Shown here piece after piece: positions 1 through 64,000 of a stretch of DNA of 64,000 bases; the stretch's first letter is position 1; each line of letters begins with the position of its first letter. Under the pieces are notes generated by a model. That model saw nothing but the letters and a program-made list of their open reading frames with translations. It had not been told where the DNA came from and did no database searches. Source of the stretch: an uncultured Prevotellaceae bacterium (lineage in GTDB: Bacteria > Bacteroidota > Bacteroidia > Bacteroidales > Bacteroidaceae). The translations under genes and the position numbers were made by a program. Where the stretch lies: positions 922 through 64,921 of the forward strand of contig ONRS01000027.1 in NCBI GenBank assembly GCA_900320255.1, read 5' to 3'.

Positions 1-1110
1 CTCGATCCGGGCGGGCGCATCACCGTGATGCTGGAAATGGACAAAGGCATGTTTGCCCCCGACAGCCAGGCCGATGAGTCGTGGGCCGACCGGAAGCAGC
101 GTGCCTTGGACGGCAGCGACTATGGAGATGACGACGACCTGAGCTTCTGGGAGTGGGTTGTGCTTATTCTGCTGTGTCTCCTGGCTTTGGTAGCCTACCT
201 TTTGCAGGACTTTATTGTCGAAATAGTGCTCATGGTGTGCTGGACGTTGCTCTGTGCGCTGTGGTGGGTGGTATCGCTCTCGCCGTTGCGTACATGGCGC
301 CGGCGCAAGAAGCTGGGTATAGCCGAGGGCCGCTATTTCCGCTCTGTGAAGTCAGAGTGGACGCTGGTGCAGAACAAGATGGTCGTGGACGAACTGTCAT
401 ACCTGTTCGGCATGAGCGACGACCGTATTATTAGTGCTGTGCTACTCCGGCTGATGGCTAAAGGCTATGTGACCGTTGTGCGTGAGGAGTGGAAGGGAAA
501 GCAGCGTGACATGTTGCGCATAGTGACCCCCACAGACCACGTGGACTCCAGTTCAGAAGGCGACGGGAGGCTGATGAGCCACGCCCTGAAACTGCTGACG
601 CTGGCATCGGGCGACGACTTGGTGCTGCAGCCCGATGAGTTCAAGAAATGGTGCAAGCAGAAGAAGAACCACTCCTACCTGAGGGCGTTCGTAAGTCTGT
701 TAAAGCCGAAGAGCGACCAGAAATACCTTGAGCGCAACGCAGCCGACCTTTTTGGCATGAAGCAGTTCCTGAACGACTTCACCCTGCTGAACGAGCGCGC
801 AACGATGGAGGTGCACCTGTGGGATGAGTACATGGTCTATGCTGCGTTCTTCGGTCTGACCGACAAGGTGCGTGAAGAGATGAAGAAGATTTGTCCTGAA
901 TATCTTGAGATGTCGAAACTGGGCCAGAGTTTAGAGGTGGCCCGGGAGAAGGACTTTGTCTATATGTTCAGCAGTTCCATCTACAGCTCAGCGTCGAGTG
1001 CCGCCGAGCGTGCTACCAGCAGGTCTCGCTCGTCTTCGGGCTACAGGAGCTCGTCGTCGAGTAGCGGCGGTGGCGGCAGCTCTGGCGGCGGTGGTGGCGG
1101 CGGACGATAA
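1..1110 (+). CDS. DUF2207-family membrane protein, 5'-truncated by the window edge
   Basis: Frame is open from base 1. Two hydrophobic segments, FLNDFT..LWDEYMVYAAFFG motif and Ser/Gly-rich tail ending GGGGGGR. Paralogous to 5033..6682. Confidence 0.8.
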   Translation, partial: LDPGGRITVMLEMDKGMFAPDSQADESWADRKQRALDGSDYGDDDDLSFWEWVVLILLCLLALVAYLLQDFIVEIVLMVCWTLLCALWWVVSLSPLRTWRRRKKLGIAEGRYFRSVKSEWTLVQNKMVVDELSYLFGMSDDRIISAVLLRLMAKGYVTVVREEWKGKQRDMLRIVTPTDHVDSSSEGDGRLMSHALKLLTLASGDDLVLQPDEFKKWCKQKKNHSYLRAFVSLLKPKSDQKYLERNAADLFGMKQFLNDFTLLNERATMEVHLWDEYMVYAAFFGLTDKVREEMKKICPEYLEMSKLGQSLEVAREKDFVYMFSSSIYSSASSAAERATSRSRSSSGYRSSSSSSGGGGSSGGGGGGGR

Positions 1111-1126
1111 AAAAAGTACACACAAT

Positions 1127-1777
1127 ATGGGCACACACTATTCAAAGAAAGAAGAATACTGGAACTCTTGGTCACATGCCGGTGGCATCCTCTTGGGGGT
1201 TGTCATTGGCATTGTGTTTCTCTATATGTGTTTTAAGGGGGAGAACGGCTGGGCGCGCCTGGGCGTGTCGCTCTATCTCTTCGGCATGTTGGGCTCCTAC
1301 ATCGCCTCGACGGTCTATCACGCCGTCAGCCAGCGCTCGAAGTGGCGCGAACGCTTCCGCCGTTGGGACCATGCCGCCATCTACTGGCACATTGCCGGCA
1401 GCTATTCGCCCCTGACGCTCACGGCATTGCGCCAGCAGGACTACTGGGGGTGGGGGCTGTTCTCGTTTGTGTGGCTCTGTGCCATTGCGGGAACCATCAT
1501 CAGCTTCATTCACCTGAAGCAGCACTCCAACATTGAGACGTTCTGCTTTGTCGGCATGGGGCTGAGTGTGCTCGTGGCCTTCAAACCGCTGCTCGATACA
1601 GTAAGCACGGCGGCGGTGGTGTGGATTATTGCGGAAGGTGTCTGCTACATTACGGGAGCCGTCTTCTATAGTATTAACAAGAAGAAGTACATGCATACGG
1701 TCTTCCACTTCTTCGTTCTGGCAGGAAGCATCTGCCACATCGTTGCCGTGTGGGATGTGCTGATGGACTATCTGTAG
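1127..1777 (+). CDS. Hemolysin III / PAQR family membrane protein
   Basis: EEYWNSWSH, STVYH, RRWDHAAIY..IAGSYSP and HTVFHFFVLAG motifs; about 7 TM segments. Start moved to ATG 1127 (MGTHYS) after an A-rich leader. Confidence 0.9.
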   Translation: MGTHYSKKEEYWNSWSHAGGILLGVVIGIVFLYMCFKGENGWARLGVSLYLFGMLGSYIASTVYHAVSQRSKWRERFRRWDHAAIYWHIAGSYSPLTLTALRQQDYWGWGLFSFVWLCAIAGTIISFIHLKQHSNIETFCFVGMGLSVLVAFKPLLDTVSTAAVVWIIAEGVCYITGAVFYSINKKKYMHTVFHFFVLAGSICHIVAVWDVLMDYL

Positions 1778-1785
1778 TAAGGGGT

Positions 1786-4700
1786 ATGAATACCAGAGAA
1801 CTGTACGACATACTGGACGAGCTGTCGCAGGCTGGACCGTCGGCGGCGGGCAACCGGCGCATGTACGAAATACTCATGATGGCTTGTAACGAGGCGACGA
1901 AGGATGAGGCTACGGGGTTCGGAAACCTGTTTTCGAAGGTGGAGTATCTCTGTAAGCGTCACCACATTGGGATGAAGGACCGGGTGGCCGTTCAGCAGAT
2001 GCGTCGAAGGGCCAACAGCAGCGAGGTGTCGTCGCCCGAGCAATGGCTACAGGACATCAGCGTCCTGCGCTATTTTGTTGCGGTGATTGGTGGGGAGAGG
2101 GTCGAAGGTCAGCGCTCAACGCTCAACCCTCAACCCTCATCGCTCAACGCTCAACGAAGCATTGTTCAGCAATGGGACGGGCGCTACATTCATGCTACGA
2201 CGAGTGACGGGGAAATCATCATAGACTATGGCGAGGGGGAGGACGGTCTTGACCAGACATACCTGAACGGGCTGCTGCATGAAGGGATGCAGCTCAATGT
2301 GCTGGAAGCAAAGCCGTGTGCCACCGACGGGCAGACCCCGTGTGTGCGTGGACTCGTGGTGGTGGAGCCCGACTTCCTGATAGACATTTCGGCCCTTGCG
2401 GCACTCTTTACCGACTATGGGCACCACGAGCTGCTTTACACCGTAGGACGGCTGCAGCAACGTGCCAACAGCCAGGCCATCCTGCTGGGTCTCTTTGCCG
2501 GTGCCGCTCTCGATGACATCATTAACCGTAGCGACTTCTCGTTTGGCCGTACGCTCATGGAGTCGTTCCGCGAGCAGGCTCTGCAGTTCTGTACGTGCCC
2601 AGACTTCTCGCCGCTGACCTTCAAGGCCGACGCCGCCCAGCAGGTGAAGAACCTGCAGGAGGTGGTTGAGGTGCTGTTTGGGCAGACGGCCAGCCGTGAG
2701 AAGGCCATTCTGGAACCATCATTTGTCTGTGAGGCATTAGGCCTGCAGGGGCGAGTTGACCTGATGACCACCGACCTGCGCCTGCTGGTGGAGCAGAAGG
2801 CAGGAAAGCTGTGGGGGCAGCCCTTAAAATACAAGGAGCAGCACTATGTGCAGTTGTTGCTCTACTATGGTGTGTTACGCTATAACTTCGGACTGAGTGA
2901 TGAACTCATAGACATGCGCCTGCTCTACAGTCGATATCCGGCCCACGAAGGGTTGATGGTGGTTAACTTCTACCGCACGTTGTTCCGTGAGGCCATAGCC
3001 CTGCGCAATCGGGTGGTGGCGCAGGAGTTCAGCATAGCCCGTGAAGGCTTCGGCAGCATTGTGCCACAGTTGACGGTAGATGGTGTTTATGGGAGTAAAG
3101 GGACGAAGGAGGACACCTTCTTCAAACGCTACATTGCTCCGAAGATAGAGCAGCTCAATGAACAGATTACCACATTGAACACTGTGGAGCGGGCTTATCT
3201 GGAGGAGCAGATGAACTTCGTCTATCGTGAGCAGCTGTACAGCAAACTGGGGTCACAACAGGGTCTGGGCAATGCGGCGGCAGACCTGTGGAACATGCCG
3301 TTGAGCGAGAAACGTGAGACGGGCAATATTTTTACCGGACTGGTCATTACCGACAGGGCACAGTCAGCAGAAGGTCGTGGCTATGACCTGCTGACGCTGA
3401 GTGTACCTGGGCAGGGCGATGACTTCCTGCCCAACTTCCGGCGTGGTGACATGGTCTATCTGTATGCCTATACAGGCGAGCCGGATGTCAGGCATAGCCT
3501 GCTCTTCCGAGGTCGTCTGCTGACCATTGAGACCAACCGCCTCGTGGTAAGACTGAACGACCGGCAGCAGAACCCAAAAGTGTTTAGTCCCTCACTCTAT
3601 GCCCTCGAGCACGACACGTCAGACATTGGCACCGTGAGTGCCATACGGTCGCTGATGGCTTTTGCTGCGGCACCGGCAGACAAGCGGCAGCTGCTGTTAG
3701 GCGAACGGGTGCCACAGGCCGATACCACCCAGCAGCTCTCTCGTAGCTATCATCCTAACTACGACGATATCCTGTTGCGCCAAAAACAGGCTCGCGACTA
3801 CTTCCTGCTGGTAGGGCCTCCCGGTACGGGCAAGACCTCAATGGCTCTCCGTTTCATGGTGGAGGAGGAGCTGGCGGCTCCCCATTCTTCACAGCACTCG
3901 GTGCTGCTTCTTTCCTATACCAACAGGGCGGTAGATGAGATGTGCGGCATGCTGATGGATGCCGGCATTGATTTTCTGCGGTTAGGCAATGAGACCTCCT
4001 GCGACGAGCGCTTTAGTGGCTACTTGCTGGATGCTGCCTTGGGCGATGCTCCGAAGTTGGAAACCATACGTCAGCGCATTCAGCAGACGCGCGTCGTGGT
4101 AAGTACCACCGCCACCCTGCAGTCGCGGCCGTTTATTTTCCAGCTCAAGCATTTCTCGCTATGCGTGGTTGACGAGGCATCACAGATATTAGAGCCAAAC
4201 ATCATCGGACTGCTGGCCAGCAGGGCCGTTGGCCGATTTGTGCTCATTGGCGACTACAAACAGCTGCCCGCCGTGGTGCAGCAGCCTGGCACCTACGAGT
4301 CACTCTTTGAACGCCTCATTCGCTGGGAGCGCAGCCAGGGGCGTCGGCAGTTCCTGGGCACCCTGCGCAAGCAAGGCCGCATGCACCCCGAAGTGGCAGC
4401 CTTTGCCAACGAAATGTTCTACAAGGAAGAACGCCTGGAGCCGGTGCCCTGCGAACACCAGACCGACACCAGCCTGCACTATGACGAACCATCAGAAGAC
4501 GAACTCGACGACCTGCTGAAAACCAGAAGGGTCATGTTTTTGGACTGTGGGCAACCGGTCTTGTCCACCACCCAACCCCCAACATCCGACAAGGTGAATG
4601 CCGCTGAGGCCCGTATTGTGGCCGACTGGCTACGCCGAATCTACAGGCAATACGGGGCAGACCGCTTTGACAGCAACAAAACGGTTGGTGTCATTGTGCC

Positions 4701-5019
4701 CTACCGTAACCAGATAGGCATGATACGCCGGGAGATAGAGCAACTGGGCATACCAGCCCTGCAGCAAGTGTCTGTTGACACGGTGGAACGTTACCAAGGC
4801 TCTCAGCGTGATGTCATCATTTATTCGTTCACCGTGCAACACCGTTATCAGTTAGATTTCCTCACGGCAAACTGCTTTGAGGAGAATGGCCGAATAATTG
4901 ACCGCAAACTGAATGTGGCCCTGACCCGGGCCCGCAAGCAACTACTAATAACGGGCTGCGCTGCCGTACTGCAACACAACCCGTTATTCGCAGAGTTTAT
5001 CCGAAGGTATGGACTATAG
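1786..5019 (+). CDS. Dna2/UPF1-like superfamily 1 helicase with N-terminal PD-(D/E)XK nuclease domain
   Basis: LEPSF..GLQGRVDL..VEQKAG nuclease motif; Walker A GPPGTGKT; YTNRAVD; DEASQ; LIGDYKQL; TVERYQG; KLNVALTRARK. Start at ATG 1786 (MNTREL). Confidence 0.88.
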   Translation: MNTRELYDILDELSQAGPSAAGNRRMYEILMMACNEATKDEATGFGNLFSKVEYLCKRHHIGMKDRVAVQQMRRRANSSEVSSPEQWLQDISVLRYFVAVIGGERVEGQRSTLNPQPSSLNAQRSIVQQWDGRYIHATTSDGEIIIDYGEGEDGLDQTYLNGLLHEGMQLNVLEAKPCATDGQTPCVRGLVVVEPDFLIDISALAALFTDYGHHELLYTVGRLQQRANSQAILLGLFAGAALDDIINRSDFSFGRTLMESFREQALQFCTCPDFSPLTFKADAAQQVKNLQEVVEVLFGQTASREKAILEPSFVCEALGLQGRVDLMTTDLRLLVEQKAGKLWGQPLKYKEQHYVQLLLYYGVLRYNFGLSDELIDMRLLYSRYPAHEGLMVVNFYRTLFREAIALRNRVVAQEFSIAREGFGSIVPQLTVDGVYGSKGTKEDTFFKRYIAPKIEQLNEQITTLNTVERAYLEEQMNFVYREQLYSKLGSQQGLGNAAADLWNMPLSEKRETGNIFTGLVITDRAQSAEGRGYDLLTLSVPGQGDDFLPNFRRGDMVYLYAYTGEPDVRHSLLFRGRLLTIETNRLVVRLNDRQQNPKVFSPSLYALEHDTSDIGTVSAIRSLMAFAAAPADKRQLLLGERVPQADTTQQLSRSYHPNYDDILLRQKQARDYFLLVGPPGTGKTSMALRFMVEEELAAPHSSQHSVLLLSYTNRAVDEMCGMLMDAGIDFLRLGNETSCDERFSGYLLDAALGDAPKLETIRQRIQQTRVVVSTTATLQSRPFIFQLKHFSLCVVDEASQILEPNIIGLLASRAVGRFVLIGDYKQLPAVVQQPGTYESLFERLIRWERSQGRRQFLGTLRKQGRMHPEVAAFANEMFYKEERLEPVPCEHQTDTSLHYDEPSEDELDDLLKTRRVMFLDCGQPVLSTTQPPTSDKVNAAEARIVADWLRRIYRQYGADRFDSNKTVGVIVPYRNQIGMIRREIEQLGIPALQQVSVDTVERYQGSQRDVIIYSFTVQHRYQLDFLTANCFEENGRIIDRKLNVALTRARKQLLITGCAAVLQHNPLFAEFIRRYGL
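2098..2156 (+). repeat. In-frame heptamer micro-repeat (GGGTCGA AGGTCAG then CGCTCAA/CCCTCAA units)
   Basis: Read directly; translates as RVEGQRSTLNPQPSSLNAQR inside the helicase. Confidence 0.9.
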
Positions 5020-5032
5020 TTTCTATAGAATA

Positions 5033-6682
5033 TTATCTCACGCCGCCGCCAGAGCCGCCGCCCGAGAAGCCGCCACCACCGCCAGACGATGCCCAGCCGC
5101 CACCGCCCGACGAGCCGGACTGCTCTTTCTGGACGTCGTGAATGCCGGATAAAGTGGCAAGGGTAACAGCAGGAAGCACGTCGGTATTGTTCAGCTGACG
5201 GAAGATTTCGTCCATCTTCAGGTATTCAGGATTAATCTGTTTCATGTCCTTACGCACCTGGTCGGCAATGCCGAACAGCTCAGCAAAGACTAGATAGTCC
5301 TTCCAAAGGGCTACCTCTGTTGCATGGCGCTGGTCAGCAAGGGTGAAGTCCTGCAAGAACAACTTCATGCCCAGCACCTCACGAACGTTCTTCATGTCTT
5401 TGCTACATGCTTTGAGTGAGCGCTGCGGCTTGAGCATATTAATAAATGATTCTACTTCAGAAGTGTTGTGGTTCATCCATCTTTCCAACTCCTTGGGCTG
5501 TAACACGCCGTCATCACCTGCCGCCTTCAAGAACATGGAGTGAAGTTTCTTTAGTAAGTAAAGTGTAGGCGTGCCCTTATCAGCTATCAGCGGCTTGATG
5601 GCAATGAGCTTTTTCAGTTTAGGACTTCCGCCAGTCAGTTTGGCAAAGCCAGTGGGGTTCACCCAATGGTCTTCAATGGCCAATGCTTTCATGCTGATCA
5701 GCTTCAGCACGAGGGCACTGATGATGTTTTTTTGGTCATACTTGCCATAACTATAGGCCTCCAGCACCTCATAGCTGCGCTTCAGGTCACCACCATAAGG
5801 CAGGTCACGGAACCACAGCAGGTCCTTCTTTGCCTGATGGCGGAACCACCAGACGCGTATCAGGTAATAGCCAATTAAAAAAGGTGATAAAATAATGAAG
5901 AGGAGAACCGTGATGATGTCGCTGTCCCACTCGAAGCCATCACCGTCATTATAGTCGCTGTCTTCGAAGGCCTTGTCCTTTAACTGGTCAAATGACCCGC
6001 TCTCGGCAACCTCTGGATGCAGAAAGTCTTTCTCGAAGCGCAACATGACAATCATGGCCTCATCGCCAGACATGGATTCGGTAGTCTCGGCCACTACGGT
6101 GCCGTTCTCCCAATTCACCGTGCCTTGGTAGCGGAAGGCCCACATCTTCACCTGGTCCTGCGGAATCTCTTTACCGTCCTCACGTACGAAGGTAATTTTG
6201 GCATGCTCTGCCGACGGCTTGATGTGAGGTGTTACAAACATGAAGTTGAAACCGTCAGCATCGTCATAACCGCGAACCATGCGGGTGACGGTGTAGCTTA
6301 CGGTGTATGTGCGGTCGCCACTGTCGCCCAGTCCCCAGCATAGTTCATAGCCGTCACTCTTATAGACGATGCCGCAACGGCCGGCCTTTTGGCTGCGGCT
6401 GGCATCTATGTCCCACGAGCCGATATTCGTGAACTCGCGTCCAGTCTCGTCGCTGACGGTCAGGTCATGCACCTCGCTGCTGCCCAGGTTGCCAATGACG
6501 ATGTAACACTCCGTGCCGTCGGTGCCAACGTCCATGTGACGCACTTCGGTAATGCGGGCATCACCGTTGTCGGCCAGGCTTACCGTCATGTCGAGGTCAT
6601 AAAGCGTGTGGCCGGCTTGTGCCGTCGTAAAGACAAGCAACAGCAGCACCAGGGCTGTTAACTTACTTCTGAAATGCTCCAT
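5033..6682 (-). CDS. DUF2207-family membrane protein (LemA-associated)
   Basis: Signal peptide, periplasmic domain, TM segment, FLQDFT..LWKDYLVFAELFG and tail GGGGFSGGGSGGGVR. Start MEHFRS overlaps the lemA stop. Confidence 0.85.
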   Translation of the reverse strand: MEHFRSKLTALVLLLLVFTTAQAGHTLYDLDMTVSLADNGDARITEVRHMDVGTDGTECYIVIGNLGSSEVHDLTVSDETGREFTNIGSWDIDASRSQKAGRCGIVYKSDGYELCWGLGDSGDRTYTVSYTVTRMVRGYDDADGFNFMFVTPHIKPSAEHAKITFVREDGKEIPQDQVKMWAFRYQGTVNWENGTVVAETTESMSGDEAMIVMLRFEKDFLHPEVAESGSFDQLKDKAFEDSDYNDGDGFEWDSDIITVLLFIILSPFLIGYYLIRVWWFRHQAKKDLLWFRDLPYGGDLKRSYEVLEAYSYGKYDQKNIISALVLKLISMKALAIEDHWVNPTGFAKLTGGSPKLKKLIAIKPLIADKGTPTLYLLKKLHSMFLKAAGDDGVLQPKELERWMNHNTSEVESFINMLKPQRSLKACSKDMKNVREVLGMKLFLQDFTLADQRHATEVALWKDYLVFAELFGIADQVRKDMKQINPEYLKMDEIFRQLNNTDVLPAVTLATLSGIHDVQKEQSGSSGGGGWASSGGGGGFSGGGSGGGVR

Positions 6683-7250
6683 CGATGTCAGGATAGCCGG
6701 ATTTCTTCTCTTCGTCAACAGTCAGGTACTCCTTCTCGCCGAAGTGTAGCATACTGGCTACGAACGATGACGGGAACTGGCGTACCATCTGGTTCATCTT
6801 AGTGGCCGTGTCGTTATAGACCATACGGCTCATACGAACATTCTCCTCATACTGAGTCATGCCGTCCATGGCTTTGATGTACATAGAGTCGGCTTTCAAC
6901 TCGGGGTAGGCTTCGGCAACGGCCATGAGGCGGCCCATGACCTCACCGATGACGCTCTGCTGCTCATTTATCTGTCCGGCAGTCTGCACATTGCTGATGC
7001 GGCGTGCATTGATGGTGTTGGTCAGCGTCTCAGACTCGTGCTGTGAGTACTTGGCAGCCATCTTGACAAGTCCGGTAATGGCATCCCAACGGGAATTAAG
7101 CTGTACGGCAATCTGACCCATAGCGTTCTTACAGAACTCGTCGAGACTTACCAGCTTACGCTGTGTCATGATGAAATAGGCCACTAAGGCAATAGCAACT
7201 ACGACCAACAGGCCGAAGAACAATAAAACAAGAATTAATAATACTTCCAT
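6663..7250 (-). CDS. lemA: LemA family protein
   Basis: N-terminal TM; QIAVQLNSRWD, AVAEAYPELKAD, SRMVYND..NQMVRQFPS motifs. Start ATG 7250. Confidence 0.9.
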   Translation of the reverse strand: MEVLLILVLLFFGLLVVVAIALVAYFIMTQRKLVSLDEFCKNAMGQIAVQLNSRWDAITGLVKMAAKYSQHESETLTNTINARRISNVQTAGQINEQQSVIGEVMGRLMAVAEAYPELKADSMYIKAMDGMTQYEENVRMSRMVYNDTATKMNQMVRQFPSSFVASMLHFGEKEYLTVDEEKKSGYPDIDGAFQK

Positions 7251-7284
7251 GATTGAAAATTTTTTATAGTTAATGATTTGGCCA

Positions 7285-7343
7285 CAAAGATACAAAATAA
7301 TTCATAATTTGTAATGCTTAATCATAATTTTTTTTTAACTTTG
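7285..7343. promoter_or_regulatory. Divergent Bacteroidota sigma-A -7 boxes (lemA leftward, ABC ATPase rightward)
   Basis: CAAAGATA at 7285-7292 (TATCTTTG on the minus strand) and TAACTTTG at 7336-7343 match TAnnTTTG. Confidence 0.6.
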
Positions 7344-7351
7344 TTCCCGTT

Positions 7352-8143
7352 ATGAGTGAAATGGAAAACATAGAATTGCGGAAACTTGCCATCGGATACC
7401 GTTCGAAAGGCAATGAAAAGACCGTTGCCAGCGACATTTCGGCAACCGTGAACGGGGGTGAACTGACCTGTTTGTTAGGGCAAAACGGCATAGGCAAATC
7501 AACGCTGCTGCGTACCCTGTCTGCCTTCCAACCGGCACTGGGGGGTGAAATCTTCATTAATGGTACATCACTAAGCTCATTTACTGATAAAGAACTGAGC
7601 CGTCACCTTGGCGTGGTACTGACAGAGAAGCCTGACCTGCGTAACATGACAGCCCGAGAACTCGTGGAATTAGGCCGCTCACCTTATACTGGCTTCTGGG
7701 GTGGACTGACGGCCGATGATGAACAGGTGGTGGAGGAGGCCCTACAGTTGGTAGGCATCAGTTCACTTGCTCAGCGGCTGGTGCACACGCTCAGTGACGG
7801 TGAGCGGCAGAAGGTCATGATTGCCAAAGCATTGGCTCAGCAGACACCCATTATTTTCCTGGACGAACCGACAGCCTTTCTCGACTTTCCGAGTAAGGTG
7901 GAGATGATGCAGTTGTTAGGGCGTCTGGCACACGAACAGCAGAAAACCATCTTCCTTTCTACCCACGACGTAGAGCTGGCCCTGCAGCTGGCTGACCGCA
8001 TCTGGCTCATGGAGCGCAGCGGCATTTCTATTGATACTCCACGCGGACTGGCCGATGACGGAACATTGAGCCGGTTCTTTGAGCGGGACGGCATCACTTT
8101 CGATAAGACGGCGTTAACAATTCATGTCAGAAAAGCCCTATAG
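7352..8143 (+). CDS. ABC transporter ATP-binding protein (FepC/BtuD-like, iron-complex or cobalamin type)
   Basis: GQNGIGKST, LSDGERQK, FLDEPT, STHD. The real start may be ATG 7361. Confidence 0.88.
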   Translation: MSEMENIELRKLAIGYRSKGNEKTVASDISATVNGGELTCLLGQNGIGKSTLLRTLSAFQPALGGEIFINGTSLSSFTDKELSRHLGVVLTEKPDLRNMTARELVELGRSPYTGFWGGLTADDEQVVEEALQLVGISSLAQRLVHTLSDGERQKVMIAKALAQQTPIIFLDEPTAFLDFPSKVEMMQLLGRLAHEQQKTIFLSTHDVELALQLADRIWLMERSGISIDTPRGLADDGTLSRFFERDGITFDKTALTIHVRKAL

Positions 8144-8198
8144 TGTTAAGAAAACAAAAATTCTCCTATATATATAATGTGTAACCAAAACTTTCCTC

Positions 8199-8206
8199 TA
8201 CCTTTG
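8199..8206 (+). promoter_or_regulatory. sigma-A -7 box for topA-aroK-speA
   Basis: TACCTTTG about 30 nt upstream of the topA ATG. Confidence 0.65.
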
Positions 8207-8237
8207 CAGCCCAAATAAAAGTTAAAAGGCAAAGAAG

Positions 8238-10538
8238 ATGCAAAAGAATTTGGTAATTGTAGAGTCTCCGGCTAAAGCCAAGACGATAGAGAAATTTCTT
8301 GGAAAGGACTTTAAAGTCATGTCAAGTTATGGCCATATACGTGACCTGAAACGACATGAGATGAGTATTGACACCAAGACATTGGAACCCGAATACGAAA
8401 TTCCAGAAGAGAAGCAGAAACTGGTAAAAGACCTGAAAGCCAGTGCCAAGAAAGCCGAAAAGGTTTGGTTGGCAAGTGATGAAGACCGTGAGGGAGAAGC
8501 CATCTCCTGGCACCTCTGTGAAGTGCTGGGCCTGGATGAAGAGAAGACGAGTCGAATCGTATTCCACGAAATAACAAAACCAGCTATTTTAGAGGCTATA
8601 GAGCATCCACGCAGAGTAGATATGAATCTGGTGAATGCTCAGCAGGCCCGTCGTGTGCTTGACCGACTGGTAGGCTTTAAGCTGTCACCTGTGCTCTGGC
8701 GCAAGGTGAAGCCCGCCTTGTCAGCAGGTCGCGTACAAAGTGTGGCTGTTAGGCTCATTGTGGAGCGTGAGCGTGAGATACAGGCATTCAATAGTGAAGC
8801 CTATTACAGTGTGAATGCCGTCTTTGCCATTACTAATGCTGACGGTTCGCAGACAGAGGTAAAGGCTCAGCTTGACCGTCGCCTGAAGACACACGAGGAG
8901 GTAGAACAGTTCCTGAACCTTTGTAAAGAGGCTGACTACGTCGTTGATAACGTGAGCAAAAAGCCGTTGAAGCGCACGCCAGCACCTCCCTTTACCACCT
9001 CAACCCTTCAACAGGAAGCTGCACGCAAGCTGGGTTTCACAGTAAGCCAGACCATGATGGTAGCCCAGCACCTCTATGAAAGCGGGCGCATTACGTACAT
9101 GCGTACGGACTCGGTCAACTTGTCAGGACTGTGTATTAATGCCAGCAAGGAGGAAATCAAGAAGGTCTATGGTGAGGAGTACAGCAAGCCCCGCCAGTAC
9201 CATACCAGTTCGAAGGGTGCTCAGGAGGCCCACGAGGCTATTCGTCCTACCTACATGGATGTAACGGAGATAGAGGGAACGTTGCAAGAGCGGCGCCTCT
9301 ATGAACTGATATGGAAGCGCACCATAGCCAGTCAGATGGCTGATGCAGAGTTGGAGAAGACGACAGTAGATATTAAGTTAGGCAACCAGCAGCCTACTTT
9401 CGTTGCCCAGGGTGAAGTAGTGAAATTTGATGGTTTCCTGAAGGTATATAGAGAGTCATTTGACGACGAAGATGCCCATGACGAGGAGAACAGCCATCTG
9501 TTGCCTCCGCTGAAGAAGGGTCAGGTGCTGGAGCGCCGTGAGATAACGGCTATTGAACGTTTCAGTCAGGGGCCTCAGCGCTATACCGAGGCATCGCTCG
9601 TCCACAAGATGGAAGAGCTGGGCATTGGTCGTCCGTCAACTTATGCTCCTACCATTTCCACTATTCAACAGCGTGAGTATGTGCAGAAGGGTGACAAGAA
9701 AGGTACGGAGCGTTCCTATACCGTTGATACACTGAAAGGCAAGCAGGTGACTCAGAAGACACGTAAGGAGATGGTAGGCTCAGATAAGGGAAAACTGCTT
9801 CCCACCGATGTCGGCATTGTGGTGAACGACTTCCTAATGCAATACTTCCCGGGCATCATGGACTATAACTTCACAGCCAAGGTGGAGCAGGATTTCGATA
9901 AGATAGCTGAAGGCAAGGAGAAGTGGAACGACATGATGGAACATTTCTACAAGGACTTTGAGCCCACGGTAGAGAATACGCTGAACGCCCGTCAGGAGCG
10001 TCGCGTCGGTGAGCGCGAACTGGGTAGCGACCCGAAGAGCGGACGCCCAGTCTTCGTGAAGATAGGACGCTTTGGCCCTGTAGTGCAGATTGGCACTGCC
10101 GACGATAATACCAAGCCCCTGTTTGCCCAAATACCGAAAGACAAGAGCATGGAGAATATCACGTTGGAAGAAGCGCTGGAGTTGTTTAAGCTGCCCCGTG
10201 AGGTGGGTGAGTTTGAAGGCACGACGGTGACTATTGGTGCAGGTCGTTTTGGCCCGTACATACTTCACAACGGGAAGTACACTTCCCTGCCCAAGGGGGC
10301 GGACCCCATGGCAGTAACACTTGACGAAGCTGTTGAACTTATTAAGGAGAAGCGTGCGCAGGAAGCTAAGCGCCACCTGAAAATGTTTGCAGAAGACGAT
10401 AAGCTCGAGATACTGAATGGTCGTTACGGTGCCTACATTGTCTATGACGGCAAAAACTACCGTTTGTCTAAGGCCATGCAGGAGCGTGCTGCCGACCTTA
10501 CCTACGAAGAGTGCATGGCTATTGTGAACAAGAAGTGA
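8238..10538 (+). CDS. topA: DNA topoisomerase I (type IA)
   Basis: LVIVESPAKAKTI, ASDEDREGEAI, SAGRVQS, ITYMRTDS, GIGRPSTYA; C-terminal GRFGPY repeats. Confidence 0.97.
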   Translation: MQKNLVIVESPAKAKTIEKFLGKDFKVMSSYGHIRDLKRHEMSIDTKTLEPEYEIPEEKQKLVKDLKASAKKAEKVWLASDEDREGEAISWHLCEVLGLDEEKTSRIVFHEITKPAILEAIEHPRRVDMNLVNAQQARRVLDRLVGFKLSPVLWRKVKPALSAGRVQSVAVRLIVEREREIQAFNSEAYYSVNAVFAITNADGSQTEVKAQLDRRLKTHEEVEQFLNLCKEADYVVDNVSKKPLKRTPAPPFTTSTLQQEAARKLGFTVSQTMMVAQHLYESGRITYMRTDSVNLSGLCINASKEEIKKVYGEEYSKPRQYHTSSKGAQEAHEAIRPTYMDVTEIEGTLQERRLYELIWKRTIASQMADAELEKTTVDIKLGNQQPTFVAQGEVVKFDGFLKVYRESFDDEDAHDEENSHLLPPLKKGQVLERREITAIERFSQGPQRYTEASLVHKMEELGIGRPSTYAPTISTIQQREYVQKGDKKGTERSYTVDTLKGKQVTQKTRKEMVGSDKGKLLPTDVGIVVNDFLMQYFPGIMDYNFTAKVEQDFDKIAEGKEKWNDMMEHFYKDFEPTVENTLNARQERRVGERELGSDPKSGRPVFVKIGRFGPVVQIGTADDNTKPLFAQIPKDKSMENITLEEALELFKLPREVGEFEGTTVTIGAGRFGPYILHNGKYTSLPKGADPMAVTLDEAVELIKEKRAQEAKRHLKMFAEDDKLEILNGRYGAYIVYDGKNYRLSKAMQERAADLTYEECMAIVNKK

Positions 10539-10559
10539 GTAAACGAATAAAAGGGTGTC

Positions 10560-11087
10560 GTGCGTAGAATTATTTTAATCGGCTATATGGGCTCCGGCAA
10601 GACCACTGTGGGCAAGGCACTTGCCAAAGAGCTGGGTCTGCAGTTCTATGACCTTGACTGGTATATAGAAAGTCGGCGGCGCAAGACGGTGCCACAGCTC
10701 TTTGCAGAACGGGGCGAGGACGGATTCCGTGAAATAGAGTGCAATATGCTGCACGAAGTGGCAGAGTTTGAGGACATTGTCCTGAGTTGCGGTGGCGGCA
10801 CACCCTGCTTCTTTGACAACATGGACTACATGAACCGGCAGGGCGAAGTCATCTGGCTGAAGGCCGATGCCGAAGTCTTATATAAGCACCTGTTGATGGG
10901 CAAGACCGAGCGCCCGCTGCTGAAGGGCAAGTCACCCGACGAGCTCATTGCTTTTATCCGTGAGCAGTTGGAGAAGCGCGAACCTTTCTATGCCAAGGCA
11001 CATCACGTGCTGGACGTCAGTCTGATGGATACCTATGAGAAGATAAAAATTTCAGTAACCAAAGCAAAAGAACTGTTGCAGCTATGA
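10560..11087 (+). CDS. aroK: Shikimate kinase
   Basis: IGYMGSGKTTVG, DLDWYIE, GEDGFREIE, CGGG, RPLL; GTG start. Confidence 0.95.
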   Translation: MRRIILIGYMGSGKTTVGKALAKELGLQFYDLDWYIESRRRKTVPQLFAERGEDGFREIECNMLHEVAEFEDIVLSCGGGTPCFFDNMDYMNRQGEVIWLKADAEVLYKHLLMGKTERPLLKGKSPDELIAFIREQLEKREPFYAKAHHVLDVSLMDTYEKIKISVTKAKELLQL

Positions 11088-12976
11088 AGAAATGGACGAT
11101 TGAGGACTCTAAGGAGCTCTACAACATCAATGGCTGGGGAACCAGCTATTTCGGCATCAATGAACAAGGCAATGTCTATGTGACACCGTGTAAGGACGGC
11201 ACGCAAATAGACATCCGTGAAGTGATGGACGACTTGTCACTGCGCGACGTGCAGTCGCCGGTGCTGCTTCGTTTTCCCGACATTCTCGATAACCGCATTG
11301 AGAAGACTTGGAGTTGTTTTAAGAAAGCCAGCAAGGAGTATGACTACAAAGGTGACAACTATGTGGTCTATCCCATCAAGGTGAACCAGATGCAGCCAGT
11401 GGTTGAGGAGATTATTTCCCATGGTCGTAAATTCAACCTCGGACTCGAAGCCGGTTCCAAGCCGGAGTTGCATGCTGTCATAGCGATGCAATGCCAGAGC
11501 GACTCCATCATTATTTGTAATGGTTATAAGGATCAGAGCTACATTGAGCTGGCTTTGCTGGCACAGAAGATGGGCAAGCAGATCTTCATCGTTGTAGAGA
11601 AGATGAACGAACTGGAAATTATTGCCCGCGAAGCCAAGAAACTTGATGTCCGTCCCAACATTGGTATCCGCATCAAACTGGCCAGCAGCGGTAGTGGTAA
11701 GTGGGAAGAGAGTGGCGGCGATGCCTCAAAATTTGGACTTACGAGTGCTGAACTCCTCGAAGCTTTGGAACTGCTTAGCAAAAAGGACATGCGCGACTGC
11801 CTCCGGCTCATTCATTTCCACATTGGAAGCCAGATTACCAAGATACGACGCATTCAGACAGCCCTGCGCGAAGCCTCACAGTTCTATATCCAGCTGCACA
11901 AAATGGGCTATAATGTAGATTTCGTTGACTGCGGAGGAGGATTAGGTGTTGACTACGACGGAACCCGCTCACCGTCGAGCGAGAGTTCTGTTAACTACTC
12001 TATTCAGGAGTATGTCAATGACTGTATCTACACCTTTGTAGAAGCAGCCAACAGGAATGACCTGCCTCACCCCAATATCATTACCGAAAGCGGACGTTCG
12101 CTGGCAGCCCACCACTCTGTGCTTGTCATTGATGTGCTGGAAACGGCTTCACTGCCCGAAATGCCCGAGGAGTTTGAGCCGGACGAGAATTCACACCAGC
12201 TTGTGAAGGATCTCTATGAGATATGGGACAACCTCTCGCCACGTAACATTCTTGAGGACTGGCACGATGCAGAACAGATACGTGAGGAAGTGCTGAACCT
12301 CTTTGCCCATGGCATTGTTGACTTGAAGACGCGTGCAGAAATAGAGGCCATGTACTGGAGTGTCTGCCACGAAATTAATGCTTTGGCAAAAAACCTCAAG
12401 CATGTGCCAGAGGAACTGATGAACATTGACAAGCTACTTGCTGACAAGTACTTCTGCAACTTCTCCTTATTCCAGAGCCTGAGTGACTCGTGGGCCATCG
12501 ACCAGTTGTTCCCCATTATGCCTATACAGCGGCTTACCGAGCGTCCCACCCGTAATGCCACGCTGCAGGACATCACCTGCGATAGTGACGGTAAGATTGC
12601 TAATTTCGTTACCAATCGGCATAACTCTCACTCACTGCCTGTGCACCCCCTGCGAAAGAACGAGCCCTACTATCTGGGTGTATTCTTGGTGGGAGCCTAT
12701 CAGGAGATTCTTGGTGACATGCACAACCTCTTTGGTGACACTACAGCTGTTCACATTTCCGTTAAGGACGGTGGTTACCACATCGACCAGATTATTGACG
12801 GTGAGACAGTTGCTGAAGTGCTTGAATACGTGCAGTATGAACCAAAGAAACTGGTGCGTCAGCTGGAAATATGGGTAGCCAAGAGCGTTAAGCAAGGCAA
12901 GATAACGCTCGAAGAGGGCAAAGAGTTCCTCAGTAATTACCGTAGCGGACTCTACGGCTATACTTATTTGGAGTAA
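11084..12976 (+). CDS. speA: Biosynthetic arginine decarboxylase
   Basis: VYPIKVNQ (PLP Lys), LEAGSKPEL, HFHIGSQI, DITCDSDG, GAYQEILG. Confidence 0.96.
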   Translation: MKKWTIEDSKELYNINGWGTSYFGINEQGNVYVTPCKDGTQIDIREVMDDLSLRDVQSPVLLRFPDILDNRIEKTWSCFKKASKEYDYKGDNYVVYPIKVNQMQPVVEEIISHGRKFNLGLEAGSKPELHAVIAMQCQSDSIIICNGYKDQSYIELALLAQKMGKQIFIVVEKMNELEIIAREAKKLDVRPNIGIRIKLASSGSGKWEESGGDASKFGLTSAELLEALELLSKKDMRDCLRLIHFHIGSQITKIRRIQTALREASQFYIQLHKMGYNVDFVDCGGGLGVDYDGTRSPSSESSVNYSIQEYVNDCIYTFVEAANRNDLPHPNIITESGRSLAAHHSVLVIDVLETASLPEMPEEFEPDENSHQLVKDLYEIWDNLSPRNILEDWHDAEQIREEVLNLFAHGIVDLKTRAEIEAMYWSVCHEINALAKNLKHVPEELMNIDKLLADKYFCNFSLFQSLSDSWAIDQLFPIMPIQRLTERPTRNATLQDITCDSDGKIANFVTNRHNSHSLPVHPLRKNEPYYLGVFLVGAYQEILGDMHNLFGDTTAVHISVKDGGYHIDQIIDGETVAEVLEYVQYEPKKLVRQLEIWVAKSVKQGKITLEEGKEFLSNYRSGLYGYTYLE

Positions 12977-12996
12977 TTCGAAAAGGAATCTTTTTA

Positions 12997-14781
12997 TTAA
13001 GCTTTTTGGCTTGCGGCCTGTACCTGGGCCATGACGCGCAGAAAGTTACCGCCCCAGAGTTTCTGAATGTCAGACTCGCTGTAGCGACAAAGCAATAGCG
13101 TACGTGTGAAGTTCAGCAGTTCTGAGGCATTAGCCAGTCCGCGTACTCCTCCGTCACCGTCGAAGTCGGTGCCCAGTCCAACATGGTCAATGCCCATCAC
13201 CTGTACGGCATGTTCCACATGCTTCATGACGTCATGGAGCGTGGCTTCGCCGTCACTACGCAGGAAGCCAGGGTAGAGTGTGATTTGCATGACACCGCCG
13301 GCAGCGGCCAGGGCACGCATTTGCTCGTCGGTAAGGTTACGCGGATGGTTGCAGAGGGCACGGCAACTGCTGTGTGAGCAGACAATAGGCTGGTTGCTGA
13401 TGAGCAATGCGTCGAAGAAACTCTTCTCATTGGCATGGCTCAAATCGACCATAATGCCCAGACGGTTCATCTCGCGGATAACCTGTTCGCCGAAGAGTGA
13501 CACGCCGTTGTGGGTGTTGCAGCCCTTGGCAGAGTCGCAGATGTCGTTGTCACCATTGTGACAGAGCGTCATGTAAGTGATGCCGCGCTGGGCGAAGTGG
13601 CGCAGGGTCTGCAGGTTGCCGTTGAGGGCCAGTCCGTTCTCGATGGCGAGCATGATAGACTTTCGCCCCTTGCGCTTGTCTTTATAAAGGTCGCCAGGTG
13701 TGCGCGCTATGCTAAGATAGTCTTTATGCTTGTCAACAATTTCCTCTATCTTGTCGAAGATAAGGTCGGCATATTCTGTAGGGCCATTGACGGGGAATGC
13801 CACTTGCGACGAGAAAGTCTCACCTATTTTTGGTTGCGGCAAGTAGGCTGCCATAATCACGGCATCCTGATGGCCTTCGGTCATCTTGTGCAAGTCAACG
13901 AGTATCTTGGGGTCACGACTTCCGAAGTTGATTCCCTGTGGGAAGAACATGGGGGTATCGCAGTGGGTGTCAAGTGTGAGTATGCGCTGATGCAAATTGC
14001 ATGTTTCGCGGTAGTGAGCAGCCTGTTTGACGAGCCACTGGAAGAGCTGCAGGCCGTCAGCGAGGCACTCGGGGTGCCATTGTACGCCAATAATGCTCTT
14101 GAACTCCAGGCTCTCTATGGCTTCAACGACACCGTCGGCAGCACGGGCCGTGACGCGGAAACGTTCACCGGGGTTGTCAACCGCCTGGTGGTGGAAAGAA
14201 TTGACGAAAATCGTTCTTCCTTCAGTTCCCGAAAGTAGCTCCTTATATAAATCATATAAGGTGGAGTCTTCTTCTATGATGACACTATGGGTTGGCTCAG
14301 AGCGGCGGGCATTTTGTGAGTGCTTAATGCGTAATCCTGACTCCTCGGCAATATCCTGTGCTACATGTCCGCCGAGGGCCATGGCCAATGTCTGTATGCC
14401 ACGGCAAATGCCAAGCATGGGAATCTGGCGGTTATATGCCAGCCGGGTGATAAGCAGCTCTGGTAAGTCGCGTTCGCTGTTGATGTTGCCTAAGCCCGTT
14501 GCGGGTTCCTCACCGCAGTAGAGCGGGTTATAGTCAGCCCCGCCGCTGAGCAGCAGACCGTCAAGATGTTCCAGTGTGTTGATAATGGCGTCAGTATCGC
14601 AAAGTGGTGGGATGATGACAGGTGTACCGCCGGCTTTCAGTACAGACTTATAGTAAGCTTCTCCGAGCTTACATTCTGGTTCGGTATAATTGCCCGTAAT
14701 ACCGATGACGGGCTTGCGCTGAGCTTCTGGAAATGTCGCATAGACCCTGTCCAGCTGCGACTGCCAATCAAAATAGTTCAT
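12997..14781 (-). CDS. Fusion of peptidase C26 (PuuD-like gamma-glutamyl hydrolase) and M19 membrane dipeptidase
   Basis: N-terminal LSGGAD, GICRGIQ, VNSFHHQ, GVQWHPE; C-terminal DTHCD, VDLSH, SHS..HPRNLTD, GTDFDG. Confidence 0.9.
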   Translation of the reverse strand: MNYFDWQSQLDRVYATFPEAQRKPVIGITGNYTEPECKLGEAYYKSVLKAGGTPVIIPPLCDTDAIINTLEHLDGLLLSGGADYNPLYCGEEPATGLGNINSERDLPELLITRLAYNRQIPMLGICRGIQTLAMALGGHVAQDIAEESGLRIKHSQNARRSEPTHSVIIEEDSTLYDLYKELLSGTEGRTIFVNSFHHQAVDNPGERFRVTARAADGVVEAIESLEFKSIIGVQWHPECLADGLQLFQWLVKQAAHYRETCNLHQRILTLDTHCDTPMFFPQGINFGSRDPKILVDLHKMTEGHQDAVIMAAYLPQPKIGETFSSQVAFPVNGPTEYADLIFDKIEEIVDKHKDYLSIARTPGDLYKDKRKGRKSIMLAIENGLALNGNLQTLRHFAQRGITYMTLCHNGDNDICDSAKGCNTHNGVSLFGEQVIREMNRLGIMVDLSHANEKSFFDALLISNQPIVCSHSSCRALCNHPRNLTDEQMRALAAAGGVMQITLYPGFLRSDGEATLHDVMKHVEHAVQVMGIDHVGLGTDFDGDGGVRGLANASELLNFTRTLLLCRYSESDIQKLWGGNFLRVMAQVQAASQKA

Positions 14782-14900
14782 AGTTCATCGTTCAAAGTTT
14801 GAAGGTCGAAGGTCGAAGGTCAAAGGTCAAAGGTCAACGCTCCACGCTCAACCCTCAACACTCCACGCTCAACCCTCAACACTCCACGCTCAACCCTCAA
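14775..14900 (+). repeat. 18 phased heptamers filling the asnC to peptidase spacer
   Basis: AGTTCAT x2, CGTTCAA, AGTTTGA, AGGTCGA x2, AGGTCAA x3, then nine CGCTCCA/CGCTCAA/CCCTCAA/CACTCCA units; 126 bp = 18 x 7. Confidence 0.95.
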
Positions 14901-15354
14901 CGTTGACTGGTATCTCTCGCCTGATGCTTTGTTCAAGTGAGATGAGGGTCTCTGTAGCCACCACGCCGGGAATGTCCTGCAGCTTCCCGTTGAGCAGTTC
15001 CATGAGCTGTTCGTTGTCACGGGCATAGAGCTTGACAAGCATGGTGTAGGGACCAGTGGTAAAGTGGCACTCCACCACTTCAGGAATGTGTTGAAGTCGC
15101 TCTACTACGTTTTTGTACATACTACCACGCTCGAGGGTGATGCCGACATAGGTGCAAGTGGAATACCCTAAGCTCTTCGGATTCACGTCGAATCCGCTAC
15201 CTATGATGACATCACCCTCAATGAGGTGTTGTACGCGTTGATGGACAGCTGCGCGCGAAACATTACACTCGGCAGCTACATCCTTAAAGGCAATACGCGC
15301 ATTCTTTGACAGGATGCTTAGTATCTTTTTGTCTAAGTTGTCAATCTTGTCCAT
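14890..15354 (-). CDS. asnC: Lrp/AsnC family transcriptional regulator
   Basis: IDNLDKKIL..NARIAF..VSRAAVHQRV HTH; PEVVECHFTTG ligand-binding domain. Confidence 0.9.
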   Translation of the reverse strand: MDKIDNLDKKILSILSKNARIAFKDVAAECNVSRAAVHQRVQHLIEGDVIIGSGFDVNPKSLGYSTCTYVGITLERGSMYKNVVERLQHIPEVVECHFTTGPYTMLVKLYARDNEQLMELLNGKLQDIPGVVATETLISLEQSIRREIPVNVEG

Positions 15355-15365
15355 TATAAGAGGGT

Positions 15366-16376
15366 TTATTTGCGCTTCTTTTTCTTTGCTGCAGCAGGTT
15401 TCTTCTTTGCTGCAGCAGGTGCGGCAGGCGTCGTAGTGGCCGGTGTCGTGGTATGACCATCGATTTCCACCAGTTCCACATCGAATATCAATGCCGAGAA
15501 GGGCTTAATCTGTCCCTGTTCCTTTTCGCCGTAGGCCAGTTCCTGTGGAATGTAAATGGTCCACTTACTGCCGACGGGCATCATGGTGAGGGCCTCAGTC
15601 CAACCCTTGATGACCTGATTGGCACGGAACGAAACGGGAGCGTCACCGTGGCGTGAGGAGCTGTCGAAGACGGTGCCGTCAATCAGTCGGCCTTCGTATC
15701 TCACCTTCACCGTCTCAGTGGCCTTTGGAATGTCACCCGTACCAGCCGTCAGCACCTTATACTGCAAACCGCTGGGCATCACCTTTACCGTAGTGTCCTT
15801 GGCATTCTCGGCGAGGAAGGCACGGCCAGCCTCGCGGTTCGGACCGTAGAGGCGCTCGTTCTTCAGTTCAATGTCCTCTGCCAATGTTGCCTGGAAGAAA
15901 GCTCCGGCTCCATCGATGGTCTTAAAGACGGTTGTGTCGTTATGGAGCGCATCAACGAAACCATGGTAGAACAGGTCCGTGTTAATGACGTCCTGCGTGT
16001 CCTTGAAACGGTTCTGTACGTCGGGCAGCATGCGGTTGCTAATCTGGGCTGCAATGTCGAAGCCTGCAGCGTATGCCTTGAAAGCAGGATCATCAGTACG
16101 CTTCAGATACTCTTGGAAGCCACGGATGAAGTCGTCCATCTTCGTGGTGTCAATACCGGCCTGACGAGTCAGGTAGGGAATGAGGCCGATGGTATAGTTC
16201 ATACCAGCAGCATAGCTTACAGAATCGCTTCGACTCAGCACAGAGGGCAGTGCCGGCATTTCGGCAGGTGTCTCTTCGACCACCTGCTTTTTCTTCTTTT
16301 TACTCTGCGCACTGGCGGAATTAAAAGTGGCACTCATCACGAGAATGAGTGCCAAAATATATAACGCGTGTTTCAT
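15366..16376 (-). CDS. FKBP-type peptidyl-prolyl isomerase (secreted, basic tail)
   Basis: DSVSYAAG, PSGLQYKV, YEGRLIDGTVFDSS, VIKGWTEAL, LIFDVELV; tail with PAAAKKK twice. Confidence 0.93.
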   Translation of the reverse strand: MKHALYILALILVMSATFNSASAQSKKKKKQVVEETPAEMPALPSVLSRSDSVSYAAGMNYTIGLIPYLTRQAGIDTTKMDDFIRGFQEYLKRTDDPAFKAYAAGFDIAAQISNRMLPDVQNRFKDTQDVINTDLFYHGFVDALHNDTTVFKTIDGAGAFFQATLAEDIELKNERLYGPNREAGRAFLAENAKDTTVKVMPSGLQYKVLTAGTGDIPKATETVKVRYEGRLIDGTVFDSSSRHGDAPVSFRANQVIKGWTEALTMMPVGSKWTIYIPQELAYGEKEQGQIKPFSALIFDVELVEIDGHTTTPATTTPAAPAAAKKKPAAAKKKKRK

Positions 16377-17248
16377 TACTTCTTAATTTCGAGCAATTGA
16401 ATCTTGAAAATCAGCGTAGAGAAAGGCTTGATCTGTCCTGCCTCACGCTCACCGTAAGCCAGTTCCTGCGGAATATAGACTTCCCACTCAGAACCAACAG
16501 GCATGCGGGTCAGTGCCTCTGTGAAGCCCTTGATGACGCGGTTAGCATACATCTCTGCAGGCTCACCACGCTGCAGAGAGCTGTCGAAGACAGTACCGTC
16601 AATGAGCTTACCCTCGTAGTGAATCTTAACCAGTGAAGAGTCGGTAGGAATAGCACCAGAACCTTCCTTAATGACCTTATACTGCAGACCGCTGGGCAGC
16701 ACCTTCACGCCGTCCTTCTTGGCGTTGGCAGCCAGGAAGTCCTCACCAGCCTTCTTGTTAGGACCGTATTCTTTCTCCATAGCCTTAGCCTTGATGGCCT
16801 GCATCTTGGTGTTAGCCGTTTCCTGTGCCTGTTCCATGGTCATCAGGCCAGTCTTGCCAGTAGTAGCAGTAACAAAACCTGCCATGAAGTTCTTCAGAGA
16901 AATGGTCTGCGTAGAGTCTTCGCCAAACAGCTGACGGTTGATGGCCTTCACCATCTGGTTGCTGATTTGCTGACCAATCTGGATACCAGCATAGTAAGCA
17001 ACCTTCTTCTTGTCCTCACCAGCGTTGGCACCTTCGTTCATACCCTTAATAAAATCGTCGATGTAGGCAGTGTCAACACCCAGTGAGCCAACGAGGTATT
17101 CCTTCAGACCCTGAGTCTGAGCCATACCCAGCGCGTAGCTGACGGTGTCAATGTCGTTCTGTAAATCTGCCTTTGGAGTTCCGTTGCCGCAAGAAGTAAA
17201 TGCTGCTGCGGCGATAGCCATTGTGGCTACAAAAGTTAACTTTTTCAT
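16376..17248 (-). CDS. FKBP-type PPIase lipoprotein
   Basis: Lipobox FTSC; DTVSYALG, HYEGKLIDGTVFDSS, LAYG. Confidence 0.93.
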   Translation of the reverse strand: MKKLTFVATMAIAAAAFTSCGNGTPKADLQNDIDTVSYALGMAQTQGLKEYLVGSLGVDTAYIDDFIKGMNEGANAGEDKKKVAYYAGIQIGQQISNQMVKAINRQLFGEDSTQTISLKNFMAGFVTATTGKTGLMTMEQAQETANTKMQAIKAKAMEKEYGPNKKAGEDFLAANAKKDGVKVLPSGLQYKVIKEGSGAIPTDSSLVKIHYEGKLIDGTVFDSSLQRGEPAEMYANRVIKGFTEALTRMPVGSEWEVYIPQELAYGEREAGQIKPFSTLIFKIQLLEIKK

Positions 17249-17286
17249 TTGCTTTGAATATAATGATTTAATTTTTCTGTTCTTCT

Positions 17287-17892
17287 TTATACCACCTCAA
17301 TGAGTTCTACGTCGAAGATGAGTGCAGCAAAGGGAGGAATCATGGAGCCGGCACCACCCTCGCCGTATGCCAGCCGATAGGGAATGAAGAAGCGGTACTT
17401 GGCACCCTCCTGCATGAGTTGCAGACCTTCTGTCCAACCGGCAATCACCTGCTGCAGGCCGAACACGGCGGGCTCACCGCGCTGAACGCTGCTGTCGAAG
17501 ACTGTACCGTCAATGAGGAAGCCCTCGTAATGACACTTCACGGAGTCGTGGGCACTGGGCTTCTTGCCGTTGCCCTCCTTCAGTACCTGATACTGCAGGC
17601 CGCTGGGCAACGTGATGACACCATCCTTCTTGGCATTCTCAGCCAGGTATTTCTCACCGGCCTCTTTGTGAAACTTGCCAGAAGCAGTGCGTTCAGCGTT
17701 CAACTTCTCTTCTTTCTTTGCAAAATAATCCTGTACAATCTGTTGGGCATCGCGGTTCGATACCTTCAACTCGTTACCAGCCAGCACATCCTTGATGGCG
17801 GTGGCAAAATCGTCAATGTTCAGGTCGTCGGCACCCATCTGCAACAACTGATGGCCGATGCCCAGACCAAGAGCATAGCTTACCTTATTCAT
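17287..17892 (-). CDS. FKBP-type PPIase (FklB-like, cytoplasmic)
   Basis: KVSYALG, HYEGFLIDGTVFDSS, VIAGWTEGL, LIFDVELI; no signal peptide. Confidence 0.93.
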   Translation of the reverse strand: MNKVSYALGLGIGHQLLQMGADDLNIDDFATAIKDVLAGNELKVSNRDAQQIVQDYFAKKEEKLNAERTASGKFHKEAGEKYLAENAKKDGVITLPSGLQYQVLKEGNGKKPSAHDSVKCHYEGFLIDGTVFDSSVQRGEPAVFGLQQVIAGWTEGLQLMQEGAKYRFFIPYRLAYGEGGAGSMIPPFAALIFDVELIEVV

Positions 17893-17952
17893 AATTTTCT
17901 CTATAATATGTTTTATAAAACGGCGGCAAAGGTAGTATAATTTAAAGAGACT

Positions 17953-18092
17953 GCAAAATAAATTAGCAATTATTTTGCTTTTTGCTCACTTATTCGTACC
18001 TTTAACTGGCGTTGAAAGTACTTCCGTTCGAAAGTAAAAAAGAAAAAAAACGCTTTTTCTTTTTGTACTTTGCTCACTTTTTCGTACCTTTG
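17953..18092 (+). promoter_or_regulatory. Tandemly duplicated hairpin-plus-promoter unit
   Basis: TTTGCTCACTT(A/T)TTCGTACCTTT at 17981-18003 and 18069-18091, each preceded by an AT-rich inverted repeat; the second copy ends in TACCTTTG. Confidence 0.7.
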
Positions 18093-18126
18093 AGGCCTCA
18101 AAATAATCAATAAACCTCATTCACTT

Positions 18127-20070
18127 ATGAAACAGAAAGCCACATTTAAATGCATGCTGACCGTTACATTCCTCGTTGTAACAGCCATGCTTACAGGGTG
18201 TAAGACAACGCAAAATGCTCAACCCTCAACCCTCAACGCTCAACGCTCAACCCCCATCGGCATGATTCTCGATGCAGACTTCGGCAGTTCTACCGACGAC
18301 CTCTTTGCCCTCATGATGCTGAACCATTACATTGATGAAGGAAAAGTCGATTTGAAGGGTATCATTGTTGACCGTGAAGGTGAGGACAATGCCGGCGTCG
18401 TAGATATTTTCAATACCTACTACGGTCACCCCGAGATACCCGTCGGACTGGAGCGTAACGGTGTGAAGAACCCCCGTTGTTTTATTCCCTATAACGGCAT
18501 CTGCAAACTGAAGAACGAGCAGGGACAGCCACTTTTCAAGCGCAGCTTCGATGCCAGCCAGTGTCCTGACGGCTATAAGCTCTACAGGCAGTTGCTCAGC
18601 AAGGCAGACGACAAGTCGCTTGTTGTGGTGGCCATTGGCTTTGCCACCACGCTGTCACAGCTCTTTGAGTCTGGTGCCGACGAATTCTCGCCCCTTAGTG
18701 GCGTGGAGCTCTTTGGCCAGAAAGTAAAGGCTGTTTATATACAGTCGGGTCGTTTTGAGGCCGGCGACAGTCTTTGTGGCTATAACATGCGTGCTGCCGC
18801 CCGGCAGTCAGCAGTGTTCTACGAAAAGCTGCCTCACTCAGTCGAGCTGATTATGTCGCCCAGTAATATTGGTGACCAGATGAACTACCTGCCAAAAGAT
18901 GTCATGGCCGACCTTTCTTACTCCGACCTGAATCCTATCAAGGCCGTCTATTCTAACTATCACTGCGACACAGGCCAGCGCATGTGGGATACTAACTGTC
19001 TGGTCAATGCCGTAGAGGGTGACGGAGCCTACCATCTTTCGCCCCGTGGATGGGTGACCTTTGTGGAGCGCGGTCAACAGTCGCTCATGCTTTTCAAGCC
19101 TGACCCTGCAGGCAACGCCCGCTATCAGATTCCCGGCGACTCTTATTACAACGAGGTGAAGCTGATGGACATTCGTCGTTATAACCGCATGAACAGCCAC
19201 CCTGCCGCCTTCACCATAGAGGCTCCGCAGCCCCAGCTCACCGGTACGTCAGCCCTGTCATGGGCCAAGCCGCGCATCAGCCTGCTCATGGATAAGTTCT
19301 TCGGGACGGCGGGCAATCATCTTGACCCCGACGACGTGCGCATGCTCTTCCGCCCCATTGGCTATAACGGCACCAACCCGGCAGACTATGCTCAGGCAGA
19401 GCAGCTGCTGGAGGACACACTCTATAGCGTCATGCTCAGCCGTGCCGTAAACTCTGGTAATAAAGACCTTGTCATCGTTACAGGAGCACCGGCATGTGGT
19501 AAGACCACGGCTCTCCGCCAGCTTAAGCTGAAGAATGCGGGCGTCATTTACGATGCTGCACTTACTGGTCCGGGGCGTCTGGAACAGGTTGTAGGTAAAG
19601 CCTACAAGGCAGGCATCGAGAAGGTGACGGTCGTCATGGTCTATAATGATGTGCTGACCTGCTACAAGAATGCCGTCAACCGTGGTGCGAACACTTGGAA
19701 CTACGTGCCTTTAGACTACATGGTCAGCGCCTACCGTGACAATGTAGGGAAGCTGGCTGCCATTGGCAGTGCATACCCCAACATAGAAATTGTTCCCATT
19801 GACATGACTGGCAATAAACCCATGGAGCGTGTCAGCATTGACGAGGCTCTGGCGTGGAGTCATGACGTGACAGACGAGGAACTGAACGCCCTGTTCACCT
19901 ATCTGCTTACTGAGATAGAATCAGGCGAAATCAGTTCTGCCTACGTTCCGGCTGCAGCAGGTAACGTGCTCGCTATTCCCCGTCTGGATGGAGCAAACCT
20001 CTCACTGGCTCGTGAGATTAACCAAAAGGTAGAGGCTATTCGCGAAGCTAACCGCATGAACAGACAGTAA
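18127..20070 (+). CDS. Lipoprotein: nucleoside-hydrolase-like domain fused to a zeta-toxin/kinase-like P-loop domain
   Basis: Lipobox LTGC; ILDADFGSSTDDLFAL (DxDxxxxxDD), AIGFAT, MWD; C-terminal VIVTGAPACGKTT and IYDA. Confidence 0.72.
   Translation: MKQKATFKCMLTVTFLVVTAMLTGCKTTQNAQPSTLNAQRSTPIGMILDADFGSSTDDLFALMMLNHYIDEGKVDLKGIIVDREGEDNAGVVDIFNTYYGHPEIPVGLERNGVKNPRCFIPYNGICKLKNEQGQPLFKRSFDASQCPDGYKLYRQLLSKADDKSLVVVAIGFATTLSQLFESGADEFSPLSGVELFGQKVKAVYIQSGRFEAGDSLCGYNMRAAARQSAVFYEKLPHSVELIMSPSNIGDQMNYLPKDVMADLSYSDLNPIKAVYSNYHCDTGQRMWDTNCLVNAVEGDGAYHLSPRGWVTFVERGQQSLMLFKPDPAGNARYQIPGDSYYNEVKLMDIRRYNRMNSHPAAFTIEAPQPQLTGTSALSWAKPRISLLMDKFFGTAGNHLDPDDVRMLFRPIGYNGTNPADYAQAEQLLEDTLYSVMLSRAVNSGNKDLVIVTGAPACGKTTALRQLKLKNAGVIYDAALTGPGRLEQVVGKAYKAGIEKVTVVMVYNDVLTCYKNAVNRGANTWNYVPLDYMVSAYRDNVGKLAAIGSAYPNIEIVPIDMTGNKPMERVSIDEALAWSHDVTDEELNALFTYLLTEIESGEISSAYVPAAAGNVLAIPRLDGANLSLAREINQKVEAIREANRMNRQ
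18216..18257 (+). repeat. In-frame heptamer repeat after the lipobox (NAQPSTLNAQRSTP)
   Basis: TGCTCAA CCCTCAA CCCTCAA CGCTCAA CGCTCAA CCCCCAT. Confidence 0.9.
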
Positions 20071-20076
20071 CTAACT

Positions 20077-22821
20077 ATGAACTATAAAAGCATTGTCGTC
20101 GGTTGTTTGTTGGCAGCAGTCAGTGTTCCTTCTGCAGCCCAGGACCACCGGCTTTGGTATAGTAGGCCTGCCACTCAGTGGGTAGAGGCACTGCCCATAG
20201 GCAATTCTCATTTGGGAGCAATGGTCTATGGTGGTACTGATGTAGAGGAACTGAAGCTCAACGAGGAGACCTTCTGGAGCGGTTCACCCCATAACAACAA
20301 CTCTACTGAGTCGTTGCAGTACCTGCCTCAGGTGCGGCAACTCATCTTTGAGGGTAGGGAAGAGGAGGCTCAGCAGTTGATAGACCAGCACTTCATTAAA
20401 GGGCCGCACGGCATGCGTTTCCTGCCTCTATGCAGTGTCCGTTTGCAACTGGGCCACACTCATGTCGCTGATTACCGTCGCGAGCTCAGTCTTGGCGATG
20501 CTCTGGCCACAACGCGTTATACGTGTGATGGCGTAGCTTACGAGCGCACAGCATTCGCCTCGCTGGCAGACCCTGTCATCATTGTTCGTCTCAAGGCCGA
20601 CAAGCCTGGTGCCCTTTCTTTTAAAGTGGGACTTGAGGGAGAAAGGTCAAAGGTCAAAGGTCGAGGTACGAGGTACGAGGTACGAGGTACGAGGTGCGAA
20701 GGTCAAAGGTCGAGGTACGAGGTACGAGGTGCGAGGTGCGAAGACACGCTCAACACTCCACGCTCAACGCTCAACACTCCACCCTCAACGCTCAACGCTC
20801 CACTCTTAACACTCCACCCTCCACTCACCCTCACCGTTCAGGGAGCGGAGCATGAGGGTGTGAAGGCCGGACTGACCGCAGAATGTCGGTTAGAGGTGGA
20901 GACCGACGGCGAAGTGCAGCAGGGTGACAGCGTGCTCTGCATAGCCCATGCTACCACTGCTACACTTTATATAGCGGCGGCTACCAACTTCGTGAACTAC
21001 CACGACATTAGCGGGAATCCCACTGAAAAGAACGAGAAGGCGTTCGCGCAGTTACGGGGCAGGACTTACGACCAGTTGCTGGAAGCGCATCTCTCAAAAT
21101 ACCACGAGCAGTATAACCGTGTGGTCTTCTGCTTGCCAAAGTCTGCAGAGTCAGCACTTGAGACGGATCAGCGGATAGAGGCGTTTGGACAAAGGTCTAA
21201 GGGCGAAGGTCAAAGGTCGAGGTACGAGGTACGAGGTACGAGGTGCGAGGTACGAGGTACGAGGTGCGAAGACACGCTCAACGCTCAACACTCCACGCTC
21301 AACCCTCAACCCTCCACGCTCAACCCTCAACCCTCCACGCTCCACGCTCAACCCCCAATAGACCTTGACCTGGTATCGCTGATGATGCAGTATGGCCGTT
21401 ATCTGCTCATTTCGTCATCACAACCGGGTGGTCAGCCTGCCAATCTGCAAGGTGTGTGGAACGACAAGGAGTTTGCCCCCTGGGACTCAAAATACACCAT
21501 AAACATCAATGCCGAAATGAATTATTGGCCGGCACTGGTGGCTAATCTTGCAGAGACCCAGCAACCGCTGTTCGATATGATTGAAGACCTGAGTGTGACA
21601 GGAGCCGTTACTGCCCGGCAAATGTATGGGTGTGGTGGTTGGATGGCTCATCACAATACAGACCTGTGGCGCATTGCCGGGCCAGTTGATGGTGCTCCGT
21701 GGGGCATGTTCCCAACGGGTGGAGCCTGGCTTACTACTCATCTTTGGCAGCACTTCCTCTTTACGGGTGACAAGCAGTTCCTGGCTAAGTATTTCCCCAT
21801 CATGAAAGGGGCGGCAGACTTCCTGGTTGACTATATGCAGAAAGACCCGAAGACGGGCTGGCTCGTCACCGTGCCTACCGTGTCGCCCGAACATGGACCG
21901 AAGGGGAAACGGACACCTGTGACAGCAGGTACAACGATGGATGCCCAGATAGCCCGTGACGTGCTTTCTAATACCATTAAGGCTGCCAGCGTGCTAATAG
22001 ATAATGGTCAAAGGTCAAAGGTCAAAGGTCAAAGGTCGAGGTACGAGGTACGAGGTTCGAGGTGCGAAGACACGCTCAACGCTCCACGCTCCACGCTCCA
22101 CGCTCAACTCTCAAACCTCAAATCAGCTTTAGAGCATCTTCCTCCGATGCAAGTGGGACAATACGGGCAATTACAGGAATGGCTCGTTGACGGTGACGAC
22201 CCGAACGATGAACACCGCCACATCTCACATCTGTATGGGTTGTACCCATCTGACCAGATTACGCCTCAGCAACCAGAGCTGTTTGCTGCTGCCGCCACTA
22301 CGCTGAAGCAGCGTGGTGACATGGCAACGGGCTGGAGCCTCGGGTGGAAGATTAATTTCTGGGCACGCATGCAAGACGGTAATCATGCCTTCCGCATCAT
22401 TCAGAACATGCTGCATCTGCTGCCCAGTGACGACAAAATGCAGCAGTACCCTGACGGACGAACTTATCCGAATCTTTTCGATGCTCATCCGCCTTTCCAG
22501 ATTGACGGGAACTTCGGCTTTACGGCGGGCGTGTGCGAGATGCTGCTGCAGTCAGCATACGATCCTCTCTCTGACAGCGGTGCTTTCATCCATCTGCTTC
22601 CTGCCCTGCCTGATGCCTGGAGTGAGGGTGAGGTGAAAGGCCTGCGTGCCCGTGGCGGCTTTACTGTCGATATAGCATGGAGTAATGGGAAACTGAAGAA
22701 GGCCGTTATACGCTCTGCCTTAGGCGGATTGCTCCGTCTGGGCTCTTCAGTACCCCTGCAAAAAAACGAGCTCCAGACAGAGCCTGGAGCTACGTATGTG
22801 GTTTTACCAATTGAGAATTAA
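20077..22821 (+). CDS. Glycoside hydrolase family 95 (alpha-L-fucosidase/L-galactosidase) with three repeat-derived insertions
   Basis: ALPIGNSHLGAM, LNEETFWSG, YGRYLLISSS, PANLQGVW, YTININAEMNYW, SPEH, HRHISHLYG, HPPFQIDGNFG, GLRARGGF. Confidence 0.93.
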   Translation: MNYKSIVVGCLLAAVSVPSAAQDHRLWYSRPATQWVEALPIGNSHLGAMVYGGTDVEELKLNEETFWSGSPHNNNSTESLQYLPQVRQLIFEGREEEAQQLIDQHFIKGPHGMRFLPLCSVRLQLGHTHVADYRRELSLGDALATTRYTCDGVAYERTAFASLADPVIIVRLKADKPGALSFKVGLEGERSKVKGRGTRYEVRGTRCEGQRSRYEVRGARCEDTLNTPRSTLNTPPSTLNAPLLTLHPPLTLTVQGAEHEGVKAGLTAECRLEVETDGEVQQGDSVLCIAHATTATLYIAAATNFVNYHDISGNPTEKNEKAFAQLRGRTYDQLLEAHLSKYHEQYNRVVFCLPKSAESALETDQRIEAFGQRSKGEGQRSRYEVRGTRCEVRGTRCEDTLNAQHSTLNPQPSTLNPQPSTLHAQPPIDLDLVSLMMQYGRYLLISSSQPGGQPANLQGVWNDKEFAPWDSKYTININAEMNYWPALVANLAETQQPLFDMIEDLSVTGAVTARQMYGCGGWMAHHNTDLWRIAGPVDGAPWGMFPTGGAWLTTHLWQHFLFTGDKQFLAKYFPIMKGAADFLVDYMQKDPKTGWLVTVPTVSPEHGPKGKRTPVTAGTTMDAQIARDVLSNTIKAASVLIDNGQRSKVKGQRSRYEVRGSRCEDTLNAPRSTLHAQLSNLKSALEHLPPMQVGQYGQLQEWLVDGDDPNDEHRHISHLYGLYPSDQITPQQPELFAAAATTLKQRGDMATGWSLGWKINFWARMQDGNHAFRIIQNMLHLLPSDDKMQQYPDGRTYPNLFDAHPPFQIDGNFGFTAGVCEMLLQSAYDPLSDSGAFIHLLPALPDAWSEGEVKGLRARGGFTVDIAWSNGKLKKAVIRSALGGLLRLGSSVPLQKNELQTEPGATYVVLPIEN
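20644..20830 (+). repeat. Composite heptamer element 1 in GH95
   Basis: (AGGTCAA)n AGGTCG (AGGTACG)n AGGTGCG block twice, then AAGACA, then (CVCTCMA)n. Confidence 0.95.
21187..21357 (+). repeat. Composite heptamer element 2 in GH95
   Basis: Same block order and the same junction GAGGTGCGAAGACACGCTCAAC. Confidence 0.95.
22005..22121 (+). repeat. Composite heptamer element 3 in GH95
   Basis: Same block order and junction. Confidence 0.95.
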
Positions 22822-23433
22822 GTCAATGAACGGTTTGACTTCCGTTTGCTGGTCTTCTGGATAGACCACAGCCAGCACCGTGACATGGTCAACGGCATCT
22901 CCTCTGGTTATTTTCTTCTTTAAGTAGAAGATGCGGCCTTCAATGGTGTGACCGGAGTAGATGCCTTTGTCTTCCTGTCGGTACGTAATGTCTTCCACCT
23001 CGTCGAGAGCGGTCACGTAACATCCTTTCGCCGGGAAACTCTTGTTGTCAATGGCCCAGGAGCCAATGAGCGGCCAGTAGCAGAAATCGACCTGCTGCCA
23101 TGTGTATGATTTCACGGTGGCAGGGATGTCGGTTACCAGTTTCTCTGAGCGGCGCATGAATGTGGGGTAGCGGTAGCCGCCGTCTGCCTCCTGCCATGTG
23201 GCACTTTCAAGTAGCTCTGTTAGCGTTCCCGTACCCGTTGTCGTTCCCGTTTCCGTTTCCCCTCCCCCAAGCCGCTCGTTAAGCGCCGAGAGCAGGCCGT
23301 TGTCGTCGGTCTCTTGTCCGTTGTCCGAGAATTTCTCATATATGAAATAACCGCCTACGGAGAGAACAATGCCTATTACTAAAGCCACGACTGCTACTAC
23401 GCACCCAATGGCAAACTTTCCTTTACTGTCCAT
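22804..23433 (-). CDS. Hypothetical single-pass membrane protein
   Basis: N-terminal TM; upstream CAAAGGTA (-7 box on the minus strand); linker ETETGTTTGTGT comes from CGTTNN-type hexamers at 23224-23259; 3' end overlaps GH95 convergently. Confidence 0.7.
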   Translation of the reverse strand: MDSKGKFAIGCVVAVVALVIGIVLSVGGYFIYEKFSDNGQETDDNGLLSALNERLGGGETETGTTTGTGTLTELLESATWQEADGGYRYPTFMRRSEKLVTDIPATVKSYTWQQVDFCYWPLIGSWAIDNKSFPAKGCYVTALDEVEDITYRQEDKGIYSGHTIEGRIFYLKKKITRGDAVDHVTVLAVVYPEDQQTEVKPFIDLILNW

Positions 23434-23751
23434 AGTTGTTTCTTTTAAGTTTTATAGTTTCCGCCTGCAAAGGTAAACATTTTTTTTTATATTCTATGCC
23501 CATAGAGATAAAAATGTGAACAAAATGTTACTGAAAGTCAGAAATAATAATTGTCGAACAATGTAAAGACACTAAAAAATCGAAATATCGGGTTAGGTTC
23601 AACCGCTTTTAACTTAGCTTTCTCCAGTCAAGAAGTTCTTTGCAAGCAAAGCGATAAGATGAGGAAGTGAAGTGAAAAAGCAAGGAAAATCCAACCGTTT
23701 TGCAAGGGCTTTCCCTGGTCTTCTGTGTGCTTTTTTATCTTGTTGGACGAT

Positions 23752-23886
23752 AGATTGTTATAAGTTTTCCCGAGATTGTTATATATTTTTCCCGAGATTC
23801 TTATGTATTTTTCCCGGATTGTAGGTGAGAATCTCGGGAAAAAGTAACTTAAATCTCGGGAAAAAGTTATAACAATCTCGGGAAAA
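23752..23886. repeat. Head-to-head arrays of about 22-bp units
   Basis: AGATT..TTTTCCCG x3 followed by the inverted ATCTCGGGAAAA x3. Confidence 0.85.
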
Positions 23887-24115
23887 CAATATACGATTCA
23901 TGCGCGAACTGGGTATAAAAGTTCGCTGAAGCTGGTAGGAAACCGCCTTGATTGATGTAAAAAAGCATGGAATTGTAAGGACAAAACAGCAGAAAAACAG
24001 CGTGTAGGCGTATTGCCGGCACTCGACTTTTGGTCGCTTTGCCGACAAAGAACTCCTGTAACACCTGATTACCTATAACTTTCGAATAGTTGCCCCTTTG
24101 ATTTTTGTCCCCTTC

Positions 24116-27100
24116 TCACCTGTCCCCGTGTTCCTTCATGTAATCGCGTGGTGACAGTCCGTAGAAGCGTTTGAAGATGGTGGAGAACGAGGCAGAGTTG
24201 TTAAATCCGCAGGCATACATGACCTCGGCTATGTTCATGTTGTTGTTGGCCAACAAGTGTGCGGCACGCTTCAGTCGGATGTTGCGAATGAAGTCATGCG
24301 GGGTCTGCCCGGTCAGTTCCTTCATCTTGCGGTGCAGGTGTACTCGGCTGATGCCCACCTCTTCGGCTATGCTGTCAACGCTGAGGTCGGAGTTAGAGAT
24401 GTTTTTGTTGATGACCACCATCACACGCTCCAACAGCTTGTCGTCAGGCGATTTCATGTCAATCCGCTCCACTTTCTCCTCCAGCAGGTCATTGCGGCTG
24501 TACTTCAGCCTGAGCATGCGGTGGGTATTGATAAGGTTGAGGATGGTTCGCCGCAGAATGTCCATGTTAAACGGCTTCATGATGTAGGCATCAGCACCGG
24601 TCTCCAGACCCTCCAGCTGGTCTTCATCGCGGCTCTTGGCCGTCAGCAGTACCACGGGAATGTGGCTGGTGGTAGGACTCGACTTGATTTTCGAGCAGAG
24701 CGTGTTGCCGTCCATTTCTGGCATCATGATGTCGGAGATGACCAAGTCAGGCAGTGAGCGCAGCACTTCTGCCAGTCCCTCGCGTCCGTTGGTGCAGGTG
24801 GCCACGTCGTAGTCACCCTGCAGTTCGTCGGCCAGAAAGTCACGAATCTCTGAGTCGTCTTCAACAATGACTATTCGCTGACGCTTGCTGGGAGAAGCCT
24901 CCCCCAGTGGGGGGAGGTTGGAGGGGGCTGCTTCCAGTGGGGGGAGGTTGGAGGGGGCTGTTGCTCCTTCCGCTATCTCGCTTTCCTTTAGGTGTTCCTT
25001 ACCGAGCGGAATGGTTACCACGAACTCACAGCCGTGACCGTCGGCGTTATTGTGGGCCTGAATGGTGCCGTGGTGCAGCTCTACCAGCGAACGGGTAAGG
25101 TCGAGCCCGATGCCTGTACCTACATTACGGTCGTTGACAGATGTGGCCGACTGGTAGAAACGCTCAAAGATACGGTCCAGCTTATCCTCGGGAATGGTCT
25201 CTCCGTTGTCATATATGGCAATGCGGACCTGTTGGTCGTCGTGAGTGAGCAGAATGCGTATAATACCGCCCGGAGGTGTGAATTTGAAGGCATTGGAAAG
25301 AATGTTGACAATGACCTTGTCGAAGTTGCCGCGGTCAATCCAGACGGGCAGCTCCTTGGCATCGTGTTCGTATGCAAACTGAATGTTCTTGACGCGGGCC
25401 TGCTGTTCGAAGAGCGTATGTATGTCGCCCACAAAGCCGATGATGTCAGTCTCACACATGCGCATCTGCATCTGTCCCTTGTCAATTTTGCGCAGGTCCA
25501 TCATTTGGTTAATGAGTCCCAGTATGCGCTCAGCGTTACGGCGTATCGTCTCGTAGATACTCCGGCGCTGCGGGTCGTCGTCCTGTTTGATGAGCGAGAG
25601 CAATGGTGTGACAATCAGTGTCATAGGTGTGCGAATCTCATGGCTGATGTTCATGAAGAATCGCAGCTTGGCATCGGCCATTTCCTCTGCGTGTATGTGT
25701 TCCTGCAGGCGCAGGCGGTCTTGTTCTTTGCGGCGGCGATAGGCCAGGTAGAGCCATACGGCACCCAGCAACAGTAATACATATATAATGTATGCTACGG
25801 TGGAGCGGTACCAGGGGGCATGAATGACCACCGTGAAGCAGCGTTCGGCCGTCTGTATGCCATTGCGCTCTGCCTTGACGCAGAAATGATAGGTGCCGGG
25901 GGGCAGATGGGTCAGGGTAATCTCGTTGATGCCCGGTTGCAGTCGTGAGAAGTCTTCGCCGTTAATCCTGTACAGATAGGTAATGTGTTCAGGGTTGTCG
26001 TATGTAAGTGTCGAGAACTGTATGGCAAAGGTGTTGTCATGATGAGCCAGTTCGAAACGGTCGGCGGCAATGGCTGTGGTGTCGCAGACCTGATAACCGT
26101 CGGAATAGGTGTCGCTGTTCACGCGCTTGTTGTTAATGGCAAAGGCAACCAGCGTCACCTTTGCGTCCCATTTTGCCTGCTGAATCTCTTCAGGACGGAA
26201 ATAGGTGATGCCGCCTACGCCGCCGAAAAGCATGACCACCCTTGTGCCACGGTCAACAGCCCATGATGCTCCGTCGCTAAACTCATTTGACTGTAAGCCA
26301 TTGTCAACGAAGAAGGTGCGTGTAAGGTCAGTCTTGGGGTCATAGCAGCACAGGCCGTGGTCAGTGGAAATCCAGAGTCGGCCCTCCTTGTCCTGCTCAA
26401 TGGAGGCAATCCCGTTTTCTGAGAGAGGAGCGGAGAGTGGTTTGGGTGTTGGGTGTTGGGTGCTGGGTGTTGGGTGTTGAGCGTTGTTCTCGTTGACGTT
26501 AACGTTATCGTTGACCTCCGTCCAGTAAAGCCCGTCATTAGTGCCTATCCATAGCTTGCCGTCGTATTCTTTGACTATTCGGCAGGGGGTGCCGTAGTTC
26601 AGGCAGTTCCTGCCGAAAGCGCTGGTCCAGCTGTCCTTGTCAATATCCAGACAGCATACGCCCATGGTGGTGGCCAGATAGATGCGCTTTTCGTCGGGCG
26701 ACAACGAAATCTTCGATATATAGTCATTGGTAATACTGTTCATTTGCGGGTGGTCAGGTGCTCCCTCCTTCATGGTGTAGGCCGTTTTCACCTGCAGCGT
26801 GTTAAGGTCAATGCGCAGCAGGCCCTGTCCCATTGTCGCCACCCAGAGGTCGCCCCCGTGGGGTGCCTCTATGTCGAGGGCGTTGGTCTGCAGGTACTGT
26901 GGGAACTGGTGGTAGGCCGTGGCATTGGCGTCAATGTAGCCGAAGCCTTCTGCCCAGGAGCCCACCCAGATGCGTCCCTCGCCGTCCTCCGCAATGCTCA
27001 TTATCGATGCGGGAAACGCGTCCTTGAAGTGCCTGATGGGGTGCTGGTCGGGGTCGAGCACGTACAGCCCGTCCTTGTCGGTTCCCACCCAGCATCGTCC

Positions 27101-28165
27101 CTTGCTGTCTATCATGGTGCTGATGACGCACGCCTGTCCTATGACGTTGTTCTGACCCAGCTTATAGCCCATGTAGAAGAACCCCCTCTCCTTGCCGGGT
27201 TGCATATAGACGCCCTTTTGCAGCAATCCCAACCAAATGTTGCCGCTGCCGTCCTCCGCAATCGAGTATATTTTACTTCGGCTCAGGTCCACCTCGCTGC
27301 TGAAGTAGGGGTTGTCGGTCACGCTGCCCGTCTGGGGGTCGTAAATGGCCAGTCCCTGCCCGTCGTAGCCTATCATGACGTGTCCGTTGCGCTGACAGTA
27401 GAGAGCCGCGATGTGCTTATGGGCTGTGGCTTCAATGTGCTGGAACCCGCTGCTCCCGGCACGGCGCACATAGACGCCGTTCATCGAGGTGCCCACGTAG
27501 ATGTTGCCCGCCTGGTCCTCGCACAAGCGTCTCAGCGTACCCAGCTGTTCCGGGGCGGTAAAGTGGCTGCGCACGTGCCTGCCGTCGTATTCCAGCAGAC
27601 CCTTACGGCTGGTGGCCACCCAGACGTTCCCCCTGCGGTCTTCCAGCAGGTCCTGAACGGTGTGAATGTCTGCCAGCTGGCCGCCAGCCTGCCGGGCGTG
27701 CTGACGGTCCTGAATGGTCAGCAGACCGTGGCCCGACGTTCCCGCCAGTATCTCGCCGTTCTTTCTGACGAGGAAACAGGTCATGTAGCACGTGACCGTG
27801 TTCCCGTCCAGGTCTTTCACCTCAACGTCCTCGAAACGGCTGCCGTCGTAGGTCTGCAACGCGCCGTACATACCCACGTAGAACAAGCCGTCCTGTGCCT
27901 GGGTTATGCAGTTGACGTAATTGCTCGCCATGCCGTTCAGCTGCTGCCGGTCTTTCTTGATAATCAGCGACTGGTAGCCGTCGTACCTGTTAAGACCGTT
28001 ACGAGTGGCTATCCAGAGGAACCCGTCGCGGTCTAAAAAGAGCTGAGTGGTGAAACTACTCGACAAGAGGTTGTCGGCATTAAACAACTTACCCGTCTGG
28101 GCCCTGGCCGTTAAGGCACAGAGGACACAGAGCAGACAGATGGCACTGAGAACTTTACGTTTCAT
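24116..28165 (-). CDS. Hybrid two-component system regulator (XynR-like)
   Basis: Signal peptide, Reg_prop beta-propellers, Y_Y_Y, TM, NISHEIRTPMT, NILSNAFKFT, GTGIGL, receiver DIMMP, AraC HTH; divergent from the xylan PUL. Start ATG 28165. Confidence 0.93.
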   Translation of the reverse strand: MKRKVLSAICLLCVLCALTARAQTGKLFNADNLLSSSFTTQLFLDRDGFLWIATRNGLNRYDGYQSLIIKKDRQQLNGMASNYVNCITQAQDGLFYVGMYGALQTYDGSRFEDVEVKDLDGNTVTCYMTCFLVRKNGEILAGTSGHGLLTIQDRQHARQAGGQLADIHTVQDLLEDRRGNVWVATSRKGLLEYDGRHVRSHFTAPEQLGTLRRLCEDQAGNIYVGTSMNGVYVRRAGSSGFQHIEATAHKHIAALYCQRNGHVMIGYDGQGLAIYDPQTGSVTDNPYFSSEVDLSRSKIYSIAEDGSGNIWLGLLQKGVYMQPGKERGFFYMGYKLGQNNVIGQACVISTMIDSKGRCWVGTDKDGLYVLDPDQHPIRHFKDAFPASIMSIAEDGEGRIWVGSWAEGFGYIDANATAYHQFPQYLQTNALDIEAPHGGDLWVATMGQGLLRIDLNTLQVKTAYTMKEGAPDHPQMNSITNDYISKISLSPDEKRIYLATTMGVCCLDIDKDSWTSAFGRNCLNYGTPCRIVKEYDGKLWIGTNDGLYWTEVNDNVNVNENNAQHPTPSTQHPTPKPLSAPLSENGIASIEQDKEGRLWISTDHGLCCYDPKTDLTRTFFVDNGLQSNEFSDGASWAVDRGTRVVMLFGGVGGITYFRPEEIQQAKWDAKVTLVAFAINNKRVNSDTYSDGYQVCDTTAIAADRFELAHHDNTFAIQFSTLTYDNPEHITYLYRINGEDFSRLQPGINEITLTHLPPGTYHFCVKAERNGIQTAERCFTVVIHAPWYRSTVAYIIYVLLLLGAVWLYLAYRRRKEQDRLRLQEHIHAEEMADAKLRFFMNISHEIRTPMTLIVTPLLSLIKQDDDPQRRSIYETIRRNAERILGLINQMMDLRKIDKGQMQMRMCETDIIGFVGDIHTLFEQQARVKNIQFAYEHDAKELPVWIDRGNFDKVIVNILSNAFKFTPPGGIIRILLTHDDQQVRIAIYDNGETIPEDKLDRIFERFYQSATSVNDRNVGTGIGLDLTRSLVELHHGTIQAHNNADGHGCEFVVTIPLGKEHLKESEIAEGATAPSNLPPLEAAPSNLPPLGEASPSKRQRIVIVEDDSEIRDFLADELQGDYDVATCTNGREGLAEVLRSLPDLVISDIMMPEMDGNTLCSKIKSSPTTSHIPVVLLTAKSRDEDQLEGLETGADAYIMKPFNMDILRRTILNLINTHRMLRLKYSRNDLLEEKVERIDMKSPDDKLLERVMVVINKNISNSDLSVDSIAEEVGISRVHLHRKMKELTGQTPHDFIRNIRLKRAAHLLANNNMNIAEVMYACGFNNSASFSTIFKRFYGLSPRDYMKEHGDR
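24891..24960. repeat. Tandem REP-like palindromes in frame in the HTCS linker
   Basis: CCAGTGGGGGGAGGTTGGAGGGGGCTG twice, 30-bp period; encodes APSNLPPLEAAPSNLPPLGEASP. Confidence 0.9.
26443..26514 (-). repeat. In-frame hexamer plus heptamer repeat in the HTCS sensor domain
   Basis: TGGGTGT x5 and TGAGCGT, then CGTTGA/CGTTAA/CGTTAT on the + strand; encodes NDNVNVNENNAQHPTPSTQHPTP. Confidence 0.92.
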
Positions 28166-28229
28166 TTTTTTCGTTAGGTTACAAATAGTTTGCAAAAGTA
28201 GCACTTTTGGCCTAAACCGCCAAACAAAA

Positions 28230-28294
28230 GTTACAAATAATAAACTTTGTGTTACAACATTTTTTGTTTATATATATATAATGTTATACTTTTG
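28230..28294 (+). promoter_or_regulatory. Putative HTCS operator and promoter for GH5
   Basis: GTTACAA at 28230 and 28251 (21-bp period); TACTTTTG at 28287. Confidence 0.7.
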
Positions 28295-28460
28295 TGCCGT
28301 AATTTGTTTGTTTAGGTTAAATATAGTTAGTAGTTTTGGTATGAATAAGGGGGCAGACGTGAGTCATACCCCCCTTTTTCGCAACTCGGAACCTGCAAAC
28401 ATTCACTACTTAAAAGTATAAAAGCATTATGTAAATTTCTAAAAACTTTAAATAATAAAT

Positions 28461-29792
28461 ATGTTTACTTATTTAAATAGCAAAAAATTTTGGTGGAAGC
28501 TTTTCCTGCTCCCACTTTTGGTCATGTCCTGTGGTGACGATGATCCGGTTGATAACGTCAACGATAACGTCAACGATAACGTCAACGTCAACGACAACGT
28601 CAACGGGCCGCAAACAACAGATCCGACGGATAATCCTGAACCAGAGACAGCCGCTTTCCTCCCCCTGCATGTTGAAGGGCGCTTCCTCGTTGACTCTGAA
28701 GGCAAACGACGTAACCTTCATGGTTTTGCGCAAACCTATAGTCCTTGGTTTAACGAGCGTGGCTCCAAATGGAGTAACTATGATGTTGATGCCTGCCTTA
28801 AATATAATAAGGGGCTGATTGACGGCATTGTCGATGCCGGTTGGAAGATGACGTTCATCCGTATCCACATGGATCCGTATTGGTCGAACACGCCGGGTGT
28901 GCAGACCACGGGTGAGAATGATATTTCGGCTTTTGAGTTCAATCGTTTTAAGAAATATCTTGACGAAGTCTTTATCCCCATGGCGGAATACGCTATTTCC
29001 AAAGAGATTTATGTGGTCATGCGTCCACCCGGCGTTTGTCCTGAGAAGGTGGAAGTGGGTGGCAGTTACCATGCCTATCTGAAACGAGTGTGGAACTATG
29101 TGGCTCAGCACCCGAAGCTGAAGAATAATGGCTACGTCATGTTTGAACTGTGTAATGAGCCTGTAACCATTGCTGACGACAATGGTAATGCCCTTAACAA
29201 CTGGGATGGCCGTTACGAAGATGCCCGCGGTCGTCAGTTGACTACCTTTATGCAGGAGCTGGTTGACGTTATTCGTAACAATGGCTGTAGGAACATCCTG
29301 CTGATTCCTGGCCTGCATTATCAAATGCTTTACAAAACGTTTGCCAAGTATCCTGTTGAGGGTGAGAATATAGGCTATGCCGTACACTGCTACCCGGGTT
29401 GGTATAATAGTGGTGTAGAAAACGATGTCTCGGTGAACTATGATGACTTCAAGCGTGGCTGGGATGATCAGATAGGTCCCGTTGCAGCAACAAATCCTAT
29501 TGTGGTGACAGAGATGGACTGGGCACCCGCCAAGTATGATGCCTCATGGGGCAAGTCAACGACAGGAACGGCTGGCGGAACGGGCTTTGGTGCTAACTTT
29601 ATGCGCATCGCTGACGAAACGGGTAACGTCAGTTGGCTGATTTTTACCAGTCCAGAGTATCTGGCAAGGTATAACGATGATCTGCCTGACGGCGCAACAT
29701 TCCTGACTGATCCCGAGGCTTGTCCGCGGCCTGCCTACAGGAAATACTTGTATTATGCGTCTCAGGAATATTCAGATATTATCAATAATTAA
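28461..29792 (+). CDS. GH5 lipoprotein (probably GH5_21-type endo-xylanase)
   Basis: Lipobox VMSC; LHVEGRFLVD, IRIH, FELCNEP (acid/base), AVHCY, VVTEMDW (nucleophile). Subfamily is inferred from xylan-PUL context. Confidence 0.82.
   Translation: MFTYLNSKKFWWKLFLLPLLVMSCGDDDPVDNVNDNVNDNVNVNDNVNGPQTTDPTDNPEPETAAFLPLHVEGRFLVDSEGKRRNLHGFAQTYSPWFNERGSKWSNYDVDACLKYNKGLIDGIVDAGWKMTFIRIHMDPYWSNTPGVQTTGENDISAFEFNRFKKYLDEVFIPMAEYAISKEIYVVMRPPGVCPEKVEVGGSYHAYLKRVWNYVAQHPKLKNNGYVMFELCNEPVTIADDNGNALNNWDGRYEDARGRQLTTFMQELVDVIRNNGCRNILLIPGLHYQMLYKTFAKYPVEGENIGYAVHCYPGWYNSGVENDVSVNYDDFKRGWDDQIGPVAATNPIVVTEMDWAPAKYDASWGKSTTGTAGGTGFGANFMRIADETGNVSWLIFTSPEYLARYNDDLPDGATFLTDPEACPRPAYRKYLYYASQEYSDIINN
28551..28604 (+). 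repeat. In-frame hexamer repeat (GATAAC/GTCAAC x9)
   Basis: Encodes DNVNDNVNDNVNVNDNVN in the lipoprotein tether. Confidence 0.92.
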
Positions 29793-29797
29793 TGATT

Positions 29798-29862
29798 GTT
29801 ACAAAATGTAAAATGCGTGTTACAAATGACAAACGCCACGAAAAAGATTAAGTGTATCTTTG
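29798..29862 (+). promoter_or_regulatory. Putative HTCS operator and promoter for the susC/D operon
   Basis: GTTACAA at 29798 and 29819; TATCTTTG at 29855; geometry identical to the 28230 site. Confidence 0.72.
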
Positions 29863-29923
29863 CACCCCAAATAAAAACAACATAACAAAGTAATTACAAA
29901 ACTATGAATCAAAATCTGACGAA

Positions 29924-32900
29924 ATGAAGAATTTTAAGCAATTAATCAGACAGGCGATTCCGGCGATTTTGATGCTAATGGCATTCTGTACTTCGCTACA
30001 GGCTCAGAACGGCATCACAGTCAAAGGTGTTGTCTCGGATGCGACGGGGGAACCGCTTATCGGTGCCACGGTCGCTGTGAAGGGTAGTCCTTCACTGGTT
30101 ACAGTAACAGACCTTGATGGTAACTTCTCCTTGAAAGTACCCTCGGAATCTTCTACGCTTGTTTTCACCTATGTGGGTATGAGTCCCAAGGAGGTGACGG
30201 TCGGCAAGCAGCGCAATTTCGTAATTGAGCTTTCAGAAGATGCTCAGCTTGAAGAGGTCGTGGTGGTAGGCTTCGGCCAGCAGAAGAAAGCCTCTGTGGT
30301 GGGTGCTATCACCCAGACCACGGGTGAGGTGCTGCAGCGAGCAGCAGGTATCACTGACATTGGTGCTGCCCTGACGGGTAACCTGCCTGGTGTCATCACG
30401 ACGGCTTCGTCTGGTATCCCTGGTGAGGAAGAGCCGCAGATTATTATCCGTGGTGCTTCGTCTTGGAACAACTCGTCACCGCTCGTCCTTGTCGATGGTA
30501 TTGAGCGCCCCATGTCCAGCGTCGATATGCAGTCAGTGGCTTCGGTTTCAGTACTGAAGGACGCATCGGCAACAGCAGTATATGGTGTAAAGGGAGCTAA
30601 CGGTGTGATTCTGATTACCACCAAGCGTGGTCAGGAGGGTTCGGCACAGATTAACGTATCGGCCAATGCCGTGATGAAGATTCCTTCAAAGCTGCCTGAT
30701 AAGTATGACTCTTACGACGCAATGATTGCCCGCAACATGGCTGTTGAGCATGAGTTGAACCTGAACCCGGAGAGCTTTGCCTACATGAAGCCCCTGAGCT
30801 TTATCCAGAACTATCGCAACCAGACCACCGTTGAGCAGCGCGAGCGCTACCCGAACGTTGACTGGCAGGACGTGATGTTCAAGGACTACACCATGTCTTA
30901 CAATGCTAACTTGAACGTCAGCGGTGGTACGAAGTTCGTGAAGTATTTCGCCAGCGTTGACTTCGTCACAGAGAGCGACTTGTTCAAGAGCTTCCCCACA
31001 GGTCGTCACTACGACCGTTCTATATCTTTTAATCGCGTGAACGTGCGCTCGAACCTTGACTTTAACATCACGAAGAGCACCGTCTTCAAGATTAACATTG
31101 CCGGTTCTAACGGTAAGCAGAAGTCTCCGTGGGAGCGTGGTCACGAGTGGGACAACGGTTCCTCATTAGGTTGGCAGATGTCACAGATGTGGGCCGGTGT
31201 CTATAACATTTCTCCTGATGCCTTCCTGCCGCAGTACAGCGACGGATCGTGGGGTTTCCTGCCCGGTTCTACCAACGTGAGCAACTCTGCACAGACCTCT
31301 TCTATCGGTGGTGTGCAGGAAATTACCACTACGCGTATCAATACCGACTTTGTATTGGAGCAGAACCTCGACTTTGTCACCAAAGGTCTGAACTTCATGG
31401 GCCGCATTGCATGGGATAACGTGTTCCGTGAGGACCGCCGTGGTATTGCCGACCTGTACAACGACCCGCAGCTCAAGTGGATTGACCCCGAGACAGGCAT
31501 TGCACAGTATAAGCAGCCTTACGAAGCCTACGACCGCTTCGACTACACCATGGGTGAGAAGTGGAGCACACGGGGTGGTGAGGTGAACAACTGGGCTACC
31601 CAGCGTAACCTGACCTACCAGTTGCAGCTCAACTGGGCTCGTACCTTCGGCGACCACGAGGTAACCGCCATGGGTAACTTCGGACGTACCGAATTTGCTA
31701 CAGGTTCAGAGATTCCTCACTACCGTGAAGACTGGGTATTCCGTTTAACCTATAACTGGGCACGCCGCTACTTCGCTGAGTATAGTGGTGCTTACAACGG
31801 TTCAGAGAAATTCTCTTCTGACAACCGTTTCGCCTTCTTCCACTCTGGTTCAGTAGGTTGGACCATCAGTGAGGAGCCATTCATGAAATATCTCCGCGAA
31901 AAGCATATCATCGACATGTTGAAGCTCCGTGCTTCTTACGGTGAAATTGGTGATGACAACGTAGGTGACCGCTTCCTCTATATGACGCAGTGGGCTTACG
32001 GTGGCCGCACGGTGCTGGACGTCACGTCTGGTAACGGATTTAAAGCCGACGACATGTCAACACCTGGTTCTCCCTATGTCTTCTATCGTGAATCAACAGT
32101 AGGTAACCCCAACATTCACTGGGAGACGGTGAAGAAGTTCAACTTCGGTATTGACTATAGCATTCTCGGTGGCTTGCTGGCCGGTTCTTTCGATTTCTTC
32201 CGCGACAAGCGTGACGACATCCTCGTAAACGGTACCGACCGTGCCGTACCTTCCTACTTCGGTCAGGCTCCTGCATGGGCTAACCTCGGTGTAGCCAAGA
32301 CCAGGGGTTACGAGTTTGAGATTCGTTTCAACAAGTTGCTGGCTAACCAGATGCACATCTGGGCTAACCTGAGCATGACCCACGCGCTGAATGAGATTGA
32401 AGTGAAGGACGATTCACCGCTGCTGCCTAGCTACAAGAAGGCTGCCGGTTACGCCATCGGTCAGACCCATGCCTTCATTGACAGGGGCATGATGCAGACC
32501 TACGACGACATATTCGGTTCACCGAAGCATGACTCTAACGATAACCAGAAGCTGCCCGGTGACTACTACATCGTCGATTTCAATGGTGATGGTGTCATTG
32601 ACAACGTGAACGATAACGTTCCTTACGGATACACGGGCACTCCCCAGAATACTTATAACGCATCGTTCGGCTTTGAGTGGAAGGGTTTCAGCTTCTTTGC
32701 TCAGTTCTACGGTGTGACCAACGTAACGCGTGACGTTACCATGATCAGCCTTAATGACCCCATGCAGGCCAACGTCTATGACCAGGGAACCTGGTGGAGT
32801 GAAGACCACCTGGGTGCCGACATCCTGACACCGCGTTTCAACTCTAAGCCCTCTTACTATTATGGTACGCAGTATCTTTGCGACGGTAGCTACATCCGTC

Positions 32901-33112
32901 TGAAGAACGTGAAGATAGGCTATACCTTCACACAGCCCTGGGTACGCAAGATTGGTATGAAGAGCCTTGAGGTCTTCGTCAGCGGTAATAACCTCTGGCT
33001 CTGGACCCGTATGCCTGATGACCGTGAGTCTAACTTCTCAAGCTATGGTGGTGCTACCGGTGCATATCCAACCGTGAAGCGTCTGAATTTCGGTATCAAA
33101 GTAAATCTTTAA
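29924..33112 (+). CDS. susC: SusC-family TonB-dependent transporter (XusA-like)
   Basis: GEPLIGATV..TDLDGNF N-terminal domain, EEVVVVGFG, LKDASATAVYGVKGANGVILITTKRG, LKLRASYG, GSYIRLKN. Confidence 0.95.
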   Translation: MKNFKQLIRQAIPAILMLMAFCTSLQAQNGITVKGVVSDATGEPLIGATVAVKGSPSLVTVTDLDGNFSLKVPSESSTLVFTYVGMSPKEVTVGKQRNFVIELSEDAQLEEVVVVGFGQQKKASVVGAITQTTGEVLQRAAGITDIGAALTGNLPGVITTASSGIPGEEEPQIIIRGASSWNNSSPLVLVDGIERPMSSVDMQSVASVSVLKDASATAVYGVKGANGVILITTKRGQEGSAQINVSANAVMKIPSKLPDKYDSYDAMIARNMAVEHELNLNPESFAYMKPLSFIQNYRNQTTVEQRERYPNVDWQDVMFKDYTMSYNANLNVSGGTKFVKYFASVDFVTESDLFKSFPTGRHYDRSISFNRVNVRSNLDFNITKSTVFKINIAGSNGKQKSPWERGHEWDNGSSLGWQMSQMWAGVYNISPDAFLPQYSDGSWGFLPGSTNVSNSAQTSSIGGVQEITTTRINTDFVLEQNLDFVTKGLNFMGRIAWDNVFREDRRGIADLYNDPQLKWIDPETGIAQYKQPYEAYDRFDYTMGEKWSTRGGEVNNWATQRNLTYQLQLNWARTFGDHEVTAMGNFGRTEFATGSEIPHYREDWVFRLTYNWARRYFAEYSGAYNGSEKFSSDNRFAFFHSGSVGWTISEEPFMKYLREKHIIDMLKLRASYGEIGDDNVGDRFLYMTQWAYGGRTVLDVTSGNGFKADDMSTPGSPYVFYRESTVGNPNIHWETVKKFNFGIDYSILGGLLAGSFDFFRDKRDDILVNGTDRAVPSYFGQAPAWANLGVAKTRGYEFEIRFNKLLANQMHIWANLSMTHALNEIEVKDDSPLLPSYKKAAGYAIGQTHAFIDRGMMQTYDDIFGSPKHDSNDNQKLPGDYYIVDFNGDGVIDNVNDNVPYGYTGTPQNTYNASFGFEWKGFSFFAQFYGVTNVTRDVTMISLNDPMQANVYDQGTWWSEDHLGADILTPRFNSKPSYYYGTQYLCDGSYIRLKNVKIGYTFTQPWVRKIGMKSLEVFVSGNNLWLWTRMPDDRESNFSSYGGATGAYPTVKRLNFGIKVNL

Positions 33113-33127
33113 GAAAGGAAAAGAGCA

Positions 33128-35098
33128 ATGAAAAAAATTAACCGTTATATATATATAGGAATAGCCGCACTGACGCTTACTTTCGGAACAGCTTCTTGCA
33201 CAGACTATCTGGATAAGGAGCCGGACTCTACGGTAGGTGGCGACGAGGCTTTTAAGAACTTCACCAATTTTCAGGGCTTCGTAGAGGAATCTTATAACTG
33301 TATTCCCAACAAGGAGTCGAACTTCTGGTGCTGCACCTTCAACTGGGGTGAGGACGAGCTGATGAACACTGGCGGTGGCGACAGCCACGTGACAGCTCAC
33401 TTCGACCTGGGTGACTATCGTGACTGGTACAACAACGACCAGAGCTTCCTGCACCGTAACGCAGCAAACCTGAGCACCACATCAAACGACAAGTTTGCTC
33501 ACTCACTGGAGCATGCCTGGTACTGCATCCGTAAGATGAACATCGGACTGGAAAATCTGGACAAGCTAACCGACGCAACGGCTGAAGAAAAAAATCTTAT
33601 CAAGGGTCAGCTGCTCTTCTTCCGTGCCTGGTGGCATGAGGAGATGATGGTTTGGTTTGGCGGTCTGCCCTACGTTGACCGTTCATTGGCTGCTGACGAG
33701 GTCCTGACTTTGCCGCGCCTCACCTTCCAGGAGTGCGCTGTGCGCTGTGCCGAGGACTTCCGTGCCGCTGCCGACCTGCTGCCTAACAACTGGGACAACA
33801 CGACCATTGGTAAGAAGACCTTGGGTAAGAACGACCTGCGTATCACGAAGGTATGTGCGCTGGGTTACTTAGGCAAGGTGCTGCTTTGGGCTGCTTCTCC
33901 GCTGAACGAGAAGGGTGCACAGACTGGTGCCTCGAAGAATGGTGTCACTTATCAGTACAACGTCGAACTGGCAACCCGCGCAGCAGACGCACTGGCAGAG
34001 GCCATTGCTCAAATTGAGAGTGGGGCTACGCCATACGGACTGGCTGAGTATAAGTATTCGGACATTTACAACCATGAGGCTGATCCAAGTTCTAATAGTA
34101 ACTTCTCTGACATTTTCTACACTACTGGCCAGAGCTGGAAGATGCCAGGAACCATTGAGGCTATTATGCGTGGCCCGATGCCCGACATCAACGGTTCAAA
34201 CTGGAACTTCGCCAAACTGTGGGGCCCGAAGGTCAACAACCTTGTTGAGCACGACGCTATCATCCACATGCCTACGGCTAACTACATTAACTATGCCTAC
34301 GGCATGGCAAACGGTCTGCCTATTACAGATCCCGAATCTGGTTTCGATCCGACACACCCGTTCAAGGACCGCGACCCGCGCTTCTATCATGACATCATGT
34401 TCGATGGATTCAAGTTCCTGAACACCACACCGTCTTCAGATGACGACAAAGCATTCCAGTACCTGGAGATGTTTACCGGCGGTAACATGGTACCTACAGG
34501 CAATCCCCAGCGTAGTGCCGATGGTAGCCGAACAGGTTACTTCTGCCAGAAGCTGGTTCCCCACCAGTGCAATAAGTACGACGGAATGTACAACTGGGGT
34601 GGTGCCCTGCAGACCTATCTTCCTTACATGCGCGTAGCCGACATCTATCTGATGTATGCCGAGGCAGGTGCTGCTGTTCAGGGTGCAACCTTCAAGAACA
34701 ACAAGTGCCAGCATACTGCTGCTGATGCCATCAACGTACTGCGCGACCGTGTAGGTGCCGGACATGTAGCCGACAAGTTCTTGGGCGACAAGAACAAGTT
34801 TATGGATGAGGTTCGCCGTGAGCGTGCCTGCGAGCTGGCCTTTGAGGGCTTCCGTTGGAACGACCTTCAGCGCTGGCTGCTGCTGACCGAGTATCCTTAC
34901 AACATCAAGACCCGTGCAGAGTTCAAGCGTGTAGGCAACTTCGACTATGCTAAGAATGATCCTCGTGATGCAGAGGTAACGGGTTGGAGCGAAACGACCA
35001 TCGTTGAGCGTAACTTCGGAACCAAGCACTACCTGTTGCCACTGAAGGAGAGCGATGTTTATCTTTATGCAGAATATCCTCAGAACCCCGGATGGTAA
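33128..35098 (+). CDS. susD: SusD/RagB family lipoprotein (XusB-like)
   Basis: TASCTDYLDK, FFRAWW, RDPRF, RVADIYLMYAEA, ERACELAFEGFRWNDLQRW, QNPGW. Confidence 0.95.
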   Translation: MKKINRYIYIGIAALTLTFGTASCTDYLDKEPDSTVGGDEAFKNFTNFQGFVEESYNCIPNKESNFWCCTFNWGEDELMNTGGGDSHVTAHFDLGDYRDWYNNDQSFLHRNAANLSTTSNDKFAHSLEHAWYCIRKMNIGLENLDKLTDATAEEKNLIKGQLLFFRAWWHEEMMVWFGGLPYVDRSLAADEVLTLPRLTFQECAVRCAEDFRAAADLLPNNWDNTTIGKKTLGKNDLRITKVCALGYLGKVLLWAASPLNEKGAQTGASKNGVTYQYNVELATRAADALAEAIAQIESGATPYGLAEYKYSDIYNHEADPSSNSNFSDIFYTTGQSWKMPGTIEAIMRGPMPDINGSNWNFAKLWGPKVNNLVEHDAIIHMPTANYINYAYGMANGLPITDPESGFDPTHPFKDRDPRFYHDIMFDGFKFLNTTPSSDDDKAFQYLEMFTGGNMVPTGNPQRSADGSRTGYFCQKLVPHQCNKYDGMYNWGGALQTYLPYMRVADIYLMYAEAGAAVQGATFKNNKCQHTAADAINVLRDRVGAGHVADKFLGDKNKFMDEVRRERACELAFEGFRWNDLQRWLLLTEYPYNIKTRAEFKRVGNFDYAKNDPRDAEVTGWSETTIVERNFGTKHYLLPLKESDVYLYAEYPQNPGW

Positions 35099-35104
35099 AC
35101 CTTT

Positions 35105-35160
35105 AAAGGTAAAAAAGTAAAAAGGTAAAAAAGTGAAAAAGTGAAAAAGTGAAAAAGTTA
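35105..35160 (+). repeat. Octamer array AAA(A/G)GT(A/G/T)A x7 ending on the start codon
   Basis: Fills the susD1-susC2 spacer; the last base of the last unit is the A of ATG. Confidence 0.92.
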
Positions 35161-37976
35161 TGAAACATAAGATATTATATATGTCAGCTCTTCTGGCAAT
35201 GGCGGCAGTGACTCCTGTTCAGGCCCAGATTGACACAGAGTCAGACACTACACTGGTCAATGTGGCTTTCCGCAAGGTAGCCAAGGAAGACATCATGGGT
35301 GGCGTCTCGACGCTCAACTACCGGGAGCTGGTCAACAAGAACTACAGCACATACACCTTCGACAACATGCAGGGTTATGTAGCTGGTTACAATGGCAACA
35401 GCCTCTGGGGAATGACGGGCGCACTGGTGCTCGTAGATGGTGTGCCCCGTGATGCGAACAACATCAAGCCTGATGAGATTGAGGAAATCACATTCCTGAA
35501 GGGAGCCCAGGCAGTAGTGCTCTACGGTAGCCGCGCCGCTCAGGGTGCCATTCTGATTACCACCAAGCGTGGACAGGTGAACGACGGACTTGATGTCAAT
35601 GTCCGCATCAACACAGGTTGGGCTGTAGCCAAGGCTTATCCTGAATATTTAGGCTCTGCCGAGTACATGACCCTCTACAACGAGGCTCGTGCCAACGACG
35701 GTCTGGCAGCCCTTTACACACCGGAACAGATTTACAACACGGCCAGCGGACTGAATCCCTACCGCTATCCGAATGTAAACTTCTACAGTTCTGATTACAT
35801 CAAGAAGAGCTACAACCGCAGCGATGCCACAGCAGAGATTCAGGGCGGCAACGAGCGTGCCCGCTTCTATGCCAACGTGAGCTACTACCGTGTAGGCGAC
35901 TTCCTGAACTTTGGTGAGGCAAAGGACAACTACACCGACCGCTTCAACGTACGTGGTAATGTGGATATGCGCATTAACAACTTCCTGACGGCCTACGTGA
36001 ATGCCAACGCTACGTTCTATAACGCCAAGTCGGCTAACACCAATCAGGACGGTGACGGCTTCTGGGCTATGGCAGCAACCATGCGCCCCAACCGCGTCAG
36101 CCCGCTCATTCCCGTCAGCTATCTGGACGAGAATGCCCTGGCTGCCAAGACACTCATTGACAATACCTATAATATTTATAATGGTATGTTCCTGGCTGGT
36201 ACGCAGACGGACCAGACCAACATCTTCGGTGACTACTATGCTGCAGGCAACAACACCTGGACCAGCCGTCAGTTCCAGTTCGACGCTGGTGTGAATGCCA
36301 ATCTCGATGCACTCCTGAAGGGTCTGAGCTTCCACGCTATGGTAGCTGTTGACTATGCTACCAGCTACAGCAAATCGTTCAACAACACTTACGCTACCTT
36401 TGAGCCGACCTGGAGCAACTACAACGGTAAGGATGTGATTGTTGCCCTGAACAACCACGGAACGGTGGATAAGAAGTCAGGTGTACAGAACATCGGTGGT
36501 TCTACCGACAACCAGACCATTGCTTTCAACGCGCATTTCGACTATAACCGTACTTTCAACGACGTCCACAACGTCAGCGCCATTCTGGTGGCTAACGGCT
36601 ATCAGCGATCGACCTCTGGCATCTACCACAAGGAAAGCAATGCCAACCTCGGCCTGCAACTCTCTTACAACTATGCCAAGAGATACTATCTGGACTTCGC
36701 AGTGGCAGCCCCCTGGTCAGCCCGTCTGCCGGAAGGACACCGCGCCGGGTTCTCTCCCTCGCTCACTTTGGGATGGAACCTTGCCAAGGAGCAGTTTTTG
36801 GAGGGCAGCATCTTCGACGACCTGACCCTGAGCCTCAGTGCCAGCAACTTGAAGACCGACCTGGGTATTGATGACTACTACATGTACCTCGGCACTTATC
36901 AGAGTGGCGGCTGGTGGGACTGGAACGGTCAGACTGGTCACTCTGCCGTACAGTCACGCCGTGGTGGTAACGATGACTTCGGTTACTTGAAGCGCAAGGA
37001 GTTCTCTGCTCATCTGCATGCCGCCCTGCTGCAGCGTACACTGACGTTGGACGCTTCATTCTTCACCAGCAAGATGGACGGTGGCATCATCATGGCAACT
37101 AACCAGATGCCGAGCTACTTCCGCGTATATTATCCTGAGTCTTCATTCGTTCCCTACTTGAACTATAACGCCGACACTCGCACGGGCTTCGACCTGTCTC
37201 TGAACTACAAGAAGCAGTTTGGCGACTTCGGCTTCCAGGGTGGGCTGAACATGACTTACTACACCACGAAGGCCAGCAAGCGTGACGACACGAACTTTGC
37301 TGACGCTTACCAGTACCGTCAGGGCAAGCCGCTCGACACCATCTGGGGCTATGAGTGCCTTGGCTTCTTCAAGGACGAGGCCGACGTAGAGAACTCTCCC
37401 AAGCAGACGCTGGGTGGTACCGTCAAACCTGGTGACCTGAAGTATAAGGACCAGAACGGTGACGGTGTCATTGACACCAAAGACCAGGTTGACCTGGGCA
37501 AGGGCGGCTGGTATGGCGCTCCCATGACTTTGGGTGTGAACCTCACCTTCAAGTACAAGAACTTCACCCTCTTCGTGCTCGGTGTTGGCGGCTTTGGCGG
37601 TCATGCCATGAAGAGCAACAGCTACTGGTGGATTGACCAGGAAGACAAGTACTCTGCAGCCGTTCGCGGGCGTTGGACTCCCGAGACGGCAGAGACAGCT
37701 ACCTATCCTCGTCTGACCACTCAGAGTGGTGCCAACAACAACACCAACTCCGACTTCTGGATTTACTCTACTTCACGCTTCGACCTGGCCAAGGTACAGC
37801 TCACTTACGACTTCCCGAAGAGCATCTTCGGCAGCAGCTTCGTGAAGGGCCTCTCCGTCTATGCCAGCGGCAACAGCCTGCTGACTCTTGCCAAGGAGCG
37901 CGAGCTGCTGGAAATGAATGTAGGCAGTGCACCGCAGTCACGTTTCTACAACCTTGGCGTGAAGGTAAACTTTTAA
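35160..37976 (+). CDS. susC: Second, N-terminally short SusC-family transporter (XusC-like)
   Basis: LVLVDGVPRD, LKGAQAVVLYGSRAAQGAILITTKRG, PGDLKYKDQNGDG, terminal Phe. Confidence 0.93.
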   Translation: MKHKILYMSALLAMAAVTPVQAQIDTESDTTLVNVAFRKVAKEDIMGGVSTLNYRELVNKNYSTYTFDNMQGYVAGYNGNSLWGMTGALVLVDGVPRDANNIKPDEIEEITFLKGAQAVVLYGSRAAQGAILITTKRGQVNDGLDVNVRINTGWAVAKAYPEYLGSAEYMTLYNEARANDGLAALYTPEQIYNTASGLNPYRYPNVNFYSSDYIKKSYNRSDATAEIQGGNERARFYANVSYYRVGDFLNFGEAKDNYTDRFNVRGNVDMRINNFLTAYVNANATFYNAKSANTNQDGDGFWAMAATMRPNRVSPLIPVSYLDENALAAKTLIDNTYNIYNGMFLAGTQTDQTNIFGDYYAAGNNTWTSRQFQFDAGVNANLDALLKGLSFHAMVAVDYATSYSKSFNNTYATFEPTWSNYNGKDVIVALNNHGTVDKKSGVQNIGGSTDNQTIAFNAHFDYNRTFNDVHNVSAILVANGYQRSTSGIYHKESNANLGLQLSYNYAKRYYLDFAVAAPWSARLPEGHRAGFSPSLTLGWNLAKEQFLEGSIFDDLTLSLSASNLKTDLGIDDYYMYLGTYQSGGWWDWNGQTGHSAVQSRRGGNDDFGYLKRKEFSAHLHAALLQRTLTLDASFFTSKMDGGIIMATNQMPSYFRVYYPESSFVPYLNYNADTRTGFDLSLNYKKQFGDFGFQGGLNMTYYTTKASKRDDTNFADAYQYRQGKPLDTIWGYECLGFFKDEADVENSPKQTLGGTVKPGDLKYKDQNGDGVIDTKDQVDLGKGGWYGAPMTLGVNLTFKYKNFTLFVLGVGGFGGHAMKSNSYWWIDQEDKYSAAVRGRWTPETAETATYPRLTTQSGANNNTNSDFWIYSTSRFDLAKVQLTYDFPKSIFGSSFVKGLSVYASGNSLLTLAKERELLEMNVGSAPQSRFYNLGVKVNF

Positions 37977-38022
37977 AGGTGAAAAGGTGAAAAAGTTAAA
38001 AGGTTAAAAAGTGAAAAAGATA
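37975..38022 (+). repeat. Octamer array x6 ending on the start codon
   Basis: AAAGGTGA AAAGGTGA AAAAGTTA AAAGGTTA AAAAGTGA AAAAGATA then TG. Confidence 0.92.
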
Positions 38023-39809
38023 TGAAACTTAAGAATATTATCATTTTAGGTGTAGCCACAGTGGCCTTGACTTCCTGCGACGACCTGTTTGAGCCGGCAA
38101 TGGAGAACAATTTGGACATTAGCCAGATGTACAGCGACCCGCAGTTTGCCCGTGGTATGATTGACAACGCCTTCCTGGTACTTCCCTACGACGGAAGCCC
38201 CTCGACCGACGTTGCCACCGACGATGCCGTATCTAACGATGCTGACAATAACTACAAGAAGATGGCCACCGGCAGCTGGGCTTCCGACATGAACCCTGTT
38301 AACCAGTGGGACGTACGCTACCATGCCATTCAGTATTGTAACCTCTTCCTTGAGAATTGTGACAAGGTGCTCTGGGACTACACTTCAGAGTCACTCAACG
38401 AGATGCACCGCGACCTGTACAAGGGTCAGGCCTATGCCCTGCGCGGCCTGCACTTCTTCTACCTGCTCCGTGCTCATGCCGGCATGGCTGGCGGTCAGCT
38501 GATGGGTGTGCCCATCCATCTTTCTTCAGAGGATTTTTCGTCTGACTTCAACCAGCCTCGTAACACCTTCAAGGAGTGCATCGACCAGATTATGGCTGAC
38601 TTCGACGAGGCACTGAAGTACCTGCCCCAGGAGTATGGCGACGTTGATGCTGCCAGTGTTCCTGCCAAGTACAAGCAGATGGGTGCTGACGATGCAGAGT
38701 ATAACCGTGCGTTCGGTAGCCTGCAGCGTGGTAAGATTGATGGTCGCATGATTGCTGCCTTCAAGGCACAGGTTGCCCTGCTGGCTGCTTCGCCTGCCTT
38801 TGAGTCAGCAGGTGCTGCAACGTGGGAGCAGGCTGCCCAGCTGGCTGCTGCATCCCTGAAGAACGTAGGCGGTCTGGCAGGCATGGACCCCGAGGGCTGG
38901 CACTGGTTCAGCAATACTGCCTTCATTGAGGCCTTTAAGTTCACTAATCCCGACCCCGCTGAAATCTGCTGGCGTGGTACGGTAGGCGAGAGCCACAGCT
39001 TAGAGGCCGACAACTTCCCTCCCTCACTCTACGGTAAGGGACGTGTGAACCCCACACAGAACCTGGTTGATGCATTCCCCATGGCAAATGGCTACCCCAT
39101 CTCAGCCAGTGCATCCGGTTACAACAGCAGTGACCCGTACGCTAACCGCGACCCCCGCCTGAAGGCTTACATCCTTGTAAACGGTGAGACACAGGGGGCG
39201 AACGGCAGTGCCATCAATACCGCCATTGACGCTACTACCCTCGACGGTATCAACCGTGAGAACGGTGCATCCACCAAGACGGGCTACTATCTGCGAAAGC
39301 TGATGCGCAGCGACGTGAACCTTGACCCGTCGAGCACAACCGACAAGAAGCACTTCGGTGCCCGCATTCGTTACACCGAAATCTTCCTCGACTATGCCGA
39401 GGCTGCCAATGAGGCTCAGGGCCCCCGTGCTAACGTAGGTGGTGCCAACTACAGTGCCTACGATGTCATCAAGGCCATTCGCCATCGTGCTGGCGTAGGC
39501 GGCGACAGCGACCCCTATTTAGAGGAGTGTGCCGCCTCAAAGGAGAAGATGCGTGAGCTCATTCGCAATGAGCGCCGTCTGGAGCTCTGCTTCGAGAACC
39601 ACCGCTTCTGGGACCTCCGTCGCTGGAAGGCTAACCTGAACGATACTGCCCGTGGCATGGAAATCTCCACCAATACGGCCGGTGCGTTGGTCTTCAAACC
39701 CATCGACGTGGAACAGCGCAGCTATCAGGACTACATGATTTACGGTCCCATCCCTTATAGTGAACTCATGAAATATAGCAACCTCGTACAAAACGATGGC
39801 TGGCGTTAA
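38022..39809 (+). CDS. susD: SusD/RagB family lipoprotein (XusD-like)
   Basis: LTSCDDLF, RDPRL, RYTEIFLDYAEAANE, ERRLELCFENHRFWDLRRW, QNDGW. Confidence 0.95.
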   Translation: MKLKNIIILGVATVALTSCDDLFEPAMENNLDISQMYSDPQFARGMIDNAFLVLPYDGSPSTDVATDDAVSNDADNNYKKMATGSWASDMNPVNQWDVRYHAIQYCNLFLENCDKVLWDYTSESLNEMHRDLYKGQAYALRGLHFFYLLRAHAGMAGGQLMGVPIHLSSEDFSSDFNQPRNTFKECIDQIMADFDEALKYLPQEYGDVDAASVPAKYKQMGADDAEYNRAFGSLQRGKIDGRMIAAFKAQVALLAASPAFESAGAATWEQAAQLAAASLKNVGGLAGMDPEGWHWFSNTAFIEAFKFTNPDPAEICWRGTVGESHSLEADNFPPSLYGKGRVNPTQNLVDAFPMANGYPISASASGYNSSDPYANRDPRLKAYILVNGETQGANGSAINTAIDATTLDGINRENGASTKTGYYLRKLMRSDVNLDPSSTTDKKHFGARIRYTEIFLDYAEAANEAQGPRANVGGANYSAYDVIKAIRHRAGVGGDSDPYLEECAASKEKMRELIRNERRLELCFENHRFWDLRRWKANLNDTARGMEISTNTAGALVFKPIDVEQRSYQDYMIYGPIPYSELMKYSNLVQNDGWR

Positions 39810-39840
39810 TCAAAAAACAATGTAAAATTCGAAAAAGATT

Positions 39841-40923
39841 ATGAATAAGAAGAATATATCAAGAATCATGGGTGCTTGTCTTTTAAGCTGCGGCTTGGCC
39901 GCAGCCCTGACAGGCTGCAAGAACGGCAGTGCAGACTTCCCCGACTTTGAAGGTGGCACTACAGCCTATTTTGCCTACCAATATCCAGTACGCACCATCG
40001 TATTAGGTGACGACGATTATGACACCACGTTGGACAAAGCCCACCAGTGTCAGATCAAGGCCACCTTCGGCGGTTCTTACAGTGGCAGCAACGGCACCGT
40101 TCAGGTGGCTGTTGACCCCACGCTGGTAGATGGTCTGACCTTCGAGGACGGCACGCCCGTCAAGGCCATGCCTGAGAGCTACTACTCGTTGTCAACCACT
40201 AACTTGGCTTTCAACGGAACTTTCAACGGCACCACTACCGTACAGCTCACCGATGCTTTCTTTGCCGACCCCGATGCCGTCAAGAACACCTATGTTATTC
40301 CTTTGGTAATGACAGGTCAGACTGGTTTTGGCAAGATTCTCACCGGAGAGCTCAACGAGGGTGCTTCGCCCGTCCGTCAGGATGCTTCTCAGTGGGCAGT
40401 TCAGCCAAAAGACTTCGTGCTCTACTGCGTGAAGTTCCAGAACAAGTACTCTGGCTTCTGGCTGACCAATGGCAACACCTCCATTGACAATATTGAAAAA
40501 GCTGGTAATGTGCAGATTGTTTCTAAATCCATGAATACCTGTACTTATAATGTTTCCTACCAAAGAAAGTATCAGGCCCGCACTTATGAGGACGGAAATG
40601 AAGTACCCAAGTGGGAAGATAGAATGTTCACCGCCACCTTGCTGCTGACTTTCAACGATAACAATCAGTGCACCATTACGTCGCTTACAGATGGAATTAC
40701 TGCTACAGGTAGCGGCACATGGACTGACGATGGTGCCAAAAAGTCATGGAACAACAAGGACCGTGACCTCATGGAACTCAACTATAGTATTCCTGACTTC
40801 GGTGTTGATGACTATGGTAACACTGTTGAGGGTGCAAATACCCACGAGATGATGGTTTGGCTCCGCAGCGGTGTCAGTCTGACTGGTGCTTCTAAGGAAT
40901 TTTCACCTGTATATACTAAGTAA
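39841..40923 (+). CDS. Surface glycan-binding lipoprotein (DUF1735-type, XusE-like)
   Basis: Lipobox LTGC; YFAYQYPVRT, MPESYYSL, YVIPL; lies between susD and GH10. Confidence 0.8.
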   Translation: MNKKNISRIMGACLLSCGLAAALTGCKNGSADFPDFEGGTTAYFAYQYPVRTIVLGDDDYDTTLDKAHQCQIKATFGGSYSGSNGTVQVAVDPTLVDGLTFEDGTPVKAMPESYYSLSTTNLAFNGTFNGTTTVQLTDAFFADPDAVKNTYVIPLVMTGQTGFGKILTGELNEGASPVRQDASQWAVQPKDFVLYCVKFQNKYSGFWLTNGNTSIDNIEKAGNVQIVSKSMNTCTYNVSYQRKYQARTYEDGNEVPKWEDRMFTATLLLTFNDNNQCTITSLTDGITATGSGTWTDDGAKKSWNNKDRDLMELNYSIPDFGVDDYGNTVEGANTHEMMVWLRSGVSLTGASKEFSPVYTK

Positions 40924-40927
40924 ATCG

Positions 40928-40975
40928 TAAGGTGAAAATGTGAAAAAGTGAAAATGTGAAAAAGTGAAAAAGTTA
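40928..40975 (+). repeat. Octamer array x6 ending on the start codon
   Basis: TAAGGTGA AAATGTGA AAAAGTGA AAATGTGA AAAAGTGA AAAAGTTA then TG. Confidence 0.92.
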
Positions 40976-43224
40976 TGAAACAGAATATTTTTAGTAAATA
41001 TGCAGCCTATCTGCTCATAGCACTCCCCCTCGGGGGAGTCGGAGGGGGGCTCCTTACATCCTGTGCCGACGAGTTCAACCAGAACTATTCCGCTGATAAG
41101 CCTGCCAGGTTAGCTGAGTATGCCTATCTCGACGAATACCAGCCGCTGAAGAATTATGTCGATCGCTCCAAGTACCCCAACTTCAAACTGGGTATTGGAA
41201 CCACGGCTAACGAATACGTCAAGCAGGAGCTCGTCTATGCCCTGACCAACTCGAACTTCGACGAGACGGTTCCCGGCAATGCCATGAAGATGGCTTCATG
41301 TGTCAATGAAAAGGGTGAAATGAACTTCGCCACGGTCAGCGAGTATGTAAAGGCAGCAACAGACGCCGGTCTGCAGGTCTATGGACACACGCTGGCATGG
41401 CATGCCCAGCAGCCCGTCAAGTGGCTCAACAGCCTGCTGGCTGACCGTCCGGTACCCGTTGACCCCGACGGCATGAACGACGTGGTCGATTACAATCAGG
41501 ACATGCGCGAGTTCTCATCGTTCCCCTATTATGTCATGGGTTACACGCCAGAGTTCAGCCCCGAGGAAGGACTCATCAGCGAGTTCCCCGGCGGCTGGTA
41601 TCAGTACTTTGCCGCTACAGGCATTCCCACTGACCCCACCAAGGGCTATACCTACAAACTGACCTGCGAAATCAAGTCGAACATGGGTGGAAGCATTCCC
41701 GTGCAGATGCGCTGGTCGTGGGGTGAGGACCCTGCTGCTTCCTCGCTCGTCATCAACGAGGGTGATTGGGAAGAAGTAAGCTGCGAGTTCACCGGCATCA
41801 ATGGCACGTCGTGCGACATCATCTTCCAGCCCGGTATGTTCGAGGGCCGCTTCTGCATTCGTAACATCAAGGTTTCTCACTCTGAGGCCGCCGGGCCTGT
41901 CACCTTCATGGAGAGCCTGATTGACAATGGCGACATGGAGGGCGACGATGCCAAGAACTTCGCCTCTAAGGAGAATGCCGGAGCCACCGTCTATGAGATT
42001 ACCGACGGCGTAGGCCGCGACGGCAGCCGCGGTGTGAAGATTGCCTCTAAGGGCGGTCAGGCCGACGCGTGGGAGAGCCAGTTCTGGATTGTCTTCAACG
42101 ACGTTGTTCAGGCAGGCGACAAGATTCACGTATCCTTCGACTACCGCGCTGACGGCGGCTGCGTAGGGACAGGCGTTGACACGCAGGCACACTTCAATCC
42201 TGGTGAGTATCAGCACTGGTCGTGCGCCGGAACGGTACAGTTCACTGGCGACTGGCAGACCTACGACAAGAATGTCACCATCGATACCTCTATGGCTCCC
42301 GAGGGCAAGGGCATGAAGTCAATAGCCTTCAACATGTCGCCCAACGCTGCCGACGGTACCTATTATATTGATAACGTGGTATGCGAAATTGAGCGCACCA
42401 GTGCCAGCGGCGGTATTCCTTTGACCCCTGAGGAGAAGAGGGATACCCTCACATGGGCTATGGACAAATGGATTGAAGGTATGATGGAAGCTTGCCGGGA
42501 CGAGAGCGGTCAAGGCCTTGTTCACGCCTGGGACGTTGTCAACGAAGCCATCTCCGGCGGCAATCCTGACGGCGAAGGCGTCTATGCGCTGCAGCACGGC
42601 ACTCCCGACAACGTCAACGACTTCTTCTGGCAGGACTATCTGGGCGACATCGACTATGTCCGCACGGCCGTTGCCCTGGCCCGTATGTACGGTCCTGACG
42701 ACATCAAACTCTTCGTCAACGACTATAACCTGGAGAGCGACTGGGACCAGAACGGCAAGCTGAAGAGCCTTATCAAGTGGATTGAGCGCTGGGAGGCTGA
42801 CGGCCGCACGAAGATTGACGGCATCGGCTCGCAGATGCACATCTCCTGCTACGGCAACCCGGCCACTCAGGAAAGCAAGAAGAAGGCCATTGAGAACTCC
42901 TTCCGCCTGATGGCTGCCAGCGGCAAGCTGGTACGCATCAGCGAGCTCGACATGGGGTATGTTGACCAGTATGGCAACAAGGTCATCACGGCCGACATGA
43001 CCGAGGAGCAGCACAAGGAGATGGCCGAGCTCTACAAGTGGATTGTGGCCAAGTATCTTGAAATTATTCCTGTAGCCCAGCAGTGGGGCATCTGCCAGTG
43101 GTGTGCCACTGACGCTCCCGCAAACAGCGGATGGCGTGGCGGTGAGCCCGTCGGACTCTGGGATCTTGACTATTACCGTAAGCACACATACGCCGGCTTT
43201 GCCGACGGTCTTGCGGGAAAGTAA
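40975..43224 (+). CDS. GH10 endo-1,4-beta-xylanase interrupted by CBM4-like modules (Xyn10C-like lipoprotein)
   Basis: GNAMK, VYGHTLAWHAQ, then a long beta-rich insert, then AWDVVNEA, LFVNDYNLE, IDGIGSQMH, RISELD. Confidence 0.92.
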   Translation: MKQNIFSKYAAYLLIALPLGGVGGGLLTSCADEFNQNYSADKPARLAEYAYLDEYQPLKNYVDRSKYPNFKLGIGTTANEYVKQELVYALTNSNFDETVPGNAMKMASCVNEKGEMNFATVSEYVKAATDAGLQVYGHTLAWHAQQPVKWLNSLLADRPVPVDPDGMNDVVDYNQDMREFSSFPYYVMGYTPEFSPEEGLISEFPGGWYQYFAATGIPTDPTKGYTYKLTCEIKSNMGGSIPVQMRWSWGEDPAASSLVINEGDWEEVSCEFTGINGTSCDIIFQPGMFEGRFCIRNIKVSHSEAAGPVTFMESLIDNGDMEGDDAKNFASKENAGATVYEITDGVGRDGSRGVKIASKGGQADAWESQFWIVFNDVVQAGDKIHVSFDYRADGGCVGTGVDTQAHFNPGEYQHWSCAGTVQFTGDWQTYDKNVTIDTSMAPEGKGMKSIAFNMSPNAADGTYYIDNVVCEIERTSASGGIPLTPEEKRDTLTWAMDKWIEGMMEACRDESGQGLVHAWDVVNEAISGGNPDGEGVYALQHGTPDNVNDFFWQDYLGDIDYVRTAVALARMYGPDDIKLFVNDYNLESDWDQNGKLKSLIKWIERWEADGRTKIDGIGSQMHISCYGNPATQESKKKAIENSFRLMAASGKLVRISELDMGYVDQYGNKVITADMTEEQHKEMAELYKWIVAKYLEIIPVAQQWGICQWCATDAPANSGWRGGEPVGLWDLDYYRKHTYAGFADGLAGK
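41022..41051 (+). repeat. REP-like palindrome inside the GH10 signal peptide
   Basis: ACTCCCCCTCGGGGGAGT CGGAGGGGGGCT encoding LPLGGVGGG. Confidence 0.88.
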
Positions 43225-43266
43225 TTACCCTCCCCAAAGGGTAATTTTTAGAACTTTACATTGTGC

Positions 43267-43302
43267 GAAGCCCTGGCCTGTGAAGGTCGGGGCTTCTTTT
43301 TT
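43267..43302 (+). terminator. Rho-independent terminator of the xylan operon
   Basis: GAAGCCCTGGCC/GGTCGGGGCTTC stem followed by a T tract. Confidence 0.8.
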
Positions 43303-43383
43303 TGGAGGGAGTCCCCTCTTATCCCCCCTTGGGGGGAAGACGCCGTGCGAAAGCCTCCCCCAGGGGGGAGGTTGGAGGGGGCT
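43303..43383. repeat. Intergenic REP-like doublet
   Basis: CCCCTCTTATCCCCCCTTGGGGGGA and AAGCCTCCCCCAGGGGGGAGGTTGGAGGGGGCT. Confidence 0.85.
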
Positions 43384-43387
43384 GGGA

Positions 43388-43596
43388 GGCCGACTTTGGA
43401 ACGGAAAGTGGCCGACTTTGGAACGGGAAGTGGCCGAGTTTAAGGTACAAAGGTGCCGAGTTGAGGGTATGAAGGTGCCGACTTCGGGGTGCAAAGGTGC
43501 CGAGTCGTTAAACTGCAGCGGGCGGTGCAATCAAGTGCACCGCCCGCTGCAATTAATTGTACCGCCCGCTCAAGTTAAGTTGACCGCCCGCTCAAC
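43388..43596. repeat. Two adjacent 22-bp-period arrays
   Basis: KGCCGA at 43388, 43410, 43432, 43454, 43476, 43498; ACCGCCCGCT at 43539, 43561, 43583, with an inverted GCAGCGGGCGGTGCA at 43515. Confidence 0.88.
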
Positions 43597-43766
43597 TCCC
43601 CTTTGTGTCCGTTTTGCTAAAACATTAGCAAACAGCGGGCCGTGGCGGACTAACGGAACGACCATGCAAAGGTACAAAATTTACTTGGCAAATGCAAGGA
43701 AAACGGCAAGAAATTAATGATTACTTAATCTCTTTATCACAACTTTTTACGTGGGCGCAAATGTGC

Positions 43767-43811
43767 AAAAAAGACGGGCGAAAGTGTTGCGTCTTGTCAC
43801 TTTCGCCCGTC
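43767..43811 (-). terminator. Rho-independent terminator of the phosphatase-adhesin operon
   Basis: GACGGGCGAAAGTG/CACTTTCGCCCGTC perfect 14-bp stem with a T tract on the minus strand. Confidence 0.85.
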
Positions 43812-43834
43812 ATGAACTCTTTTAACGCTAACCG

Positions 43835-46800
43835 TTAGTTAATCACTGTCTTCTTTCCGTTAATGATGTAGATGCCCTTCAGGCCGCTGAGTGTGGTAGC
43901 CTGGCGGCGCACCAGTCGGCCGTCGGTGGTGTAAATGTCAGCGGGCAGCTGTCCGTGGCCTGTTATCAGCAGTCCCTCAATGCCTGTAACAGTAAGCGTG
44001 GCCGATGCGGGCTGCGACTCCTGACCGTTGGCATAGACGGCGGTCACGGCGAAGGTGTGGTCACCATCGGTGAGCTGGTCAGCAGGAACGGTATAGGTGG
44101 TCACACCGTCCTCGACGGTAGCCACTAACTGACCGTCGCAGTAGATGTTGTACGACGTGACGGCACCGGCATAGTTGAAGGTGACGTCGTCGAGCATTAC
44201 ACCAAACACGTCGGTCGAGGTGTGGCGAATGGCGAAGTACTTGGTGCCCTCGGGCAGGGTGACCGAGAACTGCGTCCACGACTCCTCGTCGGTCATGAAG
44301 CTCTCTATCAGCTCGAAGCTGTTGGGCTGGTTGTCGGTCTTAGAGGCCAGCACCTCGAACGACTCTGCACCATACTGGCTGGTGATGGCACGCAGGAAGA
44401 AGCTGATTTCCTGTTCGGTGCCGGGCAGCAGCGGTGAGATGAGCCAGTGGTCGGCAGCGGCGGCTGTGCCTCCGTCGTCGGGCACGGGACACATGGACAT
44501 CATGACCTGTGTGCCGCTGTGGCCTGCCTCACCGGTGAAGCCAGCCTTGACAATGTCGAAGGCCATCCATGCAGAAGGCTGGTAGCGGTTCTCGTAGTCG
44601 CCGGCTTCCTGCCAGCTATAGACGTCGCTGCCGTTGCCGTCGTACATGGTCCACTCGCCGATGCTTCCGTTGTGCTCAGTGGCGGTAATGCCGCCAATGC
44701 TGAAGCTGGGGAAGGTATTGTTGTCGTCGAAGGTCTCTGTGTATTCGCCAGGCTCGGAAGTCGGTGCGCTCCAATTCAGCTCAACGCCAGCGTCGGTATT
44801 CTCTGCCGTAAGGTTTTCAGCGGGTGCGGCGTCGGACACCGTGAGGGCGATGGTCGTCTCGGCGGTGTTGTCTTCGGTTTTCTCGTCGGCGCTGTATTCC
44901 ACCTGTACGGTGACGGGCAGGTCGGCAGCCTCGTCGAAGACGGTAGTAGCCAGCTCAGCAGTGAACACGCGTGAGGCGAACGGTGCCAGTGCGTCGCTGA
45001 CGGTCTCCTGAAGGAGTACGTCCTCGCCGCTGAGCACCTTGACGGTGTAGCCCGTGGCGGGCTGCTCGCCCCAGTTGGTGACGGTGGCGGTAATGGTAAC
45101 GGTCTTGCCGGCCTGCACGGTGGCAGGTGCCGAGAGCTCTACGCCGAGGTTATGTGCAAAGAGGTCAACAATGCGGATGTTGTCGATGATGAGTGCGTCG
45201 CCCTCTTCTTCAATGTCGCCCCACGAGTCAACGGCGGTCGGGTTAGTGATGGTGGCGGTGAGCCCGGCCTGTGCAAAGTTACCGTTCTTCAGGCTGTTGA
45301 GGCTTACCTTCACGGTCGTATAGCCAGAGGATGTCACGGTCTCGGTGGCCAGTGTCTGACGTTCGCCGCCATTAGTGCTGCCTATCACGCTGAGGCTGCT
45401 TACGCCAAAGCCTGCGGCATCGAAGAGCAGCGTGGGGTTGGTGGCATCCTTGAGGTTCAGCTTACCCGAGATGAGGAAGATGTCGCCAGCTTCCAGGGCT
45501 GTCAGGGCCATGGCGGTGCCATCGTCATCGCTCGACTGCGAGAACAGCAGCGGATAGCTGTTGCTGTCCCAGTAGTAGTGGAGGCTGCCTCCGGCAAAGC
45601 CTTCCACGACGGGCAGGTCGTAGGGTGCACCCGTAATGATCAGAGCCGATGACACCTCGTCAACGTACGACTCTCCCGCAGCGTTGCGAGCTGCCACATA
45701 CCACTTCTGGAAGCCCTGTTCGCCCTCGTTGGTGGCAAAGTCGAGCTGACACGTGGTAGCACCCTTCACGGTGGCTACCTCCTCGTCGGTATAGGTCGAG
45801 TTGGGGTAGCAGGCATAAATGACGTATTCCACGTCGGCGGGGTTGACGTAGCCGCCATTGCGTCCGGTCTCCGTCACCGGGTCCCACGTCAGCAGCACGG
45901 TGGTAGTCTGGTCAGTAGCCTGCACGCCAGTCACTATGTCGGGAACGTCGGGACCTACATAGACGGTGAGCTTCTGGCTCTTCGTGCCGATGCCGCTGTC
46001 GTTGTAGGGAATGGCCTGATAAGTGTGGTTGCCAATCTCATCGACCTCGGTGTCGGTATAGGTGAGCACAGCGCCGGGAGTCACGTTTTCAAACTCCTTG
46101 ATGACGCTGTTGTCGCGGTAGAGCTCTATCTTGGTGATGTTCTGGGTCAGCGTGTTGCCATCGTTGTCCTTCTCGGGGGCATTGATGGTGACGGTTGCCT
46201 GCAAGGCACCCTTTTCGCCTGCTGTCACCGCCAGTTCGGGAGCTGCGGGAGCCGTGCCCTCGGGAGCGAAGTCGATGGTTACCTTATGAATCCAGAGCTC
46301 GTACATGTCAGGGTCGCTGATGGCGTGTATGGCCACATAATAGGCACCCGTTTCCGTGGCTTCGAATGTTGCCTCGAACTCCTTGTGGTCTTCTTCGGTC
46401 ACCTCGCAGTTCTCGAGCACCTTCACGTTGAGTCCCTCGACGGAGGCCTCGCGGCCCACGACGATTTCGAAACGCTCCGTGTAGCCGGCCGAACCGGCAT
46501 CAACGGTGATGGTGTATTTCTTGCCGGCTTCCATGTGGAGGGCAGGCGATATGAGGTAGTCGTCAGCCGCGTTGTCGCTGTTGTATTCGTAGGTGGCGCG
46601 TGTGCCGCCGTCCCACTCCCAACGGCTGTTGTCGTCGTTGGCATCAATCATGGTGAACTGTCCGCCCACGGCATCCTGGGTGAAGTCAGCCACGTAAGGA
46701 ATGTCGAACACATAGTTCAGGCGCACGGTCACCACGTCGCTCTTGTCGCCCTCGCCGTCGGCATTGTAGGCTACCACCTGGTAGTTATAGGTGGTGCCCG

Positions 46801-48817
46801 TCAGCTCTTCGTCGTCATCTACGTAGGTCAGCTTCGTGCCGGGAGCCACGTCCTCGAAGCTCGTGATGACCACGCCGTCGCGCAGCAGGTCGATGTGCGT
46901 GAGGTTAGCGGTCAGCGCTTCGCCGCCGATGCTCTTTGTCGGGGCGGTGAAGGTGACGGTGGCTATGGGCTTCTCAGCGTCGGCAACGGCGGCGAGGTCG
47001 GTGACGGCAGCGGGAGCCGTCAGCACGGTCTCGCTGACGAGCATGTTATCCACGCGCAGTGAAGCGTGGTCAGCATCGCTGGTGGCATGAATGCCGAAGC
47101 GGTAGTAGCCCGACGTGCTGACGGTGATGAACTTGTTGCTCAGCGTCAGGGGTATCTCGGTCTGCAGCTCTGTGCTCTCGATGATGGTCTGAAGCGGAGC
47201 TGGCAGTGTGGAGAGGGGCGACAGGTCAGCAATGTTCTCGAACAGCGCCACCTCCACACGCTCGCTGTAGGCATTCGACGAGCAGTGGGCGTCAATGGCG
47301 AAACTGTAGGTCTTGCCTGCCTCTAAGCGAATGGCGGGCGAGATGAGCCAGTCGTCAGCCTGGTTGTCGCTGTTGTATTTATAGGATGCCTCGCCCTCAT
47401 AGTGCTGCCATGAGCTGCCGTCGTAGTTTGCATCAATGACGGTGAACCGTTCCCATTCGTCGGTAGTGTCGAAACCGTTGGCATACGGCAGCGTCTCAAT
47501 GGGCTTGTTGGGGTCTTCTATCTGTATGGTGAGGTCGTCCATCCAGATGAAGGCGCTGACATCAACGGTCTGTGTGTTGTCAATGAGCTTGTTCTGCGAT
47601 TTCAGCACCTTCGCCTCTGCGTCCCATGTCATGGTGAAGTCGGTAAGGTCAGCCCCGTCGGAGCCCACGGCATAATGGGTGGTTCCCTCCATGGTGCCTA
47701 TCTGCTGCAGGCCGCTGAAGGTGACCTGGTCGCCATCGATGGTGCCCTTTATCCAGGCTTGGTTGAGGGGCGACGTGTTGTCAAGCATCGCCTGCCACTG
47801 ACCGAAGACGGCTGTGAAGACTCCCTGCACATAGACATCGTTACCATCGAAGCCGATGGTGACCGTGCCACTGAAGGGGTTCACCTGGTTAGTTCCAGCA
47901 GGCACACGGTAGTGGCCTTTGGCATACCATGTTTCGGTCTGCAAGCCTGCAGGAGGCGTCACGGTGATGACGGGCAGCGGCTCGAAGTCGCTCTGGTAGG
48001 TCCACACCGTCTCGTAGTCGCCCTGCCAGGCAAAGGCATCGTCGTCGTCCCAGAACAGTCCCATGAACATTTCTTCTGATGAGTTCTGGAGTGTGATGGT
48101 GCCCTCCTCATCATCGATGGCGAAGGTGAAGTTGCCACCGTTGTAGCTGTCATGGCAGCTGAAGCCAATGCCGTCGTTCACACCCCAGCGCACGCTGAAG
48201 GTGATGGTGGCATCAGGGTTATAGTAAATGGGCTGCTTGGCGGGAATGGTGAGGGTGCTGCCCTCGCGTGTACCCTTCACCCAGGCACCGGTGGGATAGC
48301 TGGAGAGGATGTTGCGCACATAGACCGTGCCATCCTCGCACTCCACAATGTGCACGTTGCCGCTCTGGGGGATGTTCTGCAGGCCTCCGTCGTTGCTGTA
48401 GTTCATGCCGCTACGGGTATAGACTTTGCGTACGCCCTCGGCAGGCGAGACAATGATGCCGTGTTCGTCCAACAGCTCACCCGTGGCAGCCCTCATGGGC
48501 AGCTTTTGAGCGTTGAGGAGAGAGCCCCAGCCTCCCCCCAACCCCCTCCAACTGGAGGGGGAGTTCTGCTGTGCCAAAAGCCTCCCCCTTGGGGGGAGGT
48601 TGGAGGGGGCTCCCTTCGACCTTCGACCTTTGACCTTAGCCCTTTGACCGTCAAGAGCCAGCCTTCGACCTTCGGCCTTTGACCTTTGACTAATAAAATT
48701 AAACACCTTTGCCTTGGGCGCGGCCTTCTTCGTGTGGAAGTCCTGCGCACTGGCTGTCATCATGCTGCCGCCAAGAGTGAGCAAAGCAGCGAGCATCCAT
48801 AGTTTAGTTTTCTTCAT
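43835..48817 (-). CDS. Large secreted adhesin-like protein (cleaved-adhesin/choice-of-anchor J and FN3 modules, T9SS-like C-terminus)
   Basis: Signal peptide; three (A)DD(W/Y)LISP-type modules; FAIRHTS; FN3-like repeats; C-terminal IYTTDGRLV..GIYIINGKKTVIN. Confidence 0.8.
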   Translation of the reverse strand: MKKTKLWMLAALLTLGGSMMTASAQDFHTKKAAPKAKVFNFISQRSKAEGRRLALDGQRAKVKGRRSKGAPSNLPPRGRLLAQQNSPSSWRGLGGGWGSLLNAQKLPMRAATGELLDEHGIIVSPAEGVRKVYTRSGMNYSNDGGLQNIPQSGNVHIVECEDGTVYVRNILSSYPTGAWVKGTREGSTLTIPAKQPIYYNPDATITFSVRWGVNDGIGFSCHDSYNGGNFTFAIDDEEGTITLQNSSEEMFMGLFWDDDDAFAWQGDYETVWTYQSDFEPLPVITVTPPAGLQTETWYAKGHYRVPAGTNQVNPFSGTVTIGFDGNDVYVQGVFTAVFGQWQAMLDNTSPLNQAWIKGTIDGDQVTFSGLQQIGTMEGTTHYAVGSDGADLTDFTMTWDAEAKVLKSQNKLIDNTQTVDVSAFIWMDDLTIQIEDPNKPIETLPYANGFDTTDEWERFTVIDANYDGSSWQHYEGEASYKYNSDNQADDWLISPAIRLEAGKTYSFAIDAHCSSNAYSERVEVALFENIADLSPLSTLPAPLQTIIESTELQTEIPLTLSNKFITVSTSGYYRFGIHATSDADHASLRVDNMLVSETVLTAPAAVTDLAAVADAEKPIATVTFTAPTKSIGGEALTANLTHIDLLRDGVVITSFEDVAPGTKLTYVDDDEELTGTTYNYQVVAYNADGEGDKSDVVTVRLNYVFDIPYVADFTQDAVGGQFTMIDANDDNSRWEWDGGTRATYEYNSDNAADDYLISPALHMEAGKKYTITVDAGSAGYTERFEIVVGREASVEGLNVKVLENCEVTEEDHKEFEATFEATETGAYYVAIHAISDPDMYELWIHKVTIDFAPEGTAPAAPELAVTAGEKGALQATVTINAPEKDNDGNTLTQNITKIELYRDNSVIKEFENVTPGAVLTYTDTEVDEIGNHTYQAIPYNDSGIGTKSQKLTVYVGPDVPDIVTGVQATDQTTTVLLTWDPVTETGRNGGYVNPADVEYVIYACYPNSTYTDEEVATVKGATTCQLDFATNEGEQGFQKWYVAARNAAGESYVDEVSSALIITGAPYDLPVVEGFAGGSLHYYWDSNSYPLLFSQSSDDDGTAMALTALEAGDIFLISGKLNLKDATNPTLLFDAAGFGVSSLSVIGSTNGGERQTLATETVTSSGYTTVKVSLNSLKNGNFAQAGLTATITNPTAVDSWGDIEEEGDALIIDNIRIVDLFAHNLGVELSAPATVQAGKTVTITATVTNWGEQPATGYTVKVLSGEDVLLQETVSDALAPFASRVFTAELATTVFDEAADLPVTVQVEYSADEKTEDNTAETTIALTVSDAAPAENLTAENTDAGVELNWSAPTSEPGEYTETFDDNNTFPSFSIGGITATEHNGSIGEWTMYDGNGSDVYSWQEAGDYENRYQPSAWMAFDIVKAGFTGEAGHSGTQVMMSMCPVPDDGGTAAAADHWLISPLLPGTEQEISFFLRAITSQYGAESFEVLASKTDNQPNSFELIESFMTDEESWTQFSVTLPEGTKYFAIRHTSTDVFGVMLDDVTFNYAGAVTSYNIYCDGQLVATVEDGVTTYTVPADQLTDGDHTFAVTAVYANGQESQPASATLTVTGIEGLLITGHGQLPADIYTTDGRLVRRQATTLSGLKGIYIINGKKTVIN
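48506..48690 (-). repeat. In-frame AGGTCRA heptamers, REP doublet and CTCAA heptamers after the signal peptide
   Basis: Encodes SQRSKAEGRR..KVKGRRSKGAPSNLPPRGRL..SPSSWRGLGGGWGSLLNAQ. Confidence 0.9.
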
Positions 48818-48840
48818 AATTATAGTAGTTTTAGCATTAA

Positions 48841-49698
48841 TTATTTTCTGACGACCTTATGCTGGTCTTCAATGACGATGCCGCGCGTGCTGTCAGTGGC
48901 GGGCGTGCCGTCGAGCCGATAGGCACGGGTGGCAGGGTGCTCAATGACCGGGGCGCTCTCGAGACCGGCAGCCTGGCTCGACTTCTCCTTATACTCCTGT
49001 TGTGCCTTCTTCATCTGGGCGATGAAAGCGTCGTTGCCCTGCAGGGCACAGAAGCCGATGCTGGCAGCGGTGCGGCTGGCATCGACGTCACTCTGCCAGT
49101 GAGCCCCCACAATGACGCGGCTGTTGCAGTAGTCCCAGCCACGGCTGAAGATTTCGGTAGCACGCTCGGGAGCTATCTGTGCCAGGAGCAGCGAGATGGT
49201 CCATCCGCGCAGGCTGTGACCCGAGGGATAGCTGCCCTCTCCGCGCAGGTCGTCTTCTTCGTGCGAAGGCATGCTGTCGTCGAACCGCTCGAAGGGGCGC
49301 TCACGCTGATAGAAAGCCTTGGGCTCCTTGCGCATGGGGTCGGTGGTAGCGAGACTGGTTTCCATCAGTTTCCATATCTCAGGAGTATTGGTCTCGTTGA
49401 TTTCCAGTCCGAAGGCATCCTTCCACTGCAGGAAGAGCTTGGCATGGTCGTTCCACTCGGCATCGGCAATGGCCAGTGCCACGCGGTCGGGGTCCTGTCG
49501 CTGTTGCTTTCCCCAGCAGTAGCGCACCACGTCGTTGGCAAACTCTGGGCTGTCGAAGGCAGGCGGAGCCGGCATAATATTAATCAGTTTGGGCAACTGA
49601 TCGAGTTCAATGTACGGTTGCACAGCGTCAGTCTGTGCCGAAGCATTCAGGGTAGCCATGATGGCGACTACGGCCAAAACAATAATCTTTCTCATCAT
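48841..49698 (-). CDS. Class A non-specific acid phosphatase (PAP2 family), secreted
   Basis: KAFYQRERPF, SYPSGH, SRVIVGAHWQSDV. Start ATG 49698. Confidence 0.9.
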   Translation of the reverse strand: MMRKIIVLAVVAIMATLNASAQTDAVQPYIELDQLPKLINIMPAPPAFDSPEFANDVVRYCWGKQQRQDPDRVALAIADAEWNDHAKLFLQWKDAFGLEINETNTPEIWKLMETSLATTDPMRKEPKAFYQRERPFERFDDSMPSHEEDDLRGEGSYPSGHSLRGWTISLLLAQIAPERATEIFSRGWDYCNSRVIVGAHWQSDVDASRTAASIGFCALQGNDAFIAQMKKAQQEYKEKSSQAAGLESAPVIEHPATRAYRLDGTPATDSTRGIVIEDQHKVVRK

Positions 49699-49864
49699 AT
49701 TATATATATAAGTACTTATGTTTATAATGGGTGCAAAGGTACAAAATAATGATATAAGAAAATAACATTTTCTGCTTTTTTGCTTCATTTTAGCGACAAA
49801 TGGTTAGAAAATAACCACAATTACGGAATAATTGAAAAAGAACGGAGGGTAAAAATACGATTGT

Positions 49865-51974
<2,110 letters not shown>

Positions 51975-51982
51975 CGCTAACT

Positions 51983-53935
51983 TTAAAATTTCGCTTTCCT
52001 CACGCTGCTGCCCTGCTTGACGATGTAAGTGCCGGGGGCAAGCTGGTCGAGGCTGTTGCCGACGTACTTGCCTGACAGGTCGTAGATGAGCGTTGAGGGT
52101 TGAGCGTTGAGGGTTGAGGGTCGAGCATTGTCTGCTATTCCCGTAGGTGGCGTGTAGGTGTAGCCGAGCTTGTTGTCTATCCAGCCTATGCGCTGGTTCA
52201 TGTAGCGGCGCACGTTCTGCACCTCGGCGGCATAGCTGCCCCAGATGCGCGGGTTCTGGTGGACGTAGTCGTTCATGATGGGCCAGCGCAGGAAGTTGAG
52301 CTGCTGCGACTGCTGCAGACGCTCCTCCCACTCGTCAATAAAGGCTGTCATGCTGGCTTCGGTGAGGCCGCCTTCGCGCACTGACTTCCAGATGTCGAAG
52401 AGCTGGTGGCGCGCATTGGTGTTGTTCACGACAATGTTGTTGACAAAGGTGCGCATGTTGCCGGCACAGCTACCGTTGGTACGGTAGATGTAGTCGCCCA
52501 GGTTCATAATGGGGTACGTACGGATATCGTTATCGAAGGCGAGGTCGAAGTCCCACACGGGGCCTGTGTAGATTACGTCGTCGCCGCGCTCCTTATACAT
52601 ATATACGCTCCAGTAGGTGTCGGTATTGCCTGAAAGCTCGCCGACGAGGAAGTGGCGGAGGAACGTGTTCAGGTCAAGATAGGTCTGCCACTGGCTCTCC
52701 ATCTTGTTGAAGTGGTTACGTATGTAGTTGAACTGCTGGTCGGTGATTTCGTCTTCGTCGGGCGACTTAATGGTCACAGGGTTCCCCTTGTTGGAGTTGA
52801 ACCATGATACCTCTTGATTGGCGTATGCGTCAATCTCGAAGAAGTAGCCGCCGGTAAGGGCATCGCCGCTGTTGTCCTCGGGTGCCATCTCGGTAATCTC
52901 CACACGACCGGGGTTCACCTCCACCTGGTCACACAGCTGGTAGCAGCCTTTGTACTCACCGTTCAGTATGACATCGACGGCCGTGGCGTAGGGCGTGTAG
53001 GGCATGCCCATGCGGCGGCTGAGCTCAAAGGCTAAGATGTTGCGCATGAGCGTCTTGTCACCATAGTTGTTGATGAGTGTCCACTTCTTGGCCTTGGCCG
53101 GCGCGTCGAGCACGTTCTGCTTCTTGTTGAACTTAATACGGTAAGGCTTCTTGGGGAAGGAGCGTGACGCATTGCCACGTTCACGAATGGTGCCAGGCTC
53201 CGAGAGTAGCGTGCCGTCGGGCGATATAATGGTAATCAGGCAAGTAATGTCTGTCTCCTTGTCGAAGGGAATGACATTATTCTCCGTGTGGATGGTGACG
53301 GTAGGCAGGTTGGTGAGCGTGGAGGGTTGAGCGTTGAGGGTTGAGGGTTGAGCGTTGAGCGTGGATGGTTGGCCTTCGACCTTTGACCTTTGACCTTCGA
53401 CCTTAGACCTTAGACCATCAACCTGTTCTCCATAAAACTCCAGTTCGGCAATATTGCAGCGGGCATCTGATGGGCCCACGTAGCGCACGTAGCGGAAGGG
53501 AACGGTGCAGCTGACGTCAGCATACGACATCTGGCCGATGACTCCCTCGGTGGTAATGATGTACAGGGGCAGGGCGTCCATGAAGTCAGGACTGTTGGCT
53601 CCTTCGAACACACCGAGCACCACGCGCTTCGGACCGTTGCTGTCGTTACGGGGTGACCAGCCTACGCGGGTGATGACGTGGGGCGTGCCGAGGTCCAGGC
53701 CCGTCCATGTGTAGCTGCGCTCCCATGAGGCGAAGCACGTGTTAAGGTCGCCGTCGAACGCCATTTCGCGGGTGTTGACCGTGGTCGATTGTCCGAAGGT
53801 GGAGTAATCGACCGACTCTAATGTTCCAATGACCGTACCGGTAAGGGGCTGAGCGTTGAGCGTTGAGGGCTGAGCGTTAGCGTTAAGGTTAGCGTTAACG
53901 AGCCCGAGGCAGAGAGCCAAAATAAGTCTGTTCAT
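51983..53935 (-). CDS. Secreted CotH-family kinase with N-terminal discoidin-like domain
   Basis: MAFDGDLNT..LDLG..YVRY; RGNAS..KKPYRIK, DKTLMRN, NGEYKGCY, GPVWDFDLAF; T9SS-like tail IYDLSGK. Confidence 0.88.
   Translation of the reverse strand: MNRLILALCLGLVNANLNANAQPSTLNAQPLTGTVIGTLESVDYSTFGQSTTVNTREMAFDGDLNTCFASWERSYTWTGLDLGTPHVITRVGWSPRNDSNGPKRVVLGVFEGANSPDFMDALPLYIITTEGVIGQMSYADVSCTVPFRYVRYVGPSDARCNIAELEFYGEQVDGLRSKVEGQRSKVEGQPSTLNAQPSTLNAQPSTLTNLPTVTIHTENNVIPFDKETDITCLITIISPDGTLLSEPGTIRERGNASRSFPKKPYRIKFNKKQNVLDAPAKAKKWTLINNYGDKTLMRNILAFELSRRMGMPYTPYATAVDVILNGEYKGCYQLCDQVEVNPGRVEITEMAPEDNSGDALTGGYFFEIDAYANQEVSWFNSNKGNPVTIKSPDEDEITDQQFNYIRNHFNKMESQWQTYLDLNTFLRHFLVGELSGNTDTYWSVYMYKERGDDVIYTGPVWDFDLAFDNDIRTYPIMNLGDYIYRTNGSCAGNMRTFVNNIVVNNTNARHQLFDIWKSVREGGLTEASMTAFIDEWEERLQQSQQLNFLRWPIMNDYVHQNPRIWGSYAAEVQNVRRYMNQRIGWIDNKLGYTYTPPTGIADNARPSTLNAQPSTLIYDLSGKYVGNSLDQLAPGTYIVKQGSSVRKAKF
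52087..52128 (-). repeat. In-frame heptamers before the C-terminal domain (ARPSTLNAQPSTL)
   Basis: TGAGCGT/TGAGGGT units on the + strand. Confidence 0.9.
53314..53422 (-). repeat. In-frame AGGTCRA then CTCAA heptamers in the interdomain linker
   Basis: Encodes LRSKVEGQRSKVEGQPSTLNAQPSTLNAQPSTL. Confidence 0.93.
53846..53900 (-). repeat. In-frame hexamer then heptamer repeat at the signal-peptide end
   Basis: Encodes VNANLNANAQPSTLNAQP. Confidence 0.9.
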
Positions 53936-53964
53936 TGTCGTATGTAATGATTTAATTTAATTTT

Positions 53965-54034
53965 CGCTGCAAAAGTACAAAATAATTATCAATTATCAAT
54001 TGTAAATTGTCAATTATTTATTACTTTTGCAGCG
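53965..54034. promoter_or_regulatory. Back-to-back divergent promoters flanking AATT-type heptamers
   Basis: CGCTGCAAAAGTA (53965-53977) and TACTTTTGCAGCG (54022-54034) form a perfect 13-bp inverted repeat; five heptamers at 53984-54018. Confidence 0.75.
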
Positions 54035-54053
54035 TAATTAATTGCATACGAGT

Positions 54054-55121
54054 ATGAGAGGAAAGAAGATTGTAACGTTCGGCGAACTGCTGTTGCGGTT
54101 CTCAAAGCCCGGACAGCTGAGACTGACACAGGGTGACATGTTTACCAGTAAGTATGGAGGCAGCGAGGCTAACGTGGCCGTGAGTCTGGCCACGCTGGGT
54201 GAGGAAGTGGATTATGTGACGCGACTGCCCGATACGCCTGTAGGGCAGGCGGGCGTCATGTGCCTGCGCTCCATGGGCGTCAGCTGTAATCATGTGCTGC
54301 TTGGCGGACGGCGCATCGGCACCTATTACTTCGAACCGTCGGCAGGCATGAGGGCCGCCAAGGTCATCTACGACCGCGACGGCTCGGCCTATTCCGAACT
54401 GAAGCCCGGCATGATAGACTGGCGCACCATTCTGGCCGATGCCAGCGTGCTGCACGTCTCTGGCATTACGGCTGCCATTTCGCAGGACGCTGCCGACGCT
54501 ACCTTCGAGGCTCTCGACGTGGCTGACGAGCTGGGCGTGAAGATTTCGTTCGACATCAACTACCGCAAGAACCTGTGGAAGTACGGGGCCGACCCGCGTG
54601 AGACCATCAGCCGCATGCTGCAGCGTTGCGACATGATGTTTGGCGACGCCATTGAGTTTGAGTGGCTCTGCCAGCGCAAGCAGCCGCCCTTCACGGCTAC
54701 CGACTCCAATTTCCAGATGCAGATGGACGAGTACGGCGAGTGGTTTGAGGATATTCACCGCCAGTTCCCCCGTTGTCAGGACTGGCTCATGGGCATGCGC
54801 AACATGGTGGCTTCCAACCACCACACGCTCACGGCGCTGCTGTATAGCCCCCTAACAGCCCCGGCCCTTCTTCAAGCTCCCATCCTCGACATTCCTGACG
54901 TGGTGGATCCCGTGGGGGTGGGCGATGCCTTCATGGCTGGCTTCCTGCATGCAGCTAAGAAGTGGCCTGCCGACAAGCAGATGCAGCTGAACTACTCGTT
55001 AGCAGCGGCTGCCCTGAAGAACACCGTGCCGGGCGACTTCAACCTCTCGACCCACGAGGAGATTATGGACGTGGTAAATCATGCCCGTGACATTCATACG
55101 CTCTACAAAGTGACCATTTAG
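54054..55121 (+). CDS. kdgK: PfkB-family sugar kinase (2-dehydro-3-deoxygluconokinase-like)
   Basis: FGELLLR, GGSEANVA, YDRDGSA, FDINYRKNLW, DPVGVGDAFMAG, GDFN. Start ATG 54054. Confidence 0.8.
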   Translation: MRGKKIVTFGELLLRFSKPGQLRLTQGDMFTSKYGGSEANVAVSLATLGEEVDYVTRLPDTPVGQAGVMCLRSMGVSCNHVLLGGRRIGTYYFEPSAGMRAAKVIYDRDGSAYSELKPGMIDWRTILADASVLHVSGITAAISQDAADATFEALDVADELGVKISFDINYRKNLWKYGADPRETISRMLQRCDMMFGDAIEFEWLCQRKQPPFTATDSNFQMQMDEYGEWFEDIHRQFPRCQDWLMGMRNMVASNHHTLTALLYSPLTAPALLQAPILDIPDVVDPVGVGDAFMAGFLHAAKKWPADKQMQLNYSLAAAALKNTVPGDFNLSTHEEIMDVVNHARDIHTLYKVTI

Positions 55122-55175
55122 CAAATCAGTGTCTTATTTTAAATAAGACAGGAAGTAGGCAAACCAAGTGCATTC

Positions 55176-55341
55176 CGCATGATTTCATGGTGCCTTTTGC
55201 TTGACTTTATGTCGAGTCTTACTTGACTTTATGATGAGTTTTGCATGACTTTATGGTGAGTTTTCGTGCAAAAGTCACCTCAAAAGCGTGCAAAACCCGA
55301 TACCAAGTCATGCAAAACCATACACCAAAGCTCGCGCAAAA
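55176..55341. repeat. Head-to-head arrays of 22-bp units
   Basis: TGAYTTYATG at 55180, 55202, 55224, 55246; inverted YGCAAAA at 55267, 55289, 55311, 55335. Confidence 0.8.
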
Positions 55342-55383
55342 GAACGCCCCGCACCAGAGCCAGTAGCTGCCGATGCGGGGCGT
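55338..55383 (-). terminator. Probable terminator of the fimbrillin-like gene
   Basis: ACGCCCCGCA/TGCGGGGCGT stem followed by TCTTTT on the minus strand. Confidence 0.6.
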
Positions 55384-55407
55384 GAGAGGGGGAAATGTTA
55401 TTCTATA

Positions 55408-56940
55408 TTATAGGTCGCGAACCAGACGGACGGAGTAGCCATAGCCCTTATTCGCATCACCAGTCCAGGTGGTATGGATGTTAAGACTAGAGCTATTGAA
55501 TTCCAAAAAGTATGCTGTGCCAGAAGAACCACTGCATGAAGCAGACCAGTAGTAGCCAGAATTGCTATAACTAGTTACGTTTTGTCCATTTCTGTAGCCG
55601 CCAGCCGGCAGGAATACACAGCCATTGTGCTCGAAGGTGTCCCAGTTGCTTCCACTATACATTTCGCCTTTATAACCGTCAGGATAGATAACCAAGCCAT
55701 TGATACCATTTATCGATTGGCCTACGGTGTAGCTATGATTTTCTCCTTTTCCTCCATTAACGGTGCGTTCCGTGAGCAGGTAATTCCACTCACTTATGGT
55801 CAGCGTGCGCCACTGGCTCTTCTTGTTGCCGCCGTTGCTGATGGCATTGTAGCCCCAGTCGCTGCCTGTAGAAGAGTTAGCGGCACCTGGTGCTTGGGTA
55901 TTTTTCAGAGTGGAAGAGTATTTGTCATACCCTGTACCCATATAGTCTTCCGCACCCAATGTTGTATTACCCCATGTGAAGAGGTCTATAGGATACTTGG
56001 AAGAGGTATTGTACGTGTTGTTGTAATCTAAGATGCCCCACTGGTTTTCGGCGAACTTCCATGTGCTACCATCGTCCGTCACATAGTATTGCAGGTTACC
56101 CTGCGAGAAACTAACAAACTTTTTGGCTGCCACGCTGAACGCATATTCCATCGTTAGTTCACTTATGTAATATTTACCAGCCGTAAAGGTCACACCGCTC
56201 TTCGAGTAGCCAAACATCCTACCATTATCATCTTTCGCCAAGAAACTAACTTTTTTATCAGTAACAGGAGGCAAGGCAATATAGATCTCGCTCCTGCCGG
56301 TGTCATCAGCTAAGTTAACGGCGTATTCATTTCCGTCAATGGTGACGGTGAGGGCATTCAAAGTGATGGAAAAATTAGGGGTTTTTGCCTTAATCTGGAA
56401 GATGGCATTCTGTGCAGCGGGCTGCGTGGTGACGGTCAGACCGGGGTTAGCAGTCTGGATTTTTCCTTCACCCACGCGGACATCCATAAATTTGCTGCTG
56501 AGACTTCCAGTCTGAGTTGCCAGCAGCGTGGCGGCGTCCTTCACACCCGTGTTGTCATCCTTGGCGGCAGTGTAAGGAAATACAAGCGTGCAGGTGGTGT
56601 TGTCTTCCGTGTTGGAATCTACGGTGAACTGTATGGTGGCAGCACCAGTTTCAGTGTTCACTGCCGTAACGGTGGCTTCGGCCTTTTTCTTCACACCATC
56701 CACTTCGTAAAGGATAGCAATTTTTTCGTTTTCTTCCCATGTTGCCACAATCTTATTAGTGCCATTACTCAAACCACGCGTGTCGTCTCCACCATTTTTA
56801 GGAGCCAGCGTGGCAGTGATAGTGATGCCCTCGGGCTTGACTGGCTGCGGGGTCGGAGTGGTTATGTCGTTGTCATCGCTGCTGCAGGCGGCAATCATCA
56901 GCACCAGTGCAGCCATTATAAATAACTTTATTGTCTTCAT
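55408..56940 (-). CDS. Fimbrillin/type V pilin-like lipoprotein with C-terminal CLec-like (Fib_succ_major/DUF1566-like) domain
   Basis: Lipobox IAACS, ITITAT..TRG processing-type site, W..NEKIA; FSQGNLQY, WRTLTISEW, FLPAGG, GYYWSA, GYSVRLVR. Confidence 0.72.
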   Translation of the reverse strand: MKTIKLFIMAALVLMIAACSSDDNDITTPTPQPVKPEGITITATLAPKNGGDDTRGLSNGTNKIVATWEENEKIAILYEVDGVKKKAEATVTAVNTETGAATIQFTVDSNTEDNTTCTLVFPYTAAKDDNTGVKDAATLLATQTGSLSSKFMDVRVGEGKIQTANPGLTVTTQPAAQNAIFQIKAKTPNFSITLNALTVTIDGNEYAVNLADDTGRSEIYIALPPVTDKKVSFLAKDDNGRMFGYSKSGVTFTAGKYYISELTMEYAFSVAAKKFVSFSQGNLQYYVTDDGSTWKFAENQWGILDYNNTYNTSSKYPIDLFTWGNTTLGAEDYMGTGYDKYSSTLKNTQAPGAANSSTGSDWGYNAISNGGNKKSQWRTLTISEWNYLLTERTVNGGKGENHSYTVGQSINGINGLVIYPDGYKGEMYSGSNWDTFEHNGCVFLPAGGYRNGQNVTSYSNSGYYWSASCSGSSGTAYFLEFNSSSLNIHTTWTGDANKGYGYSVRLVRDL

Positions 56941-56973
56941 CTTTTCTTACTTTTAAACTGAGTGATTTAATAA

Positions 56974-57141
56974 TTAGAACGGGGAATCCTCGAGCTCATA
57001 ATCGCCTTTTTTAGACATTGTATTTGTCACTTGTGTTTCGGGGCTTGCGTTTAGCAATTGGTTCGTCACATGCAGTTCAACCACCTCGCAGGTTGGCTGG
57101 ACATAAGTTTGTTTGGTCTTTTTCATCATTCTGATTTCCAT
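56974..57141 (-). CDS. Small 55-aa protein with a KxxYxxPxxxVV..LL..S motif (absent from the ORF track)
   Basis: Hand translation MEIRMMKKTKQTYVQPTCEVVELHVTNQLLNASPETQVTNTMSKKGDYELEDSPF; ends 33 nt upstream of the lipoprotein start. Confidence 0.7.
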   Translation of the reverse strand: MEIRMMKKTKQTYVQPTCEVVELHVTNQLLNASPETQVTNTMSKKGDYELEDSPF

Positions 57142-57324
57142 TTTAATTCAAATATTATTAGTAATCTGCTTTTTTACTTTCGAGCGTGCGAAGGTAATAA
57201 AAATCAAACAAATAAAGCAAAAAGAAGAAGCAAAAAAAGTTAAAGTGCTGAAAATGATTGACTCATATCACGAAGACAGGAGTTCTCTGATCTGTTATAA
57301 AACATTACAGCAGATACCCAGTTC

Positions 57325-57399
57325 TGAGCGTTGAGCGTTGAGTGTTGAGTGTTGACGTTGACGTTGTCGTTATCGTTGACGTTATCGTTATTAACGTTA
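57325..57399 (-). repeat. Hexamer then heptamer array directly after the receptor stop codon
   Basis: TGAGCGT x2, TGAGTGT x2, then CGTTGA/CGTTAT units on the + strand. Confidence 0.9.
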
Positions 57400-59853
57400 G
57401 AACTTATATCCTAAGGAGAGCATGAGCCAGCGGCCTTGCTGCCGGATAGGGCCTGAGCCGAGTCCGCACTGGGTGTAGCTCTTGTTGAAGAGGTTGTGGG
57501 CATTGAGTGCTACCTCGAAATTGCGGTAGGTGTAGGTGGCGCCTGCATCTACGAGGATGCGTGTGCTGTATTCGTCGAAGTGATAGGTGCCGTTGCTCAG
57601 GTCAACGCCGTAGCCCTGGTAGGGGCCGGTGAGGTTCAGGTGGGTGTGCAGTCGCAGGCTGGGCAGCAGGCGGTAGGCCAGTACGGCGTTGGCGCTGAAG
57701 TTGGGTATGCCGGGCATCTTGGTCAGCTCGCGTCCAAAGTATTCTGCCTCGAGGAAGTGTAGCCACTCCATGGCGAGGTGTCCTTCGAAGGGGCCGCGGC
57801 GGTAGGTGGCGGTGAGCTCGGCACCAATGTTCTTGCCCTCGGCGGCGTTGGCGTGCAGGTTCTGCAGGGGGTAGATAAGGTTTTGCGCGCGGTTATAAAA
57901 GCCGTTCAGCTCCAGGTCGAGTCCCGGCAGCAGGCTGCTGCTGCCTAAGGTGAGCTGCCAGGAGTAGAGCCGCTCTGACATGAGGTCGGTATAGTCGATG
58001 GTCGTAACGGGTGTCTCGCTGCCGATGGAGCTGATGACGTCGAGCTGGTAGAAGAGCAGGTTCGACTTGCGGTATAAATAGGGTGCATCGACGAACGACT
58101 TGGAGTAGCTGAGGGTGGCGTGCCACTTGGGCTGCACGAAGATGAGTGCCACGCGGGGTGAGAACTCGTGCTGCTCGTCGTCGTTGAAGCGGCGCTTGTA
58201 GTCGTAGCGCATGCCGCCGTTGAGGATGAACGGTCCGTAGCGGTGCTTGACTTGCACGTAGGCATTGACGCTGTTTTCTTTTCCCTTGGCTATGTTGTCA
58301 TAGTCGAGAGCTTCGTAGATGGTCTCGTCATCATACCCATAAGCACGGGCCCAGTTGGCAAACCATACGTACTCTATGATGGTGTTGAAGTAGTTGGTGC
58401 CTAAGGCGTAACGGGAGTCTTCGAGACGGAAATGGCTGTAGTTGGCGCCCATGCTGACCAGTCCCTTGTGGTCGTCGTTGTCAACGTAGGTGTAGTCGGC
58501 CTTCAGCTGGCCGCCAATGGTGCGCTCCTGTCCGTCCTGATAACGGAAGAGGCCCTCCTCGCCCTTGAAGAGTCCGTCGTAGTTCTTCAGGAAGCCGAGT
58601 ATGGAGCTCAGGTTCTCGACGGTGGAGTCGCTGATGACCTGATAGTGGGTCATGTCGCTGATGTCGTAGTTGATGGCGGCACTGAGGAAGAGCTTGTCCC
58701 ACTTCTTGCTGTAGGAGAGCTCGGCATGGTGCGACTGGGTGGCAAAGCTGGGCTTGAGGCCGCGGAAGGTGACGTAGCGGTCGTAGTTGTAGGGGGAGTA
58801 GGTGTAGCCGGAGGTGTAGGGTGAGTGAACCTGCGAGAAGTGGGTGTTGTACATGAAGTAGAGACCGCGCCAGTTGAGCGTCAGGCCGAGGTCGTAGGAG
58901 GGGTTTTCGCCTACGCGTCCGATGACGATGTCGCCTTGTGTGCGCTTCAGGCCTGTCTGCTCGCGGGGTACATAGAACTTTTGGCCGTCAGCCTTATAGA
59001 GACTGCCCCAGATGAGGATGTCGAGGTCGAAGAAGCGCTTGCCGAACACCAGGTCAGCGCGCATCTGGCCGTAGTTGCCTATTCCGGCACGCACCTTGAG
59101 GCCATCGACGTCGATGCCCTGTTTGGTGATGATGTTGACCACGGCAGTGAGTGCCACGCCGCCATAGAGCGACGAGGCAGGTCCGCGCAGCACTTCTATC
59201 TGCTTGATTTTCTCGAGCGAGATGCTGAAGTCGGGGGCGGCAGTGTTAGTGGCGTAGCTGTTCAGCCGGTGGCCGTTGATCATGAAGAGCATCTTCTCCT
59301 GTCCCTGGCTATAGACGCCGCGCATGGCGATGTTGATGTCGTCGTTACAGTCAATGTTGGTCATGCCGGGCACGTAGGCAATGAGCACCTCCTTGAGGTT
59401 GCGGGCTCCGCTGATGCGTATCATGTCGTCGGTGATGAGCAGCACGGGCACGGGCGACTCGTCGAGGCTCTCAGCCTGGCTGGAGGCGGTGGTGATGGTG
59501 TTGGTCATGCCGTTCTTCATGTGTGCCACCATGTCGAGGAAGCGTTGCGGGTCTTCAGACGTTGGGGTGAAATAGGGGTTTTCCGAGAGCAGCTCGCTGA
59601 CGTATCGTTGTGCCTCGTCGTCTTCGTCGAGGGCGATGTCGCAGAGTATGAGCAGCCTGTAGGCACTCTGCAGCAGGTCACCCTGGAAGTCGCTCAGGTG
59701 CTCCTTCAGCAGACTGCGCGAGTCGTCAAGACGGCCGATGATGTAGTCGTTCTCGGCCTGGGAATAGAGGCGGCGCTGCTCGTCGGCCGACTGTGCTGAA
59801 GCCAGCATGGTCACGAGGGCAAGGAGGGTGATGGTGAGGAGGAGTCGTTTCAT
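57397..59853 (-). CDS. TonB-dependent receptor with N-terminal helical (TPR-like) extension
   Basis: Signal peptide; about 90-aa helical segment; ITTASS; plug IEVLRGPASSLYG..VVNIITK; HNLFNKSY; terminal GYKF. Confidence 0.88.
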   Translation of the reverse strand: MKRLLLTITLLALVTMLASAQSADEQRRLYSQAENDYIIGRLDDSRSLLKEHLSDFQGDLLQSAYRLLILCDIALDEDDEAQRYVSELLSENPYFTPTSEDPQRFLDMVAHMKNGMTNTITTASSQAESLDESPVPVLLITDDMIRISGARNLKEVLIAYVPGMTNIDCNDDINIAMRGVYSQGQEKMLFMINGHRLNSYATNTAAPDFSISLEKIKQIEVLRGPASSLYGGVALTAVVNIITKQGIDVDGLKVRAGIGNYGQMRADLVFGKRFFDLDILIWGSLYKADGQKFYVPREQTGLKRTQGDIVIGRVGENPSYDLGLTLNWRGLYFMYNTHFSQVHSPYTSGYTYSPYNYDRYVTFRGLKPSFATQSHHAELSYSKKWDKLFLSAAINYDISDMTHYQVISDSTVENLSSILGFLKNYDGLFKGEEGLFRYQDGQERTIGGQLKADYTYVDNDDHKGLVSMGANYSHFRLEDSRYALGTNYFNTIIEYVWFANWARAYGYDDETIYEALDYDNIAKGKENSVNAYVQVKHRYGPFILNGGMRYDYKRRFNDDEQHEFSPRVALIFVQPKWHATLSYSKSFVDAPYLYRKSNLLFYQLDVISSIGSETPVTTIDYTDLMSERLYSWQLTLGSSSLLPGLDLELNGFYNRAQNLIYPLQNLHANAAEGKNIGAELTATYRRGPFEGHLAMEWLHFLEAEYFGRELTKMPGIPNFSANAVLAYRLLPSLRLHTHLNLTGPYQGYGVDLSNGTYHFDEYSTRILVDAGATYTYRNFEVALNAHNLFNKSYTQCGLGSGPIRQQGRWLMLSLGYKF

Positions 59854-60704
59854 GCTTTTACGGGAATGATAAAGGTGATGGTGGTGCCTTCGCCCACGGT
59901 GGAGTCAACGGTGAGGCGGCCCTGGTGGTGCTGTTCCACTATTTCGCGTGTGATGCCCATGCCCAGTCCGGTGCCCTTGCCGGCGGGCTTGGTGGTAAAG
60001 AAGTTCTCGAACAGCCGCTGCTGCACCTCGCTGTTCATGCCTTCGCCGTTGTCGGCAATGGCAATGGTGCACTTGTCGTCCTGAAGACTGACGCTGATAT
60101 CCACTTCGGGCGAATAGTCGGTAGCGGTCTGTGCCTTGTTCCACACGGCGTAGAAGGCGTTGTTCATGACGTTGAGCACGGCCCGGCTGAGTTCCTGGGG
60201 AATAATGGAGACCAGGGGCATGGACTCCTGGTAATGCTCATGAATGGTAATGTTGAAGCCTTTCTGGTTGGCGCGCATGGCGTGGTAGGACAGCCAGACG
60301 TACTCTTTCACCATTTGGGCTATGTTGGTGGGTATGCGCTCGCCTTCCTTGCCGCGTGAGATGAGCAGAATGCCGCGGATGATGCTGATGGCACGCTCGC
60401 CGTGCTCCATTATCTTCTGCATGTTCTCCTGCAGGTCGGCCACTATGTCGTCCAGCTCCTCACGGTCGTCGGCAGAGAGCTTGTCCTCGTTGTCGGCCAC
60501 AATGTCGCTCAGGTCGCTGAGCAGCTTGTCTGACATCTTACTGAAGTTGATGACAAAGTTGAGCGGGTTCTGTATCTCGTGGGCTATGCCTGCACTCAGC
60601 GTTCCTAAGGAGGCCAGCTTCTCTTGCTGCTTCAACTGCTGTCTCAGTTGCTCTATTTCCAGGTTTTTATTCTCTTCCATAAGCTCTTCTTTATTGTTTT
60701 TCAA
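59850..60704 (-). CDS. Sensor-less cytoplasmic histidine kinase (NtrB-like HisKA plus HATPase)
   Basis: EKLASLGTLSAGIAHEIQNPLNF, NVMNNAFYA, DNGEGM, FFTTK..GKGTGLG; no TM and no input domain. Confidence 0.9.
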   Translation of the reverse strand: MKNNKEELMEENKNLEIEQLRQQLKQQEKLASLGTLSAGIAHEIQNPLNFVINFSKMSDKLLSDLSDIVADNEDKLSADDREELDDIVADLQENMQKIMEHGERAISIIRGILLISRGKEGERIPTNIAQMVKEYVWLSYHAMRANQKGFNITIHEHYQESMPLVSIIPQELSRAVLNVMNNAFYAVWNKAQTATDYSPEVDISVSLQDDKCTIAIADNGEGMNSEVQQRLFENFFTTKPAGKGTGLGMGITREIVEQHHQGRLTVDSTVGEGTTITFIIPVKA

Positions 60705-63543
60705 GTAGTGGAATAACTATATCAAACTCAGTAAACTGATTTTTCTCGGAGTTGACGGTGATGCTGCCCCTGTGGTTCTGCACTATTTCGTGGCTCAGGT
60801 ACAGGCCAATGCCCGAAGCCTCGCCAGTGGTCTTCGTGGTGAAGAAGGGGTCGAAGATTTTGTCAAGGATGCCACTCTCGATGCCGATGCCGTTGTCGTG
60901 CACCTTTATCACCACGTTATTGTTTTCGGTGTGTGCCGAGAGACGTATCTCGGGCTGATGGTCGGGCACGCGTTTCTTCTGCTTGACGACGGCATAGATG
61001 CCGTTGCCCAGCAGGCTCATGACGGTCTTGCTGAGCTGGTCGGCATTACCATTGATGCTGATGAGCTCGGAAGGACAGTCGAACACAGTCTTGATGTGAC
61101 ATTCTTCTATTTCCTTCTGGTAGTACTGATTGAGCATTTCGAAGTTCTTCTGGAGCATGGTGACGATGTTCATGGGCACCATGCCGCCCGAGCGGTCCTT
61201 GAGCATCTCCTCCATGGCCTTCAGCGTGCGCGAGGTGTTAATGCCGTGCTGCTCCACCTTGGCCAGGTTCTGCGTCAGCATGTCGAGCACGTCCATGGTG
61301 TCGTCGTAGTTCTCCGGGTCCATGTGTTCCTGCTCGTCCTCGATGTTGGCCTTCACGTCCTTGATGAGTCCCGACGAGAGCTTCGAGAAGTTGTTGATGT
61401 AGTTCATGGGGTTCAGGATGCGGTCAATGAGGCCCTGCGTCAGCTTACCGACGGTGGCCATCTTCTCCTGGTGCATCAGCTCGTCCTTCTGCTTGGCTAT
61501 TTCGGCCGTACGATCCTGTACCACCCGTTCCAGGCGCAGCTTGTCCTGCTCCAGCGAATGGGTGCGCCAGCGGGCAATGGCATAGGTGATGAGTGCTGCC
61601 AGCAGTGCAAAGAGCAGCAGCATGTACCAGCGCATGTAGAAGGGAGCGGGAATGCTGAAGTCGAACGACACGATGTTCGACAGGCGCCCCATGGGGTCGC
61701 AGGCTTGTATCTCCATGGTGTAGGCTCCCGAGGCCATGTTGAAGAAGCGTACGAAGGTCTGTTCGCTCCAGGCTGACCAGGTGCCGTCGTTCAGGCGGTA
61801 GCGGTAGGTGGCGTTTCCCACCAGCGGGGCATAGTCGATGGCGTAGCTGATGCGCAGCTCGCCGTAGTTGCTGTCGAGGGTGCCGAGCTCCTTGGGCTGT
61901 TCGCCTATGCCTCCCCATAACAGGCTGTCGCCCTGCATGGTGATGCTACGCAGGAAGAGCTGCGGCTTATGCCTGAGCATGGGGTCGGCAATGCTTCGCT
62001 TAATGCCAATGAGGCCGAAGTCGCCGCCTACCCACAGTTGTGAATTCATTCTCAGGATGGCCCGTACCACATAGTCCTTCAGCGGGGTGATATAGACTTC
62101 GTGCTCCTGGGCCAGCTGCTCGTGGCGTACCACTTTCAGCTCATGCCCTTCGGCATCGGTCACCCAGATGTTTCCCTCGAAGTCGGTATAGGAATATGAC
62201 GGATAGGGTATGAGGGCTTTCATCTTCTCGCCGGCCGACACCAGCTTGTGACCGTCCCACCGCCAGATGCCGTTGATGTTGGCAACCAGCACCTCGCGCT
62301 CGCCGCGGATGAGGGTGTTCACATCGTCCTCTTTCTTATTTGTATCCAGTGAGCGGAAGTTCTGCTCGTCAGCCGGTTTTAACCAGATGTCACCGTAGAG
62401 GTTCTGTGCCCAGATGTCGCCGTCCTTGTCCTGAAACATCCGAACCACTTTCTCGGCATTGGAAGCCTCGGAACGGAAATTGTCCTTATAATAGAACAGA
62501 CCGTCCAACTCGCCGCTGTAGTAACCGTCGTCATCAGGCAGGACGGCGGTGGCACTGGCCGTTGACAACTGGCGCGTGCTGCCGTCGGCAAAGACCCGGA
62601 AGACACCGCCCATGGTGGCTGCCAGCAGGCTGTTGCCGTCTGGCTCCAGGTTCCAGCAGGCGTGCTTAATCTCGCTGACTGGGACAAATGACTGCCCTAC
62701 GCGGCGGAACAGTCCGCTGAGGGTGCCTACAAAGAGATTTTCCTCAATGGCTTGTATGGCGAGCACTTCACCGCGAAGTCCTTCGCCTGACGTGAAGCGT
62801 GAATAGATGGAGGGCAGGGAAACGGCAAAGATGCCATTGTCAGTAACGCCCCACAGCATGCCGTGGGAGTCGTAGGCTATGTGGTTCACATTATTATTGC
62901 ACAGCCCGCTCTCCTCGGTCAGCTGGAAGATTTTTCGGCCTTGACCGTCAACAGCCAACAGTCCCTGACTGGTTAAAGCGACTACCTGTAGGTCATTGTT
63001 GATGCGGATGACTTCGTTCACTTCGTAGTCTTCACTCAACTGAATGTTTTTCTTGTCAGGGGGCAAGGCTCCTACAGGAACCAATTTGTCGCCCTGTACA
63101 CAATAGACGCTGTGGTCGGAAATCTCCAGGCAAATGCTGCCGCTGGCATCTTGCCAGATTTCCTCTACTTGTCCGTGGAAGGGCACGTCGTTACTGGGTA
63201 GCAGGTCCTTAATGCCCAGACTGCCGTTCTTCTCATGGACCAGATAGCCTATGTAGTTGTAGCCGCCTACCCAGATATGGCCTTTCTTGTCGTTGAAGAG
63301 TGCCGTCAGCCGGTGGATGCCTTTTGTGTGGAGGACATGCCACGCTGCCTGGTCGAAGTAGAGCAGACCCTCGAAGTTGGCGATAAATACCTGCCCGTTG
63401 TCTCCGCAGATAATGTCGAAGTTCCGGTTGTGTGCCCCATACTCCTGGGCACTGTAGTTGCGCATGAAGGGTACACCCCTCTGGGCCATCAAGGGAATAA
63501 TGGCGGAAAGCACCAACAGATATGTGATAATAAGCCTCTTCAT
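60691..63543 (-). CDS. Membrane sensor with beta-propeller/Y_Y_Y input and a kinase domain lacking the phospho-His (pseudokinase)
   Basis: Signal peptide, propeller repeats, YRYRL..WSAWS, TM; H-box reads GLIDRILNP; DNGIGI, FDPFFTTK, GEASGIGL. Confidence 0.85.
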   Translation of the reverse strand: MKRLIITYLLVLSAIIPLMAQRGVPFMRNYSAQEYGAHNRNFDIICGDNGQVFIANFEGLLYFDQAAWHVLHTKGIHRLTALFNDKKGHIWVGGYNYIGYLVHEKNGSLGIKDLLPSNDVPFHGQVEEIWQDASGSICLEISDHSVYCVQGDKLVPVGALPPDKKNIQLSEDYEVNEVIRINNDLQVVALTSQGLLAVDGQGRKIFQLTEESGLCNNNVNHIAYDSHGMLWGVTDNGIFAVSLPSIYSRFTSGEGLRGEVLAIQAIEENLFVGTLSGLFRRVGQSFVPVSEIKHACWNLEPDGNSLLAATMGGVFRVFADGSTRQLSTASATAVLPDDDGYYSGELDGLFYYKDNFRSEASNAEKVVRMFQDKDGDIWAQNLYGDIWLKPADEQNFRSLDTNKKEDDVNTLIRGEREVLVANINGIWRWDGHKLVSAGEKMKALIPYPSYSYTDFEGNIWVTDAEGHELKVVRHEQLAQEHEVYITPLKDYVVRAILRMNSQLWVGGDFGLIGIKRSIADPMLRHKPQLFLRSITMQGDSLLWGGIGEQPKELGTLDSNYGELRISYAIDYAPLVGNATYRYRLNDGTWSAWSEQTFVRFFNMASGAYTMEIQACDPMGRLSNIVSFDFSIPAPFYMRWYMLLLFALLAALITYAIARWRTHSLEQDKLRLERVVQDRTAEIAKQKDELMHQEKMATVGKLTQGLIDRILNPMNYINNFSKLSSGLIKDVKANIEDEQEHMDPENYDDTMDVLDMLTQNLAKVEQHGINTSRTLKAMEEMLKDRSGGMVPMNIVTMLQKNFEMLNQYYQKEIEECHIKTVFDCPSELISINGNADQLSKTVMSLLGNGIYAVVKQKKRVPDHQPEIRLSAHTENNNVVIKVHDNGIGIESGILDKIFDPFFTTKTTGEASGIGLYLSHEIVQNHRGSITVNSEKNQFTEFDIVIPLLEKQ

Positions 63544-63554
63544 CAGCGTGCGGG

Positions 63555-64000
63555 TTACGGTTTAAATTTTACGTACGGGACGTTGTCGCCTATGTATTGT
63601 GACCATTCCTCACGGGTCAGGTTCCTCTTCAGTGACAGTCTGATAAGTGAGGCCATCTGTTCGGCATCAATCAGGGTGCGGGTCAGGTTGCCGCTCTGGT
63701 CACCAGTCCAGATGGAGTTCATTCGTTTTTCGAGAGAGAAGCTGATGACCCAGCGGTTGGTGGTCAGCACACGTATGGGGTCTGCCTTCTCGTGGCTGAC
63801 GTCCCAGACGTTGACAGTACCGTCATAGCTGGTGGAGTAAAGACGGTTGTCGTCGAATTTCAGGCGTGAAATGCGGGAGCGATGTGCTACCAGCTTACGT
63901 TGCTTGCCGTTCTTGTCAACCAGATAGATAACGCCGTCGGCCATGCCATAGGCCATCGCCGCCGTCTTTTCAGAGTGGGTGCAAGTGGTGACCTGCCCGT
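63555..64000 (-). CDS. C-terminus of a WD40-repeat protein (partial; probably STAND NTPase-WD40 type)
   Basis: Frame is open to the window edge; AHRSRISRLKF..STSYDGTVNVWD; terminal RNLTREEWSQY motif. Confidence 0.78.
   Translation of the reverse strand, partial: GQVTTCTHSEKTAAMAYGMADGVIYLVDKNGKQRKLVAHRSRISRLKFDDNRLYSTSYDGTVNVWDVSHEKADPIRVLTTNRWVISFSLEKRMNSIWTGDQSGNLTRTLIDAEQMASLIRLSLKRNLTREEWSQYIGDNVPYVKFKP

What the first reader, a model, noticed from the sequence alone, without database searches (positions are those of the whole stretch)
2098..57399. Window-wide, polarised micro-repeat family invading proteins in frame
Seen: more than a dozen arrays built from a shared vocabulary: A = AGGTCRA, B = AGGTRCG, C = CVCTCMA (7-mers) and H = AACG(T/C/A)Y-type 6-mers. 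They lie in frame in the helicase, NH-fusion, GH95 (x3), HTCS, GH5, adhesin, esterase and CotH (x3), and between genes at 14775 and 57325. Read on the CTCAA strand, mixed arrays keep one order: A(-B)-C at 2098, 14803, GH95 x3, 48506 and 53314, or H-C at 26443, 50000, 53846 and 57325. C is always 3'. The C strand is stop-free in all frames (STLNAQP/R) while its complement contains TGA, which fits the orientation bias inside CDSs. Inference: fixed order and shared units in unrelated genes are hard to explain by local slippage alone and suggest templated spread or homogenisation (gene conversion, or a trans-acting nuclease or RT), analogous to Rickettsia palindromic elements and cyanobacterial STRR heptamers. 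No mobilising gene is in the window.
Basis: partly seen in the sequence, partly recalled or inferred. Interest (0 to 1): 0.82.

Follow-up and report, generated by a model that had tools for sequence, protein, structure and literature searches.

The report
Polar heptamer repeats that rewrite proteins
This rumen Prevotella genome carries hundreds of short 6-9-base repeat tracts that match the mirror-image "arms" around small four-helix-bundle genes, always join in one direction, differ between strains by whole swapped blocks, and now encode linkers, a helix and apparent signal peptides of many proteins; they likely spread by being copied from one tract into another during DNA repair.

Summary
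The arrays are real and genome-wide: 677 blocks in about 16 unit families, 0 in a shuffled control, and 166 of 2094 called genes hold one. Eleven families match the inverted arms of four-helix-bundle (PF05635) genes here or in congeners. The scan found that link before on other DNA.

The arm form found upstream of those genes always precedes the downstream form (74 to 0 within 40 nt, 32 to 0 inside genes), and stop codons do not explain this.

Same-species alleles show whole-block swaps and a clean 30/33-nt module inserted at different arrays, with matching donors elsewhere in the genome. Slippage alone is therefore not enough. In 21 of 153 GH95 homologues, lineage-specific units overwrite the same helix with no large insertion, and 28 of 49 N-terminal blocks encode hydrophobic, signal-peptide-like stretches.

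Likeliest mechanism (inferred): microhomology-primed copying between tracts, then slippage, filtered by reading frame. No RT or Y1 transposase was found in this 84%-complete assembly, and the enzyme and the source of the polarity are unshown.

The parts
2098..2156 (+). A (about 2 units) then C block, in frame in the UPF1/IGHMBP2-like helicase (1786-5019)
   Evidence: 12 conspecific alleles vary in 7-aa steps, 3 of 12 carry an 11-aa module
14773..14902 (+). J-A-C composite spanning the dipeptidase start codon (14779-14781) and the AsnC stop codon (14890-14892)
   Evidence: 7-nt deletion in two runs
18218..18253 (+). C block just after the N-terminal signal region of ORF 18127-20070 (no Pfam or NCBIfam hit)
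   Evidence: 1 of 12 alleles has the 10-aa module and 1 of 12 has C changed to D
20642..20832 (+). GH95 site 1: A-B-A-B, junction, C; low-confidence loop in the model (residues 191-242)
   Evidence: replaced by other filler in 2 of 15 conspecific alleles
21192..21358 (+). GH95 site 2: A-B, junction, C (residues 378-423)
   Evidence: 10-aa module in 3 of 15 alleles
22006..22128 (+). GH95 site 3: A-B, junction, C, E; the tail overwrites part of an amphipathic helix
   Evidence: module in 2 of 15 alleles
23224..23257 (-). H-like hexamer tract in ORF 22804-23433
26442..26512 (-). H-C-D composite in the hybrid two-component sensor (24116-28204)
28551..28605 (+). H tract encoding an Asn/Val/Asp linker in the GH5 protein
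35105..35158 (+). P-family 8-mer array between SusD stop and the next start
   Evidence: same unit flanks a PF05635 gene split over C123/C131
37975..38017 (+). P-family 8-mer array, intergenic
40932..40973 (+). P-family 8-mer array, intergenic
48506..48690 (-). A block, DUF559-type palindrome and two C units in the N-terminus of the cleaved-adhesin protein
   Evidence: different filler in 1 of 9 alleles
49998..50080 (+). C (upstream form) then H, encoding the n- and h-like regions of the esterase N-terminus
52087..52130 (-). C block near the CotH C-terminus
53314..53424 (-). A-C composite in CotH; B-junction-D-C in one conspecific allele
53846..53898 (-). H-C composite at the CotH N-terminus; alleles show stepwise growth from a look-alike seed
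57325..57391 (.). Intergenic C/H composite just after the stop of ORF 57397-59853

Best explanation
The arrays are gene-less tracts of the repeat units that form inverted arms around four-helix-bundle (PF05635) genes, and they likely spread and change by microhomology-primed templated repair (gene-conversion-like copying) from one tract into another or into a look-alike seed, after which slippage likely changes unit number and the reading frame filters what survives. Shown: shared units with cassette arms; strict local order (upstream-arm form, then downstream-arm form); shared junction and module sequences at many loci; block swaps and clean 30/33-nt inserts among conspecific alleles, with donors elsewhere in the genome; repeated overwriting of one helix in other species. 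Inferred: copying runs from a broken or nicked 3' end. Order is kept because donors descend from inward-facing arm pairs and because mixed pairs, unlike same-family pairs, cannot form a tight hairpin. The four-helix-bundle paralogues probably recognise their own unit. Not shown: the cutting or copying enzyme.
For: Cassettes: 5 of the 9 PF05635 hits in the genome have an inverted pair of their own unit on one contig (C, B, D, E, G; the C pair read by eye), a sixth (P) is split over two contigs, and the other two show arrays on one side. Among 121 PF05635-like ORFs found in the fetched loci, 89 had arrays on both sides and 68 of these were inverted pairs, against a mean of 2.9 after shuffling partners. 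A, H, I, J and S units flank such genes in congeners. Polarity: 74 to 0 at gaps up to 40 nt (18 pair types to 0; 43 to 0 without H; 32 to 0 inside genes, where the reverse order would be equally stop-free), 112 to 3 at 100 nt, and 11 to 9 for same-family pairs 150-1500 nt apart. At gaps up to 20 nt, 51 pairs are mixed-family and 6 same-family. Copying: one junction string occurs in 17 B arrays, leading into C in 8 and D in 9; the module has 28 BLAST hits of 20 nt or more, most at 94-100% identity. CotH allele P0205 has B-junction-D-C where 12 others have A-C, and that composite exists at C47 (93% over 28 aa). The site-1 filler of P0003 matches C89 (86% over 37 aa), including its spacer. The module appears in four genes and three frames among alleles more than 96% identical. 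Overwriting: 21 of 153 GH95 homologues carry different 7/8-mer units on the site-3 helix, needing 16 changes on the tree, at least 9 forced by well-supported branches.
Against: No enzyme was identified: PF00078 and PF01797 gave no match (assembly 83.5% complete). A test for 3'-directed capture of donor flanks was flat: 119 inner against 120 outer flanks of 637 share a non-unit 10-mer (random 39-64), so about 80% of blocks show no captured flank. Plain strand invasion of double-stranded donors would not by itself forbid the reverse junction, so the origin of 18 junction types to 0 needs an added assumption. Array density tracked PF05635 number only weakly across 25 genomes chosen by me (rho 0.39, p 0.053; 14-40 kb each): two genomes with 0 hits and one with 1 hit were array-rich. 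The polarity of H rests on one cassette, and that of H and J was set after seeing cassettes. Alleles were seen as proteins only, largely from metagenome assemblies, and P0002 and P0003 each come from one contig.
Confidence: 0.55

Rival explanations
1. Directed repeat writing: each four-helix-bundle paralogue programs a polymerase or RT (with or without an RNA template) to add its unit to free 3' ends, in the manner of telomerase. Extending both ends of a break gives upstream form then downstream form, and extending one end gives a single arm. Ectopic copying is secondary.
For: It predicts the 74 to 0 rule directly, the many single arms (456 of 540 clusters), unique flanks and overwriting in place. 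Unit length clusters on the protein tree (10 changes against 22 shuffled, 0 of 200). Tandem-repeat synthesis by a bacterial RT is known for DRT10 (PMC12632851, search listing only).
Against: No RT was found. PF05635 has no known catalytic role (PMC4990558, passages). Fixed junction and module strings need copying anyway. The tree clustering may be plain linkage, since the C cassette sits at the same locus in three genomes.
Confidence: 0.2
2. MITE-like transposition: arm pairs move as whole hairpin elements, nest inside each other, then lose the gene or one arm.
For: Same-family hairpins exist (45 pairs within 100 nt), some with shared inner sequence. Nested C-A-B-C type composites occur (C13, C26). 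The 30/33-nt module behaves as a clean insertion.
Against: Most clusters are single arms. Insertions into or beside arms should give reverse junctions, and none were seen at 40 nt or less. Helix overwriting without a large insertion and stepwise growth at the CotH N-terminus do not fit. No target duplication was seen, and no Y1 transposase was found.
Confidence: 0.15
3. Local slippage from chance seeds, with selection for protein-binding sites or for compatible peptides, explains everything.
For: Copy number varies by one unit between genes and by three units inside genes. Stop codons explain the orientation of A and C in genes.
Against: It cannot produce non-periodic modules shared by 28 loci, block swaps at one site, or a strict order of different families.
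Confidence: 0.07
4. Assembly artefact.
For: Metagenome-assembled genome; unitigs break at GH95 sites 1 and 2.
Against: Identical proteins on up to 36 contigs and frame-keeping length variants in many assemblies; equivalent arrays in other species.
Confidence: 0.03

Closest known systems
ORF-bearing 23S rRNA intervening sequences (S23p/PF05635; Coxiella, PMC4990558, passages read)
   Same: A four-helix-bundle gene inside terminal inverted repeats, with tandem heptamers of strain-variable number upstream of the ORF.
   Different: Here the cassettes lie between protein genes. There are many paralogues with different units, and the units occur hundreds of times without the gene, including in frame.
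Heptamer SSRs of Xanthomonas and Nostoc (PMC4692102, passages) and Beggiatoaceae (PMC4679880, passages); cyanobacterial STRR (recalled)
   Same: Genome-wide heptamer tracts. In Xanthomonas the G-rich form follows stop codons and 70-75 convergent inverted pairs occur, the same intergenic bias as here (96 to 32 after stops).
   Different: One dominant unit per genome, mostly intergenic, origin left open. The passages I saw report no mixed-family polar composites, block swaps or link to PF05635.
Small dispersed repeats (SDR) of Nostocaceae (Elhai 2008, PMC2527708, not held; seen only through PMC5861425 and PMC2884548 passages; sizes and frame-keeping recalled)
   Same: The 30/33-nt module is tiny, hairpin-forming, a multiple of three, and inserts cleanly at a fixed point inside another repeat.
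   Different: Different phylum and sequence; it targets C-unit tracts, not HIP1, and is polymorphic within the species.
Rickettsia palindromic elements (PMC10969869, passages)
   Same: Repeated DNA inserted in frame in unrelated genes.
   Different: RPEs are about 150-bp elements with a conserved peptide; these are periodic 6-9-mers that grow, swap and overwrite native residues.
Borg tandem repeats (PMC9879509, passages)
   Same: Fast-evolving in-frame tandem repeats that create disordered protein regions.
   Different: Borg units are multiples of three, unique per locus and judged local in origin; here the units are not multiples of three, are shared genome-wide and show exchange between loci.

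Membership tests
PF05635/TIGR02436-type repeat-armed cassette arms | Unit identical to the inverted arms of a four-helix-bundle gene | tested here: met
   B, C, D, E, G, P in this genome; A, H, I, J, S in congeners; not established for K, M, N, Q
PF05635/TIGR02436-type repeat-armed cassette arms | Gene enclosed between the arms | tested here: not met
   No PF05635 match on the window's contig; window arrays are gene-less
23S rRNA intervening sequence | Location in rRNA and excision from RNA | tested here: not met
   No Rfam hit in the window; RNA-library contigs run through the 14803 array (contigs cannot prove transcription)
MITE | Terminal inverted repeats | tested here: inconclusive
   45 same-family pairs within 100 nt, but 456 of 540 clusters are single arms
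MITE | Target-site duplication | tested here: inconclusive
   None evident for the module; no close empty DNA alleles were available for the composites
MITE / REP-RAYT | Cognate transposase in the genome | tested here: inconclusive
   No PF01797 match; other transposase families not searched; assembly 83.5% complete
SDR-like small mobile repeat (the 30/33-nt module) | Under 40 nt, dispersed, fixed insertion context, presence/absence among relatives | tested here: met
   (definition partly recalled; Elhai 2008 not held)
Rickettsia palindromic element | About 150-bp palindromic element encoding a conserved peptide | tested here: not met
   Arrays are periodic and variable in length and composition
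DGR / DRT10-like RT system | Reverse transcriptase gene | tested here: not met
   No PF00078 match; incomplete assembly, and divergent RTs could be missed
Phase-variable contingency SSR | On/off frameshifting by unit gain or loss | tested here: inconclusive
   Listed alleles mostly keep frame; one truncated allele shifts frame in the 23224 tract (P0176); protein clusters favour in-frame forms

The most novel reading that the evidence does not exclude
Four-helix-bundle paralogues program a telomerase-like, strand-specific writing of their own 6-10-nt unit at DNA ends. This would explain the long-noted excess of bacterial heptamer repeats, the strict arm polarity, and a route by which selfish repeats become signal peptides and amphipathic helices, because a 7-mer read in frame gives a 7-residue heptad.
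Probability: 0.2. Interest if true: 0.93.

Novelty: new variant of a known kind. Interest (0 to 1): 0.72.

Why it matters
Heptamer repeats are the commonest long simple repeats of many bacteria, and their origin is open (PMC4679880 and PMC4692102, passages). This genome gives three testable handles: a strict order rule tied to a gene family of unknown function, segregating alleles that catch blocks and a 30/33-nt module in the act of moving, and repeated domestication of the repeats as linkers, a conserved helix and likely signal peptides in carbohydrate-active and surface proteins of a common rumen bacterium. It also warns that such peptides in Prevotella proteins are repeat-derived and not ancestral domains.

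Tried and rejected
No close sister species was found: the best DNA matches among 264 scored congeners were mostly 70-79% identical (137 more were not scored), and the locus scans gave homologues of at most 66% identity. Empty sites of the composites could therefore not be aligned at DNA level.

RT, Y1 transposase and Rfam searches were blank. The only recurrent cargo between same-family arms 150-1500 nt apart was the four-helix-bundle gene (4 of 11 pairs). Inner against outer flank sharing was symmetric. Array load against PF05635 count was not significant. Reads were laid only on 14000-24000, so arrays beyond 24000 have no read check.

Rejected: 'C always last', a single family, and ancient shared linkers (orthologues lack them). 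A hand-defined family census was not run; families were derived from the data, with G-skew as the first orientation label and H and J relabelled from cassettes. The K, M, N, N2 and Q families were left out of the polarity count for lack of a cassette. In the GH95 tree the three array regions, the first 30 residues and one duplicate locus were removed. No complex prediction was run, as the question is protein-DNA.

Literature: nine searches found no paper linking PF05635 genes to orphan heptamer arrays, polar composites or block swaps; TIGR02436 had 0 hits. Subscription papers such as Elhai 2008 and Mrazek 2007 were not readable, and no supplements were read.
Full report
Observation. The window is part of contig C107 of a 2.75-Mb, 83.5%-complete assembly. 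Its proteins are labelled Prevotella sp. in conspecific records, and matching runs are from cattle and sheep gut. A genome census found 460 7-mer, 77 8-mer, 53 6-mer and 26 9-mer arrays against 2 in a shuffled control. Clustering the units from the data gave 677 blocks of three or more units in about 16 families, none in the control. C is the largest family (209 blocks). With my own rough gene calls, 166 of 2094 genes hold an internal block.

Source of the vocabulary. The genome has 9 PF05635 matches. Each intact one is flanked by its own unit: B, C, D, E and G as inverted pairs, P as a pair split over two contigs, and two more with arrays on at least one side. GxxExxY and DUF559 genes likewise have their own inverted flanks. 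In the fetched loci, 121 PF05635-like ORFs were found; 89 had arrays on both sides and 68 of those were inverted pairs, against a mean of 2.9 and a maximum of 9 after shuffling. A, H, I, J and S, which lack a cassette in this incomplete assembly, flank such genes in congeners. Unit length clusters on the protein tree (10 changes against 22 shuffled), which may be linkage only. Earlier notes of this scan report this gene-arm link in at least 12 other genomes, one of them a rumen Prevotella with in-frame copies; I confirmed it independently here.

The real order rule. I call the strand form found 5' of the cassette gene 'up' and its complement 'down'. Adjacent blocks of opposite form run up then down 74 times and down then up 0 times within 40 nt (18 pair types to 0; 43 to 0 without H), and 112 to 3 within 100 nt. 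Same-family pairs 150-1500 nt apart are balanced at 11 to 9, so the rule is local. A-C, B-C and H-C are special cases. C is not always last: it precedes D or E in some composites. Stop codons explain why A is up and C mostly down on coding strands, but not the order, which is 32 to 0 inside genes. Between genes the up form follows stop codons (96 to 32) and the down form precedes starts (40 to 20), as described for Xanthomonas heptamers (PMC4692102, passages). Close pairs are mostly mixed-family (51 against 6 within 20 nt), as expected if tight same-family hairpins are unstable (inference).

Empty sites and alleles. GH95 orthologues at about 70-80% identity lack all three inserts. An AlphaFold model places the inserts in low-confidence loops (191-242, 378-423, 645-664) of an otherwise folded protein, with the repeat-derived tail of site 3 modelled as helix (the inserts have few aligned sequences, which lowers confidence by itself). 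Fifteen conspecific GH95 alleles, more than 99% identical outside the arrays, differ in 7-residue steps. Three carry a 10-residue module at site 2 and two carry it at site 3, and two have site 1 filled by other repeat-derived sequence. The same module, or its 33-nt sister, appears in 3 of 12 helicase alleles, 1 of 12 alleles of ORF 18127 and 1 of 9 adhesin alleles, in three reading frames. One of 13 CotH alleles has B-junction-D-C in place of A-C. At most 15 members per cluster were listed, of 26-55. Donors exist in the genome: that composite at C47, the site-1 filler at C89, and the module at 28 places, inserted between two units with no evident duplication. The B junction recurs in 17 arrays. 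Slippage cannot make these; copying between loci can.

Effect on proteins. In 21 of 153 GH95 homologues a 7- or 8-mer array of a lineage-specific unit covers the site-3 helix with no large insertion and keeps its hydrophobic pattern (control 0.6 arrays per set). On the tree this needs 16 changes, at least 9 forced. A 7-mer read in frame repeats every 7 residues, and units with two suitably spaced T give hydrophobic residues 3-4 apart, which fits an amphipathic helix. C has one such residue and gives linkers. Of 49 genes with a block near the first Met, 28 have a hydrophobic block (mean hydropathy above 1) where a signal-peptide core is expected, mostly the P family; the window's esterase is a related case built from H. 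Secretion was not tested.

Mechanism. I favour microhomology-primed templated repair between tracts, seeded by look-alike native sequence, followed by slippage and frame selection (0.55). Copying, polarity and selection on frame are shown; the break, the enzyme and any role of the four-helix-bundle protein are inferred. Against this reading: no RT or Y1 transposase, no inward bias in captured flanks and unique flanks at about 80% of blocks, a weak link between array load and gene number, and no simple reason why invasion of double-stranded donors should never make the reverse junction. That last gap keeps open directed, telomerase-like writing of units at 3' ends (0.2), which predicts the order outright. 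MITE-like movement of whole arm pairs (0.15) fits the intergenic hairpins and the module but not single arms or overwriting.

Known and new. The nearest known things are ORF-bearing rRNA intervening sequences with heptamers (PMC4990558, passages), orphan heptamer repeats (PMC4679880, PMC4692102, passages), SDR elements (PMC2527708 not held; seen through PMC5861425 and PMC2884548), RPEs (PMC10969869, passages) and Borg repeats (PMC9879509, passages). The arrays work like STRR tracts with SDR passengers and affect proteins like RPEs, but they are not members of the RPE, IVS or DGR families by the tests above. Nine literature searches found no report of the polarity rule, the block swaps or the helix overwriting; subscription papers were out of reach. 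Verdict: real, strange and testable; the cassette link is a repeat within this scan, while the order rule and the allele evidence are the addition. Interest 0.72.

Noticed in passing
G000:C29:2248-2282 and 27 other places: A 33-nt hairpin-forming module (with a 30-nt sister at C62 and C154) inserted cleanly inside C tracts and inside a second repeat; present or absent among conspecific alleles; SDR-like.
   Followed up: yes
window 24904-24960, 43350-43385, 48525-48612; G000:C89, C98: DUF559-type G/C-rich palindromes, about 10 loci by BLAST, three in the window and at least one in frame; related arms flank the single DUF559 gene.
   Followed up: partly
window 23752-23893, 43388-43595, 55177-55264: Intergenic 22-mer tandem arrays; 117 such arrays genome-wide with many different units.
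   Followed up: no
G000:C93:169-510, C152:12815-13150, C3:27682-28002, C5:4-96: GxxExxY (PF13366) genes flanked by their own repeats (9-10-nt units at C93, C152 and C5; longer ones at C3), inverted where both flanks are seen; a nuclease-fold parallel to the four-helix-bundle cassettes.
   Followed up: partly
G000, many intergenic arrays: The outer flank of C, E, G, I and J blocks often carries a motif that I recall as the complement of the Bacteroidetes -7 promoter element, so many arms abut promoters.
   Followed up: no
G000:C47:35578-39780: One gene holds 11 repeat blocks, more than the window's GH95 (9).
   Followed up: no
G000:C102:807-1310: Four-helix-bundle gene with the TIGR04258 suffix domain, preceded by a 9-mer array and lying after a gene whose end resembles a restriction-modification M subunit (recalled, not tested).
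   Followed up: partly
window 25-1110 (+) and 5033-6718 (-): Two DUF2207 genes face each other around the helicase and share a Gly-rich C-terminal tract.
   Followed up: no
window 17960-18100: Many contigs of other organisms match here with loose ends, suggesting a conserved small non-coding element; Rfam at gathering threshold gave nothing.
   Followed up: no

Follow-up and report, generated by a model that had tools for sequence, protein, structure and literature searches.

We report a split histidine kinase in which a membrane sensor lacking the phospho-acceptor His is encoded next to a paralogous, intact kinase that lacks any input domain. The functional pairing of the two proteins is strongly supported, and the sensor carries Asp-Arg where an active kinase carries His-Glu. 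Several features can be observed directly: the kinase is split, this arrangement is conserved, the two chains show complementary losses of residues, a regulator gene accompanies them, and several sensors can occur per kinase. These observations are discussed here with respect to a push-pull circuit in which the sensor may act as a regulated phosphatase.

The DNA analyzed, hereafter the window, is a stretch of 64,000 nucleotides, and the features of interest are collected in Table 1. An earlier note on this DNA had described the sensor and kinase genes as overlapping, and had stated that no response regulator is adjacent in the window. The first statement is correct only for a TTG start of the kinase, which yields an overlap of 14 nt. 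The alternative ATG, 11 nt past the sensor stop, is the better fit because the relatives of the kinase start at a median of 29 residues before the His. Gene coupling is tight with this type of start codon, as the kinase ATG lies within −10 to +19 nt of the sensor stop in 76 of 93 pairs. Downstream, the stop of the kinase gene is overlapped by the ORF for the TonB-type receptor. The second statement holds within the window itself, but a receiver-SpoIIE/PP2C gene is located on the same strand two genes upstream of the sensor, where the contig continues. With the WD40-like and receiver-PP2C genes upstream and the TonB receptor gene downstream, the locus is a five-gene cluster headed by the regulator.

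Table 1. Features of the split kinase locus, numbered by window position unless otherwise given
Feature	Position	Strand	Remarks
TonB-dependent receptor-like protein	57397..59853	minus	Pfam Plug; usual operon member
Sensor-less intact histidine kinase	59850..60704	minus	284 aa from TTG; 276 aa from ATG at 60680
Phospho-acceptor His codon (CAC) of the small kinase	60579-60581	minus	His42, Glu43 next; His invariant in 102/102
His-less membrane sensor	60691..63543	minus	950 aa
Sensor ATP-binding domain motifs	60805..61017	minus	Ser for the first N-box Asn, Ala for the first G2 Gly; no change in second N-box Asn, D-x-G-x-G, F box
Altered H-box of the sensor (D-R-I-L-N-P)	61408..61425	minus	Asp, Arg in place of His, Glu; Asn at +4 kept
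Predicted membrane helix of the sensor (aa 639-657)	61573..61629	minus	hydropathy scan
C-terminal part of 520-aa WD40-like protein	63555..64000	minus	continues past window end
388-aa receiver + SpoIIE/PP2C gene	G000:C107:66053-67219 (outside window)	minus	directly upstream of WD40-like gene, two genes upstream of sensor

The receiver of the regulator has an intact acidic pocket, Asp, Ser, and Lys, and the protein is the likely target of both chains. The WD40-like protein consists of an N-terminal hydrophobic stretch, a charged helical region, and a WD40-like propeller. Among the loci mapped, the receiver-PP2C, TonB receptor, and WD40-like clusters were present at 30, 29, and 25, respectively. 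Genes for STAS and RsbW-like proteins are frequent neighbors, and three such pairs occur at other places in the source genome; the receiver-PP2C regulator and the STAS and RsbW-like proteins of an RsbY/RsbU-like partner switch are therefore all available. Thirteen runs recorded as RNA, from 5 studies, contain this stretch, and single contigs spanning the receptor, kinase, and sensor genes were present in 2 of 4 RNA runs examined, such contigs proving neither transcription nor a single transcript.

Pfam and hydropathy analyses assigned to the sensor a signal-like N-terminus, Reg_prop, a weak Y_Y_Y match below the cut-off, one membrane helix, and HATPase_c, whereas Pfam returned no HisKA match. 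Its layout is that of a beta-propeller/Y_Y_Y ectodomain followed by the membrane helix, an S-helix, the Asp-Arg DHp region, and HATPase_c. Weak similarity connects the ectodomain to two structures of hybrid two-component sensors, 3v9f (E 6e-5) and 4a2l (E 0.002). The ORF is intact over its entire length, as the earlier note had stated, and the two paralogs indeed align through the H-box (27% identity over 291 residues, E 4e-41), with Asp707 (GAC at 61423-61425) and Arg708 of the sensor opposite His-Glu of the kinase. The same alignment confirmed the reported alterations of the N box (SLLGNG versus NVMNNA in the kinase) and of the G2 box (GEASG versus GKGTG). The sensor has neither the acceptor His with an acidic +1 neighbor that marks active HisKA kinases (Asp-Arg in 102 of 102 relatives) nor the Tyr that marks the DivL family at this position. 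Rather, it is a pseudo-histidine kinase in the sense of a kinase fold without the catalytic residue that is kept by selection. Loss of the His is rare, amounting to 0.9% of HisKA domains in one sampled set (PMC12632262).

Input domains differ among the Asp-Arg proteins. Some members carry TPR, TPR-GAF, or HAMP domains (HAMP in 3 of 31 proteins scanned, which were picked from 106 for varied length), and Tannerellaceae-type sensors of ~380 aa have two short hydrophobic helices and no ectodomain.

The small kinase was found to comprise HisKA and HATPase_c domains and a short heptad helix, with no membrane helix, which agrees with its initial description as a kinase with a short coiled-coil start and no input domain. 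It possesses the sequence features of an active HisKA kinase, namely a His-Glu H-box and intact N, G1, F, and G2 boxes, and the F-box Pro is usually replaced among the small kinases (65% Asn). The heptad helix is only about two heptads long, and its hydrophobic positions at −25, −22, and −18 are 94 to 98% conserved and in register with the sensor helix. The best structural relative is LvrB of Leptospira (PDB 8vc9, E 9e-36).

The pairing noticed at this one locus proved to be conserved. In a family-level sample, 15 of 300 genomes plus the source genome matched, all 16 with Asp-Arg; the kinase gene lies directly behind the sensor gene in 14, and in the other 2 it follows a receiver-PP2C gene on the opposite strand, at a distance of 1.3 kb. 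At the order level, 41 of 401 genomes matched, and the best 30 loci were inspected, revealing 13 with Asp-Arg and 17 with His-Glu; these 30 do not include 17 additional places, one of which is a second Asp-Arg copy. A sensor-less His kinase is encoded in all 13 Asp-Arg genomes, adjacent to the sensor in 10 and on another contig in 3. Where a His-bearing sensor occupies a related gene context (L157-L161, L163, and L164), the second kinase is absent at 7 of 7 loci. Two genomes, G443 and G531, run counter to a perfect pairing rule in having a sensor-less kinase without an Asp-Arg protein; both fall in a different His-sensor clade.

At the genus level, 87 of 401 genomes matched, and both proteins are present in 81 of these carriers, a count in which 38 unlisted low-scoring matches were taken as small kinases by score order. 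The six exceptions come from genomes that are 80 to 89% complete; in four the match abuts the end of a contig, in one the kinase is intact but the neighboring sensor is frameshifted, and the lone sensor of G1268 has no such explanation. Searches of metagenomes yielded 130 loci encoding 99 distinct proteins, 40 of them incomplete. The other 59 are followed by a small kinase in 49 cases, by a second Asp-Arg protein in 4, and directly by the receptor in 3, with 2 broken and 1 too short for a judgment.

The Asp, Arg, Asn+4, and Pro+5 (numbered from the His position) are each invariant in 102 of 102 aligned sensor relatives. Of the outcomes that the earlier note had named as refuting its reading, retention of His in close homologs and a pairing that is not conserved were thus both contradicted. 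Among the best 150 clusters of a 50%-identity library, 106 have Asp-Arg, 37 have His-Glu, and 7 were unparsed. Both genes are under purifying selection, with dN/dS values of 0.088 for the sensor cytoplasmic part and 0.084 for the kinase, falling to 0.007 and 0.010, respectively, in the H-box region. These values derive from 16 of 21 independent close pairs, namely those with unsaturated synonymous sites.

In a first tree, all 38 Asp-Arg rows formed one group with a support of 100, with the outgroup attached to a long branch. Removal of the outgroup left 135 rows, of which 73 entered a new tree that masked both H-box residues. The Asp-Arg group again received a support of 100, the linked small kinases formed their own group (support 85), and the sensor and kinase lineages displayed similar groupings. 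Carriers include Prevotellaceae, Tannerellaceae, and Dyadobacter records as well as proteins of the cultured Runella sp. (NBB20510.1) and Nibrella viscosa (WP_345269629.1), and the Asp-Arg sensors constitute a single clade spread over Bacteroidota. A phylum-level DNA pattern matched 14 of 400 other genomes; these matches were left out of the counts because Asp-Arg kinases were confirmed in only two, G1060 (three copies) and G1030. At least five Asp-Arg loci were found in 1 of 64 parts of the genome contig set scanned.

Individual residues were compared in 102 sensor/kinase pairs and 61 His-bearing sensors. The small kinase keeps the His, Glu+1, Arg+62, both N-box Asn residues, and all G-box Gly residues. 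The sensor is without His, Glu+1, and Arg+62, and in most rows the first N-box Asn is replaced by Ser (78%) and the first G2 Gly by Ala (86%); each of these five residues is 98 to 100% conserved in the small kinases and in the His-bearing sensors. The sensor retains Asn+4, Asn+7, and Asn+11 (100%) and Phe+12 (99%), along with Pro+5, the second N-box Asn, D-x-G-x-G, and the F box; distant Asp-Arg members retain a canonical ATP domain. In docking helix 1, sensor and kinase are identical at +7, +11, and +12, and differ at +8 (Tyr versus Phe), +3 (Leu versus Gln), and +10 (Asn versus Ile).

A useful reference for these losses is CrdS, whose almost identical H-box reads L-A-H-E-I-K-N-P-L. In that kinase, the H371A and E372A variants are phosphatase-competent (half-life 2.6 and 0.4 min, compared with 53.5 min without enzyme) and N375A is phosphatase-dead (47.6 min), such that His and Glu+1 serve kinase activity only and Asn+4 serves phosphatase activity only (PMC3510030). 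HisKA-type phosphatases are characterized there by Thr or Asn at His+4, and the sensor has Asn in 102 of 102 cases. An acid-x-x-x-amide phosphatase motif is used by CheZ and NarX (PMC3510030), and the D-x-x-x-N of the sensor has the same spacing and may serve in the same way. Positions +7 and +12 are reported to be required for regulator binding by DivL (PMC4211667). Judged by these precedents, the residues that the sensor lost would serve the kinase reaction alone, and the phosphatase Asn and the receiver-docking face would have been retained. Asn+4 is equally invariant in sensors, small kinases, and His-bearing sensors, and therefore it may be structural and separates no models by itself. 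Had function simply been lost, variation would be expected at the His position, and the invariance of Asp-Arg suggests a new role for these residues at the receiver interface.

The obligate heterodimer inferred in the earlier note, in which one chain senses and the other carries the phosphate in a 1:1 complex, was not borne out by gene numbers. Two or three Asp-Arg sensors but only one small kinase are encoded in 15 of the 87 genus-level carriers, and tandem Asp-Arg sensors precede a single small kinase, including among Tannerellaceae-type members. Of 20 regions selected chiefly because they hold second copies, 14 contain a sensor but no kinase, and 11 of these satellite operons have their own receiver-PP2C gene. 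Kinases that are separated from the sensor adjoin receiver-PP2C in G114/G066, G313, and G334, although not in G436. Furthermore, HAMP is a domain that forms homodimeric bundles, and the HAMP-bearing members imply putative sensor homodimers. There is hence no rule of one partner gene per sensor gene, and one small kinase appears to be common to several Asp-Arg sensors. Main and satellite operons have different versions of receiver helix 1, but this difference represents one lineage event and was not counted as evidence.

We favor a push-pull circuit over an allosteric heterodimer, and judge it to have an even chance of being correct. The earlier note had not taken into account that the His-less chain retains the phosphatase determinant and might itself act on the regulator. 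An ancestral bifunctional sensor kinase would have been split into two genes. The small kinase, shared among sensors, would autophosphorylate and pass the phosphate to the receiver-PP2C regulator of the operon, and the sensor would dock the same receiver and strip the phosphate in a signal-dependent way, at a putative phosphatase site formed by the invariant Asp-Arg and Asn+4. The sensor, probably a homodimer, would toggle between phosphatase-on and phosphatase-off when its ectodomain receives a signal, which the TonB-type receptor and the WD40 protein perhaps pass on. Receiver phosphorylation would then set PP2C activity toward the STAS/RsbW-like partner-switch proteins. With such an arrangement, one kinase could feed several sensor-regulator pairs.

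Several observations speak against the push-pull circuit. A purely constitutive kinase should not need Asn+4, yet the small kinases keep it; the sensor has Leu in place of Gln at docking position +3; and the sensor and kinase genes are tightly coupled. Nor is a kept docking face proof of catalysis, because DivL is described as binding its regulator without phosphatase activity (PMC4211667). Moreover, in the published simulations of LvrB, helices shorter than three heptads relax to an inactive state (PMC13269768), and the short helix of the small kinase is consistent with dependence on a helix supplied by a partner. We hold more tentatively, and below even confidence, to a broader formulation in which a split bifunctional kinase gave rise phylum-wide to CheZ-like Asp-x-x-x-Asn sensor phosphatases, with a phosphate-binding Arg and swappable inputs (propeller, TPR, GAF, HAMP, or bare two-helix anchors), several of which would be wired to one sensor-less kinase, possibly in a two-faced heterodimer.

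An allosteric heterodimer is unlikely but has to be weighed seriously. Here, the sensor cytoplasmic part and the small kinase would form a heterodimeric four-helix bundle in which the S-helix pairs with the short kinase helix and switches autophosphorylation in cis, the Asp-Arg face being passive and the kinase a shared catalytic subunit. Strict co-occurrence, gene coupling, the conserved heptads in register with the sensor helix, the similar tree groupings of the two lineages, and the Asn+4 of the small kinase are all in its favor. In LvrB, the closest solved relative, S-helix pairing switches activity and autophosphorylation is judged likely to occur in cis (PMC13269768), and thus the degenerate ATP domain of the sensor need not be catalytic. 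However, the invariant Asp-Arg and the apparently kept docking face of the sensor are left unexplained, satellite operons drop the kinase and keep the regulator, and the HAMP-bearing members imply sensor homodimers. Complex prediction for two sensor cytoplasmic parts and one small kinase with 102-row alignments gave a score of 0.09 versus a mark of 0.32, which speaks neither for nor against a heterodimer. Inter-protein coupling, computed from only 102 pairs (effective 74), a small set for this purpose, placed bundle-compatible positions in 12 to 30% of top pairs versus a 17% background, which is within the permuted range.

Histidine kinases carry a His-acid-Asn triad, and the first N-box Asn is what we take to be the equivalent of EnvZ N343. 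Mutation of N343 is reported to abolish kinase activity (PMC8971529). A trans version of the heterodimer, in which the sensor ATP domain phosphorylates its partner, is disfavored in Bacteroidales because this Asn and a G2 Gly are changed.

It is quite improbable that a heterodimer has two active faces, with the His face serving as kinase, the Asp-Arg face as phosphatase, and the sensor toggling between them. Such a complex would explain why the heptad stub is kept and the genes are coupled, and also why the Asp-Arg and Asn+4 are invariant and the docking face is retained, but it requires both unproven steps, and the satellite, tandem, and HAMP cases fit no better than they do with a passive Asp-Arg face. 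Little probability attaches to a non-catalytic sensor, which would either bind or shield the phosphorylated receiver in the manner of DivL or block the kinase in the manner of RetS through a regulated, non-obligate heterocomplex. DivL is described as a His-less kinase that binds a phosphorylated regulator without hydrolysis (PMC4211667), inhibition of GacS by RetS is documented (PMC12189002), and the invariant Arg could bind phosphate; against such a sensor, the ectodomain and membrane helix suggest outside-in signaling, and the phosphatase Asn is invariant. Finally, we assign a very small probability to the sensor Asp being itself the phospho-acceptor (Asp can chemically carry phosphate, and distant members have a canonical ATP domain, but the general-base Glu is replaced by Arg) or to a decaying or mis-sequenced sensor gene, since one frameshifted copy, in G1312, stands against invariance in 102 relatives, a dN/dS equal to that of the partner, and a single clade, which exclude strain decay and sequencing error.

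The locus can be compared with several known systems. The RsbK-RsbY-RsbV-RsbW partner switch of Bacillus cereus, in which RsbY is a receiver-PP2C protein, has the same architecture leading from kinase to receiver-PP2C to STAS/anti-sigma-like proteins, but RsbK is one intact hybrid kinase. Bacteroides hybrid two-component sensors (PDB 3v9f and 4a2l) share the Reg_prop/Y_Y_Y ectodomain and single membrane helix, as judged from weak matches. They presumably hold an intact kinase, a receiver, and a DNA-binding domain in one chain, whereas no intact kinase, receiver, or DNA-binding domain follows in the Asp-Arg sensor.

Among His-less proteins, DivL of Caulobacter, which acts with CckA, DivJ, and PleC, is likewise HisKA-type and conserved, with its His replaced and its docking face kept, and DivJ and PleC exert a kinase/phosphatase push-pull on one regulator like that proposed here (PMC4211667). 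As described in that source, DivL differs in having Tyr, PAS inputs, and no phosphatase activity, and in controlling a hybrid kinase. The Asp-Arg sensor is set apart by its residue replacement, its extracytoplasmic input, and its partner, a sensor-less paralog encoded by the adjacent gene. PhyP of Sphingomonas melonis is also a degenerate kinase, proposed to be the phosphatase of the partner-switch regulator PhyR, and its ortholog PhyK has a putative periplasmic sensing domain and needs its His; in PhyP it is the ATP domain that is degenerate, whereas the Asp-Arg sensor has lost the His and kept the ATP domain, and both family and regulator differ (PMC5964349).

RetS-GacS and ChrS-HrrS likewise bring two kinase-family proteins to bear on one output, with heterodimers reported (PMC12189002, PMC9491836). 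In these accounts both partners are membrane sensors with their own inputs, no dedicated sensor-less partner is described, and the ChrS pseudokinase is a laboratory-evolved truncation (PMC9491836). LvrB has a similar S-helix heptad and signals to an anti-sigma-type partner switch, but it is portrayed as a homodimer under its own receiver domain without a His-less partner (PMC13269768). An engineered EnvZ kinase/phosphatase pair is a comparable case (PMC8971529). None of DivL, PhyP, RetS-GacS, ChrS-HrrS, or engineered EnvZ is described as combining a sensor that lacks the His with a sensor-less paralog dedicated to it. Caulobacter HmrABCX was considered and is unrelated. No description of the Asp-Arg sensor family was found in the open-access papers searched. 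The Asp-Arg sensors and their kinases are annotated as ordinary kinases or ATP-binding proteins, which renders the family invisible in annotation.

Only a few of the rare pseudo-histidine kinases have been assigned a role. The Asp-Arg family is large and conserved. It is carried by roughly one in five genomes sampled from the source genus, together with a dedicated partner and a cognate regulator, and the unsplit ancestor of the pair survives as the His-bearing sensor in the same operon type. The system therefore allows a direct test of the separation of kinase and phosphatase activities after duplication of a bifunctional sensor, and a test of whether kinase heterodimers carry transmembrane signals.

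The operon that carries the Asp-Arg sensor, the small kinase and the receptor is completed by two genes outside the window, encoding a receiver-PP2C regulator and a WD40-like protein. By tblastn, this regulator is the only receiver-PP2C of the operon's family in the genome. The gene upstream of the operon, which is interrupted by the contig end, has a repeated C-terminus rich in Arg, Glu, Gly and Pro (L020:11367-11552). Past the receptor gene lie short GACGTT-type tandem repeats (window 57325-57390) that are common to many unrelated contigs (runs recorded as RNA). A further kinase with a receiver-like region, distantly related to the split-kinase family, was recognized from tblastn matches at window ~24480-25370.

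In related operons, the receptor gene is directly followed by a peptide-synthetase-like gene at seven loci (L100, L102, L106, L109, L110, L444 and L452), and glgX-like, epimerase-like and DJ-1 genes lie upstream at L102, L103, L105 and L448. The Asp-Arg sensor of genome G1312 is frameshifted in the assembly (L450:8706-11634), reflecting either real loss or assembly error, and the adjoining small kinase is intact.

Asp-Arg proteins also occur in other forms. Those at L146-L148, L024 and L251 are ~380 aa long, with two short hydrophobic helices and without an ectodomain; STAS and RsbW-like genes adjoin them, and some copies are in tandem. In genome G1060 (L222-L224), just one small kinase is accompanied by three Asp-Arg proteins, as well as by 14 larger kinases belonging to the same family, and one of its Asp-Arg genes is the last in an array of His-bearing sensors. 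Protein P0079 is a 2084-aa fusion of a HEAT-repeat protein and an Asp-Arg sensor.

Genomes G443 (L162) and G531 (L211), both of which have a large sensor that retains its His, encode a sensor-less His kinase of another, independent type, adjoining a receiver-PP2C gene. This second type possibly represents the same sort of split at an earlier stage.

Three RsbW-like/STAS gene pairs in the window's genome, two adjoining PP2C genes and one adjoining peptide-synthetase-like genes, are possible outputs of the split-kinase system.

Operon genes outside the window and candidate output genes in the same genome (G000)
Feature	Coordinates	Contig	Role
Receiver-PP2C regulator	L020:10054-11220	C107, outside window	completes operon
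WD40-like protein	L020:8477-10039	C107, outside window	completes operon
RsbW-like/STAS pair	28544-36198	C13	possible output
RsbW-like/STAS pair	12724-14186	C126	possible output
RsbW-like/STAS pair	11868-12652	C67	possible output
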